Positions 1 to 64,000 of a stretch of 64,000 bases of DNA are shown here, piece after piece (position 1 is the first letter of the stretch; each line of letters opens with the position of its first letter). The notes beneath the pieces are model-generated. The model had not been told where the DNA came from. It searched no databases and saw nothing but the letters and a program-made list of their open reading frames with translations. The DNA is taken from positions 434,001 through 498,000 of the forward strand of contig NW_027590163.1 of the NCBI RefSeq assembly GCF_964213995.1, read 5' to 3'. Position numbers and translations under genes: made by a program. The DNA is from Mustelus asterias (taxonomy: Eukaryota).

Positions 1-1370
1 TCTTTTTCACGATGGAAGAAGGTGGAAGAGAGAATGTTCGGGGTGCGTGGAGTCCCCCGCTGGCTGTTTTACCAAGGCACCGAGAAGTGGAGACAAAGTT
101 AATGGATGGGAAGCTGGTTTGCGTGATGGATTGGGCTACGTTCACGACCTTTTTGGTTTCTTGCGGTCTTGGGCAGAGCAGGAGCCATACCAGGCTGTGA
201 TACAACCAGAAAGAATGTTTTCTATGGTGCATCTCTAAACGTTGGTGAGAGTTGTAGCTGACATGCCAAATTTCCTTCGTCTTCTGAGAAAGTAGAGGAG
301 CTGGTGGGGCTTTCTTAACTATATTGCTGGCATGGGGGGACCAGGACAGTTTGTTGATGATCTGGACATCTAAAAACCTGAAGCTCTCGGCCCTTTCTCC
401 TTTGTCCTCGTTGAGTCAGACAGAGACATGTTGTCCTCTCCTCTTCCTGAAGTCGATGACAATCTCCTTCGTTTTGTTAACATTGAGGGAGAGATTATTG
501 TCATTGCACCAGTTCACCAGTTTCTCGATCTCATTACTGTACTCTATCTCATAATTGTCTGAGATCCGATCCACTATAGTGATGTCGTTTCCAAACTTGA
601 CAATCGAGTTGGAGGGGAACTTGGCCGCGCAGTCATAGGTGTATGAGGAGTTACTAGGGGTTTAGAAGAAACCTTGTTTGACACCGGTGTTGAGGACGAT
701 CATGGAGAAGGTGTTGTTGTCTACCTTACTGATTGTGGTCTGTGAGTTAGGAAGTTCAGGATACATTCGCAGAAGGAGGAGCCGAGGCCTACACCACGGA
801 GGATGGAGATGTGTTCCGTAGGAATAATGGCATTTAAGGCTGAGCTGTAGTCAATAAATAGGAGTGTGGCACAAGTATCTTTGTTATCTAGGTGTTCCAG
901 GCTTGAGTGCAGGGCCAGAGAGATGGCATCTGCTGTGGACCTGTTGCAGCAGTAGGCGAACTGCAGTGGATCCAGTCAGTCCTCGAGGCTGGAATTGATT
1001 CCTGACATGATTAACATTCCGAAGCACTTCATAATGATGGCTGTCAGAGCCACCAGACGATATCAATTCAGGCACGCTGCTTGCCTTTTCTTTGGTACTC
1101 GGATGATGGTCGTCTTCTTGAAGCAGATAGGGACCTCACTTTGCTGGAAAGAGAGTTTGAAGATTTTTGCGAATACCCCGACGAGCTGATCTGCACAGGA
1201 TCTGAGTACTGATATGCTTACCCCATCCGGGCCAGCCGATTTCCGTGGGGTTGACCTTCGAGAAAGCTGTTCTGACATGTGCAATGGTGGCCTCTGAAAT
1301 AGGTTCATCCAAGGCTTCCAGAATGGAGGGAACGCATCGTTTCTGTAGTGTACTGATTACCACATTCACC
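1..1370 (-). mobile_element. Degenerate non-LTR retrotransposon RT fragment (Rex1/Babar-like LINE)
   Basis: Minus-strand ORF pieces KSAGPDGVSISVLRSCADQLVGVFAKIFKLSFQQSEVPICFKKTTIIRVPKK are typical of the N-terminal RT region of Rex1-type LINEs; broken by stops and frameshifts. Confidence 0.75.
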
Positions 1371-1644
1371 TAACGATAGATTCCCAGTTCGAAAGCGGGC
1401 GGAAACATTTGTACACTAATATACTTTTAATATACTTTTAACAACAGAGTGAGGAAAAGAACAGTCGTTCACGTTTAATGTTGAATATTAACTGAATACT
1501 GTATCTTACGCTGTGTTAAATTTACCCTTCCCTTCACGGTTTCGGACGCACTCAAACCCAGCAAAACATTTTTCACTGATTCTCGCTCTGAGGGCTCAGA
1601 AAGCCTCCCTCAAACCTGCACACTCCGGCTGATTGCTGCAGATT

Positions 1645-1840
1645 TGTGTCAGATTATTAAAGGCTCCTGCAGCACCACCTCCGTTAATAACAGTCACTCG
1701 AAGCCACATTTCAAACGGGGAAACAAAACCAACAATGATTCTCTCTTCTCCGGCTTCACAGTGAGTGAGACAGAAACAAGCAGCAGATTTCACCCCGCAG
1801 TCTCCAATCACCCACTGTCAGCAGAACGTCGCGACTGCAG
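1645..1840. repeat. ~190-bp dispersed repeat, copy 1 (copy 2 at ~2450-2650 flanks tRNA-Ile)
   Basis: CAGATTATTAA.GGCTCC...GAAGCCACATTTCA...CACAGTGAGTGAGACA...CTCCAATCACCCA present at both sites; a second ~65-bp repeat occurs at 1567-1631 and 1960-2030. Confidence 0.8.
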
Positions 1841-2337
1841 ATGCATCTGTACGTTGTTTTAAACTCAGAGTGAGGATCAATAATTTATTGTCGAAAATTA
1901 ACTCAATACAGTATTTTAATTTCCTCATACCTCTCTCGTTCTGTGCACACTCAAACGCAATATTTTTCACTGACTCCCTTTTCCAGCTCTGAAGGTTCAG
2001 AAAGCTTCTCTCAAACCTGCACATTCCGGCTCTTTCTTTCGTTGGTTAGTTGAGCATAAGCATCACTGACCGGCATTTATTGCCCATCCCGTGTTGAGAG
2101 AACCACTTTGTGGTTCTGGAATCACGTGTAGGCCAGGCCAGCTAAGAATAACAGATTTCCCCCGCCTCAAGGACATTAGTGAATCATGGGTCAATGGAGA
2201 GTGGTTCATGGTCATCAGTGGATTCTTACTTCCAAACTTCTTTATTGTATTCAACTTTCACCCGCTGTCGTGACGGTCCCAGAATATTGGCTGATCGAGC
2301 GATAATACCGCGGGGCCAACGGCTCACCTGAAGCATC

Positions 2338-2432
2338 TGCTCCATGTGAAGCTCGAACTCATAACCTCGGCATCGCCTGCTGGTTGCGTTGCTGTATAAG
2401 TACCGTGCACTAACCAATTGAGACACTGGAGC
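2338..2432 (-). tRNA. tRNA-Ile(TAT) with ~21-nt intron, probably a pseudogene
   Basis: Reverse complement GCTCCAGTGTCTCAATTGGTTAGTGCACGGTACTTATA-[CAGCAACGCAACCAGCAGGCG]-ATGCCGAGGTTATGAGTTCGAGCTTCACATGGAGCA matches the vertebrate intron-containing Ile-TAT gene; D-stem and acceptor-stem mismatches. Confidence 0.85.
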
Positions 2433-3382
2433 AACGCTCGCTGCTGCATTGCGTCAGATTATTAATGGCTCCAACAGCGTCACTCCGTTAACAGATAGTC
2501 GAAGCCACATTTCAGTCGGGGAAACAAACCCATCAATGACTCTCTCTCATCCACGTCTCCACAGTGAGTGAGACAAGGACAAGCAGCAGGACTTTACCCC
2601 GCATTCTCCAATCACCCATTCGCTGCCAGCAGAGAGCGCCGACTGCAACTTCAATCAGCGGGTTAATGCACATCCCTGGGACACAAGACCCAACCCGGTT
2701 CAAACATTCCAATACACCGAGCACAGGCTCAGGAAAACAAAGGCAGATTATACCCGGCTCACTGAACCTTCGAGCAGCATTTAAACAATACCCGGGTGAG
2801 TCACAAACAGAATTCACACCAACTTTCCAAACCTTTTCAGTGATAAATTCCTCCATTTGATTGAAAAGCTGAGTGTTGTGAATCTGAAAATGAGCACCAT
2901 GGATTTGTGTTACCCAGTGACTTGTTTCCCACTGTTCGTCCGTCAAGTTTGCAATTCCATTTGTGTTGTATATTGAAGGGAATCTCATTTCAAAATGAGG
3001 AGGAAGCAAGGAAAATATTAAATCTTGGAACAAATCCTGATGGAAATACATCACAATATTTGGAAACAGGTGCAGCTGTGAATGGTGTCATTGATGATTG
3101 AGTGGAAAGTATTGGATCCTTGGGCTTCTGGTGGTCAGTTAACTTCCCTCCCGTTGAATTCCTCCCTGTGATAAGAGAAATGGATTCATTTTACCTGCAT
3201 GTTATCGGAGAAACGGAATAACCTCTATACCACAGCAATACTGCGGGATCAAAATAACCAAACAGACTTGTACAGGGTTGTAAACGGTACCGACATGATG
3301 GAGATCTGGAACAGGTTTAGCAGAAATATAATTGTGGTCATTGACTCCCTGGTTTTGAATATCTATGGTAGCTCCCGTTTTA

Positions 3383-3456
3383 GGCTCTGTGGCGCAAATT
3401 GTCAGCTCACTCGGTTGTTAAGCGGAAGGCTCGTTCTTCGAGACCACCCAGGGACG
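3383..3456 (+). pseudogene. tRNA-Asn(GTT) pseudogene
   Basis: GGCTCTGTGGCGCAAATTGTCAGCTCACTCGGTTGTTAAGCGGAAGGCTCGTTCTTCGAGACCACCCAGGGACG is colinear (74 nt) with vertebrate Asn-GTT, with many stem mismatches. Confidence 0.8.
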
Positions 3457-3959
3457 GACCTTTCACTGTTTTCTCTGCATCTTCATTCAAACGCAAACAG
3501 TTGCGAGTTGGTAATGGTCCGTGGGCGTCAATAAGAAAAAGCTCTCAAGTGTAACCGGCTGTGCTGTCATCTGGTATTACCTACATTATTTAATGTCTAT
3601 TGATTTCAAACATATTGCATATAATAATGTGTATATGCTTCCATTATACTATGAGACTGAACAATTGGAATAGAAATATTAATTTGCGGCTCAAAATGTG
3701 TTCCAACTCCATATTCCATGTTCCCAGTCATTGCTGGATAGATCACAAATCTGTCTCACCCAGACTGAAATGTGTTCAATGATGGAGCATTTACAAGCCT
3801 CTGGCGTGAACTCTGAATATTAGCTACCCTTTGAGCGAAGCAATTCCTCCTCACCTCAGACCTAAATAATCATCGCCTTATCCTGAGATTGTGCTCCGTG
3901 TTTTAGATTCCCGGACCAAGGAAAATATTATCTCAGCAACCACCCTTCAAATTCGTAGA

Positions 3960-4260
3960 ATCAGAGAATTCCTGCAGTACAGAAGGAGGCCATTCGGTAC
4001 ACCACGCCTATACCGATAACAATCTCACCTCCACCATATCCCCGTCGCACCACGTATTCACCTTGCTAATTCTTCTGACACTGCGAGGCAATTTAGCATG
4101 GCCAGTCCACCGAACCCACACATTTTGGGCAGGAAAGCGGTGCACCCAGAAGGAAATGCTCGCATACAAGGGGAAAACGTGCAAGCTCCAAACAGACAGT
4201 CACACGAGGCCGGAATTGAAACCGGATCTCTGACGCTCTGAAGCAGCAGTGCTGCACTCA
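3960..4260 (-). mobile_element. HE1-type V-SINE, old copy
   Basis: Diverged match to the young SINE copies at 59710-60060 and 63041-63380. Confidence 0.75.
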
Positions 4261-5285
4261 GTCAGTATTGTGTCGGTTTCATTGAAATCTTCTCTCATTC
4301 TGCGAAACTCCAGAGAATTTCACTTTAATATCGTCAGCCTGTCATCACAGAGTAACTCAACCCAGAGAAGAGTCTAGTGAACCTTCGCTGTACCGTCTCC
4401 CATAAATGCATAGCCTACTCTGACGAAGGGTCATCCTGACTCAAAACGTTGAATTTATCATCTCTCCAGAGATGCTGTAAGACCTGTTATGATTTTGCAG
4501 GAGTTACTGTTTCTGGTTCAGTTTCCAACAACCTCACTATTTTGGTTTTATTCCGTCTTAAATGTGGAGACCCAAACTGCGCGCACTATTCCAGATGTGG
4601 TCTCAACAATACCCTGAATAACTGTAGCAAGACTTGGAAACTTAACTGCGTGCTGAAGGCTGGAAGGAGAGGGTGACAATGGACAATTGGCATTGAGTAC
4701 ATTCCTGTAATCAGTGACTGGGAGGTTCAGGAAGCGAAGGTATCTGTGTCTCTTTCTGCTGTCCTCTCTAAACTCCATGTCCTCTCAATGCCGTGTGCCT
4801 GACATTCCCTGCCCCTGCTTTCCTGCTGAAGCTCGGGTTCACGAACTGTCTGTGTCTGTATCAAGCAGATAATTGGCCTTGGGTGCTGGACGGCCAGAGG
4901 GAGATGGATGAGATGCAGAGAAAGAAACAGGAAGAGAAGCGACATGACAGTGTTTCGTAAATGACTTATGTCAGTTTCTCTCCGTGATGAATGCCTGCCG
5001 TGTGTTACCTTGCAAGTTTCACAGAAGCCACAATGATGAGTTTGGTGGGTTTTGGAAACTGAAAGTGTCACAAGAGCAGCTTGCGGGACTATTTCACCTC
5101 ACTGTCGATTTCATGCTCCAGCTAACAGTAATCGCTGTTTTCATTGGCTGAAGCAGTCACGTGTGTTCGATTCGGACATGACAATTTAAAGGAGAAACTT
5201 GTTTTGGCGAATAAACCGTCTGCAATAAAAATAGAAGGCAGATGGTTCATGGCTAAATTAGTGTCTTAAATAACGTGCATCAACT

Positions 5286-5357
5286 TTCCTGATGGTCCAG
5301 TGGTTAGGATTCGGAGTTCTTACCATCGTGATCCCGCTTCGATTTCCGGTCAGGGAA
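5286..5357 (+). pseudogene. tRNA-Glu pseudogene
   Basis: TTCCTGATGGTCCAGTGGTTAGGATTCGGAGTTCTTACCATCGTGATCCCGCTTCGATTTCCGGTCAGGGAA is colinear (72 nt) with vertebrate Glu-CTC; anticodon arm and B box are damaged. Confidence 0.8.
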
Positions 5358-5399
5358 TGTCGATTTCTTGATGTGTAACAATGCTGCGTAACTTCATTC

Positions 5400-6810
5400 A
5401 TGTTTCATTCATGCTTCATTCTTATCTTCCTGCGGGTAATTTCAACCATTTATATTCAGTATTTGTTTCATGGAATCATAGAATCCCTACGGTGCTGAAA
5501 AGGCCATTCGGCCCAATGAACCTGCAGTGACGCCAGAGTATGGTAAAAAGGCTCTTCCCCGTTCGATCCCCGTAACACTTGTCCTTTCCCATGGCTAATC
5601 TATTTAGCCAAGGGGAAATTTAGCATGCCCAATCCACCTAACCTGCGAATTCTCATTCAATATTTAATGTCAACACATTTATTGAAGATATATATATCCT
5701 AATTCAGAATTTAATATCCTTGGAATGTACAATCGGTCTGTCGTCATTGTTCAACTCCACTCTGTTGCTGCAGGTTCTTATGGTTAGACTGAAGGTTCGT
5801 GTACTTGAGCACAAGAAAACAACCGTTATTTTCAATTTGATGTCTCAAGTTATCGAGAATTTCATAATTTAAAAGGGTTCGTCTGGCGAATCGCGAAGGG
5901 GGCAATGATTTATGTTTAAGCATTAATGCATCATTCTCATCTTCCGTCGAATAATTTGAACCAGTTATATCCAGTATTTGCGTTTTTCAACATTTAATAT
6001 CAATACATTTATTTGACACATATGTCCTCATTCTGAATTGAATATCTCTGAAATAAAGAACATTGAATTGCAAACATGATTGACCAACAATGAAATCGAG
6101 TCACTGGGTAATACAGATCCCATGGTACTTATTTGAGATTAACAGTCATCTTTTAAACCAAATCAAACATATTTTAAGGGAAGAGATTTGAGAATGATCT
6201 GCTAGTTATACTTGATCTCTCTTTATGCTCTGCGTGAAACATTCCGGCGCCTCAATCTCGTTCATCTATCGGAATTCCAGCAGGTCCACACTGATTCTCG
6301 ATTCCCTCATCTGTCTGAGAGGTTTTTCCTATTTATTTATCATGAAGAACAATGTTAAAAAGATGTTGCTGGGCAATGGGCGGCACGTTAGCACTGCGGC
6401 TTCACAGCTCCAGAGGACCTGGGTTCGAATCCCGGCTCAGGTCGCTGTCTGTGTGGAGTTTGCACATTCTCCCTGTGTCTGCGTGGGTTTTTTCTGGGTG
6501 CTCCTGTTTCCTCCCACAATCCAAAGATGTGCGGGCTAGATTGATTGGTCATTCTAAATTGCCCCTTAGTGTCCCGGGATGCATAGGTTAGAGGGGTTAG
6601 AGGGTTAATATGTAGGGATATGTGGATAGGGCCTAGGTGGGATTGTGGTTGGTGGAGACTGGATGGGCCGAATGGCCTCTTTCCACACTGTAAGGGTCTA
6701 TGATTCTAGAATGTGCGCCATTTCCTCTCGTTCAGTTACAGTTTCACATGGATCTGCCTTTATGAGCATGCAATAATATTAGACACGTTGCAGATGGTGA
6801 TTTCAGACTA
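5400..6810 (-). repeat. Inverted partial copies of the ~1.07-kb tRNA-Val array unit (tRNA absent), interrupted by SINEs
   Basis: The reverse complement contains GAACCTGCAGCAACAGAGTGGAGTTGAACA, GATGAGGGAATCGAGAATCAGTG and CATCTGCAACGTGTCTAATA, which are shared with units at 21.7-28.6 kb. Confidence 0.8.
6370..6710 (+). mobile_element. HE1-type V-SINE
   Basis: tRNA-like head (GGTTCGAATCCC B box), V-SINE core TGTGTGGAGTTTGCACATTCTCC, CR1-like 3' end GGGCCGAATGGCCT and TCTATGATTCTA tail. Confidence 0.9.
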
Positions 6811-7359
6811 TCTCACCCAAGGGTCAATTTAGCATACCTAATCTGTGTCTTGACCCAGACTTTGAAGGAGAGTCATAGAATCATAGAAACCCTACAGTGC
6901 AGAAGGAGGCCATTCGGCCCATCGAGTCTGCACCGACCACAATCCCACCCAGGCCCGGCCAGCGTTCTTGAAGAGGCCTGAAGAACTTGAGCTGCTTCTC
7001 CATTTTTTCGTACTTAAGGGTAGTCACGATTGATAGGAATAAGATTTGGAAGAAACTGACATTTTTAACGTATTGATTGAAGAATGTGACGAAACGTCAA
7101 TTCTTTATTTTTTCAGTCATTCGTGGGATGTGGGCGATTCATTGTCCGTTCCTGAGGGTATTTCAGAGTCCACCACATTGCTGTGGATCATCAGTCACAT
7201 GCAGGCCAAACCACGTGAGGACGGCATATTTCCTTCCCTATAGGACATTAGTGAGCCAGGTGGATTTTACAATGTTTGGCAACGATTTCATCGCAATCAT
7301 TAGACTTTTAACTCCAGCTTTCGATACTTTTAACTCAAATTCATATTTTCGCCAACGGA

Positions 7360-8040
7360 AGATGATTTTATACAGTCAGCATGTAAAGTGGCATCAGTGG
7401 TTTTCAAAGTTTACATATCAATATGTAATATAATATCGAGGCAATACTATTTTGTTTATCTTTGCATCATTATAAAAATAAAAAAAAATACTGAACAGGA
7501 CATGGCAAAAAATTATACAGTCGGAGCCTAGTATATTAATGAAGGACCCACGGACTATTAAAGAATTCGGAGGGCCTTAAAACATTCAGAGACAGAGATT
7601 AGTGTAATTATGAAGGAGAAAATGGCCAACACAAGAATAACGTGGGTCCGGTAAAACATTAGCAGAGAATAAGCCAATTGTAATAATCATGAGGCCTAGG
7701 ACTGGTACAAAAATATCCTAACATTGACTTAAGTGATTCAGTCTCAGTTTTGTTTCCCAACCCCCAAGCGATGCGTTTTGTGGTGTCTCATTGCATTAAA
7801 CGTGCTGTTGAAGTGGAAGTTGTTTGGACGAATGCACTTTGTGTGGTGTGGATGGTTGTTGGTGCATGCCAGGATAATTTGTGTGGTGTAGGTTTACAAG
7901 CCCTGTTTAGTATTTTACTAGGATACAGGGATAAACAAAACAGAGCTTTACTGTGTTGTCTCTATATGATATTACACAATGACATGTAACCTTTGAAAAC
8001 CATTGATGCCATTTTACATGCTGATTGCATAAATCATTTT
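7360..8040. repeat. ~680-bp element bounded by ~120-140-bp inverted repeats (MITE/foldback-like)
   Basis: 7362-~7500 is the diverged reverse complement of ~7900-8038; both strands translate to QHVKWHQWFSK in the ORF track. Confidence 0.7.
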
Positions 8041-8242
8041 CAATCGCCTCCCTGGAGTTCCCCAAAATTTTCACATCTTCCCAGAAGGAACATGGCAAAT
8101 TAATGCTGAATCTGTTTGTTCACGTAACTGGAAATTATTGTGAAAAATGCCTCCCTATAGATTTACAGCAGTATAAATGAAGGCATATTTGACCTTGTCA
8201 AAGACAATTTCTGTGTTCAACTGTCATTGCTTCTTATACAGA

Positions 8243-8312
8243 ATGCATGGTCGAATAAGTGGTGTAGTTTATGCCATTTATTATCCAATTCTTGCCGCCA
8301 TTGGAGTTCCGG
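8243..8312 (+). CDS. GPR139-like GPCR, coding exon 1 (MHGRISGVVYAIYYPILAAIGVP)
   Basis: YYPxLxxxGVP is the TM1 start of GPR139/GPR142-type receptors; a phase-1 GTAAG donor at 8313 joins in frame (G|TT = Val) to the acceptor at 17995. Confidence 0.85.
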
Positions 8313-8559
8313 GTAAGTCGTTTTACGAAATTATTGACTTGACAAATCACTGTGTTATTAAGTTAGTACTGTACACAATAATTAACAGTGTATCATTTTC
8401 CGAATATTTACTAAAACCTTATTTACCCAGCAGCACTCGAGCTTTTCATCATTTAAAAACTCGTTTTTTAAAACTCCAACTTTAATCGTTAATTCTCTGG
8501 CACATCTGATAGACTCTCTCTATAATATATAAATACATTGTGGAGAACATAAAAATTAA

Positions 8560-10560
8560 CTGTAAAGCTTTCTAAAATGTGAAAAAAAGATTGATGAAGA
8601 TAAATGTTGGTCCCTTACCATCGGAAACAGTGGAATTTATGATGGGGAACAAATAAATGGCTCACCAACATCACCTCACAAAGGAGGACACAAATAACAT
8701 ACCAGAAATGTCGGGGAACACACGGTTTAGTGAGAGAGAGGAACTGAAGGAAATTAGTACTAATAGAGCAGTAGTGTTGGGAAATTGATGGGATGGATGG
8801 CCGATAAATTCTCAGGACCTGATAATCTGCAACCCAGACTACTTAAGGAAGTGGGCTGAGGTATAGTGGATGAATTGGTGGTCATCTTCCAAGATTCTAC
8901 CGATTCAGAAAAGTTTCCAGAAAATTGAGTATAGCTAATGTAACCACACTATATAAAAAAAGATCCAGAGAGAAAACAGGGAATTATACTCAGCCTGCAT
9001 TCGGTACTTGGGAAAAGTCTATAGTCCATTATCAAGGATTTAATGATGATGGAGAGATGCCGGCGTTGGAATGGGGTGGGCACGGTAAGAAGTCTCACAA
9101 CACCAGGTTAAAGTCCAACAGATTTATCTGGAATCACGAGCAGCGCTCCAAAAGCTCATGATTCCAAATAAACCTCTTGGACTTTAACCTGTTGTTGTGA
9201 GACGTCGTACCAATGATTTAATAACAGAGAACTTGGACAACAGAGGCAGCATCAGAAAGAGTCAGCATGAATTTAGGAAAGGAAAATCATGCTTGACAAA
9301 TCTGCTGGCGTTCTTTGAGCATGTAACTAGTAGAGTTGATGAGGGGGAGCCAGTGCATTTGGTTTACTTGGACTTTCAGAAGGTTTTAGACAAAGATCCA
9401 CATAGGAGATTGGCATGCAAATTTAAAGTGCATGGGATTTGGGAGAAGTGTATTGAAATGGTAAGGGACCTACATCTATCTTGTGGTTGACAGAAAGGAA
9501 ACAAAGAGTAGGAATTAGCAGTCTTATTCCAAGTGGCAAGCAGTGATAGTGGGATACTTCATGGATCAATGTTTTGACCCGAGCTATTCATTATATATGT
9601 TACTGATTTAGATAAGGGAACTAAACGTATTACCATCCAATTTGCAGATGACACCAAGCTGGGTGGGAGGGTGAGCTGTGAGCAGGATGCATTGATGCTT
9701 CAATGTGATTTGGATAAGCTGAGGGAACGGAACAATGCATGACAGATGCAATATAATGTGTATGAATTTGAGGTTACTCAAATTGGTAGAGATAACCGGG
9801 TGGCAAATTATTATCTAAATGGTTATAACTTAAGAGAGGGAGATGTGCAACAAGACCAGGCTGTCCTCGTACACCAGTCACTGAAGGTAAACATGCAGGT
9901 GCAGCAGGTGGTAAGAAGGCAAATGGTATATTACCCTTCATAGCATGAGGATTCGAGTACAAGAGCAGGGATGTCTTGCTGACATTATACAGGGCATTAG
10001 TGAGGCCACTCCTGGAATAATGTGTGCAGTTTTTGTAACATTATCTGAGGAAGAATGTTCTTGCTGTAGAGAGAGGGGAGAAAAGTTTTTTCAGACTTAT
10101 TTCTGGGATTTCGCTACTTGCATATAAAGAGAGATTGAGTCGTTTAGGATTATAATCGCTTTAGGCTAATAGAATGGGGGGAGAGGAATCTCATGGAAAC
10201 GTGTAAAATTTCAATAGGACCAGACAGGATAGATGGCGGAAGAATGTTCCCCAGGGTGGTGGCATCCAGAAGCAAGGGTCATTGTCGAAGGAGACGTGGA
10301 AAACCTTTTAGGACTGAGATGAGGAGAAACGTCTTCACCCAGAGAGATGTAAACCTGTGGAATTCGCTACCATGAAAAGTAGTTCAGTCAAAAACATTGT
10401 ACGTTTTCAACAAGGGATTAAATAATCTTCCTGGGGTGATTGGGATCAAGAGGTTTGGGAGAAAGGTTGCATCAGGTTATTGAGCTGGATGATGAGCTAT
10501 GATCATAATGAAAGGTGGAGCAGGCTCAAAAACCGAATGGCCTCCTCCTGCTTCGATTTG
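8560..10560 (+). mobile_element. Degenerate CR1-clade LINE (ORF2 RT part plus 3' end) in the GPCR intron
   Basis: ORF fragments GKSCLTNLLAFFE, VYLDFQK and FTQRDVNLWNSLP; many stops. Confidence 0.9.
9045..9214. mobile_element. Short palindromic Penelope-derived element inserted in CR1
   Basis: Arms GTAAGAAGTCTCACAACACCAGGTTAAAGTCC / GGACTTTAACCTGTTGTTGTGAGACG match the termini of the Penelope element at 44-46 kb; GATTTAAT is duplicated at 9037-9044 and 9215-9222. Confidence 0.8.
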
Positions 10561-11659
10561 CTACGCCCACTTGTTTCTATAAATATAGGCGACATTCTCG
10601 AAAGCTGCAGCTCCTGGGCATCCTGCTACAGAGATAACTTGAAAGAGATTTCTAACAATACACCCTTTTGGTAGCTTTTGCTGCGTATTGGTCTAAGTCA
10701 GGCAGGAGTAAGTAGATTAGCCAGTGTTAGAATTGAGTTGAATTATGATATCATTGTTTTCAGATGGATTACCTTTCTGGAGCGATGTGGAATGAGAACA
10801 GATTCGCTGTCAGCCATTTCATACTTCTGCTTAAAGTCAAGATTCACCCGTTTTAAACGGCAGACGACTGCAATTGATATTGAGCTGCACAGCTCATTGG
10901 CTCCTAGTTTTACACGCGATCTGGATTACTGTTACGTTGACATCAGAGGAGAAGCAAATCGGGTCCAGTGTAAATCACGCAGGTCACTCACACCAACACC
11001 AAACTAGTTTCATCGCCAAGTCCACGAAACAACTGCCCAGATATTGAATCACCCAACTAGTGACATAGCATCCGTATACATCTTCTCTATATATTTGAGG
11101 GTATTTTTATTGTGCAATTACTATTTTCCATCCTGCGCCATACCTGTTCTTTAGATTGGCTTATTGTGAGTTTGTTAACCGGAATGACGGCAGTGTTTAC
11201 AATGAAAGCCATGGAGCTATGAATTATTTGCATACAAATTGGGTAAATCTATATAATGATCTGATCAGAATAATTACTAGTCTCAGGTGTTTTAATGGTT
11301 ATTACATCTCGTTGCAAAGTGAATCACACTTAACGAATATGTTCACTTAAGCATTGTGGTTTGTCTAATACATAATTAGTCACTGAGTGATTCACTTTGA
11401 CTATTAACCAGATAAATATTTACCTGCTGGAACGACACTTACCGAGTTGTCGGTTATTGTTTTAACAGATGTTTTTTTCTACAATGTGCACCAAAGCTGC
11501 TTCATGAAAGAAGGAAGGGATTGTTTTCTTTTTCATTTCTGGCAGAGGACCGAGATCAGGCATATGTAACAAAAACATGGTTGAGGCTAGCAGAGGAGAT
11601 TATCGGTAAATTATTGATATTTGATGGGAATCATATAATATTCTGACATAGGAGTTTTT

Positions 11660-11990
11660 GGTTATGTTACTGGATTAACGATGCAGAAGCTGGACTAATG
11701 GTCCGGAGACATGAGTTGAAATCCCACAACTTAATTTAAATTGAGCCAACAGAACAATCTTAAATGGTGGCATCTGTAATAGTAATCTGTAATACCAGAT
11801 TACTGCAAAAACTCCATCTGGTTCCATATCTTTCTTTATGGAAGGAAATCGACACTTGCGGATATATGTTTCCAGGTCCACAATGGTATAACTGAACATT
11901 AACCACACTCTGAAATGACCCAGAAAACCGCTCAGTCGATAGGTGGCGGTGGATAATAACTGCTGGTGTTCCAAAGACGCTCAAGACCCG
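11660..11990 (+). mobile_element. Second tRNA-derived SINE family (other copies on - at ~2060-2310, 7110-7345, 19470-19815, 48500-48885)
   Basis: Shared core CCATCTGGTTC...GGAAGGAAATC...ACTCTGAAATG and a tRNA-like head in the best copy (48500-48885). Confidence 0.7.
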
Positions 11991-12786
11991 CCCATGGAAA
12001 AATATATAAGACCTGCAGTTGATGCCATCATGACTGTGGGATGAATCGGGGAATAGGCCTACATTCGGAAAGCGCTGTTAACCTGAGAGTCTGGTATTTT
12101 GCCAGTCGGACACCGCTTGAGCAACACATGATTTTGTAAGGAGGGATTTTGCAAACGGCTGGATACATGATCAGCCAACTGTGTTTAAATGAACAATGGG
12201 CAAGTTTAATGCTTGTGTCATTTAACTATTATCTGAAGTTGTGAATGGCTATTTTAACGTTCTGGTGAGAGGCTACGTTTGCAGTAAGCTTCAGTGAGCT
12301 GCATGAAGTTTGCATTTCTTTCACCTGGGATAAAGCCCCGAGTACAATGTGACCAATAAACCATAGTTAATGGTAAATTCGCTAGGAAGGTAGGCGACCC
12401 GTTGTTCTGGAGACAGAATGATGGACATCATGGTCGCTGCATCCAAATGTGCAAGCTAATATCTGTTAAATACCATATCCAAGGATATCTCTAGGTCTCA
12501 AACTGTAGCCTGTATATTAATTGTTCGTATAGGACCTAGATGCGATCGATAATTTGGCTGGGACACTATGCAGTAGGGAGACAGAACAGGAGGTTGAGGA
12601 CAGCACATAAGTTAAAGAGAGCATAATAATTAGTAAAGGCAATGTCAGTAGTCCTACTACCAGACAGATCACACAAAAGCAAGACAGAGAGCAAGGAAAG
12701 TCCAGATATTACTGCATTTATTACAATGCAAGAGGCCTGACGGGCAAGGCCGATGAACTCAGGGCATGGATGGGTACGTGGAACTG

Positions 12787-12893
12787 GGATATTATAGCAA
12801 TTATTATCTTATATTATAGCAATTATTATAGCAATATTATAGCAATGCTATTGTATAATATTATAGCAATTATTATAGCAATATTATAGCAAT
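12787..12893. repeat. Local tandem expansion of (TATTATAGCAA)n inside the CR1 APE region
   Basis: About seven imperfect TATTATAGCAA units at a site where intact CR1 copies have a single DIIAI codon stretch. Confidence 0.85.
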
Positions 12894-13173
12894 ACTGAAA
12901 CATGGCTAAGGGAAAGACAGGAATGGCAGCTCAGTGTTCCAGGGTGCAGATGCTACAGGAAAGATAGAATAGAAGGTAAGAGACGAGGCAGAGTTGCATT
13001 TTTGATTAGGGAAAACATCACAGCAGCATTTAGAAGGGATATATCCGAGGGTTCCCCCGCTGAGTCTTTGGAGGTGGAACTGAGAAATAAGAAGGGGGAA
13101 ATCTCTTTGATAGGTTTTTACTATAGGCCCCAAATAGTCAGCAGGAAATTGAGGAGCAAATGTGTAAGGAGAT

Positions 13174-14003
13174 AGATAGGATGCAAAGCTGGGCTGAAAA
13201 ATGGCAAATGGAGTTTAACCCTGATAAATGTGAGGTGATTCATTTTGGCAGGACTAATTTAAATGTGGATTACAGGGTCAAAGGTAGGGTTCTGAAGACT
13301 GTGGAGGAACAGAGAGATCTTGGGGTCCATATCCACAGATCTCTAAAGGTTGCCACTCAAGTGGATAGAGCTGTGAAGAAGGCCTATAGTGTGTTAGCTT
13401 TTATTAAGAGGGGTTGGGGTTTAAGAGCCGTGGGGTTATGGTGCAAATCTACAGGACCTTGGTGAGACCACATTTGGAATATTGTGTGCAGTTCTGATCA
13501 CCTCACTATAAGAAGGATGTGGAAGCGCTGGAAGGAGTGCAGAGCAGATTTACCAGGATGCTGCCTGGTTTGGAGCGTAGATCTTATGAGGAAAGGTTGA
13601 GGGAGCTAGGGCTGTTCTCTCTGGAGCGGAGGAGGCTGAGGGGAGACTTAATAGAGGTTTATGAAATGATGAAGGGGATAGATAGAGTGAACGTTCAAAG
13701 ACTATTTCCTCGGGTGGATGGAGCTATTACAAGGGGGCATAACTATAGGGTTCATGGTGGGAGATATAGGAAGGATATCAGAGGTAGGTTCTTCACGCAG
13801 AGAGTGGTTGGGGTGTGGAATGGACTGCCTGCAGTGATAGTGGAGTCAGACACTTTAGGAACATTTAAGCGGTTATTGGATAGGCACATGGAGCACACCA
13901 GGATGATAGGGAGTGGGATAGCTTGATCTTGGTTTCAGATAAAGCTCGGCACACAATCGTGGGCCGAAGGGCCTGTTCTGTGCTGTACTGTTCTATGTTC
14001 TAT
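13174..14003 (+). mobile_element. 5'-truncated young CR1 nested in older CR1
   Basis: TSD GAGAT at 13169-13173 and 14004-14008; (TTCTATG)n tail; the host sequence resumes after it. Confidence 0.85.
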
Positions 14004-17000
14004 GAGATTACAGATAGTTTCAAAAAATAGGGTGATAATAGTAGGAGATTTTAACTTTCCCAACATTGACTTTGACAGCCATAATATTCGAGGCTTGGAT
14101 GGAGAGAAATCTGTTGAGTGTATTCAGGAGGAATTTCTCATTCAATATGTGGATAGCCCGACGAGAGAGGGGGCAAAACATGACCTCCTCTTGGGAAATA
14201 AGGAAGGGCAGGTGACATAAGTATTAGTGAGGGATCACTTTGGGACCAGTGACGATAAATCTATTAGTTTTAAGATAGCTATAGAGAATGATAGGTCTGG
14301 CGCAAAAGTTAACATTCTAAATTGGTGCAAGGCCGATTTTGATGGTGTCAGGCAGGAACTATCGAAAGTTAATTGGGGGAGTCTGTGGGTAGGCAGAGGG
14401 ACGTCTGGTAAGTGGTAGGCATTCGAAAGCATTTTAACCAGGGTTCAGGGTAATCACATTCCTCTTCGACTGATGGGCAAGGCTGGTAGAAGTGTGGCCC
14501 TGTATCACTGAGGATATTGAGGTCATGGTCAAGAAGAAGCAGCAGGCACATGGCATGCATAGGCAGCTGGGATCAAATGAATCCCTGGAAGAGTACAGTA
14601 GGAGTAGAGTAAAGAGAGAAATCAGGAGGGCAAAAAGGGGACACGAGATTGTTTTGGCAGATAAGGCAAAGGAGAATCCAAAGAGATTCGACAAATACAT
14701 TAAGACCAAGAGAGTAACTATGGAGAGAGTAGGCCTCTTAACGATCAACACGGTCATCTATGTGCAGATCCACAAGAGATAGGTGAGATCATAAATGAAT
14801 ATTTCTCATCAGTATTCACTGTTGAGAAAACCATGGATGTTAGGGAACTTGGGGAAATGAATAGTGATGTCTTAAGGGGTGTACATGTAATAGAGAAGGA
14901 GGTGCTGGAAGCCTTAAAGAGCATCAATGTAGAAAAAGCCCCGGGACTTGACGAAGTATATCCCAGGACATTGTGGGAGGTTAGGGAGGAAATTGTGGGC
15001 TCACTAGTAGATATATCTGTATCATTGATACTCACAGGTGAGGTTCTTGAAGATTGGAAGGTGGCAAATGTTGTGCCTGTGTTTAAAAAGGGTTGCAGGG
15101 AAAACCCTGGGAACTACACGCCAGTGAGCCTCACATCTGTGGTGGATAAGTTGTTGGATGGTATTTCGAGAAACAGGATCTACAGGAATTTCGAGACGCA
15201 ATGATTGATTACGAACAGTCAGCCAAGTTTTGTTCGTGGAAAATCATGTTTCACATATTTGATTGAGTCTTTTGAAGGGGTAGCCAAGAAGATAGGTGAG
15301 AGCAGTGCAGTTTATGTTGTTTACATGGACTTTAGAAAGGCCTTCGACAATGTTCTGCATGGTAGATTGTTTCATAAGTTTAAATATCACGGGACCCAGC
15401 GTTAGGTAGCTCAACGGATACAAACTTGGCTTGATGATAGAAGACAGAGGATGGTTGTAGACGCTCGTTTTTCAAACTGGAGACCTGTGACCAGTAGTGT
15501 ATCTCAGGCATCGGTGATGGGTCCATTGTTATTTGTCATTTATGTTAAAGATTTGGATGAAAATATAGGAGGCATGGTTAGGAAGTTTGTAGATGACACC
15601 AAGATTGTTGGCATAGTGGACAGTGAAGCAGGTTATCTCGGATTGCAACGGGCTGACAACTGGCAGATGGAGTTTAATTTAGATTAATGCGAGGTGATGA
15701 ATTTTGGCAGATTGAACCAGTTAATAGTAGGGCGTTGGGGAGAGTTACAGAACAAAGGGATCTAGGGGTTCTGGTTCGTAGCTCCTTGATAGTGGAGTCA
15801 CATGTGGACAGAGTGCTGAAAAAGGCATTCGGCATGCTTGGTTTCATTTGTCAGAACATTCAATACAGGAGTTGGAACGTCTTGTTGAAGTTGTACAAGA
15901 CATTCGTAGGGCCACACTTGGAATACCCTGTACAGTTCTGGTCACCCTATTATAGAAAGGATATTATTAAACGAGAAAGAGTGCAGAAAAAAATATTGGA
16001 ATGCTACCGGGACTTGACGGTTTGAGTTATAAGGAGAGGCTGGTGGACTGGGACTTTTTTCTCTGGAGCGTAGGAGGCTGAGGGGTGATCTTATAGAGAT
16101 CTATAAAATAATGAAGGGCATAAATCAGCTACATAGTCAGACATTCTCCCAAAGGTAGGGGAATCTAAAACTAGAAGACATCGGTTTAAGGTGAGAGGGG
16201 AGACACACAAAAGGGTCCAGAGGGGCATTTGTTTCGCACAGAGGGTGGTGAGTGCCTATAAAACGCTGCCAGAGGTATTAGTAGAGGCGGGTGCAATTTT
16301 GTCTTTTAAAAAGTGTGTGGACAGTTACATGGGTAAGATAGGTTTAGAGGGATATGGGCCAAATGCAGGTAATTGGGACGAGCTCAGCGGTTTAAAAATA
16401 AAAGGCGGCATGGACAAGTTGAGCCGAAGGGCCTGTTTCCATTCTGTAAATCTCTATGACTCTATGATTCTTATTCTCAGGTCCTCGGGAGTTACCATGC
16501 AAATCAACCGCTCGTGTCCTAATGTAATCCACAATATACTCGTTTGGATAGTAGGAATGATCAATTTATTAATTTGGTTAATGTCAATGGAACATACATT
16601 TAACTGATACTTCTAAACTTGTAGTTTAATTGCCAATGGCAGCTGAGATCCGTGAATCAATCCGGGAGATTGCTCAGCATCGAGAGCCAAAGCTTCACTG
16701 AAGTTTATCCATTTAGATGAACGACATAAGATGACCGGCTGTGATAATTGTGCGATTTCTATATAATCACATGCTCTTACAGCTGCAGATGTCCACATGA
16801 CACCACATGCACCTCCATTCTCACTGAGATGTTCTTGTTTTTTCTGCAACAGCAGAGATGTTGCCATACATGAACTCAGGAGACAAAAACAACTGGAGAT
16901 CATCCTCCTCTGCCAATCAATACGTGCATTATTGATATTGGGATTCAAATCCATTTTTCCCATTACAACTATTACTCGATTCTCCTAGAGACCAAAAATC

Positions 17001-17995
17001 TGCCTGTCCAAGCATTGCAACTATTCAACAAGAAAAGTCCACAGCCAACTTGGTGGAGCATTTGCAAAATGCACCAACATTTGCGTGAACACATCCCTAC
17101 TCATCTCTGACCTAAATGATCTCTCCTTGGTCCTGATGTTACTTCCTGTTGGGTGAATATCTGTGTGGAGTTTACACATTTTCCCGGGTCTGCGTGGGTT
17201 TCTTCCCACAGTCCGATGATGTGCGAGTTAAATTGATTGGCCAGGACTAAATTCCCCCTCATTGTCAGAGTATCAGTGTAAAAACATGAGTTTACGGGGA
17301 GAGGCCTTGGCTGGGATTGTTGTCGGTGCAGACTAGATGGGCCGAATGGCCTCCTTCTGTAATGTGGGGATTCAATAATTCTAACAATAAACAAAACATC
17401 TCAATGGAAACCGCAGTCTCCAAATAGTGAGATTTCCGACAAATGCATTTGATGCATCTTAAAGGCCATTAACCTGATGCAACCTAAATCTGCTCCTGTG
17501 GAATCCTAACAAGCCAAACTAAATCAGGTGATGGTACTTATCTAATTTTACCAACACAAATGTGGCTGACACGTCAACCGTGATACAGGTATATCCTTTT
17601 ATTGGATACATGACCCAAAATTTCATAAGCAACATTGAGATCTTCTGCTGTTAGGTTCTGAACTATGGAACACTCTCTGAATCCCATTGCCTCTCTCCCT
17701 CGCTTTCCCCCTTTAAAACTTGCCTTAAGTGTCTATAATTACCCAATGTTTCAACATTTGGCATCATATCATTTGAGACACTTTTTTCCGTTAAAGGTGC
17801 TACACAAATCTCGGCTGGCCTTGCAGCTTTTTTTTTTCAAATATAGGTTACATTGCACAGCCCGAATAATTGTTTTCGTTGTCTTATATAAACGAGGATA
17901 AAATATTGAAAATTACCCATACGCCTGTCACACCCATGTGCGTGCTTGGAGATTGATTAGTAACATTCCAATTTTGATTGTGTTTTCCCTCTCAG

Positions 17996-18903
17996 TTAAC
18001 TTGATGGCGATCGTGATCCTCTCCCGTGGAAGGTGTGGTCTCTCCAAATGCATTACTCGGTATCTGGTTTCCATGGCAGTGACAGATCTCCTTGTCGTTG
18101 TCACGGCTGTGATATTCAACCGGATTATTGGCATTTATTTTCCAGTTAGTTTTATGTCATTGACCCCAGCCTGCACTCTGAGTACTGTGCTGATCTATGC
18201 AGCTACGGAGAGTTCTGTCTGGTTAACTGTCGTTTTCACCTTTGATCGTTATGTGGCCATTTGCTGCCAGAAACTTCAATCAAACTATTGCACTGAGAAA
18301 ACAGCAGCTTTGGTGATCATAATGGTCAGCTTGTTGAGTTGTTTAAAAAGCATTCCCTGGTACTTTATATACGAACCACTCTACATAGTGAACAAAGTGC
18401 CTTGGTTTTGTAATATAAAATCAAGCTTCTACACTTCCCTTGCATGGACAGCCTATGACTGGTTTGCACGTGTATTAAATCCAGGTCTGCCATTCCTCCT
18501 TATTTTGTCGTTCAATGCTCTGACTGTCAGACACATCCTGGCAGCCAGTAGCTCCCGCCGGAGACTCCGAGCTCACAGCAGTGGAGAGAATCACAGTGAT
18601 CCAGAGATGGAGAGCAGAAAAAGGTCCATCGTTTTACTCTTTGCCATCTCTGGAAGCTTTGTTTTGTTGTGGATGACGTATGTTATAAATTTCATCTATG
18701 TGAAGATTACAAATGAATCTTACTTCGGAGGATCTAATTTCAACGACCCCAAATTTATTCGACAAGAAAGTGGAAACATGCTTCAACTCCTGAGCTGTTG
18801 CACCAACACGTGTATTTATGCAGTGACACAGAGAAAGTTCAGAGAGGAGTTGAAAAATGCGGCAAGATATTTTGGGAATCTCATTGTAAAATCAATAAAG
18901 TAG
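17996..18903 (+). CDS. GPR139-like class A GPCR, main coding exon (full protein 325 aa with exon 1)
   Basis: Open frame with the hydrophobic TM segments, TM2 MAVTDL, TM3 FTFDRYVAIC, ECL2 Cys, TM7 SCCTNTCIY and helix 8 FREEL; polypyrimidine acceptor TTTTCCCTCTCAG at 17983-17995. Confidence 0.92.
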
Positions 18904-20189
18904 GAAAGCCAAAGTTTTTGGTTTTAATTACTAATCGTTATCTGCACATTGTTCTCCCTTAACTGTAGGGTAATATTTGTCTTAGGTAGACAACCATGAA
19001 AAATGAACTCTTGGAATCTTGCCACCAGTTTTGGGTACTGATCTTCTGTCGTATCGAGAGCTGAAAATTCTACCACATGTACCGGTAATCACCGGTGTGA
19101 TTAGCACCTTCAGTTCTGTCCCCCCCCCCCCCCACCCCACCGCCCCACATTTCGAGAATTTCCTTTAAGAATACGATAAGTTGGAGTAAGGAGGGTCCTG
19201 CTTTTCTTCCAGTCTCCACTGTGGGTTAATGCGATCTTGACCAATCTTGCGTATAAAAGCCACAATTACATTCCGTCCCTTTAATCCTTGATTGATTTAG
19301 TACAACAAAATCCACCACTAGAAACCTGAAATAGATTCAATAACTGAATATCAAAACCCCCTGGCATGGAGAAGATCGTCAACTGCTTCAATGCAAGAAT
19401 TGCACACCATCCCATTACTATGTTCCTGCGATCAGTTCCTGGGCAACAGCTTCTCACTCTCTACACTTTTTTTTATTCATTCTTGGGAATCGGGCGTCGC
19501 TGCCAGCATTATTTGTCCATCCCAAGTTGCAGTTGTTCAGAGGGCAAATTAGAGTCAACCACATTTCTGTGGCTCTGGAGTCACGTGTAGGTCAGATCAG
19601 GGAAATGACGGCAGATTTCCTCCCCTAAAAGACATTAGTGAACCAGATGGGTTATTTCGACAATCGACAATGGATTCATGGTCATCCAATTCAAATTCAT
19701 GGAATTCAAATTTGATCATCCGCCATGGTGGGATTCGAAGCCAGGTCTCCAGAACGTGAGTTGAGTTTCTAGATTAATAGTGAAGCCATAATACCTGTTG
19801 GCCATCACCTCCCCTTTCAAGTATCCAAAGAAATTTAAGCAATTCAATTAGATTACTCTTCAGGCGTTGACACTCCAGATACGAACAGTCCATTCCACTC
19901 AACATTCACCCTGTCTCTCTGGTACAAGTCAGCTCTCCCCTGCTCCTTGCTACATGGTAAATATCAAAATGACAGTGTCAAGTGATCTGGTAGACATGCA
20001 GGTTAGTTATTACTTAATGATAGGTCATAAGTGAAACTTAAGAAATATTCTAATATGTTGGTTGGCAATTCACCTTTACATTGTAAGTGAGGTAAAGCTT
20101 TTTCACCCAAAGTTCGATGGGAATCTGAAACTCACTGCCTGAAAGGACTTAGATATAGAAACATTCATAACTTTAAAGAGTATTTAGAT

Positions 20190-21110
20190 TTTGAGCACAT
20201 ACTCTGTCTAGTCCTGTTCGAATTTGATAGGTTTCCATGCGATCTCCCCTCATTCTTCTGAACTCCAGTGGACACAATCCTAACCCACTCATCTCTCCAC
20301 ATACGTCAGTCCTGCCATCCCAGAATGCACCCCTTCGTCAGCAAGAACATTCTTCCTCAGATAAGGAGATCAAACAGCGCACAATACTCCAGGAGTTCTC
20401 TCATCAGTGTCCTGTATAATTGAATCAAGACATCTCTGCTCATATACACGAATCCTCTCGTTTTGAAGGCCAACAAAAATTTGTGTCTTTTGTACTGCCT
20501 TTTACACTTCCATACTTACCTTCAGGGGATGGTATACAAGGACACCGAAGTCTCATTGCACATTCACCTCTCTTAATTTATGGCCCTTCAGATCGTAATC
20601 TGCCTTCCCATTTTTGCTGCGGAAGTGGATAACCTCACATTTATCCAGTTTGTACAGTATCTTCCATTCATTTGCCCAGGCACTCAACTTATCCAAATCA
20701 CACTGAAGGATCTTTGCATCCTCCTCACAACTCACCCTCCCAGCCAGCATTATGTCACCTGCAAATTTAGAGATATTACATTTCATTCCCTCATCTAGAT
20801 CATTAATATATATAATGAATAGCTGGGATCCCAGCACTGATCATTGTGGTACCCGACTAGTCACTACCTGTCATTTGGAATAAAGAACAATTTATTTCAA
20901 CTATTTGTTCTCTGTCTGTCAACCAGTTTTCTATCCATCACAATACACCACCCCCAATCCCATGTGCATTAATTTTATACGCTAATCTCTTATGTGGGGC
21001 TTTGTCAAAAACCTTCTGAAAGTCCAAATCAACCACATCCAATGAATCCTCTCCTCAACTATACGGGTTAAATCCTTGAGGAATTCCGGAAGATTTTCAA
21101 GCATGATTTC
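20190..21110 (-). mobile_element. Degenerate CR1 RT fragment
   Basis: LFIIYINDLDEG...SKFAGDIML...CEVIHF on the minus strand. Confidence 0.85.
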
Positions 21111-22509
21111 ATTGTCATAAATCCATATTCACTGGCCATGAGAGTAATATTAACCAACATATTGGCGACACAGGAATAAAAGAGGCAGGACCTGATATAA
21201 TATTGGAATCGACAGGTATTTGTGTGATCATTATCGTAAAAGTGCTTTGCCCAATAATAATTGGAAGAGCTCAAATGGAACAATAACTGAAATAGGTCCT
21301 TATTCAGAACTGATAGCGCAACCGTTTCCAAAAATAATCATAGATGATTAAAGCATTAGAAGCTGTATGGCAGGAAGACTATTTGTGTAAACATTGCATT
21401 ATTTGTGTCCACTCTAATTATGAAACACAAAATAAAATGAGCAAAGTCAAGACTTGACTGAGTGTAACAACTGTTGTTTGATGTAACTTTAACAAAGGCA
21501 GTCTGCACTACATTCCTGAACACATACAAAGAACAAGGAACAAAGAGCATTGCTGCACAAGAATTGGCCATTCGGCCCACCAAACTTGCGCCAACACGTA
21601 AAGCCTTCCGAAACGAAAGATCTTCTGCCTCTAAGTGGTCCATATCCCTCCATCCCCTAGCTATTCATGTATCTGTCAAGATGCTGTATGTTAGGACGCA
21701 ATGGCAGGAAATAAACGTGTGTATTGTTTGTACACATATTCGCAGAATTTAATGGGTTTAAAGATGCAGTCTAACAGATTTAATCATCATCTGAAACGTG
21801 ACTATTGGTATTGCGAGATCACAAAGACAGATAAAGTGAAAATGTAACTGAATTAGAGGGAATGGTGCGCATTTCTCAGAAGGATCTATTCAAAATTGTT
21901 CTTCATTTTAAAGAAACAGGAAAAACCACCCAAGCAGATAAGGAAATCGAGAATCAGTTGGACTGCCTCGAGATGAACGAGGTTTAGGCGCCAAAATGTT
22001 TCACACACAAAATAAAGAAGGATCAAGTATAACTAACAGATCAATCTTAAATCTCTTCCCTTGAAATATATTTGATTTTGTTTAAAAGAGAATTGCTGTC
22101 AATCTCAAATAGGCACCATGGCATATGTATTACCCAGAGGCTCGATTTCCTTTGTTGATCGGACATGCTTGCAATTCACTGTTGCATATTTCAGAGATAT
22201 TCAATTCAGAATGAGGACATCTGTGTTAAATTGATGTTAAATGGTGAATAACGAACAAATGCTGCACATAACTAATTGAAATTAGTCGATGGATGATGAG
22301 AATGATGCATTAATGATTGAGCAGTAATCATTGCTCCCTTAAACATTTGCGGGACCAACGCATTTTAATGCTTATGTACAAGGTAAGTTGAGACATCAGG
22401 TTGCAAGTTCTTTTATTAAGGGACATGGGTACTCAATCTCACCATTCGAACCTGCAGTAACACAGTGGAGTTGAACATTGTAGTCAGGCCGATTGACGGC
22501 AGTAAGCTG

Positions 22510-22583
22510 TCATTTGTCTCTGATGTGGTTATCATGTTCACTTAAAACACGAAAAGTCCCCGGTTCGTAACCGGGCAGAAAAA
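22510..22583 (+). pseudogene. tRNA-Val pseudogene (array unit)
   Basis: GTGGTTATCATGTTCAC...AAAAGTCCCCGGTTCGTAACCGGGCAGAAA resembles the Val-AAC/CAC body. Confidence 0.75.
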
Positions 22584-23222
22584 AAATCATTAAGCTTTTT
22601 CATGCAGGGTGAGGGACATCCGGATCAGTTCATCTTGTTGCTGAACATTATCAGAATCTCGATGTGACGACATATTATTTTTGCTCTGATCTCGGCCCTC
22701 AAATGCTTTCTGTAACATAAGAAATGCTGGATTTCTTGACGTACCGACAGGAAAGAAGCGGCAGAATTTAATGGGTTTATAGGTGCAGACTAACAAAGTT
22801 AATCACCATCTGAAACATGTCTAATAGCAGTGTGTGCTCAAAACGACAGACACAAGTGATAGTGCAAGTGAACTAGAGGAAATGGTGCACATTTCTCAGA
22901 GCATTAAAAAAAATCGCTTTCATAATAAAGGAATAGGAAAAAAACACTCAGACAGATGAGGAAATCGAGACTCAGTGCGGATCTGCTGTTCTATCCTATA
23001 GAGCCGGAATTTAGGTGCCTGAATGTTCCACACTCAGAATCAAAAAGGCTCAAGTATAACTAACGGCTAATTCTTCAATCTCTTCCATTTAAAAATAGTT
23101 GACTTCGCTTAAAAGCTGACATTGGTCAATCTCAAAAAAGCACTATGGGACCTGGATTACCCGGTGACTTCGTTCCTTTTGATGGTTAGTTATATTTTCA
23201 ATTCAGTGAGATTCAATTTCAA

Positions 23223-24650
23223 TGTGAGGTAATGCATTTTGGAAGTTCTAATGCAGATAGGAAATATACAGTGAATGGCAGAAGAACCCTTAAGAGTACT
23301 GATAGGCAGACGGATCTGGGTGTATAGGTACACAGGTCACTGAAAGTGACAATGCAGTTGGAGAAGGTACTCAAGAAGGCATACGGCATGCTTGCCTTCA
23401 TCGGCCAGGGTATTGAGTTTAGGAGTCGGGAGATAATGCTGCAGCTTTATAGGACCCTGGTTAGACCCCACTTGGAGTACTGCGCGCAGTTCTGGTCACC
23501 TCATTACAGGAAAGATGTTGAAGCCATTGAAAGGGTGCAGAGGAGATTTACAAGGATGTTGCCTGGATTGGGGGGCATGCCTTATGAGGATAGGTTGAGG
23601 GAGCTTGGTCTCTTCTCCCTGGAGACACGAAGGATGAGAGGTGACCTGATAGAGGTTTACAAGATGTTGAGAGGTCTGGATAGGGTAGACTCTCAGAGGC
23701 TATTTCCAAGGGCTGAAATGGTTGCTACGAGAGGACACAGGTTTAAGGTGCTGGGGGGGGGGGGGGGGGTAGGTACAGAGGAGATGTCAGGGGTAAGTTT
23801 TTCACTCAGAGGGTGGTGGGTGAGTGGAATCGGCTGACGTCGGTGGTGGTGGAGGCAAACTCGTTGGGGTCTTTTAAGAGACTTCTGGATGAGTACATGG
23901 GATTTAATGGGATTGAGGGCTATAGATAGGCCTAGAGGTAGGGATATGATCAGCGCAACTTGTGGGCCGAAGGGCCTGTTTGTGCTGTGGCCTTCTATGT
24001 TCTATGTTCTATTGAGTTTAAAAATTGGCAAGTCATTTTTCAGCTTTATAGTACCTTAGTTAGGCCACACTTAGAATATAGTGTTCAATTCTGGTCGCCC
24101 CTCTAGCAGAAGGATGTGAAGGCTTTGGATAGGGTACCAAAAAGGTTTACCAGGATGTTGCCTGGCATGGAGGGCATTAGCTATGAGGAGAGGTTGGAGA
24201 AACCTCGTTTATTCTCACTGGAACGACGGAGATTGAGGGGCGACCTGATGGAAGTCTACAAAATTATGAGGGGCATGGACAGAGTGAACAGTCAGAAGCT
24301 TTTTCCCAGTTGGAAGAGTCAGTTACTAGGAGGCATAGGTTTAAGGCGCGAGAGGCAACGTTTAAAGGAGATACACGAGTTTTTTACACAGAGGGTGGTG
24401 GGGGCCTGGAACTCTCTGCCGGGAGGGGTTGTGGAAGCAGATATGATAGTGACTTTTAAGAGGCGTCTTAACAAATGCATGAATAGGATGGGAGTAGATG
24501 GATACAGTCCCCGGAAGGATAGGGGGTTTTAGTGCAGTCGGGCAGCATGGTCGGTGCAGGCTTCACTTCGGTGAAGGCCGAAGTGCCAGTTCCTGTGCTG
24601 TAATTTTCTTTGTTGTTCTTTGTTCTATGTTCTTAGTTCTTTGCTCTTTG
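23223..24650 (+). mobile_element. CR1 3' fragment inserted in the array, itself interrupted by a second CR1 (23422-24009)
   Basis: Outer TSD TTCAA (23218-23222 / 24651-24655); inner TSD TATTGAGTTTA (23411-23421 / 24010-24020); two separate microsatellite tails. Confidence 0.88.
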
Positions 24651-24989
24651 TTCAAACATATTCAATTCGTAATGAAGGCATATGTAATCAATAATGTATT
24701 GATATTGAATATTGAATAACAAAACGAACACTGAGTACAATTGGTTGGGATTATTCGAAGGAAGATGAGATTGATGCATTAATGAATGAGCAAAAATCAT
24801 TGCTCCCTTAGATATTTGCCAGACGATGGCTTTTAAATTTTGAAATTCAAGATAAGTTGAGAAATCAGTTGAAAGTAATGGTTTTCTTCTCGAATTAAGT
24901 GACATGCAGTGAATTCCAGTGGAACCTGCAGCAACACAGCACAGTTGAATATTGCAGACAGGCCGATTTGCTGCAGTGTGCTGTACGCC

Positions 24990-25062
24990 GTTTCTGTATT
25001 GTAATGGTTATCACGTTCGCCTCATACGTGAAAAATCTCCAGTTCGAAACCAGTCAGAAGCA
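24990..25062 (+). pseudogene. tRNA-Val-derived pseudogene with CAT at the anticodon
   Basis: GTTTCTGTATTGTAATGGTTATCACGTTCGCCTCATACGTGAAAAATCTCCAGTTCGAAACCAGTCAGAAGCA, 73 nt, Val-CAC body. Confidence 0.8.
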
Positions 25063-26081
25063 GTGTTGGATTCTTCTCGTTAACTTGAGCGAAGTCTGCA
25101 TGACTTAACTTCATTGCTCAATAGTATGCGAATCTCCATGTTACATCAACTCATGCTTTTTTGGAAAATCAGATCTTACAAAATCTGAAAGGCTTTTAGG
25201 AAATTCAGAAATGCTCTATTTTGGACGCAATGGCAGGAAATAAATGTTTGTATTGTTGGTATACATATTCGCAGCTCGTTCAATGCACATCAGAATTTCA
25301 TGGGTTTATAGATGCAGACTAATATATTTAATCACCATCTGAAATATGTCTAATAATGTAGCCTGCTCATGAATACAGACGCAAGTAAAACTGTGATTGA
25401 ACTGGAGGGAATGGCGCATATTTCCCAGAAGGACTCTTTCAAAATTGTTCTTCATGATAAAGAAACAGAAAAAACCACTCAGCCAGATGAGGAAATCGAG
25501 TATCAGTGCGGACCTGCTGGACTTCTTATAGATGAACGAGATTTAAACGCCAGAATGTTTCACACACAGAATAAAGAAGGATCGATTATAACAAACAGAT
25601 CATTCTTAAATCCCTGTTCTTGAAAGATATCTGATTTCGTTTAAAAGGTCATTGTGGTCAATCTCAAATAAGCACCATGACATGAGTATTGCCGAGTGAC
25701 TCGATGTTTTTTGTTGGTCACTCATCATTACAATTCAGCGTTGTGTATATTTAAGATATTTAATTCAGAATGAGGACATTTGTGTAAAATAAAGGTATTG
25801 ATATTAAAAATTGAATAACAACAAATACTAGATATAACTGGTTGAAATTATTCGACCGAAGATAAGAATGATTGAGCAGAAATCACGGCTCCCTTAGACA
25901 TTTTCCGGACGAACGCTTTTTAATGTTGAAGTAGAAGAAAAGTTGAGATATGAGGTTGAAAGTAACGGATGTGATCTTGTATTCATTGGCATGGGGTCTC
26001 AATCGAACCATGAGAACCTGCAGCAACACAGTGGAGTTGAACATTGTGGTCAGGCCAATTGGCGGTGCTACTCCATCACGT

Positions 26082-26142
26082 TTTGCTGTAGTGTAGTTGT
26101 TATCACGTTTGCCTCACACGCAAGGAGTGCCCGGTTCGAAAT
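26082..26142 (+). pseudogene. tRNA-Val(CAC) pseudogene, 3' end deleted
   Basis: CTGTAGTGTAGTTGTTATCACGTTTGCCTCACACGCAAGGAGTGCCCGGTTCGAAA, then similarity is lost. Confidence 0.78.
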
Positions 26143-27153
26143 TAATTAAGCTTTCTCATGCAGGGTGAAATAAATCTGGATTTCAGTTCGTTGCTGAACA
26201 TTATCCGAACCTCGATGTTGCAGCCATGTTATGTTTGATTTGACGTGGGTCTCAAATGCGTTCTGTTAAATCAGAAGTGTTCGATTTTTTTTGACATACT
26301 GACAGGAAAGCAACGTTCTTGTTTTGACACCTTGCACATCGTAGCTTCCCGCTCAGTCTACAACAGAATTCAGTGGGTTTATTGATGTAGACCAACATAT
26401 TTAATCACCATCTGAAACATGTCTAATAGTACTGCGTATTCATAAAGACAGACACAAATGAAACTCCAGCTGATTTAGAGGAAATGGCACACATTTCCCA
26501 GAAGAAACTTTTTTGAAATCGTTCTTCATAACAACGAAATAGGAAATACCACTCAGACAGATGAGGGAATCGAGACTCAGTCCGGCTCTGTTGGATTTTT
26601 CCTTGGAGATTTCGGCGCCAGAATGTTTCACAAACAGAATAAAGAGGGATCAAGTCTAACCAACAGATCATTCTTAAATCCCTCCCCTTGAAATATATTT
26701 GATTTTGTTTAAAAGATGATTGCAGTCAATCTGAATAAGCACCATGGCATGTGTATTACCAGGTGACTCGATTTTTCTTTGTTGGTCAGTCATGTTTGCA
26801 ATTCAATATTGTATATTTCAGAGATACTCAGTTCAGAATGAGGACATCTGCGTCAAATAAATGTATTGATATTGAATGTTGGATAACGATAAATATTGGA
26901 TAAAACTGGTTGAAATTATTCGAGGGAAAATGAGAATGATGCATTAAGGATTGAGCAGAAATCATTGCTTCCTTCTACAATTGCTGGACGACAGCTTTTT
27001 AATGTTGAAGTGCAAAATAAGATGAGATATCAGGTTGAAAGTCACGGCTGTGTTCTTGTATTCAGTGACACGGGCTCTCAATCTAACCATGAGAACCTGT
27101 AGCAACACAGTGGAATTGACCATTGCAGTCAGGCCACCTTGCCGCTGTGTGCT

Positions 27154-27225
27154 CCTTCTGTCGAGTAGTGGTTATCACGTTCGCCTAACACTCACAAAAT
27201 CCCTGGTTCGAAATTGGACAGAGCA
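27154..27225 (+). pseudogene. tRNA-Val(AAC) pseudogene
   Basis: GTAGTGGTTATCACGTTCGCCTAACAC...CCCTGGTTCGAAA. Confidence 0.78.
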
Positions 27226-28229
27226 TAGATTAAGCATTCTCATATCGGGTAAGGACAATCTTTTTGATTTCAGTTCGTTGCTGAACAGTATTCGAACCAC
27301 GAGTCATATTACCTTTACTCTGACCTCGGCCTCAAACGCTTTCTGTAAAATAAGAAATGCTCGATTTTTTGACGCACTGACAGGGAACCAACGATCCTGT
27401 TTTGACAAGGTGCACATATTAACATCTCGTTCAGTCTGCAACAGAATTTAATCGCTTTATAGGTGCAAACTAACTTGGTTAATCGCCATCTGAAACATGT
27501 CTAATAGTGCTGTGTGCACAAAAAGACAGACACAAATAATACTGTAACTGAACTAGAGGAAATGGCGCACATTTTCCGGAAGAATCCTTTTTTAAAAATC
27601 GTTCTTCAGAATAAAGAAATAGTAAAAACCACTCGAACAGATGAGGAAATCGAGAATCAGTGCGGATTTCCTGAACTTTCCTGCAGATGGCCGGAATTTA
27701 TGTGCCTGAATGCTTCACATCCATAAAAAAAAACGGCTCACCTATAACTAACGGATAATTCTTCAATCTCGCCCATTTAAATAGAGTTGACTTCATTGAA
27801 AAGCTGACTTTGGGCAATCTCAAATAAGCACCTTGGGATCTGTATTATCCGGAGACTCGAATCCTTTTGTTGGTCAGTTATGTTTGCAATTCAGTGATAT
27901 TCAATTTCAGAGATATTCAATTCATGAAGAGGAAATATGCCTTAAATGATGTATTGATACTAAATACTGAATAACGAGACAAATACTGTGTTCAATTGGT
28001 TGAGATTATTCGATTGAAGATGAGATTGATGCATTAATGAATGAACAGAAATCATTGCTCTCTTAGATATTCGTCAGAAGAAGGCTTTTAAATTTTGATG
28101 TTGAAGATAAATTGAGAAATCAGCTTGAATTAAGTGACATGGCCTCTCAGTCTAACCATTGGAACCTGCAGCAACACGGCGAAGTTGAACATTGCAGACA
28201 GGCCGATTTGCTGTAAGGTGTGGTCAGCT

Positions 28230-28301
28230 GTTTCTGTGGTATAATGGTTATCTCGTACCCTCACGTGCGAAAAGTCGCCAGTTCGGAACCAGGCAGGGAC
28301 A
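28230..28301 (+). pseudogene. tRNA-Val(CAC) pseudogene
   Basis: GTTTCTGTGGTATAATGGTTATCTCG...CTCACGTGCGAAAAGTCGCCAGTTCGGAACCAGGCAGGGACA. Confidence 0.75.
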
Positions 28302-29022
28302 CTGTTGGATCTTTATCATTAAGCGTGAGGGAAATCTGCCTGATGTAAGCTCATGGTTCAGCCTTATGCGAATCTCGATGTTACATCCATTTTATATTGC
28401 CTTTGAGCTCGGCCTCAACTGTTTTTAAGAAAATTGAAAATGTTATATTTTAGGACGCATTGTCAGGAAATAAATATTTGTATTGTTTGTACACTTCGCA
28501 TCTCGTTCAATCCTCATCATAATTTAATGTGTTAATAGATGCAGCCTAATACATTAAATCACCATCTGAAACATGGCTAATAGTATTGTGTGCCCCGAGG
28601 GACAGACGCAAGTGTAACTGAAACCGAACTATTCTGGGTGTGAAACATTCTGGCGCTTAAATCCTGTTCATCTATCGGAAAACCCAACAGATCTACACTG
28701 ATTCTCGATTTTCTTATCTGTCTGAGTGTTTTTATTTCTATTTCATTACTATGATGAACTATTTGAAAACGTTTCTTCTGGGCAATGTGTGCCATTGCCT
28801 CCAGTTCAGTTACAGTAGCACTTGCCTCTGTCTTTATGAACACACAATACCATTACACATGGTTCAGATGGTAATTAAAAATGATAATCTGCATCTATAA
28901 ACCCAATACATTTTATTTGTGGACTGAATGAGCAGGTATTATGTGCTCGATGTCAAAATAGGAGCATATGTTTCCTTTCATTATGTGATGAAAATGCACC
29001 CTTAATGAACAAATTGTAATAA

Positions 29023-29095
29023 CATTTCACGCTGGTTTCGAATGGGCGACCTCGCGTGTGTGAGATAAATACAATCACCACCACACTACAGAAGC
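29023..29095 (-). pseudogene. tRNA-Val pseudogene in an inverted terminal array unit (~28630-29140)
   Basis: Reverse complement GCTTCTGTAGTGTGGTGGTGATTG...CTCACACACGCGAGGTCGCCCATTCGAAACCAGCGTGAAATG; the flank at 28630-28900 is an inverted array unit. Confidence 0.7.
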
Positions 29096-29550
29096 TGCTG
29101 TTTTCCATGCGGCCCAATGGGACTGCCTTAACATGTTGCAACATTCATTAGAAATGCTGTATTGATATTGATATTGATCCAAGAATGATTGGAAATAGTT
29201 GACACTGGCAGACAACAATAAGAAGCCCTTCGAACCACATGTCTATGCCAGTTAGTTTATGTGGAGCTAGCCGACTAAGGTTTTGCTGCGTGCATGATGG
29301 GCCGAAGGGTGTTTTCCTGTACTCCACCGTCCATTGTTCTAATCTCAATTTCCTTCTCTCGTTGCATGTCTGACTGAATCTCTCTCAGTGAATGGGAATG
29401 GAATGAATCAGAAATTGAGAAGGAGAGAGGGAACCCGGGCACTGTTCAGCTCTTTGGTCCACCCACACACTGCAGGGGCCAGCCCGTTTGTGACCTCACT
29501 CAGGAGCACATCCCTATTGGTTTTTGTGTATTTAATCAACATTCTTGAAC

Positions 29551-29569
29551 CTGGCGCCCTCTGCTGGCC
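29551..29569 (-). promoter_or_regulatory. Consensus-like CTCF motif between the tRNA array and the V cluster
   Basis: Reverse complement GGCCAGCAGAGGGCGCCAG fits the CCASYAGRKGGCRS core. Confidence 0.55.
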
Positions 29570-30452
29570 AATTCAATCCGGATTAGAATGCGGCCATTGG
29601 GTGGTTTCAGGGTTTAATAATTTACATATCAAGACACCAATGTCAGATATTGCCTCCCTGAAATTGGAGTTGCTAACACTCGGGCTTTATTTGTATCAAC
29701 ACGTATGCCATAAAATGGTGCTAATCTTTTATATTTGACTGTATAAAGTTCAGGACACAAGTTAGATAAAAAATCAAGATGTCCTACTACACAAGATCGT
29801 ACTAGGGATTAGGCCTGCAATATAAACAGTGAAGATAATCTGCGATTGTTCTTCTTCAATCAAAGACGGTAAAGGAGATACTAAATTTAAGTAGATAAAA
29901 GATTGAACGTGATTAATCACCTTCCACTTGCAGAAAATTTGGGAAAGCAACAAAGACTTTGAAAGAAAAAACAGAAGAAAATATTAAATTTAATTATTAC
30001 AATGTCAAATGTTCTAATGCAGTGTTTAAGATAGTATATTCAATTCAGTGAAGTCGGGAATGGGTTAATGAACTTTGTCACACTTAAGCATTAAGACCCG
30101 AACTCTGTGATTTTGTTGAGAACACTGCAGAGTTCATGTTTTCGTCAGAGTTCGGTGTTTTTCATGTCTGTGCCAGATAAGAGGAACAGCTATTCTTGCT
30201 GTCTCCACTTGTTATTAAGAAATGCGATTAACCCAGCTCGAAATAAGCTAAACAATCTCCAGTTTTATGTACCTTTGTTTAACACGATGGAGTTGACATG
30301 TATGCCTTCTGTGATCGTATAACCATAGATTCATATATATGTATATATATATATATATATATATTCATCATACGTTATTCATCTTATCCTGATATAAAGT
30401 ATTATACAAACCTGTATGTATATTTGTTAACTTGTTTGTGCAAAACCTGCGA

Positions 30453-30748
30453 TGTTGTTTCAAGGATATAAATGACGAGCAATCGTGGCCCTGGAGATCG
30501 AACAAACTACGCAGAGGAAGATACTGCTAATACAACAAGAATCTCACCATGAACAATGACAGACATCTTAGAGAATTGCAATGTAATGAGGGCGGGGCCC
30601 GGGACATATATAAACTCTGTTCTTACTTGTGTTCGAAGAGAAGGCTGGGGGTCCACTGTTAGGAACCTCACTTCTCCCACAATTGTGAAAATAAACCTGC
30701 ACTTTGATCCACTAATAGTGTCAGAGGTTTTTTTTTTAACCTACAACA
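30453..30748 (+). mobile_element. Possible solo LTR
   Basis: TGTTGT...ACAACA termini, GC box, TATATAAA, then AATAAA and a T-rich tract; no TSD found. Confidence 0.35.
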
Positions 30749-31074
30749 ATTCATGTCTCTTCTACTCTTTGTTTTCAGTCACTTGCAGAGCCAGCAGATG
30801 CAGGATAGTCACAGACTTCTGAAGTTTACACCGCCGCTGCTTTCGCTCCGTCCCTTCCAATTGCTTCCCTCAATTTCAAGCCTGCGGCAACCCAGCACAC
30901 AGCTTTCGTTCGCTGCTCTCGCTCTGACCCGATTGTGCTGTTGCAAAAATTGCGTGCCGCTGCTCCATTCTTCTCATCGGCTGGCACAACAGTGTAGTGG
31001 CAAGGGAATTATTATTATTTCTCCGTTGGCAGAAAATTTCTTGCACAGCAGAGAGTTACCACCGAGAGAGTATC

Positions 31075-31573
31075 ATGAGCACCAATATCGCACCCTTCAT
31101 CAGAATTTTATCAGGGAGTATTTCCTTCCCAGTAAAACTCCATTCCCCTCCTGACTGCTGTAACTCAGAAGTTGATGTTGAAAAAATAATATTGCTGGTG
31201 GAGTTGATGATTGTGAGATGATTATGAGACTGGTTTTGTTTGTTTCCTTAACTATTTGTTTGTGTTAGAACGGAGCCACCGAACTACACTGGAGCAGCCG
31301 GTTCCTGATATAACGGTTGAAGAGGTAAGCAATGTTGCAAACACCTGCACGTTGAAAACAAGCGATCTCAGGCCTAATGTATGCGGACCCTGAATAGTAC
31401 ACGCTTAATCCTTCTGGACAGGAATATTGGTATCACTGAACAGATTTATTTTCCGCTTAACATAATTGCCACTATCACCAATCAGTAATGCCCTGATCTC
31501 CGACACCCTCCGTGTATCTATGTGCCACGAACCCCACACTGATGCCGAGCGATAGAGGATCCCAAACCAAAAT
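31075..31573 (+). pseudogene. TCR alpha/delta V pseudogene (leader ~31075, V exon 31269-31534, RSS 31535-31573)
   Basis: TTLEQPVPDITVEEVSNVANTCTLKTSD ... ISNALISDT.VYLCAT; internal deletion and stops; heptamer CACACTG + 23 nt + AACCAAAAT. Confidence 0.8.
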
Positions 31574-32466
31574 TCACCCTGAGCTTTCAGTCTGTGCTCA
31601 GCAGAAAGCGCCTCCACACCGACAAAACAGAATAAATAATTCATCTTCCACTGTGCGTGTCTCGTGGGCCTTTTTAATGGATCATAAAGCATGTAACTTT
31701 CAACAAGAACAATTGGGGTCCACTGAAACAGATAGCTGAATTTGCCATTGAAAATGATAGTGAAATCGGGCTTTACAAAACGCCCTGTGATGCCATAATT
31801 CCTCGTCAGAAATTTTCACTGCTGGATTTGTTGCTCAATATCACATCTCAATTGGTCAACCGTAATCTTCTTACGACAGTCTTTTCTTTAACGGGGTCCA
31901 CCTTTGTCACTGTTCTCAATATTAATTCGGAACGACCCAGAGAACAAAGGATTCAGCCCCGGTTTTCAGCGAAGATTTTTTAAATATTTACTTCTTCCTG
32001 AAGAATATACAAATGGCGATACGAATGCCCCCTAGCCTGGTCATCGCCTATATGAACCTCTACCAAAGAGACGGAGGCGGCATTACTACTGCATTCTTTG
32101 CACATGAACTCTAATGTGTCACAGCACTACCTGCTATAGCCTGGCCCAGTTACTCGAATTGTTGTCGTCACTCTGACCCTCCTTCCGTGCTTTAAATTCT
32201 GTTTACGCTTCAGAATTGATTCGGTCAGCAGCGCAGTCGAGAGCCTGGTTGCAGTTCTCGTATTTCTGCTCTGGCAGAGGATTTGCCAGGACTTCACAGT
32301 TACACACAGAGGGAACTGCTACTGATCGTTGTAACCGCTCTCACTAAGTATCCCATGCCCACGAAAAATTCATTCTCTTCAGAGCTATGCTGACCTATAC
32401 GTCAGTGTTTTTTCTATGATCATGCGAATACAAATGCTGATATGTATCATTATTATGTCCTATTAG

Positions 32467-32590
32467 ATTGGAGCGACCAAGGGAAAGTAGAACAGTGTTT
32501 TTTGAAATGGCAGTTGGAGAGAGAAATAACATTGCGCCTAACTGCACCTAAAAACCAACGACCTTAGTCCTACTGTGATCTGGTACTATT
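32467..32590 (+). pseudogene. 5' fragment of a TCR V pseudogene (same family as 31.3 kb and 49.8 kb)
   Basis: Acceptor ATTAG, then DWSDQGKVEQ...AVGERNNIAPNCT.KTNDLSPTVIWY read through frameshifts; aligns with DWIHQDTVEQ...TCKFKTNDSDPYVFWY. Confidence 0.7.
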
Positions 32591-32959
32591 TCCAAGAAGA
32601 TGAAAAGAAAGGTCCTGTTCAATATCCATGCATAAATCACAATCACTGAAACAGACAGACCAATAGACCACTAAAGCATTACTGTGTGAATTGATATCCT
32701 GAGTCCAAGTTGGCTGTTGTCTTGTCTACGGTGATGGGGAAACACTCTAGGACATCAAACTCCATAAATATTCTAATGTTCGTTCTCTGAACTGCCCCCG
32801 TTGCTTTATTTTGATAATGTATTTATTAATAATGTAAGTATATATACGCATTATCCGCATTAATAGTTTAAGAAACCACCAGGATTTCAGGTTCCATTTC
32901 AGACTCACTCTGATCACAATGTTTACCTCAGGTTCTGTTATGTTGAGTGAGGCTCTGAC

Positions 32960-33428
32960 AGTTTGTCTACATGTTCAGCCCAGCTCTGTGTTTCTGTGGG
33001 TCTCAGTGCGCAGTAATACACCGCAGAGTCGGTCAGCTCTGTTTGAGACACTTTCAGTGGGACGGTGCGGGTTGTATCATTGAACTCCACTGAGAAACCG
33101 TCCCCTGGGGATCTCTCTGTGTTCCCATGTATTTACGTCTCTTCTGAAGATGTTCAATAAATCCATTGGGATACTGACGGTACCAGAATAGGTAATAATT
33201 GTCAATGATTATATTCGTATAATTACAAAATAACTGAACATCATCTCCTTCACTCACTGTGACTGCAGCTGGGATCTGTGAAACTGAGTCTCCTCCAGTA
33301 TGTCCTGTCAGAACCAAGAGTCATGTTAATTTAAATGATGTCAGTTCATTTTCTTTATAGACCAGAATAGATTCGTCACCCTGACCATAAGCTGAGAAAT
33401 AGACCATGGGATCTAAACAGAAACACAT
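32960..33428 (-). pseudogene. TCR alpha/delta V pseudogene (V exon 33304-32999; RSS 32998-32960)
   Basis: GDSVSQIPAAVTVSEGDDVQLFCNY...LFWYRQYP, a frameshift before FR3, then FSVEFNDTTRTVPLKVSQTELTDSAVYYCALR; heptamer CACAGAA + 23 + AGACAAACT; leader start uncertain. Confidence 0.88.
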
Positions 33429-34437
33429 TTCCCGCAACGCAGATTCTGAACGGGAACGAGATTGCTTCAATTAAATAAAACACTCTTTAATCAACATTCG
33501 GCACCTTCGATGGAGATCAGTTCCTTACCTGTACTTGTATTTTGATGGAGAAACTGTCGGCGGATTTAAAGGCCTAGTGTTTGCCAAAGTCCCCCACTGG
33601 TTCTGGGGGGACCTATGATCTCACCTTAACTCTTCCGCTCTCATTCACCTCGGGAACTTTGCCTACTTCCTTGCTCAGATGAAATCGATCCTGGTGATTT
33701 TGTCGTTCGGAGTCAATCCACATTTTACCAATGTGTTAATCGAACTGTCCAATTGGATGTGGTGAATGGAAAGTTCGCGAAACACACCGTTTGTAACTTG
33801 TGAACCTATCGGTTAAAAGAACTGCCGCTGTGAGGAACAAGCACAGAGTCACAGGAGACATGTTTGCAGAGAGGTCGAGGCGGATGTGAGCAGAGCGGGT
33901 TGAAGCTGAAATTTGAATTGGCAGGAGTTGGGAAGAAGTTGCGTTACATTCGGGCCCCTGTTGATTGGTTCATTGCTAACTGCATCATCATTTTACATCA
34001 AATTAGCTTAAAACTCAATTGTCTTCAATTCAATCATTCAGCACATAGCTCCTTTGATCTCCTCTGCCTTCCGTCAGCCAGGGGAGAAAGGAGCAGGGTG
34101 AAGTTGTTCACCTCTCAATTGGGAACTAGACAAAATTGGCCCTTTAACCTCGAAGGAGGAGAAAGAACAGGAAAACCCCCTGATGTTATTCCAGGATATT
34201 CCCGTAATGGCAGATGCGTTGGTTGTAATTTATCAAAATTCGCTGGACTCTGGGGAAGTGCTGGCTGATTGGCAAACAGCTAATGTGACGCCACTGTTTG
34301 AAAAAGGAGGTAGACTAAAGACGGGTAACGACAAGCCGGTTAGCTTAATGTCCGTAGTTGGGAAATTGCTGGAATCCATCATTAAAGAAGAAATTGCAGG
34401 ACACCTGGAAAAAAATGGTTCGATCAAGCAGACACAG

Positions 34438-37400
34438 GGTATTCAGGACTCTTAGGGGGGAGGGAGATAAACCACAAGTTATTGTACATGTGGGGACACA
34501 CGACATAGGGAGGATAGGGGAAGGGGATATTAGGCAGGGATTTATGGAGTTGGGGTGGAAACTAAAGGCCAAGACTGACAGAGTGGTTATCTCTGGACTC
34601 TTGCCTGTACCACGGGATAGTTTAGAGAGGAATAGGGAGAGGGAAGGTTTGAATTCATGGCTGAGGGGATGGTGCAGGAGGGAGGGGTTCAGGTACTTAA
34701 GCAATTGGGGCTCGTACTGGGGAAGGTGTGACCTCTATGAGAAGGATGGTCTACACCTTAATCAGAAGGGGACCAATATCCTGGGGGGTAAATTTGCTAA
34801 GGCCATGCAGGGAGGTTTAAACTGATTCGGGGGGGGGGGAGGGATCCTGAGTAGTGGGGCTGAAAGTGAGGGATGCATGGATGGGGACTGCAATGCACGG
34901 CATTGCAGAGGTGGGGTGGAGCAGGGTTTGAAATGTGTATACTTCAATGCCAGGAGTATTCGCAATAAAGTGGGTGAACTTGCAGCGTGGATCAGTACCT
35001 GGGACTTCGATGTTGTGGCTATTTCAGAGACATGGATAGAGCAGGGGCAGGAATGGATGCTGCAGGTCCCGGGGTTCAAATGTTTTAGTCGAAGTAGGGA
35101 AGGAGGTAGAAGAGGGGGAGGGGTAGCATTATTGGTCAGAGATTGTATCACAGTGTCAGAGAGGAGGTTTGATGAGGACTTATCTGTTGAGGTAGTATGG
35201 GCGGAGATTAGAAATAGGAGAGGAGAGGTCACCCTGTTGGGAGTCTTTTATAGACCTCCTAAAAGTTCTAGAGAGGTTGAGGAAAGGATTGCGGAGTCAA
35301 TCCTGCTTAGGAGTGAAAGTAATAGGGCAATTGTTATGGGGGATTTTAACTTGACTAATATTGACTGGAATTGTTATAGCTCTAGCTCGTTAGAGGGGTC
35401 AGTTTTTGTTCAAAGCGTGCAGGAAGGTTTTTTGACTCAGTATGTAGACAGGCCAACTAGAGGTGAGGCTATATTGGATCTGGTGCTGGGAAATGAGCCA
35501 GACCAGGTGCTAGACTTGGAAGTTGGTGTGCATTTTGGTGATAGTGACCACAATTCGGTTACGTTCACCTTAGTGATGGAAAGGGATAGGCATGAACCTC
35601 GGGCCAGTGGTTTTAGCTGGGGGAAGGGTAATTATGAGGCTATTAGGAGAGAATTAGGAAACATAGGTTGGACTAGGAGATTACAGGGACTGGGAACGTC
35701 CGACATGTGGAGTTTTTTCAAGGAGCAGCTACTGCGAGTCTGTGATAGGTATGTCCCTGTCAGGCAAGGAGGAATTGGTAGGGCTAGGGAACCGTGGTGC
35801 ACCAAAAAAGTTTCTTTGTTGGTCAAAAAGAAAAAGGAGGCTTATGTTCGGATGAGACGTGAGCACTCGGGTAGTGCACTAGAAAGCTTTAGATTGGCTA
35901 AGAGGGAGTTGAAGAGCGAGCTTAGAAGGGCTAAAAGGGGACATGAGAAGACTTTGGCGGATAGGGTTAAAGAGAATCCTAAGGCGTTCTATAGGTATGT
36001 CAAGAACAGAAGGTTGGTTAGGGCAAGTTTAGGGCCAGTTATAGATGGCAGAGGGAAGTTATGTGTGGAACCGGAGGAGATTGGTGAAGCATTGAACCAA
36101 TATTTCTCTTCGGTGTTCACGCAAGGGGACATGAATATAGCTGAGGAGGACACTGGGTTGCAAGGGAGTAGAATAGACAGTATTACAGTTGATAAGGAGG
36201 ATGTGCAGGATATTCTGGAGGGTCTGAAAATAGATAAATCCCCTGGTCCGGATGGGATTTATCCAAGGATTCTCTGGGAGGCAAGAGAAGTGATTGCAGA
36301 GCCTCTGGCTCTGATCTTCAGGTCGTCGTTGGCCTCTGGTATAGTACCAGAAGATTGGAGGTTAGCGAATGTTGTCCCATTGTTTAAGAAGGGGAACAGA
36401 GACTTCCCCGGGAATTATAGACCGGTGAGTCTCACTTCTGTTGTCGGCAAGATGTTGGAAAAAATTATAAGGGATAGGATTTATAGTTATTTGGAGAGTA
36501 ATGAATTGATAGGTGATAGTCAGCATGGTTTTGTGGCAGGTAGGTCGTGCCTTACTAACCTTATTGAGTTTTTTGAGAAAGTGACCAAGGAGGTGGATGG
36601 GGGCAAGGCAGTGGACGTGGTATATATGGATTTTAGTAAGGCGTTTGATAAGGTTCACCATGGTAGGCTTCTGCAGAAAATGCTGATGTATGGGATTGGG
36701 GGTGATCTAGGAAATTGGATCAGGAATTGGCTAGCGGATAGGAAACAGAGGGTGGTGGTTGATAGTAAATATTCATCATGGAGTGCGGTTACAAGTGGTG
36801 TACCTCAGGGATCTGTTTTGGGGCCACTGCTGTTTGTAATATTTATTAATGATCTGGATGAGGGTATAGTTGGGTGGATTAGCAAATTTGCTGATGACAC
36901 CAAAGTCGGTGGTGTGGTAGACAGTGAGGAAGGGTGTCGTAGTTTGCAGGAAGACTTAGACAGGTTGCAAAGTTGGGCCGAGAGGTGGCGGATGGAGTTT
37001 AATGCGGAGAAGTGTGAGGTAATTCACTTTGGTAGGAATAACAGATGTGTTGAGTATAGGGCTAACGGGAGGACTTTGAATAGTGTGGAGGAGCAGAGGG
37101 ATCTAGGTGTATGTGTGCATAGATCCCTGAAAGTTGGGAATCAAGTAGATAAGGTTGTTAAGAAGGCATATGGTGTCTTGGCGTTTATTGGTAGGGGGAT
37201 TGAATTTAGGAGTCGTAGCGTTATGTTGCAACTGTACACAACTCTGGTGCGGCCGCACTTGGAGTACTGTGTGCAGTTCTGGTCCCCACATTACAGGAAG
37301 GATGTGGAGGCTTTGGAGAGGGTGCAGAGGAGGTTTACCAGGATGTTGCCTGGTATGGAGGGGAGATCCTATGAGGAGAGGCTGAGGGATTTGGGATTGT

Positions 37401-37797
37401 TTTCGCTGGAAAGGCGGCGGCTAAGAGGGGATCTTATTGAAACATATAAGATGATTAGAGGTTTAGATAGGGTGGATAGTGATAGCCTTTTTCCTCTGAT
37501 GGAGAAATCCAGCACGAGGGGGCATGGCTTTAAATTGAGGGGGGGGTAGTTATAGAACCGATGTCAGGGGTAGGTTCTTTACCCAGAGGGTGGTGAGGGA
37601 TTGGAATGCCCTGCCAGCATCAGTAGTAAATGCGCCTAGTTTGGGGGCGTTTAAGAGATCCGTAGATAGGTTCATGGACGAAAAGAAATTGGTTTAGGTT
37701 GGAGGGTCACAGTTTTTTTTTAACTGGTCGGTGCAACATCGTGGGCCGAAGGGCCTGTTCTGCGCTGTAATGTTCTATGTTCTATGTTCTATGTTCT
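34438..37797 (+). mobile_element. Young 5'-truncated CR1 LINE (end of esterase ORF1 + ORF2)
   Basis: TSD ACAG (34434-34437 / 37798-37801), ORF1 SGNH motifs HVGTHD and DGLHLN, (TTCTATG)n tail. Confidence 0.93.
34877..37549 (+). CDS. CR1 ORF2, apurinic-like endonuclease + reverse transcriptase (890 aa open)
   Basis: APE motifs YFNARSI, SETW, GDFN, SDH; RT motifs PGPDG, GVPQGSVLGP, FADD; the stop follows a G homopolymer and the remaining C-terminus continues in another frame. Confidence 0.92.
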   Translation: MDGDCNARHCRGGVEQGLKCVYFNARSIRNKVGELAAWISTWDFDVVAISETWIEQGQEWMLQVPGFKCFSRSREGGRRGGGVALLVRDCITVSERRFDEDLSVEVVWAEIRNRRGEVTLLGVFYRPPKSSREVEERIAESILLRSESNRAIVMGDFNLTNIDWNCYSSSSLEGSVFVQSVQEGFLTQYVDRPTRGEAILDLVLGNEPDQVLDLEVGVHFGDSDHNSVTFTLVMERDRHEPRASGFSWGKGNYEAIRRELGNIGWTRRLQGLGTSDMWSFFKEQLLRVCDRYVPVRQGGIGRAREPWCTKKVSLLVKKKKEAYVRMRREHSGSALESFRLAKRELKSELRRAKRGHEKTLADRVKENPKAFYRYVKNRRLVRASLGPVIDGRGKLCVEPEEIGEALNQYFSSVFTQGDMNIAEEDTGLQGSRIDSITVDKEDVQDILEGLKIDKSPGPDGIYPRILWEAREVIAEPLALIFRSSLASGIVPEDWRLANVVPLFKKGNRDFPGNYRPVSLTSVVGKMLEKIIRDRIYSYLESNELIGDSQHGFVAGRSCLTNLIEFFEKVTKEVDGGKAVDVVYMDFSKAFDKVHHGRLLQKMLMYGIGGDLGNWIRNWLADRKQRVVVDSKYSSWSAVTSGVPQGSVLGPLLFVIFINDLDEGIVGWISKFADDTKVGGVVDSEEGCRSLQEDLDRLQSWAERWRMEFNAEKCEVIHFGRNNRCVEYRANGRTLNSVEEQRDLGVCVHRSLKVGNQVDKVVKKAYGVLAFIGRGIEFRSRSVMLQLYTTLVRPHLEYCVQFWSPHYRKDVEALERVQRRFTRMLPGMEGRSYEERLRDLGLFSLERRRLRGDLIETYKMIRGLDRVDSDSLFPLMEKSSTRGHGFKLRGG

Positions 37798-38204
37798 ACA
37801 GCATGGATTCATGAAAGTCGTGTTTGACGAACTTACTGGATTTTTATGAAGATGTAACGAGTGTGTTTTTAGATTTCCAGAAGGCGATCGATAAGGTGCC
37901 TCACAAAAGGTTGCAGCAGAAGATTAGGGTACACGGAGTTGGGGGTAAAGTGTTAGCGTGGATTGAGGATTGGCTATCGAACAGAAAGCAGGGAGTTGGA
38001 ATAAATAGGTGCTTTTCTGGTTGGCTGTTGGTGACTTGTGGCGTGCCACAGGGATCAGTGCTGGAGCCTCAACTGTTTACCATATACATGGACGATCTGG
38101 AGGAGGGGACCAAGTGTAGGGTAACAAAGTTTGCAGGTGACACAAAGATGAGTGGGAAAGCGAATTGTGTGGAGAATGCGGAAAGTCTGCAGAGAGATTT
38201 GGAT

Positions 38205-41200
38205 CTCTCAAAAACAGGAAGTAGGCCCAGCAGCAGCCTGGGAAGGTTTTGGAGGGTTTAAAAGTGCTTACCTTGGAGGTTTCAGCCTCATTGTTCCACA
38301 GGAGCAGGCTGAGGGTAAGTGAGCTGTTTGTGCATTTTATTTATTTATTTTTCAGTTAAATTAGTGAAAAAAATCGGAGATTTTTTTCAAAACAGGAAGT
38401 AGGCCCAGCAGAATCCTGGGAAGGTTTTGGAGGGTTTAAAAGTAGGCCGCACCTTTGAGCGGGCAGCGTCGTTAGCGGGCAGCAGAGTGAGCAGGGGGTA
38501 GAGTGAGAGCTGAAGGGCTTTGGCTCAAAACGGGCTTCGGCGAGAACAGGCAGAGGCGAGAGTAAGTTTTTTTCTTTCCCAGAAAGTTTATTCTGTTTTT
38601 CCCCAGACTAAAAAAAAAATGCCAGCAGGATGTAGGAATGCTCCTCTTGCAGGATGTGGGAGATCAGGGAGACCTCCGGTATCCCTGACGACAGCACCTG
38701 CAAAAGATGCATTCAGCTGCAGCTGCTAGCAAAGCGTGTTAGGGAACTGGAGAAGGAGCTTGATGACCTCCAGAAATTCGGGAGAATGAGAAGTTTATAG
38801 GCAGTAGCTTTAGGGGGATAGTTACACCTAAGCAGCAGAGCACAGGAAATTGGGTTACTGTAAGGAGAGGAAATGCCAGTGTGAAAGGACAGGCAGAGCA
38901 GGGTTCCCCTGTGGCCATACCCCTCCACAACAGGTATACTGAATTGGACACTGTTGTGGGAGATGCTTTACCTGGGACAAGCTGCAACAGCCGGAACTCT
39001 GATACTACGTCTGGTTCTACAGCGCAAAATGGTGGGATGAAGAAGAGGAGAGCAGTAGTGATAGGGGACTCAATGGTCAGAGGTACAGACCGGAGGTTCT
39101 GTGGTCGGGACAGAGACTCCCGCATGGTTTGTTGCCTCCCAGGTGCCAAGGTCAGCGATGTCTCTGATCGCGTGCACAGCGTTCTAAAGTGGGAAGGTGA
39201 TCAGCCAGATGTCGTGGTACACGTTGGTACCAATGACGTGGGAAGGAAGAGTGAGGAGGTCCTAAAGAGTGAGTACAAAGAGCTTGGAAGGAAGTTAAAA
39301 AGCAGGACCCCGAGGGTAGTAATCTCAGGATTGCTACCTGAGCCACATGCCAGTGAGGGCAGGAGTAGGATGCTTGGGTGGATAAACACGTGGCTGAGGA
39401 ACTGGTGCAGGGGGCAGGGTTTCCAATTCTTGGATCATTGGGACCTCTTTTGGGGCAGGTGGGACCTGTACAAGAGAGACGGGTTACACCTAAACTACAA
39501 GGGGACCAATATACTTGCAGGGAGATTTGCAAGTGTTATTGGGGAGCGTTTAAACTAGATTTGCAGGGGGGTGGGAACCAGAGTGCCAGAACAGATAGTG
39601 GAGCAGGGGTAAAAAGACAGGTTAGTTCAAGCAAAATCACAAATGGAAGGGTAGAGTGTGGTGGAAATAATTTTTTGAGGTGTGTCTATTTCAATGCCAG
39701 GAGTATTGTGGGGAAGGCAGATGAGCTGAAGGCGTGGATAGACACGTGGAAATATGACATTATAGCCATTAGTGAAACTTGGCTACAGGAGGGGCAGGAC
39801 TGGCAGCTCAATGTTCCAGGGTTCCAATGTTTCAGGCGGGATAGAAGCAGAGGGATAAAAGGTGGAGGTTGGCATTGTTGGTTAGGGAAAATGTTACAGC
39901 GGTACTCAGGCAGGATAGATTAGGGAGCTTGTCTACAGAGGCCCTATGGGTGGAGCTGAGAAACAGGAAAGGTATGACCACATTAATGGGCTTGTATTAT
40001 AAACCACCCAATAATCAGCGAGAATTGGAGGAGCAAATCAGCGGAGAGATAGCTGACAACTGCAAGAAACACAAAGTTGTGGTAGTAGGGGATTTTAATT
40101 TTCCACATATAGATTGGGACCCGCATAATGTTAAAGGTTTAGACGGGGTAGAGTTTGTAAAATGTGTTCAGGAGAATTTTCTACACCGGTATATAGAGGT
40201 GCCAACGAGAGAGGATGCGATATTGGATCTCCTATTGGGAAATTAGTTAGGGCAGGTGATGGATGTGAATGTGAGGGAACACTTTGGATCCAGTGATCAT
40301 AATGCCATTAGTTTCAACCTGATCGTGGATAAGGCTAGATCTGGTCCTCGGGTTGAAGTTCTGAACGGGAAAAGGGCCAAATTTGATGAAATGAGAAGGG
40401 ATCTGGGAAGTGTGGATTGGCAAAGGCTGTTCTCTGGTAAGGATGTAAATGGAAAGTGGGAGGCCTTCAAAGGAGAAATTTTGAGAGTGCAGAGTTTGTA
40501 TGTTCCTGTCAGGATTAAAGGCAAAGTAAATAGGAATAAGGAACCTTGGTTGTCGAGGGAGATTGTAACACTGATTAAGAGGAAGAGAGAGTTGTATGAA
40601 ATGTACAGGCAGCAAGGAACAGATCAGATGCTCGAGGAGTATAAAAAGTGCAAGAAGCTACTTAAGAGGGAAATCAGGAGGGCTAAAAGAAGACATGAGG
40701 TTGCTTTGGCAGACAGAGTGAAGGAAAATCCAAAGAGCTTCTATAGGTATGTTAGGAGCAAAAGGATAGTGAGTGATAAAATTGGTCCTCTTGAAGACCA
40801 GAGTGGTAGACTGTGTATGGAACCAAAAGAGATGGGGGAGATACTAAATGGGTTTTTTGCATCCGTATTTACTGAGGAAACGGGCATGGAGTCTACGGAA
40901 ATAGGGCAAACTGGTAGGGAGGCCATGGAACCTTTACAGATTAAAGGGGAGGAGGTGCTCGCTGTCTTGAGGCAAATCAGAGTGGATAAATCCCCAGGAC
41001 CGGACAGGGTATTCCCACGGACCTTGAGGGAAGCTACTGTTGAACTTGCAGGGGCCTTGGCAGACATATTTAAAATGTCAGTATTCACGGGGGAGGTGCC
41101 GGATGATTGGAGGGTGGCTTATGTTGTTCCGTTGTTTAAAAAAGTTTCCAAAATAAATCCGGGAATTTATCGGCCAGTAAGTTTGACGTCGGTGGTGGGC

Positions 41201-42553
41201 AAAATATTGGAAGGTGTGATACGGGATAGGATCTACAAATATTTGGATAGACAGGGACTTATTAGGGAGAGTCAACATGGCTTTGTGCGTGGTAGGTCAT
41301 GTTTGACCAATCTATTAGAGTTTTTCGAGGAGGTTACCAGGAAAGTGGATGAAGGGAAGGCGGTGGATGTTGTCTACCTGGATTTCAGCAAGGCCTTTGA
41401 CAAGGTCCCTCATGGGAGGTTAGTTAGGAAGGTTCAATCGCTAGGTATACATGGGGAGGTAGTAAATTGGATAAGACACTGGCTCAATGGAAGAAGCCAG
41501 AGAGTGGTTGTGGAGGATTGCTTCTCTGAGTGGAGGCCTGTGACTAGTGGTGTGCCGCAGGGATCGGTGTTGGGTCCATTGTTGTTTGTCATCTATATCA
41601 ATGATCTGGATGATAATGTGGTCAATTGGATCAGCAAGTTTGCTGATGATACAAAGATTGGAGGTGTAGTGGACAGTGGGGAAGGTTTTCAAAGCTTGCA
41701 GAGGGATTTGGACCAACGAGAAAAATGGGCTGAAAAATGGCAAATGGAATTTAACGCCGACAAGTGTGAGATATTGCACTTTGGAAGGACAAATCAAAGT
41801 AGAACGTACAGGGTAAATGGTAGGACTCTGAAGAGTGCAGTTGAACAGAGGGATCTGGGAATACAGGTACAGAATTCCCTAAAAGTGACGTCACAGGTGG
41901 ATAGGGTCGTAAAGAGTGCCTTTGGTACATTGGCCTTTATAAATCGGAGTATCGAGTATAAACGTTGGAGTGTTATGTTAAGGTTATATAAGGCATTGGT
42001 GAGGCCGAATTTGGAGTATTGTGTACAGTTTTGGTCACCTAGTTACAGGAAGGATGTAAATAAGATTGAAAGAGTGCAGAGAAGGTTCACAAGGATGTTG
42101 CCAGGACTTGAGAAGCTGAGTTACAGAGAGAGCTTGAATAGGTTGGGACTTTATTCCCTGGAGCGTAGAAGATTGAGGGGAGATTTGATAGAGGTGTATA
42201 AGATTTTGATGGGTATAGATAGAGTGAATGCAAGCAGGCTTTTTCCGCTGAGGCTCGGGGAGAAACAAACCAGAGGGCATGGGTTAAGGGTGAAAGGAGA
42301 AAAGTTTAAAGGGAATATTAGGGGGGGGCTTCTTCACGCAGAGAGTGGTGGGAGTGTGGAATGAGCTGCCGGATAAAGTGGTAAACTTTTAACATTTAAG
42401 AAAAATTTGGACGGGTTCATGGATGAGAGGGGTGTGGAGGGATATGGTCCAAGTGCAGGTCAGTGGGACTAGGCATAAAATGGTTCGGCACAGACAAGAA
42501 GGGCCAAAAGGCCTGTTTCTGAGCTGTAATTTTCTATGGTTTCTATGGTTCTA
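38205..42553 (+). mobile_element. Apparently full-length CR1 LINE (5'UTR, ORF1 Cys-motif/coiled-coil/SGNH esterase, ORF2 APE-RT) with a few lesions
   Basis: TSD TGGAT (38200-38204 / 42554-42558); duplicated 5'UTR motif AAAACAGGAAGTAGGCCCAGCAG; ORF1 GDSMVR, HVGTND, DGLHLN; 702-aa RT ORF 40256-42364; (TTCTATGG)n tail. Confidence 0.93.
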
Positions 42554-44027
42554 TGGATAGGCTAAGTGAGTGGGCGAGGATCTGGCAGATGGAGTATAAC
42601 GTTGACAAGTGTGAGGTTATCCGCTTTGGAAGGAATAATAGTAAAATGGACTATTATTTAAATGGTGAAAAATTACAACATGCTACTGTGCAGAGGGACC
42701 TGGGGGTTCTTGTGCATGAATCTCAAAAACTCAGTTTTCAGGTGCAGCAGGTGAACAAGAAGGCAAATTGAATGTTCGCCTTTATCACGAAGGGGATGGA
42801 GTATAAAAGCAGGGAATCTTGCTGCAATTGTACAAGGTATTGGTGAGGCCGCAACAAGAGTACTGTGTGCAATTTTGGTCCCCTTATTTGCGAAAGTATA
42901 TATTGGCCTTGGAGGGAGTACAGAGAAGTTTCACCAGGTTGATACCGGAGATGAGGGGGTTCGCTTATGAGGAGAGATTGAGTAGATTGGGCCTGTACTT
43001 GTTGGAGTTTTGAAGGCTGAGGGGAGATCTTATAGAGACATATAAGATAATGAAGGGGCTAGACAGGGTAGAGGCAGAGGGATTATTTCCACTTAGAAAG
43101 GAAACAAGAACTAGAGGACACAGCCTCAAAATAAGGGGGAGTCAGTTTAGAGCAGAGTTGAGGAGGAACTTCTTCTCTCAGAGTGTAGTGAATCTCTGGA
43201 ATTCTCTGCCCCTTGAAGCAGTGAAGGCTACCTCGTTAAATATGTTTAAGTCACAGGTAGATAGATTTCTGATCAATAAGGGAATTAAGGGTTATGGGGA
43301 GAGGGCGGGAAAGTGGAACTAAATCATTATCAGATCAGCCATGATCTTATTGAATAGCGGGGCAGGCTCGAGGGGCTAGATGGCCTATTCCTGTTCCTAT
43401 TTCTTTTGTTCTTATGGTCTTATGATACGAGCCAAAGCCCAAATTAAAAGAACTGCTCAGACTAAAGCAAATTACTGCGGATGCTGGAATTTGAAGCAAC
43501 AGCAGAAACAGCTAGAAATTCTCAGTAAGTCTGACAGTATTTGTGGAGAGAGAACAGAGCCAATGTCTTGAGTCTGGAAGACTCTTCATCGGAGGTCAAG
43601 ACGATTGAAAATTAGCTGAGCTTCATACGGTTGTGGGAGCGTGGTTGAGGGAGCTCTGGGGACTGGATATAGGGCCAGCGGCAGGTGGAGACAAGAGGGA
43701 GATTTACAAAGATATCGTGGACAAAAGGAATATGGGAATGTAGTGATTGTGGCTGTGAATGGTCCTGATAGCGGCACCCTAACAGATTAGAATATGTCAA
43801 TTGCAAAGGCCGTGTGATACACTATCCATGACACTGATCAGAAAATGAAATGCGGCAGCGAGTGAGTTGCAATCACGAAAACTAGATTCATTGCACCAGT
43901 TGCATTCAAAGAGAAAAAAAAATAAAGAGAGAGTTTATGATCGACAGTTTACGGGCTCAGTCTCGGTTCCACATCTCGAACAGTGTTTTAAATCTGTATA
44001 TTGTATTACCTGTCGCCGCCACCAGAG

Positions 44028-46230
44028 TAAGAAGTCTCACAACACCAGGTTAAATTCCGACAGGTTCATTAGGTAGCACAAGTTTTCGGAGTGTCGCTCC
44101 TTCTTCAGATGAATGAAGAGTTGTGTTCACAAACAGGGCATACATAGACACAGACTCAATTTACAAGATAATGATTGGAATGCGACTCCATACATGTAAT
44201 CAAGTCTTAAAGGTACAGACAATGTGAGTGGAGAGAGGGTTAAGCACAGGTTAAAGAGGTGCATTGTCTCCAGCCAGGACAGTTAGTGAGATTTTGCAAA
44301 CCCAGGAAAGTCGTGGGGGTTACAGATAGTGCGACATGAACCCAAGATCCCGGTTTGAGGCCGTCCTCATGTGTGCAGAACTTGGCTATCAGATTTTGCT
44401 CGGCGATTCTGCGTTGTCGTCTGTCGTGAAGGCCGCCTTGGAGAACGCTTACCCAAAGATCAGAGGCTGAATGCCCGTGACTGCTGAAGTATTCCCCGAC
44501 AGAAGAGAACACTCCTGCCTGGTGATTGTCGAGCGGTGTCCATTCATCCGTTGTCCTCGCGTCTGCATGGTCTCGCCAATGTACCATGCCTCGGGACATC
44601 CTTTCCTGCAGCCTATCAGGTCGACAACATTGCTGAGCCGGAAGAGTATGCAGCGTGTACCTGGTGGATGGTGCTCTCACGTGAGATGATGACTTCCGTG
44701 TCGATGATCCGGCACGTCTTGCAGAGGTTGCTGTGGCAGGGTTGTGTGGTGTCGTGGTCACTGTTCTCCTGGAGGCTGGGCAGTTTGCTGCGTACAATGG
44801 TCTGTTTGAGGTTGTGCGGTTGTTTGAAGGCAAGAGGTGGGGATGTGGGGATGGCCTTGGCGAGACGTTCGTCTTCATGGATGACAGGTTGACGGCTCCG
44901 GAGATGTCGTAGCTTCTCCGGTCCGGGGAAGTACTGGACGACGAAGGGTACTCTGTCCACCGTGTCCCGTGTTTGTCTTCTGAGGAGGTCGATGCTGTTT
45001 TTCGGTGCGACGCGTCGGAACTGTTGATCGATGAGTCGAGCTCCATATCCTGTTCTTATGAGGGCTTTCAGCGTCTGTAGGGGTCTGTTCCGATCCTCCT
45101 CATCTGAGAACATCCTGTGTATAGGGAGGGCTTGTCCATAGGGGATGGCTCATGTAACGAGTTTACGGTGGAGGCTTGGGAAGTGCAGCATCCTGAGGTT
45201 TTCCGTGGGCTTGCGGTACAGGGAAATGCTGAGGTGACCGTCCTTGTTGGAGACGCGTGTGTCCAAGAATGCAACCGATTCCGGAGAGTAGTCCATGGTT
45301 AGTCTGATGGTGAGATGGAACTTGTTGATGTCATCATGTCGTTGTTTCAGTGGTTGTTCGCCATGAGTCCAAAGGAAGAAAATGTAATCGAGGTATCTAA
45401 TGTATGCCGCCGGTTGAAGGTCCTGTGCAGTGAAGAGGTCTTGTTCGAATATGTGCATGAAGATGTTGGCATATTGAGGTGCGAATTTGGTCCCCATGGC
45501 TGTTTCTTGTGTCTGGATGAAGAACTGGTTGTTGAAGGTGAAGACATTGCGGTCCAGGATGTAGCGGATGAGACGTAGAATTGCATCTGGAGATTGGCAG
45601 TTGACAGCGTTGAGTACAGAGTCACCTTGCTACATTGACGAGAACATGCAGACGCTCCGACAATGGATAACTGAATACCGCTCGACAATCACCTGGCAGG
45701 AGTGTTCACTTCCTGTCGGGGAACACTTCAGCAGTCACGGGCATTCAGCCTCTGATCTTCGGGTTAGCGTTCTCCAGGGCGACCTTCACGACACACGACA
45801 ACACAGAATCGCCGAGCAAAACATGATAGCCAAGTTCCGCACACATGAGGACGGCCTCAGCCGGGAACTTGGGTTCATGTCACACTTTCTGTAACCCCCC
45901 ACGAATTGCCTGGTTTTGCAAAATCTCACTAACTGTCCTGGCTGGAGACAATACACATCTCTTTAACCTGTGCTTAACCCTCTCTCCGCTCACATTGTCT
46001 GTACCTTTAAGACTTGATTACCTGTAAAGACTCGCATTCCAAACATTATATTGTAAATTGAGCCTGTGTCTAAGTATGCCCTGTTTGTGGACACAACTCC
46101 TCACTCATCTGAGGAAGGAACGAAACTCTCAAAGCTTGTGCGACCAAATAAACCTGTTGGACTTTAACCCGGTGTTGTGAGACTTCTTACAGTGCTTACC
46201 CGAGTCCAAGGCTGGCATCTCCCCAGCATG
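44028..46230 (-). mobile_element. Penelope-like element (RT + GIY-YIG remnants) with an inverted copy of its 3' repeat
   Basis: MGTKFAPQYANIFM and YIRYLDYIF RT motifs, CHSNLCKTC; 44028-~44600 is the reverse complement of ~45620-46190; 13-bp TSD GCCGCCACCAGAG (44015-44027 / 46231-46243). Confidence 0.9.
44076..44112 (-). ncRNA. Minimal type-I hammerhead ribozyme motif in the Penelope repeat
   Basis: Reverse complement CAT-CTGAAGA-A-GGAG-CGACA-CTCC-GAAA-ACTT-GTG: catalytic core plus helix II. Confidence 0.6.
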
Positions 46231-46248
46231 GCCGCCACCAGAGGGCAG
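46229..46248 (+). promoter_or_regulatory. CTCF-like motif at the Penelope target site
   Basis: GCCACCAGAGGGCAG fits the CTCF core. Confidence 0.55.
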
Positions 46249-46704
46249 AGGGAGACGATGTTAATTTCGGTACATTTATTGAAAAAAAACTGATTGAAGT
46301 CACAAATGTTGAAACAGAACATATCTTAACACGAATGTCAAACTTATATTTTAAAACAGTGTATTATTAAGAGTTTTCAATGTTGCTATTACTGTTGGTA
46401 TGTTAGGCCTGTCGGTTTGCTCAGTTTGCTGGACGGCCTGTTAAGAATGCAGAGCGACGATACAGCAATTCCCGAACCGGCCTTTGTTGTTCATAATGGC
46501 ACTACTTTCTCAAGCTTGCACCCTGCCGGAGCTGTGGTGATCCTCAAGTTCAATCATCACCAGTCTATTGTCAGGTGAGACTATGGTGTCTTTACCTTAC
46601 CTCACATTTATTCGAAAAATAGATCAGTTCAAACTATAAAAATGGATCTATAGGACTAATTTCAGGACCTTCACCTTGTCACACTGAGCGATGTCTCAGT
46701 GTGG

Positions 46705-47003
46705 AATCATAGAATCCTACAGTGCAAAAGGAGGCCACTCGACTAATCGAGTCTGCACCGACCACAACCCCACCCAGGCCCTATTCCCATAACCCCATGC
46801 ATTTAGCCTAGCTCGTCCCAATTTAGCATGTGCAATCCACCTTACCCGCGAATCTTTGGACTGTGGGAAGCAACGGAGAATCCGAAGGAAACCCACAGGG
46901 AGAATGTGCAAACTCCACGCAGGCAGCGACGCAAGTAAGGAATCGAGCCCGTGTCCCTGGCGCTGTCAGGCTGCAGTGCTAACCACTGTGCCACCGTGCC
47001 ACC
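46705..47003 (-). mobile_element. HE1-type V-SINE
   Basis: Same head, core and tail as other copies. Confidence 0.85.
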
Positions 47004-47455
47004 CTGAAGGAAGCTTCAGCAAGAATTAGAGAACAAAATGCAAGAAATCATTTGCTTGCGGTAAACTCCCCCGCAGCAAAGAACTATAAAAGGAAGGAGA
47101 GAATAGCTGCTCTCATTTGCAACTATCTCGTGAACTGCAACTTGTCCACAGTTCAAGTGAATAATTGTACCCTGGAATTACCAGCATACACCACCTGAGA
47201 GCGGTGTAAGACAATATGTAATGTGAAAGGCTCAGGTGTGTGCTCAGAGGCAGTGTGAGCTGGCGTCAGTGTGATACGCTCAGTGTGGGTAGTTGAAGGG
47301 ATACTCAGCTTCTTTTGTTAGTTCAGCATTAACATATTAACTATGATATTACCGAATTGAACCCGAAGCGAGTATTTGGCACCCGGTTAATTTTTCTGCT
47401 CATAATTTTCATCCCCTGGATCTGAGCAGACTTCGGTATTGCGTGATAACTGAGA

Positions 47456-47782
47456 ATGTTCAAGATTTACATCGGCTTTCTGCTGTTTTTCACTCTGATC
47501 TGCAGGAAGGTAACTGGGAAAGATGAGTTGCTGCAGATCCCTCCGCCGATGTTTTTCAGTGAAGCGGGAAACATGTCCATGAACTGCATTATCTTCATTA
47601 CTTTTAGCGTCCTGCATTGGTACGAACAGCTCCCGAATCAGTCACCGCAGCATCTGGTGATGGCCACAAGAGGAACCGATCAACGCGGGAGGATCACTGT
47701 TTCAATCGAGGGAGGCAACAAATTCACCATCCTGACTGTGGGAGACGCGCGAGACTCTGCCACATATCTCTGCGCCGTAAGG
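47456..47782 (+). CDS. TCR alpha-type V segment, open leader+V frame apparently without a leader intron
   Basis: Signal-like MFKIYIGFLLFFTLICRKVTG, then MNC, LHWYEQLPNQSPQHL and DSATYLCAVR; FR3 looks ~2 aa short. Confidence 0.75.
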
Positions 47783-47821
47783 CACAGTGTGACAAACACA
47801 GGGAGTTCCCGTACACAAAAT
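47783..47821 (+). promoter_or_regulatory. 23-RSS
   Basis: CACAGTG + 23 nt + ACACAAAAT. Confidence 0.9.
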
Positions 47822-49344
47822 CCACTCCGCCGTGTCTGGAATATCGACGTTTCAATAAGCGTGATAGTAAATCCCATGGGTAGGGGAAAAGAGATCAAAA
47901 CATATTCAGAAACAGAAAATTCAAACAGGTTTAAATGAAGAGAATTGAAAATATAGTCGTAAAATGAAGTTAACATGCAAAATCGGAATGAGTGAAAGAC
48001 GCAGCATAGAGGTACAGTAAGAATACGTAAAGAGCACAGAAAATTCAGAATCAATGGAAAGAGAAGAGGAGGAAAATAAAAAAATAATGAACGTGATGCA
48101 TAGAGTTAAAAATCTGGTGAAATCATAACTGAAATGACTCAGAAATGATGTAAAACGGCGTTTGTTTTAACTTCAGTCAAACTTCCTTGATAGTTCGACA
48201 GTTTATGGTTTGACAACCAGCTCGTGAAGAGCTGTCAGTGGATCTCGCCTCATAAATAAATTTACACCCTGCTCACTGTTCTGACAGTGTCAATTCTTCC
48301 CGCTGGAGATGCCGTGAGAGGGCGCTGTGGTCCCACGTTCTTCCCTGTTATCAACTGAAAATTATCGCTAAACAACTGGCGGTAACGCAGCCAGATGCAA
48401 TCCCGAAAACATTATGTTCTCTCTGATCTACAATGTCTGCCCTGTGATATTTGAAATATTTTCCTGTTTCATCGGTTGAATCGGCAGTGACCCAGGGTTC
48501 ATTTTTTCAATTCATTTGTGGGATATGGTCGACCAGCTGACCAGCATTTATTGCCCATCCCTAGTTGCCCTTGAACTGTGTGGCTTGCTAATCCATTTCA
48601 GCGGGCAGCTGAGAGTCAACCACATTGCTGTCGCTCTGGAATCACATGTAGACCAGGCCAGGTAAGGACGGTAGATTTCTTTACCTCAAGGCCATTTGTG
48701 AACAAGATGGGGTTTTCCATCAATCGAAGATGGTTTCATGGTCATCAGTAGATTCAAAATTGCAGATTTCTGCTTATTGAATGCAAATTACACCATCTGC
48801 TGTGACGGGATTCGAATCCGCGTCCCCAGAACATCAGCTGGTTTTCTGGATTAGTTTTCTAGCGATAATGTCACCAGGCCTCCCATCATGCGATTTCTAT
48901 AACGATTTGCTGGAATTCAGATGCACACAAACAACGACAATTAAATTGTTTTTCCGGTTTCCAGGATGTGTTGAGTGGTGTACAAATGATTTGATGACAG
49001 GACCGAAGGTCTGGTGCTAAATCAACTGACCACCTAGGAAAATAAATGCTGAAGAGAACGTTAGGCGTTTACAAAGAGAGATAGATATGTTAAGGGAGTG
49101 GACACAGACCTGTAGAATGAAGTTTATGTGAGCAAATGTGACATAATTAATGTTGGCAGTAAGAAGTTGAAATAATCTAAATACCTAAATAGTGAGAGAT
49201 TGCAGAAGTCTGAGATTCAGGGGGATCTGCGTGTCCTACTGTGTAAATCATAAACGCTAGTAAACAGACACAGCAAGTAATGAGAACATTGTCGTTTATT
49301 GTGAGGTGATTTCAATCAAAAAAATGGAGTTAATGCGTTAGTTA

Positions 49345-49683
49345 GAAATCATAGAAACCCTACAGTGCAGAAGGAGGCCATTCGGCCCATCGAGTCTGCA
49401 CCGACCACAATCCCACCCAGGCCCTACCCCCACATATTTTACCTGCTAATCCCTCTAACCTACGCATCTCTGGACTCTCAGGGGCAATTTTTAACCTGGC
49501 CAATCAACCTAACCCGCACATCTTTGGACTGTGGGAGGAAACCGGAGCACCCGGAGGAAACCCACGCAGACACGAGGAGAATGTGCAAACTCCACACAGA
49601 CAGTAACCCGAGCCGGGAATCGAACCTGGGACCCTGGAGCTGTGAAGCAGCAATGCTAACCACTGTGCTACCGTGCCGCCCCA
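49345..49683 (-). mobile_element. Young HE1-type V-SINE abutting a truncated V
   Basis: Near-identical to the copy at 63041-63380. Confidence 0.92.
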
Positions 49684-50276
49684 TAAAAACATTTCCGATC
49701 GTCAGCTCGGTGATCTGGGCAGTTTTATTTATTGTAGCTGAAAAGCGGTCGCTAATGTCGGCGTGTCTGTACATTTTCACACCCAGAATGTGAAGCATGT
49801 ACTGTGGAGACTGCCCGGGACTCTGACTGTACCAGAACACATAAGGGTCGGAATCATTTGTCTTAAATTTGCAGGTTATTGTGACATTACTTTCCTCTTC
49901 AACCGTTTTTGCGGCAACCGGCTGCTCCACTGTGTCTTGGTGAATCCAGTCCAATGTAAAATTATAGTAAAGGTAAAAACAATTAGCAGCAGCCTAATAT
50001 TTTTCAATCAAATTGTCATTAAACCATCTCTCATATTTTACCAGCAATTATATCCGGCTTTACAGGGAAGGAAATATATAGAACTTGGAAAATAGGAGCA
50101 GGAGTATGCCATTCGGCACTTCGAGCCTGTTCGGCCATTCATTATGATTACGGCTGATTATCCAATTCCATAACCTGTTCTTACCTTCCCCCCATATCCT
50201 TTGCCGCCCTTTGCCCCAGGAGTTACTTACTGAGAACTGAGATAATGATGAGAACCGAAGTGGGACGGTTCCCCAT
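49684..50276 (-). pseudogene. TCR alpha/delta V pseudogene, 3' end (YxC + RSS) lost at the SINE junction
   Basis: Leader MGNRPTSVLIIISVL + phase-1 GTAAGT (50276-50231); acceptor mutated to GG; DTVEQPVAAKTVEEESNVTITCKFKTNDSDPYVFWYSQSPGQSPQY...RFSATINKTAQITELTIGNV. Confidence 0.87.
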
Positions 50277-50849
50277 GATCCTTCCTGAGGCTGTAACTCT
50301 GCAGTGATGGAAATCCTCTGTGAGAGGCAAAAATACAGATCTCCGTCCCACTGCACTGCTGATCCAACCAATGAGTGGAATGGAGCAGCGGCAGCAATCT
50401 GTCCAATCACACAATCAGGTCAGAGTGAGAGCAGCAAACGGAAGCGATGTGCGGGGATACGGCAGACTCAATATTGAGCGAATTTGCGGTAACTCTCAAC
50501 TGCACTCGGAGTGGATGGAGCGGAAATAGCGGCGGTTGAATCCACAAAAGTCTCTGACCATTCTGCACCTGCTCACTATTCAGGTTTCTACCAACAAATC
50601 GAACGGTTGGGGCATGAAGCAACGAGAATAATAGAATCTTGGATCACCGACTGAGGCCATTCGGCCTACCGATGCTTCCTTGGAGAAGTTCGCCTAAACA
50701 TCTTCCATCTCCGGATAATCCACATAGACGGGATTTATTTCTAACATTCATTTTCCTCGTTTTGGAATGTAAATGATCAAACAGGAGTGACCACCCTCTC
50801 CCCCCACCCCTCCCCCCACACACACCCATTCGAAATCTCATTGAACAGA

Positions 50850-52720
50850 ATGCACCAAATCCAAGCATGCGAATTAGAAAGTCACTTATGAACATCGCCA
50901 AAGGCAATAGGGATGAGCTCTTGAAAGATGTCACAATGGGGCTGTCAGTGATCGGAAACAACACAATCACCGATGTCCTTATAAGAAGAATCGTTTCATT
51001 GTAAGTAACAAGGTAGGAATTCAAAAGACATGATCTCTTGGAAAGAAAAGAGAAATAATGTCTGACTAATGTATTAGAGTTCTTCGAGGAAGTCTCAAAC
51101 AGAGTGGATAGAGGATAATCAGTATATGTGTTCAGTTTGGACTTCCCGAAGACGTTCGACAAGGTACCTCACAAAATGTTAACTCATAACATAAGAGCCA
51201 ATGGTGTTGAGGATAGTATATTGGAATAGTAGGAAATTGGCTGATGGGCACGAAACAGCAATTTGGGATGAGGGGTTTTCAGTTCGGCGACGTGTACTGG
51301 TGGGGTTCCAGAGGAATTAGTGCTGGGACGACAACTCTATACACTAAATGTTAATGACTTGGAGGGAGGAAGCATATAGACTGTCGCAAAAGTTGCAGAC
51401 AGAAAAATAGGTGGAGAAGCAATTTACGACAGGGATAAAAATAGTTGAGAGAGATATTGATAGGTTTTTTTAATTCGACGGCAAGTTCGAAAAAGGAGTT
51501 TAATGTGGGGAAAAATGAAAATGTTCATTTTGGAAGGGAGAACTAAAGAACAGAGTATTATGCAAATAGGGAAGCTGTGCAAAGCTGCCACACAAAGGGA
51601 CTTAGGGGTACTTGTACATGAAGTGCAGAAAATTAGCAGACATGTGCAGCAGGTAATCAGAAAGGCTCGTGGGATGTTGGTCTTTATTTCAAGGGGGTTG
51701 GATTGTAAGAATAGGGAAGCCCTGCTGCAACTGTACAAGGTACTGGTGAGACCACATCTGGAGTTCCGTAAGCAGCTTTCGTTTCTTCATTTGAGGACAT
51801 ATATTATTTCATTGGAGGTAGTTCAGAGAATGTTCACAAGGCTGATCCCCGATATGGAGGGATTGTCTTATGAGCAAAGATTAAACAGGTTGTGACTCTA
51901 CTCACTGGAATTTAGAAAAATGGGATGTGTTGTCATTGAAACGTATGGGATTACTGAGGGGCATGACAGTGTAAATGCTGAGAGGAGGTTTCCCCTCGTG
52001 GGAGAGTCGAGAGTCCGTAATTAAGAAAGCAAATGTAATGTTGTCATTTATCTCAAGAGGCTTGGAATACAAAAGCAGGGATGTACTTCTGAGGCTTTAT
52101 AAAGCACTGGTTAGGCCCCATTTGGAGTACTGTGAGCAATTTTGGGCCCCACACCTCAGGAAGGACATACTGGCACTGGAGCGGGTCCAGCGGAGATTCA
52201 CACGGATGATCCCGGGAATGGTAGGCCTGACATACGATGAACGTCTGAGGATCGTGGGATTGTATTCATTGGAGTTTAGGAGGTTGAGGGGAGATCTAAT
52301 AGAAACTTACAAGATAATGAACGACTTAGATAGGTTGGACGTAGGGAAGTTGTTTCCATTAGCAGGGGAGACTAGGACGCGGGGGCACAGCCTTAGAATA
52401 AAAGGGAGTCACTTTAGAACAGAGATGAGGAGAAATTTCTTCAGCCAGAGAGTGGTAGGTCTGTGGAATTCATTGCCACAGAGGGCTGTGGAGGCCGAGA
52501 CGTTGAGCGTCTTCAAGACAGAAATTGATAAATTCTTGATTTCTCGAGGAATTAAGGGCTATGGGGAGAGAGCGGGTAAATGGAGTTGAAATCAAACATG
52601 ATTGAATGGTGGAGTGGACTCGATGGGCCAAATGGCCTTACTTCCGCTCCTATGTCTTATGGTCTTATGGACAGAAGGCATACTCTCAGAATAAACGAGC
52701 GCTAACTTAAGACTGAGATT
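50850..52720 (+). mobile_element. Degenerate CR1 with a nested young CR1 3' fragment (~52012-52668)
   Basis: Two successive LYKxLVRPHLE blocks; 204-aa ORF 51975-52589; TCTTATGG tail. Confidence 0.85.
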
Positions 52721-52761
52721 ATGTGTTCTGTTAGGGTCAGCACCACTGGCATCTTCCATAG

Positions 52762-52929
52762 TAAGAAGTGTCACAACACCGGGTTAAAGACCAGCAGATA
52801 TATTTGGAATCACGAGCTTTCGGAACCCTGTTCCTTCATCAGATAAGTCACCCGTTTAACTTTGACCTGGTGCTGTGGGACTTCTAACTTTGCCTATTCC
52901 TGTACAACGCCGGCATCTCCACATCATAG
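52762..52929. mobile_element. Short Penelope-derived foldback element containing a hammerhead core
   Basis: Termini match the 44-46 kb element; near-TSD ATCTTCCATAG / ATCCTCCATAG; CTGATGAAGGAACAGGGTTCCGAAAGCTC on the minus strand. Confidence 0.75.
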
Positions 52930-52944
52930 ATCCTCCATAGTGCA

Positions 52945-53490
52945 TAGAAACATCAATATAGAAACATAGTAACTAGACTCAGGAGCAGTCGGCCCTTTGA
53001 ACCTGCCCCGCCATTCATTTTGATCGTGGCTCATCTTCAAAGTCAATCTCCTGATCCTGCCCTCGCCAATATCCATTGATCCCTTTGGCCCCAAGAGCTA
53101 TATCTAGTTTCTTCTTGAAATCACACAACCGTTTGGCCTCAAATTCTTTGAGTGGCAGTGAATTCCACACATTCACCACTCTCCGGGTGAAGAAACTTCT
53201 CCTCACCTGAGTATCAAAAGGTTTAAACCTTACCTCAGTCTATGACCCCTAGATCTGGACTTCCCCACTATCGAGAACATTCTTTCTGAATCTACTCCGT
53301 CTAATCCTCTTTGCATTTTATTAGTTTCTATGAGGTCCCCTCTCACTCTTCTGAACTCCCGATACAATTACAGCAAAACATCCCTTTTCCTACACTCAAA
53401 TACCCTTGCTATGACGGGTAACATACCATTTGCCTTCTTTACTGCCTGCTGTACCTGCACGTTTACTTTCAGCGACTGACGCACGAGGAT
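52945..53490 (-). mobile_element. CR1 3' fragment
   Basis: MRRSFFTRRVVNVWNSLP on the minus strand; TTCTATG-like tail. Confidence 0.85.
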
Positions 53491-53574
53491 ACCCAGCTGT
53501 TGCTGAGTACCCATCTCCGTCATGCGTTATCCCTTCAGAGGGATAACAAACTGCAAGCTCAAATGTGCAGATCA

Positions 53575-53702
53575 AAGTTTAGTAAAATTACAAAGATCAC
53601 AGAGATACCGATTAGCAAAGTCCTGATTTCCGACATCGCTGTGTATTTCAGTGCCACGAGTCCCATTTTGCTGCAGAGACGCAGTGGGTCCCGGTCAAAA
53701 TC
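53575..53702 (+). pseudogene. 3' fragment of a TCR V pseudogene with a decayed RSS
   Basis: KITKITEIPISKVLISDIAVYFSATSP (second Cys replaced by Ser); CATTTTG + 23 + GTCAAAATC; paralogous to 31470-31573. Confidence 0.7.
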
Positions 53703-54204
53703 CCACAGCGACAAATCCAGTGATTGCTCAGCAGAGGGCGCTCTCACACTGGTGAACAACAGCAATAGTTCACACTGCGGTGCGATAGCCAAAGGGATCG
53801 TTCATAACCTGCAATAAATACAAAGTACAACAAAAGCTAGTGAGGTCCACTCGTAGAACTACAGTACTTTATGATCTCAATAGTCAACATATTAAGAATA
53901 GACTCCACAATTACAGCTGCGGAACCTTAATTGTTTTATGTTAAATGTCCTTGTTGCTTTCAATTTAATTTCCTACTCCGTCCCTCCCATCTCCAGTTTC
54001 CACTTTTCACCGGTAATTTTACGTTTTTCCAATATTTAGTTTAACGATCCAAAACCTAATTTTCTGCTCAGCAGCTTAATTCAGTCTCGCAAAACTTCAG
54101 TGAGTCACAAAAGGAAACTGTCAGGACAAGCCATTGAATAACCAAATATACTATCCTCTTTTCTTCCTCCTCTTCTATTCTTCTCTTCCCCTCCGTGGGA
54201 TTGT

Positions 54205-54460
54205 ACGGTGGCACAGCGGTTAACACTGCTGCCTCACAGCGCCAGGGACCCGGGTTCAATTCTGGTCATGGGTCACCGTCTGTGTGGAATCTGCACATTC
54301 TCCCTGTATCTGCATGGGTTTCCTCCGGGTGCTCCGGTTCGGGGGGGGGGGGTTAGCGGGATAAAAAGTTGGGTTACGGGAATAGGGCCTGGGTGGGATT
54401 GTGATCGGTGCAGACTCGATGGGACGAATGGCCTCCTTCTGCACTGTAGAGAGTCTATGC
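54205..54460 (+). mobile_element. HE1-type V-SINE, internally deleted
   Basis: Head, core and 3' end present. Confidence 0.85.
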
Positions 54461-55259
54461 TAAGTTAAATGCTTGAACCCAATTTGCCTCAATATTTTGG
54501 AGAAGGTAAAGAGGTCAATAATCATCGCAAAATCATCGGCATGTGGAAGGATTGGAGCTTGATATTAGTCAGAGGGCAGAGCGAGTGAGAGAAGGCGTGT
54601 TTCTGATGTGGGAAAGGATGTGAAAATGTGAACGAAAAACCCACTTTGAGAGCAGCTTTCTGAATTATTGCACTGTAACCATCTCAGCACTATGTTCATT
54701 TCATTTATGAGTGGAAGTGACACAGAAAGGGTTTCCTAGCCGGCTGGTATTTAATTGTAGTTAATGAGAACTAGCTTTGCATATCTCCTGGGGACTGTCA
54801 ACCTGCTGTCTGAACTTTGTTCCCGTGCTTTGAACACCTGAGTGTCGAGTTACTGGAAGCGCTGACATTATTCTCTCTTTGGAAAAATTCCAATCTCCGA
54901 AGATCATGGCTCATTGTAAAAACGGTAACTAACCCCATTGTAGATGCTAATTTTAAACAGAGGTGTCATTGAGATGAATCCTCCATACATTAGCAGAAGT
55001 GTTTATACTTCAAGATTGTTCCACTGAATGTAAAGTGACAGCTGGTATCGTTGCTCTAATGCGACAGGAATACTTTTGAAGCATCTCGCCACAAACACAC
55101 GTTCTTTCCTTTGAACTATGGTGGGAAGGATTCCATAACTGATGATCAGACGGTGGAACGGCTGTATAACCGCTCATTCCTTCACCAACGGGTCCTCACT
55201 TTGCTCTTGAATTGGGAGTTTCTCTTCGAAAGACAGGGACGTTGCCAATGTGCCACAAA

Positions 55260-55590
55260 ACGGCACGGTAGCACAGTGGTTAGTACTGCTGCTTCACAGC
55301 TCCAGGGACCTGGGTTCGATTCCCGGCTTGGATCACTGTCTGTGTGGAGTTTGCACATTCTCCTCGTGTCTGCGTGGATTTCCTCCGGGTACTCCGGTTT
55401 CCTCCCACAGTCCAAAGATGTGCTGGTTAGGTTGATTGGCCATGCTGAAATTGCCCCTTAGTGTCCTGAGATGTGTAGGTTAGCGGGATTCGTGGGTAAA
55501 TATATAGGGATATGGGGGTAGGGCCTGGGTGGGATTGTGGTCGGTGCAGACTCGATGGGCCGAATGGCCTCCTTCTGCACTGTAGGGTTT
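55260..55590 (+). mobile_element. HE1-type V-SINE
   Basis: High similarity to the young copies. Confidence 0.92.
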
Positions 55591-56018
55591 AAAAAAAAAC
55601 AGCCTGGCGAGTCAATCAGCCACTCCGACATACAATACAGTAATTGTTCAATAATTGCCTCAGTGTTTCATGAGATAAATCTCGCAGTCACGGCTGAGCC
55701 ACTCCCCTGATGGTAAGATTTAAATAAACGGATTGATCCTGAATGAACCAAATCCTGGAGCAAGCCTGAGTCACAATAATCAGAATCGGGTTTAACTGTC
55801 ATCATCTGCTTTGTAAAATGGAAATATTCCCCCCATAAAGCACTGACTGTTACCCAGCTCTGACAGCCAGCTCACCGGCCTGCCGATTCAAACTGTCACT
55901 GGGAACACCAGGAAGTGAAGTCAGAACATCCTGAGGCATCAGCAGATTATTGAGGGCGGGGTTTAGAACGGGTGTCTTCAAAATCCCCAACTCCCTTTTT
56001 ACAGAGTGGACAGAGACA

Positions 56019-56483
56019 ATGCGGCTGCTCAGCATCTGCGTTGTGTGGGCAACATGTCTGACAGGTAAATGTGGACCAAACACATTTCAATTTAAAAAAA
56101 AATATTTTTGAAACATTATCTGAAACAAAATTTTCAACATTGGTCGGTCAGATATTCTTATATTTGTTTTTCAGATCTGATTCATGGAGATTCTGTCACT
56201 CAGTCGCCGTCCTCAGAAGTTAGGGCAGAAGGAGAAACGGTGACTTTACATTGTAAATATGATACTGAAATGAACTACTACTATCTATACTGGTACCGGC
56301 AGCACCCAGACTCACAGCCTGAGTTCATATTGTGGAAATATTCGGGCAGCCGTGAAGATAAAGCCTATTTTGCCAAAAACCGTTTCTTTGCTGAACTCCA
56401 GACCGAGAATAAATTTACCAGTTTATCCATCTCGGGTCTGAAGCTGACTGACGCCGCCGCGTATTACTGCGCGCTTTCAGACG
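56019..56483 (+). CDS. Intact TCR alpha/delta V gene segment (leader 56019-56064, V exon 56175-56483)
   Basis: Leader MRLLSICVVWATCLT, GTAAAT donor, TTTTTCAG acceptor, phase 1; DSVTQSPSSEVRAEGETVTLHCKY...LYWYRQHPDSQPEFIL...RFFAELQ...LSISGLKLTDAAAYYCALSD; both Cys and the Trp are present. Confidence 0.95.
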
Positions 56484-56522
56484 CACAGTGGTACAAAGCA
56501 AGCTTAGCCCTGTACAAAAACT
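56484..56522 (+). promoter_or_regulatory. Near-consensus 23-RSS
   Basis: CACAGTG + 23 nt + ACAAAAACT. Confidence 0.95.
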
Positions 56523-57429
56523 GCCTTTCACTGCAGAATGCAGCTGCTGCCTGTTGGGGCCTGTGGAGGATTGTAGTATATGCAGCCGCAATGTGCAGCG
56601 AAAGGAAACCAAACTCAATTCGAATGAAACTGTTCCCAGGAGAGACTGAGAAAACAAACTTCAGAATTCAATCAGACAAACAGATCATCGCAGAATCACA
56701 TTAGAAGACACCCGTTCGAAATCCCGCCCTTAATAACTTGTTCTCTTCCCCCGGGATGCTCTTGCCTCACCTCCGTGTCTGTCTCTGGTTCTCTGAGACC
56801 AGTTGGTGGTGATCTGGGGTTGATATTGAAAGAGAAGTGTCCGAGCCTGGCTACAGGCAGTGCCCTGACAGGGGAATCGCCGGACTTTCAGAGACTGGGG
56901 AGGAGGAAGTGGTGGCCGGGGAAGGTAACTCTGGTCTGTAAATTATCATCAGAAAATTCCGGATTGTTCGTGTTGACAAGAACCGCACCAGCTTCCAGGA
57001 AACATTCTGAAGCTCAGTGCTCACTGAGGAAAATCTCCTTGGGGTTGTTTTAAAGCTCATAGTCACCCCTTTGCGAAATCTATGTTTATAAGTTTTCTTT
57101 GATCCAGCAACGCACTCTGATTAAATAAAGCGTGTGAACAGGCTGTGGTCGAAGGCTCCACGAAACTGGGAGACAGATGGAGAGAGGGTTGTTCAATGTC
57201 ACAGACAGTCACGGAAAACACATCGAAGGAAAAAGAAATAAGTTCAAGTTATGAAGTAAATTTATGAATGTTGTTTTCAACATAACTACACTGGATTTAA
57301 GCAGTGCAATTCCATAGGTTTTCCTGACTTGTTTGGTTGTTGTGAGGTTCCAGGTGACTCTGACTTTGAAAGCGGAATTTTTGCTTATGTTTAGCAGTGA
57401 GAGCGCTGACTGGAACTCGCAGTATGTTT

Positions 57430-57705
57430 TTTTAGTGTCCTGGATCTGTTACTTCTCTGTAGCAGTGTTGGCTCTATAGCACAAGCATGAACGAGGGTGT
57501 CAGAAAGAACACCTCCTGTGATATTTCAAGGGAAAACTTTGTTTCCTTGTCAAAATCAGCAGCGAGTGTAACTCCAAGAACTGTTTGCCTTCAGTAAATG
57601 TGTCACAGCTCCCGCAGACACTGGAGGAGCAGGTCAGAGTTGGGGCACTGTGGTTGTCTTGTGTCGGCAGTCCAGTGTTAATGAGGCGCAGTCCTTCTAG
57701 AACTC
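57430..57705 (-). pseudogene. Highly decayed TCR V pseudogene
   Basis: Minus strand gives VLEG..TLDCRHKTT..PTL, ADFDKETKF.LEISQ and VLSDTLVHACAIEP in shifting frames, followed by AACACTG + ~23 nt + an A-rich nonamer-like sequence. Confidence 0.55.
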
Positions 57706-57779
57706 TGCATTAACAATTCAGAATTTTCTGACGATAATCTACAGACCAGGGTTACATCCCCCCGCAACTCCCCAGCCCG

Positions 57780-58240
57780 ATCAAAAGGACGTGGAAGTTT
57801 TGGAGAGAGTTCAAAGAAGGTTCCCCAGGATGGTGCACGGACTCGAGGGTGCTGGCTATGAGGAGTATGTATAGACTAGGATTGTTTTTACTGAAAGGCG
57901 GAGGCTGAGGGAAGACCTGGTGGGGATCTACAACATCGCGGGAGGCATAGACAGGGTGGACGTGTCAATTACAAGGTGAGAGGGGGGAAGTTTAAGGGAG
58001 ATGTGCAGGGGAGGTGGTGAGTGCCTGGAACACGCCGCTGTGTTGGAAGCATGCACATTAGCAACATTTAAGAGGCATCTGGATGGGTACATGAATAGGG
58101 AGGAAATAGAGGGATCCGGACTGGGTAGGGGCAGAAGGATGTTTTTGTAGTTTAGTTAGGGCACCATGCTTGGTACAGGTTTGGAGGGCCGAAGGGCCGG
58201 TTCCAGTGCTGTACTTTTCTTTTTTCTTTTCTTTGTTCTG
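57780..58240 (+). mobile_element. CR1 3' fragment
   Basis: ERVQRRF-like coding remnant and GGGCCGAAGGGCC 3' end. Confidence 0.8.
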
Positions 58241-58465
58241 TTTATTCTGGAGTATCCTGGAACACTGAATCCTCGCAACTGGTCTCTGAAACACAGATAA
58301 ACTGGTCTCTGCGTCCATGCGTTGATTGGATCCAACCTGACAACTCTTTCAGAAATGAACTAATCGGCAAAGACCTTGGATGTGGCTCAACGCGAACCCA
58401 ACTGCTCAGAAGGAATGATTTCGGATTCAGCCCGTTCAGTTCAAATTCGGCGCCAGCTCCCTCAA

Positions 58466-59294
58466 ATGGTTTCTACATTTTGTTCATTTCTCACAACTGC
58501 AGTTCTCTTAACTGGTGCGATTACAAACTACAAAACCTTCTTCCAACAAGCAGTGTGTTCTGTGTTTTGTCTCTAAAGTAAAGCGTTTATTGTTTAGTCA
58601 CAAGTAGGCTTACATTCACACTGTAATGAAGTTACTATGAAAATCTCCGAGTCATCACACATCAGCACCTGTTCGGGTGCATTGATGGAGAATTTAGCAT
58701 GGCCAATTTACCTAACCTGAACGTCATTGGACTGTGGGAGGCAACCAGATCACTCCGACGCAGACACAGGGAGAATGTACAAACTCTACACAGACAGTGT
58801 ACGAAAGCCGGAAATCAAACTCAGTCCCTGGCGCTGTGAGGTAGCAGTGCTAACCACCGTGCCACCGTGCCGCCCTATTTCCAATGTGCTCCATCTCCTA
58901 ATGATATTGAGGATAAATGAATTATGATAAAAGCTTAAGGATATGTGTTTCTAAATTCCTGCAGGTGTTACTGCTGAGGACTCGGTCTCACATGAGCGGG
59001 TTGCAGCGACACATTTTGAAAGAGACTCGGTTACCATTAATTTCAACCATTCGACCACAGCTGCGTCATATTGCTTACAGCTGTACCGTCAGTACCGGGG
59101 CAAAGCCACATTGCTAACTACGGAGATGTTTTCAGGGCAGATTACGCGAGGAATAGATTTTATGCATTTTTCCGCACTTCCAAAACAGAGGGGAATTTCA
59201 CCACCTGTTAGCCGCGGTTGTCTGACAGCGCGGTGTATTACTGCGGACTGAGATACCCAGTGAAATGAACTAGAGGTTGCCTCATACAAGAACA
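58466..59294 (+). pseudogene. TCR alpha/delta V pseudogene (leader 58466-58514, SINE in intron, V exon 58965-59255, RSS 59256-59294)
   Basis: Leader MVSTFCSFLTTAVLLT; EDSVSHERVAATHFERDSVTINF (first Cys to Phe), LYRQYRGK (Trp to Leu), deletions, SDSAVYYCGLR; CCCAGTG + 23 + ACAAGAACA. Confidence 0.87.
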
Positions 59295-59709
59295 CTGCCG
59301 CAGTGTAAAATGATGAATGGAATAGAGGGCAGAATAGAGGAGCGACATATCGCTAATCACTTAACAAAGGAGAAGTTGGGAGAATGTATCCACAAGATAG
59401 ATCGCATCAGCGCCCAACAGAGATGTTAGATGGGAGACTTGATTCACTCAGTACTGAGCAATTGGGTAGAACCGTTTAAAGTGTATTTGATAAACCACAC
59501 TTTTTAGCCTATGTTAAATTGGAAGCTTCACCTATTCACTGCCATTGTCCCGCTTTGTTTGATATGTCACTACCACAGAGAACATCGGAGAACATCTTCC
59601 CAATTGACCCCGTCTCAAACTCATTCTGATTAGTGACAGTGATTCAAATACTTGGAACATCTTCATCCACATTCAACACTTGTATTTCGTTCTTCAAGGC
59701 GATCTTCAA

Positions 59710-60060
59710 GGGCGGCACGGTAGCACAGTGGTTAGCACTGCTGCTTCACAGCTCCAGGGACCTGGGTTCGATTCCCGGCTCGGGTCACTGTCTGTGTTGA
59801 GTTTGCACATTCTCCTCGTGTCTGTGTGGGTTTCCTCCGGGTGCTGCGGTTTCCTTCCACAGTCCAAAGATGTGCGGGTTAGGTTGATTGGCCATGCTAA
59901 AATTGCCCCTTCGTGTCTTGAGATGGGTAGGTTAGAGGGATTAGCGGGTAAATATGTAGGGATATGGGGGTAGGGCCTGGGTGGGATTGTGGTCGGTGTA
60001 GACTCGATGGGCCGAATAGCCTCTTTCTACACTGTAGGGTTTCTATGTCTATGTTCTATG
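59710..60060 (+). mobile_element. Young full-length HE1-type V-SINE
   Basis: GGGCGGCACGGTAGCACAGTGG head, GGTTCGATTCCC B box, (TTCTATG)n tail. Confidence 0.93.
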
Positions 60061-60197
60061 TTATTTCGTTCAAGTCAATTGAAGGTAAAAATGTCTCTTA
60101 AATCAATTGGAATGAACCTGTCTGTGTTTACTCGTCTCACTCTGATCAGCAGAGTGTATCGTCAAAGTCATATCTGTCATGAATATGTGCTTAAATC

Positions 60198-60207
60198 AGT
60201 GACGTCA
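60198..60207 (+). promoter_or_regulatory. CRE/TCR-V decamer AGTGACGTCA upstream of a V leader
   Basis: Exact AGTGACGTCA followed by CCAAT and a second GACGTCA at 60244; lies ~135 bp from the 60602 ATG once the SINE at ~60305-60566 is removed. Confidence 0.65.
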
Positions 60208-60601
60208 TACCAATGAAATCCGGTGACCTCAGCTCGTTCTGTGGACGTCAGACCAGCCTCAGCCAATGCTCTCAGCTTTATCATTTTCGCTCTACTGTCT
60301 GTTTGGAGCGACACGGTAGCACAGTGGTTACCACTGCTGCTTTACAGCGCCAAGGACCCAGGTTCGATTCGCGGCTTGGGTCACTGTCTGTGCAGAGTGT
60401 GCACGCTCTCCCCGTGTCTGCGTGGGTCTCCTCCCACGTTCTGAAAGATGTGCTGGCTGGGTGCATTGACCGTAACAGGCGCCGGACAGTGGCAACTAGG
60501 GGAATTTCACAGTAACTTCATTGCAGTGTTAATGTAAGCCTGACTTATGACTAATAAATAAACTTTAAACAATTCCTGGGAATCCAGGAGCAGCAGCAAC
60601 A

Positions 60602-61915
60602 ATGCGGCTCGCCGGTCTCACTGTGATCTGGGTGACATTCATTGTCGGTACGAAGTTTAAAATTTCAAAAAAGAGTGAACAGTAGTTTAATTTCTGGAGG
60701 GAAAAGTCAAGTATCGAGCCTGCCATAGAGCGCACTTGCGTCTTTGCTCTTGTCTTTTTCTTACAGGAGGAGAGGTTGGCAAAACGCACAGCAAACCCTG
60801 TTCCAGAATTGGGAGATGACATCTATCCGAATGCAATGTAAACAGTATGGTTAATTTCTCTTCTGGTGAGAAGACAAAAGGATAACCTGATCTTATCATG
60901 ATACACCAAGGGTGTATTAACAATGACGAAGAGCTTTGATGTGGTGGGCACGGAGAGGCTGATTCCACTTGGGGAGGATCCCATATCTATGTCCCATAAA
61001 TCTAAGCGAAACAAGAAGATCTACTGGAAATTGTAGAGAATCTTCTTCAGAACGATTTCTGTAGAAAGTGATTCAAATTGACAGAATGTTCACTTGATGA
61101 GAGGAGTAAAGACACAGTTAGGGGAAAACCAGATAAACAGCTGAGGGAGAAAGAGAAAGAGGCATTTGAATGAGGCGAGAGGGAGTTTTCTCCTGGGGAT
61201 TGTAAACGGAGACGTAGATCAGCTGGAGCGAATGTGTTAAAATTTAATACCTATTTTTATGTTACACTGTGATTTTTCACCCTCGGTTCAGTTGAACATT
61301 CAATATTTTTTTTCTTTAACCGTGCGTTCCAGATCTGACCGATGAGATTCTGTTACTCAGCGGGAACCCTCACTCACACGGACAGAGGGAGAAAGTGTCA
61401 CGTTAACCTTCACCCATACCAATAACACTTATTATTTATTCTGGTATCGCTAATATCCTTGGAGGCAGCCCGAGTTTGTAGTACAGAGGTACAAGAACGG
61501 CGGTTCTGAAATAACGGGCGGCACAGTGATTACCTCGACTGCCTCACAGCACCAGGGACCCAGGTTCGATTCCGGCCTCGGGTCACTGTCTGTGTGGAGT
61601 TTTCACATTCTCCCCGGTCTGTGTGGGTTTCTTACGGGTGCTCCAGCTTCCTCCCACAGTCCAAAGATGTGTCGATTAAGTTGATTGGCCATGATAAATT
61701 ACCCCTTAATGTCAGGGGGAATCAGGAGGGTAGATATGTGAGGTTCCGGGGATAGGACAGTACCTGGGTGGGATTACTGTCAGTGCAGGCTCAAGGGGCC
61801 AAATGGCCTCCTTCTGCAGTGTATGATAAAGGCGGATTTCGCTCAGACCCGGTTTTCTGATACAATCCAGCAGTCACAGAAGTTGTTCTGATTGAAGATT
61901 TCGGAACTGCGGCAC
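60602..61915 (+). pseudogene. TCR alpha/delta V pseudogene split by a SINE (leader 60602-60647, V exon from 61333, SINE ~61516-61822)
   Basis: Leader MRLAGLTVIWVTFIV + GT; DSVTQREPSLTRTEGESVTLTF...LFWYR* ...KADFAQTRFS; frameshift, stop, no YYC/RSS; related to the 56-kb V. Confidence 0.85.
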
Positions 61916-62084
61916 GGAGTCTCACGGTGATCGGAACGAGTGAAATCCTCTTACCAAAACTGCTGCAGTTTTCTAGGTCACAGCTGCTGTCTGTTGAGAC
62001 CTGTTTCCAACAGCGAGACACACACTGACGCTGGAATACATTCCCATGATCTCGGGCGCCGACCACAATCAGTGTAACAGTTAT

Positions 62085-62345
62085 AGAAACAAAAAGCAGG
62101 AGTGGGCCATTCGGCCCTTCTAGCCTGCTCCGCCATTCATTTTGATCATGACTGATCACCAAATTCAATATCCTCACCCCACCCCCCTCACTTCCCCCCC
62201 ATATTCCTTGACCCCCCCCCCCCCTTTAGCCCCAAGACCTATATCTAATTCCTTCTTAAAATCAGACAACGGTTTGGCCTCAACTATTTTATCTGGTAGT
62301 GAATGGCACAGATTCACCAATCTCTGTGCGAAGAAATTTCTCCTG
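62085..62345 (-). mobile_element. CR1 3' end fragment
   Basis: GGCCATTCGGCCC 3' end and RNFFxQRLVNL-like remnant on the minus strand. Confidence 0.75.
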
Positions 62346-63040
62346 TGTTTTCAATAAATGATTAGAATCTGACGAACACTGAGTAACAGAGTAAATGATC
62401 TCTCAGGATAGGTTTGGTGTGTTCTGGGCACAGGAACTGTTGGTAAGAAATTCGACTGAATGCAAAAACCTAATTGAGAACAGCGTCGCAAAGTTTCTTA
62501 AGCACAGCGTTTATTGCCAATAAACGCTGGCTTAGCCAGCGACGGCAAACTTCCAAAAACGTTTTTTTTAAAAAAATGCGATAACCATCAGAAGCTTTGG
62601 GGGGAAATCCGAAAACACCGGATAAGTCTTTATGCTCAGATAAAGACTTCGTTCATTTATCCCCTGCATTTCTCTGAGTGTTATTCACCGGTTGTTACAT
62701 ATACCTGTGCTCTGTATCTCCTTTAACGGCTGGAACACAATATCTAATATTTTTTCTCAGCATTTCTATCACAACTTATTTAACTTACGGTGTCGTATAT
62801 ATCTTCCAGACATATCTTTACGTTATGTTCAAAATGTGTTTGATGTAAATAGCACAGTGGAACCCTCCCCCGCTGCTGCACCTGTTTCTTTCCGCTTGTT
62901 ACTAATTTGGATTTATTTTGGATCAGAAAAACAGTTGATAGTTTCAGAGAGCAAAGATTCCATCCTCACCCGCGCGCTCAAATCGCTATTCCCTTTGTCA
63001 CACTGGGCAGTGTTTTTTTGCACGACACTCCCTCCGATTC

Positions 63041-63380
63041 ATAGAATCATAGAAACCCCTACAGTGCAGAAGGAGGCCATTCGGCCCATCGAGTCTGCAC
63101 CGACCACAATCCCACCCAGGCCCTATCCCCACATATTCACCCGCTAATCCCTCTAACCTACGCATCCCAGGACTCTAAGGGGCAATTTTTAAACCTGACC
63201 AATCAACCTAACCCGCACATCTTTGGACTGTGGGAGGAAACCGGAGCACCCGGAGGAAACCAACGCAGACACGAGGAGAATGTGCAAACTCCACACAGAC
63301 AGTGACCCGAGCCGGGAATCGAACCCGGGACCCTGGAGCTGTGAAGCAGCAGTGCTAACCACTGTGCTACCGTGCCGCCC
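63041..63380 (-). mobile_element. Young HE1-type V-SINE inserted in an RSS spacer
   Basis: Full-length copy with ATGATTCTATG tail lying between a heptamer (63385-63391) and a nonamer (63013-63021). Confidence 0.92.
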
Positions 63381-63391
63381 CTGTCACTGTG

Positions 63392-63914
63392 TCTCTCAGT
63401 CCACAGTAATACACCGCACTGCCAGACAGCAGTGGATGGTGAAATTCCTCTCGCTTTTCCAGATGTCAATAGATGCAGAAATTCGGGTCCCCACTCCCTC
63501 TGCCCTGAAAACATCTCTATAATTAGAATTGAATACCTAGAACGTTGGTGCTTTCCCCCAGTACTGCCCGTACCGTTGAAAAGAATATGTATCATCAGTG
63601 GTTGAATAGCTGAAATCAATTGTCATCGATACTTCATCGAACTTCATCGCTGTAACTGGTCGCTGGGAGACAGAATCTGCACCATTCAGACCTGCAAAAG
63701 AATAGAATTACGAAATTTAACTCACTATTATCACTTTGTTAGAAAAACAATGTGATCAGGGTAATTGAATACATTACGAATAGAGGGAAAACACCATTGA
63801 AAGGGAAGATATCTATATCATTATCATGAGCAAGCTGGAACTTATAAAACTTGTGAACTTACCCCTTCAGTGCGTTGAAGCTGTGAGGAATGAATAAAGA
63901 TTAACACACAGCAT
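63392..63914 (-). pseudogene. TCR alpha/delta V pseudogene (leader 63914-63863, V exon 63691-63392)
   Basis: Leader with stop + GTAAGT; ADSVSQRPVTAMKFDEVSMTIDF (Cys to Phe), GKAPTF*, frameshift, AVYYCGLR, then CACAGTG; paralogue of the 59-kb V. Confidence 0.88.
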
Positions 63915-64000
63915 GCTCACAGAGCTGATGCTGGATCTGAACTCAGTGAGTTCGAAATGCTTTAGTTCAGAGTTCATAAAATGTTGAGTAATATCCGGCC

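What the first reader, a model, noticed from the sequence alone, without database searches (positions are those of the whole stretch)
2338..33428. Shark TCR V array abuts a tRNA cluster containing a GPR139-like GPCR
Seen: three unrelated multigene systems are packed together. tRNA pseudogenes (Ile, Asn, Glu, six Val) surround an intact GPCR gene, and the first V segment starts ~2 kb after the last tRNA-Val. Established: the mammalian TRA/TRD V region is bordered by olfactory-receptor GPCRs with tRNA genes nearby. Inference: a 'tRNA cluster + expanded GPCR family + TCR V array' neighbourhood may be ancient or convergent, with GPR139-like receptors in the slot held by ORs in mammals.
Basis: partly seen in the sequence, partly recalled or inferred. 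Interest (0 to 1): 0.7.

Follow-up and report, generated by a model that had tools for sequence, protein, structure and literature searches.

The report
Orphan receptors inside shark TCR complex
An intact orphan receptor gene and a run of decayed tRNA genes sit inside, not at the edge of, a shark's T-cell-receptor and antibody gene region, likely as passengers of repeated block duplications; the receptor–T-cell-gene neighbourhood is likely shared with other sharks and skates but has no link to the smell-receptor border of the mammalian locus.

Summary
There are nine decayed tRNA relics (five of the six Val relics form one ~1.08-kb tandem array), an intact two-exon 325-aa GPCR (dN/dS 0.13–0.21), and a broken V segment 2.2 kb after the last Val.

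The border reading fails. The window is an allele of G000:C71 at 11.94–12.0 Mb, inside an antigen-receptor chromosome. V segments span 4.5–19.2 Mb, with IgM, TCR-delta cassettes on both sides and TCR-alpha at 18.4 Mb. GPCR, tRNA or zinc-finger genes occur in 23 of 40 sampled 10-kb stretches of C71 and 0 of 20 controls. The GPCR family has at least 1,161 copies on many chromosomes. Olfactory receptors and DAD1 lie elsewhere.

What survives is an old elasmobranch linkage. The gene's ortholog clade spans sharks and rays, and family members share a chromosome, with near-adjacent accessions where I could compare them, with TCR V models in horn shark, thorny skate and basking shark.

Best reading: duplication-built mixed gene real estate, only analogous to mammals. 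This scan already noted GPCRs among V segments and 19 C-delta copies on other DNA of this genome. I also found two TCR-alpha loci, neither preceded by C-delta.

The parts
1336..1408 (+). seventh tRNA-Val relic (anticodon loop deleted), just outside the finding
2338..2432 (-). tRNA-Ile(TAT)-like pseudogene with intron
   Evidence: Rfam tRNA 18.5 bits, below cut-off; isotype from the TAT anticodon plus intron (recalled feature)
3385..3456 (+). tRNA-Asn-derived pseudogene
   Evidence: 75% to Asn(GTT) genes on C71, 81% to its paralog at C71:9.505 Mb
5285..5358 (+). tRNA-Glu-derived pseudogene (ARAGORN reads Lys-CTT)
   Evidence: 79% to Glu-CTC at C71:9,503,339
5416..6802 (-). inverted copy of the tRNA-Val tandem unit with no tRNA detected, split by a SINE
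8243..8312 (+). orphan GPCR exon 1 (N-terminus and start of TM1)
   Evidence: identical in protein to exon 1 of two 88% paralogs
17996..18903 (+). orphan GPCR exon 2; whole protein 325 aa, rhodopsin family, auto-named 'probable GPR139'
21681..28620 (+). decayed tandem array of a ~1.08-kb unit carrying five tRNA-Val relics (22508, 24990, 26079, 27154, 28230), interrupted by LINE pieces at about 23.2-24.6 kb
28630..29096 (-). inverted partial unit with the sixth tRNA-Val relic (29022-29096)
31270..31574 (+). TCR alpha/delta-type V pseudogene (frameshifts, stops) with degenerate RSS at 31535
32960..33299 (-). TCR alpha/delta-type V pseudogene (frameshift), degenerate 23-RSS at 32998
47516..47821 (+). 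open V-like segment with 23-RSS at 47783 (no Pfam hit; leader not resolved)
49685..49945 (-). V segment cut by a SINE insertion
56019..56522 (+). intact TCR alpha/delta V gene: leader exon 56019-56064, V exon 56175-56483, 23-RSS 56484-56522
58966..59262 (+). V pseudogene
61335..61961 (+). V pseudogene split by a SINE, RSS at 61923
63385..63690 (-). V pseudogene

Best explanation
The window is an interior slice of a shark antigen-receptor chromosome where T-cell-receptor V islands, IgM and TCR-delta cassettes, zinc-finger genes, tRNA arrays and many orphan GPCRs are intermixed, likely because repeated segmental duplications copied neighbours together as passengers. Each component then has its own fate: here the GPCR is kept by its own purifying selection, while the tRNA copies and the two nearest V segments have decayed (shown). 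The intact V at 56 kb would most likely join, by deletion, the co-oriented D-J-C-delta cassette about 256 kb downstream, which leaves the GPCR in place; a co-oriented V further upstream joining the same cassette would delete the GPCR and tRNA block from that allele (inferred from orientation and the 12/23 rule). The linkage of this GPCR lineage to TCR V segments likely predates the shark-ray split. The resemblance to olfactory receptors beside mammalian TRA/TRD is analogy, not descent.
For: Placement: the window matches C71:11.939-12.000 Mb at 98.8-99.8%. V segments lie on C71 from 4.5 to 19.2 Mb, 22 of 97 IgM CH2 matches are on C71 and the rest on small contigs numbered 87 or higher, C-delta is at 7.14, 11.04 and 12.27 Mb, and J-alpha/C-alpha at 18.37-18.43 Mb.

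Landscape: 40 spaced 10-kb C71 stretches gave GPCR 5, tRNA 6, zinc finger 12, any of these 23; 0 of 20 control stretches on C1-C20 (Fisher p=4e-6 for 'any').

Co-duplication: 12 of 12 paralogs at 87-88% have an opposite-strand V 7.9-10.5 kb downstream. Window 2678-5395 (tRNA-Asn/Glu) is 81% identical to a block about 8 kb from the 82% paralog at C71:9.51 Mb, with V segments between. The 40 scored candidate regions for the Val unit gave hits only on C71 or small contigs.

Selection: dN/dS 0.13-0.21 against 4 paralogs.

Age: a 16-row clade (support 100/99) holds the window gene with orthologs from sharks and batoids. Horn shark orthologs XP_067869824/826 share a 59.5-Mb contig with TCR V models XP_067869829/908; thorny skate GPCRs XP_032890390/391/430 bracket V model XP_032890418; basking shark GPCRs share a contig with a NAR-TCR/VH model.
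Against: GPCRs on C71 lie nearer to V segments than uniform placement predicts: 8 of 24 within 15 kb against 2.0 expected, and 5 of 20 against 1.6 without the window's clade, p=0.018. Co-duplication explains this, but so would selection; both lists are incomplete, biased to relatives of the window's genes, and not independent. GPCR enrichment on C71 alone is not significant (5/40 vs 0/20, p=0.16). Cross-species closeness rests on contig lengths and accession order (accession order tracking position is recalled, not tested), and the skate and basking shark genes are family members outside the ortholog clade. The order of C71 across such repeats may be mis-scaffolded. The window's flanks share little beyond the gene itself with the 88% paralogs, so it is an old, rearranged copy.
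Confidence: 0.78

Rival explanations
1. The GPCR clade is kept inside the antigen-receptor complex because it shares lymphocyte regulation: opening of V chromatin switches it on, and V(D)J deletion changes which GPCR copies each T-cell clone keeps.
For: Linkage likely kept across sharks and skates; 36 of 50 horn shark rows among the 120 best homologs lie on the TCR-V contig; purifying selection; excess closeness to V segments.
Against: The family forms clusters on many chromosomes and fills parts of C71 with no listed V segments (0.1-4.4 Mb). Local tandem expansion alone concentrates close relatives on one chromosome. Broken copies lie 30-55 kb away (C71:11.92 and 12.01 Mb). There is no expression evidence.
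Confidence: 0.1
2. One reading: an ancestral 'tRNA cluster + GPCR array + TCR V' border inherited by sharks and mammals, with GPR139-like genes in the OR slot.
For: ORs, METTL3 and SALL2 flank the 5' end of mammalian TRA/D and TRAV1 lies among ORs (PMC2275272, PMC3457774, passages).
Against: The block is not at a border. The shark receptor scores weakly against both GPR139 (37.9 bits) and an OR consensus (29.5 bits). The shark's ORs and DAD1 are on other chromosomes. The 5' OR synteny is absent in chicken according to PMC2275272 (passage), though PMC3457774 (passage) lists birds and amphibians as sharing it.
Confidence: 0.03
3. tRNA arrays were kept between V islands as RNA-polymerase-III/TFIIIC chromatin barriers that partition the repeated TCR-delta and IgM units.
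For: Barrier activity of tRNA genes is established elsewhere (recalled; search listing only). 10 of 16 exact matches to a tRNA-Val 5' half (pattern partly recalled) are on C71 or on contigs that also carry the Val unit, so sister arrays likely keep an intact gene.
Against: All tRNA copies in this window are decayed in their stems, and several in the A or B box. tRNA clusters also occur where no V is listed (C71:2.25 Mb).
Confidence: 0.04
4. The arrangement is an assembly artefact, or the V segments are unlinked orphons on a stray contig.
For: The window lies on a 1.05-Mb small contig, and many small contigs duplicate C71 sequence.
Against: The same order is assembled independently on C71. C-delta copies differ by 3-12%, and unitigs over C-delta have about 3-7 times single-copy depth in a public run (one sample, possibly the source animal).
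Confidence: 0.05

Closest known systems
Elasmobranch antigen-receptor complex, AgRC (Flajnik et al. 2025, PMC12227049; read: parts 1-2 of 8 of the main text, term passages, Table S1 whole)
   Same: IgM miniclusters, NAR-TCR and TCR alpha/delta V exons intermixed over many megabases (8.2-17.1 Mb in great white shark chr27, Table S1).
   Different: The paper names no GPCR or tRNA passengers (0 hits for 'GPR', 'G protein', 'tRNA' in the text; 0 for 'G-protein coupled', 'GPR139', 'tRNA' in 2 supplements) and describes TCR alpha/delta as translocon. This assembly has 19 C-delta exons and two C-alpha loci.
Mammalian TRA/TRD 5' flank (ORs, METTL3, SALL2; TRAV1 among ORs) (PMC2275272, PMC3457774; passages)
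   Same: A birth-and-death class A GPCR family interleaved with TCR V segments.
   Different: Different GPCR family; here the receptors run through the whole region instead of one end; ORs and DAD1 are unlinked in this genome. The human tRNA cluster near 14q11 is recalled only (one search found no paper).
RefSeq 'probable G-protein coupled receptor 139' models of sharks and rays
   Same: 2,216 database proteins at E<=1e-30; orthologs at 72-87% identity in several sharks and rays.
   Different: The label is a best-hit name; no paper on the expansion was found.
Human GPR139 (PDB 7VUG)
   Same: Best solved-structure hit over the whole 7TM.
   Different: Only 37.9 bits, barely above GPR21 (34.7) and CCR2 (32.9); a single-copy neural receptor (recalled) against more than a thousand copies here.

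Membership tests
TCR alpha/delta V gene segments | V-set exon with split leader and 3' 23-bp-spacer RSS | tested here: met
   56019-56522; the two segments inside the finding are broken members
TCR alpha/delta V gene segments | linked in cis to D/J/C of delta or alpha | tested here: met
   D, J, C-delta at C71:12.249-12.274 Mb; J/C-alpha at 18.37-18.43 Mb; scaffold order not checked independently
TCR alpha/delta V gene segments | used in rearranged transcripts | not testable with these tools
   no RNA holder listed
Elasmobranch AgRC | IgH clusters intermixed with TCR alpha/delta V and NAR-TCR | tested here: met
Elasmobranch AgRC | PSMB5 and UrIg2 linked | not tested
   no search made
Elasmobranch AgRC | single translocon TCR alpha/delta locus, delta in front of J-alpha | tested here: not met
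   19 C-delta exons; no C-delta in the 220 kb before J-alpha on C71 or anywhere on C546
Mammalian-type OR border of TRA/TRD | olfactory receptors beside the V region | tested here: not met
   3 OR hits, on C10 and C6
Mammalian-type OR border of TRA/TRD | GPCR block at the 5' end of the V array | tested here: not met
   V and C-delta on both sides
Mammalian-type OR border of TRA/TRD | DAD1 linked | tested here: not met
   hits on C7, C12, C17 only
Mammalian-type OR border of TRA/TRD | METTL3 and SALL2 linked | not tested
   no search made
GPR139 orthologs | high identity and one-to-one orthology with vertebrate GPR139 | tested here: inconclusive
   37.9 bits to human GPR139 and more than 1,000 paralogs argue against; no tree with true GPR139 was built
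Elasmobranch expanded orphan GPCR family | 7tm_1 protein of about 325 aa with many close shark and ray homologs | tested here: met
Functional tRNA genes | intact cloverleaf with A and B boxes | tested here: not met
   1 ARAGORN call with mutated anticodon, 1 marginal Rfam pass with many broken pairs

The most novel reading that the evidence does not exclude
A lineage of orphan GPCRs has lived inside the shark and ray antigen-receptor complex since before sharks and rays split because it is expressed in lymphocytes under V-gene regulation, so V(D)J deletion among the many TCR-delta cassettes gives each T-cell clone its own set of these receptors, a second, clonally varied receptor repertoire.
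Probability: 0.07. Interest if true: 0.85.

Novelty: new variant of a known kind. Interest (0 to 1): 0.4.

Why it matters
It adds an undescribed passenger layer (orphan GPCRs, tRNA arrays, zinc-finger genes) to the shark antigen-receptor complex and suggests the GPCR layer is as old as elasmobranchs. That explains why shark TCR V segments are spread over more than 10 Mb, and it gives synteny markers for finding this complex in other assemblies. It also removes a tempting false parallel with the mammalian OR border. If the receptors proved lymphocyte-expressed, recombination would diversify them clonally. The larger surprise is the locus around the window: many TCR-delta cassettes and two TCR-alpha loci uncoupled from delta, where reviews describe a translocon (PMC6795676, passage) and separation of alpha from delta with alpha duplication is reported as unusual, in newts (PMC12698447, passages).

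Tried and rejected
tRNA-derived SINE heads as the 'tRNAs': rejected for the nine relics, which match real tRNA genes over most of their length and sit in a non-SINE unit. One ARAGORN 'Cys' call that I used as a reference proved to be a SINE head (hits in 15 of 20 control stretches); those hits were dropped before the 6-of-40 tRNA count.

V segments nested in the GPCR intron: checked in 4 paralogs and the window; exon 1 lies 1.1-2.0 kb from exon 2 in the paralogs and the V segments are outside.

Expression: no RNA holder listed. The four laid runs look genomic, and no exon 1-exon 2 joint was among the rows shown; this is no evidence either way.

Rows that may derive from this same genome (P0005, P0009, P0063, P0065, P0126-P0133) were left out of the tree and not counted as independent. 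The C-delta homolog search gave only one model each for two other species, too thin to judge copy number elsewhere. The tree used 41 of 120 listed homologs plus 6 genes of this genome.

Deiss et al. 2019 (PMC7039070) was not held. Searches with no relevant paper by title or abstract start; the library lacks most subscription papers. Supplements of the other papers were not opened and could list flanking genes. No structure or complex prediction was run, since none would bear on the synteny claim.
Full report
OBSERVATION. ARAGORN finds one tRNA in 64 kb (5285-5358, read as Lys-CTT), and Rfam passes one other over its cut-off (24990-25062, 31.8 bits against 29). The rest are relics, identified by similarity to ARAGORN-called genes fetched from the same chromosome: Asn-like at 3385-3456 (75%), Glu-derived at 5285-5358 (79%), and six Val relics at 22.5, 25.0, 26.1, 27.2, 28.2 and 29.0 kb (73-86%), plus a seventh at 1.34 kb. 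The Ile(TAT) relic with intron at 2338-2432 scores 18.5 bits. Five Val relics belong to one decayed tandem array of a ~1.08-kb unit. The GPCR has two exons (8243-8312, 17996-18903), a LINE-swollen 9.7-kb intron and an open 325-aa frame. The first V (about 31270-31534) starts 2.2 kb after the last Val; it and the V at 33.0-33.3 kb are frameshifted. I count nine V-like segments in the window: one clearly intact (56019-56522), one open (47516), seven broken, including a short fragment near 53.6 kb read by eye.

WHERE IT LIES. The window is G000:C131:434001-498000 and matches C71:11.939-12.000 Mb at 98.8-99.8%, apart from a 3.36-kb insertion, so it is most likely the other allele. C71 (20.4 Mb) is an antigen-receptor chromosome. 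All 150 scored relatives of the intact V lie on C71 (22 rows, 6.5-17.4 Mb) or on small contigs. A second V type spans 4.5-19.2 Mb, with 1 of 150 rows on another chromosome. IgM CH2 has 97 matches, 22 on C71 and none on other large contigs. A delta-type C exon has 19 matches, 3 on C71 at 7.14, 11.04 and 12.27 Mb. The 12.27-Mb copy is a full cassette: NAR-type V-D-J, supporting V, VH-type V, D, several J, C and TM, behind an inverted IgM cluster. J-alpha (34 by RSS scan) and C-alpha lie at 18.37-18.43 Mb. The V segments are therefore linked, and the tRNA/GPCR block is interior, with C-delta about 0.9 Mb upstream and 0.3 Mb downstream. The mixing of IgM with TCR V over megabases is published (PMC12227049, Table S1).

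IS THE ADJACENCY CHANCE? The GPCR belongs to a huge family. A single exact motif has 1,161 matches (0 for the reversed control), and the first 100 listed already fall on 8 chromosomes. 40 of the 131 best-scoring relatives are on C71, from 0.12 to 17.5 Mb. In 40 spaced 10-kb stretches of C71, 5 hold such a GPCR, 6 a tRNA gene or relic and 12 a C2H2 zinc-finger gene (23 any), against 0 of 20 stretches on C1-C20 (p=4e-6 for any, 0.16 for the GPCR alone). SINE-head hits were dropped from that count, and the zinc-finger query came from C71. Four GPCR genes, two of them broken, lie in the 450 kb around the window. On this chromosome a GPCR and a tRNA array near a V island are unremarkable; genome-wide, the chromosome is of a special, multigene-packed kind.

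HOW IT AROSE. Neighbours travel together. All 12 paralogs at 87-88% have an opposite-strand V 7.9-10.5 kb downstream, and the two I read are wedged among V and NAR-V segments 2.9-3.8 kb away on both sides. The window's tRNA-Asn/Glu block recurs at 81% near the 82% paralog at C71:9.51 Mb, with V segments in between. The Val unit recurs at 77-80% along C71. Listed GPCRs are closer to listed V segments than uniform placement predicts (8 of 24 within 15 kb against 2.0; 5 of 20 against 1.6 without the window's clade). Duplication predicts this, but the test does not separate it from selection. The GPCR is under purifying selection (dN/dS 0.13-0.21, dS about 0.5) while the tRNAs and nearest V segments rot. 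Inferred consequence: the intact V (plus strand, 23-RSS) can join the 12-RSS of the D at C71:12,249,043, about 256 kb away, by deletion and spare the GPCR; an upstream plus-strand V such as that at 11.10 Mb would delete it from that allele.

HOW OLD. The window gene falls in a 16-row clade (support 100/99) with orthologs from sevengill, whale, horn and cat sharks and a sister group of skates and rays (47 rows, midpoint root). In the horn shark its two orthologs (XP_067869824, XP_067869826) are on the same 59.5-Mb contig as TCR V models XP_067869829 and XP_067869908, and 36 of 50 horn shark rows among the best 120 homologs are on that contig. In the thorny skate 3 of 3 listed family members share the contig of a V model, and their accessions bracket it. 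In the basking shark 2 of 2 share a contig with a NAR-TCR/VH model. That RefSeq accession order follows position is recalled, not tested. The neighbourhood likely predates the shark-ray split; chimaeras are untested.

THE MAMMALIAN PARALLEL. ORs, METTL3 and SALL2 flank the 5' end of mammalian TRA/D, TRAV1 lies among ORs, and DAD1 marks the 3' end. Here the 3 OR hits are on C10 and C6 and the DAD1 hits on C7, C12 and C17. The shark receptor is no OR and only weakly like GPR139 (37.9 bits, against 29.5 for an OR consensus). The human tRNA cluster near TRA/D is recalled; I found no paper for it. The parallel is at most convergence of birth-and-death families in duplication-prone DNA.

NOVELTY AND EARLIER NOTES. 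I found no paper on GPCR or tRNA passengers in the shark complex. Earlier unreviewed notes of this scan report the 19 C-delta copies, GPCRs among V segments with a likely shared neighbourhood, and the family's scatter in other shark genomes. I had the C-delta count and the duplication reading before looking; the cross-species test was planned after seeing one of those notes. The C-delta multiplicity looks real: copies differ by 3-12% with one near-identical pair, and unitig depth over the exon is about 3-7 times single-copy depth in one public sample. A second alpha locus on C546 (140 J by RSS scan, C exon 72% identical to that on C71, zinc-finger genes and no C-delta between V and J) was not in the notes shown to me.

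VERDICT. A real, correctly read arrangement: ordinary for this chromosome, old within elasmobranchs, and not the shark counterpart of the OR border. Interest 0.4.

Noticed in passing
G000:C546 (L167-L191) and G000:C71:18.15-18.47 Mb (L040-L066, L192-L196): Two distinct TCR-alpha loci: C546 has 140 J segments and a C exon 72% identical in protein to that on C71 (34 J). In both, zinc-finger genes and no C-delta lie upstream of the J array. Alleles this different are unlikely, but depth was not checked.
   Followed up: partly
19 places in G000, e.g. C71:7.14, 11.04, 12.27 Mb (L001-L006, L011-L016, L099-L104): Open TCR-delta C exons in repeated cassettes with their own J, and in the one read in full NAR-V, D and VH-type V; 88-97% alike, with 3-7-fold unitig depth. 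Already noted by this scan on other DNA.
   Followed up: partly
window 34438-37797: 3.36-kb CR1-like LINE with an open 907-aa frame, absent from the C71 allele: a young polymorphic insertion in the V island.
   Followed up: partly
G000:C71:12,229,725-12,229,886 (L011): The supporting V-delta is followed by three tandem perfect 23-RSS copies at 61-bp spacing.
   Followed up: no
G000:C71:11,023,481-11,023,965 (L102): A V segment ends about 150 bp before the first J-delta of the 11.04-Mb cassette, directly behind an IgM cluster; a compact or partly germline-joined unit is possible.
   Followed up: no
G000:C71:5.027-5.034 Mb and 10.679-10.686 Mb (L085, L084): Near-identical inverted duplicate of a tRNA-Leu plus Val array block 5.6 Mb apart; may be a recent duplication or a mis-scaffolded haplotype.
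   Followed up: no
G000:C24:38,776,888: A single TCR-alpha-type V (64% to the query, open) on another chromosome, a likely true orphon.
   Followed up: no
G000 C71 and small contigs C89, C91, C105, C107, C132, C173, C549, C597, C726: 10 of 16 exact matches to a tRNA-Val 5' half (pattern partly recalled) lie here, 8 of them 2-3 kb from a Val-unit hit, so immune-complex blocks may hold a large share of the intact Val genes.
   Followed up: partly
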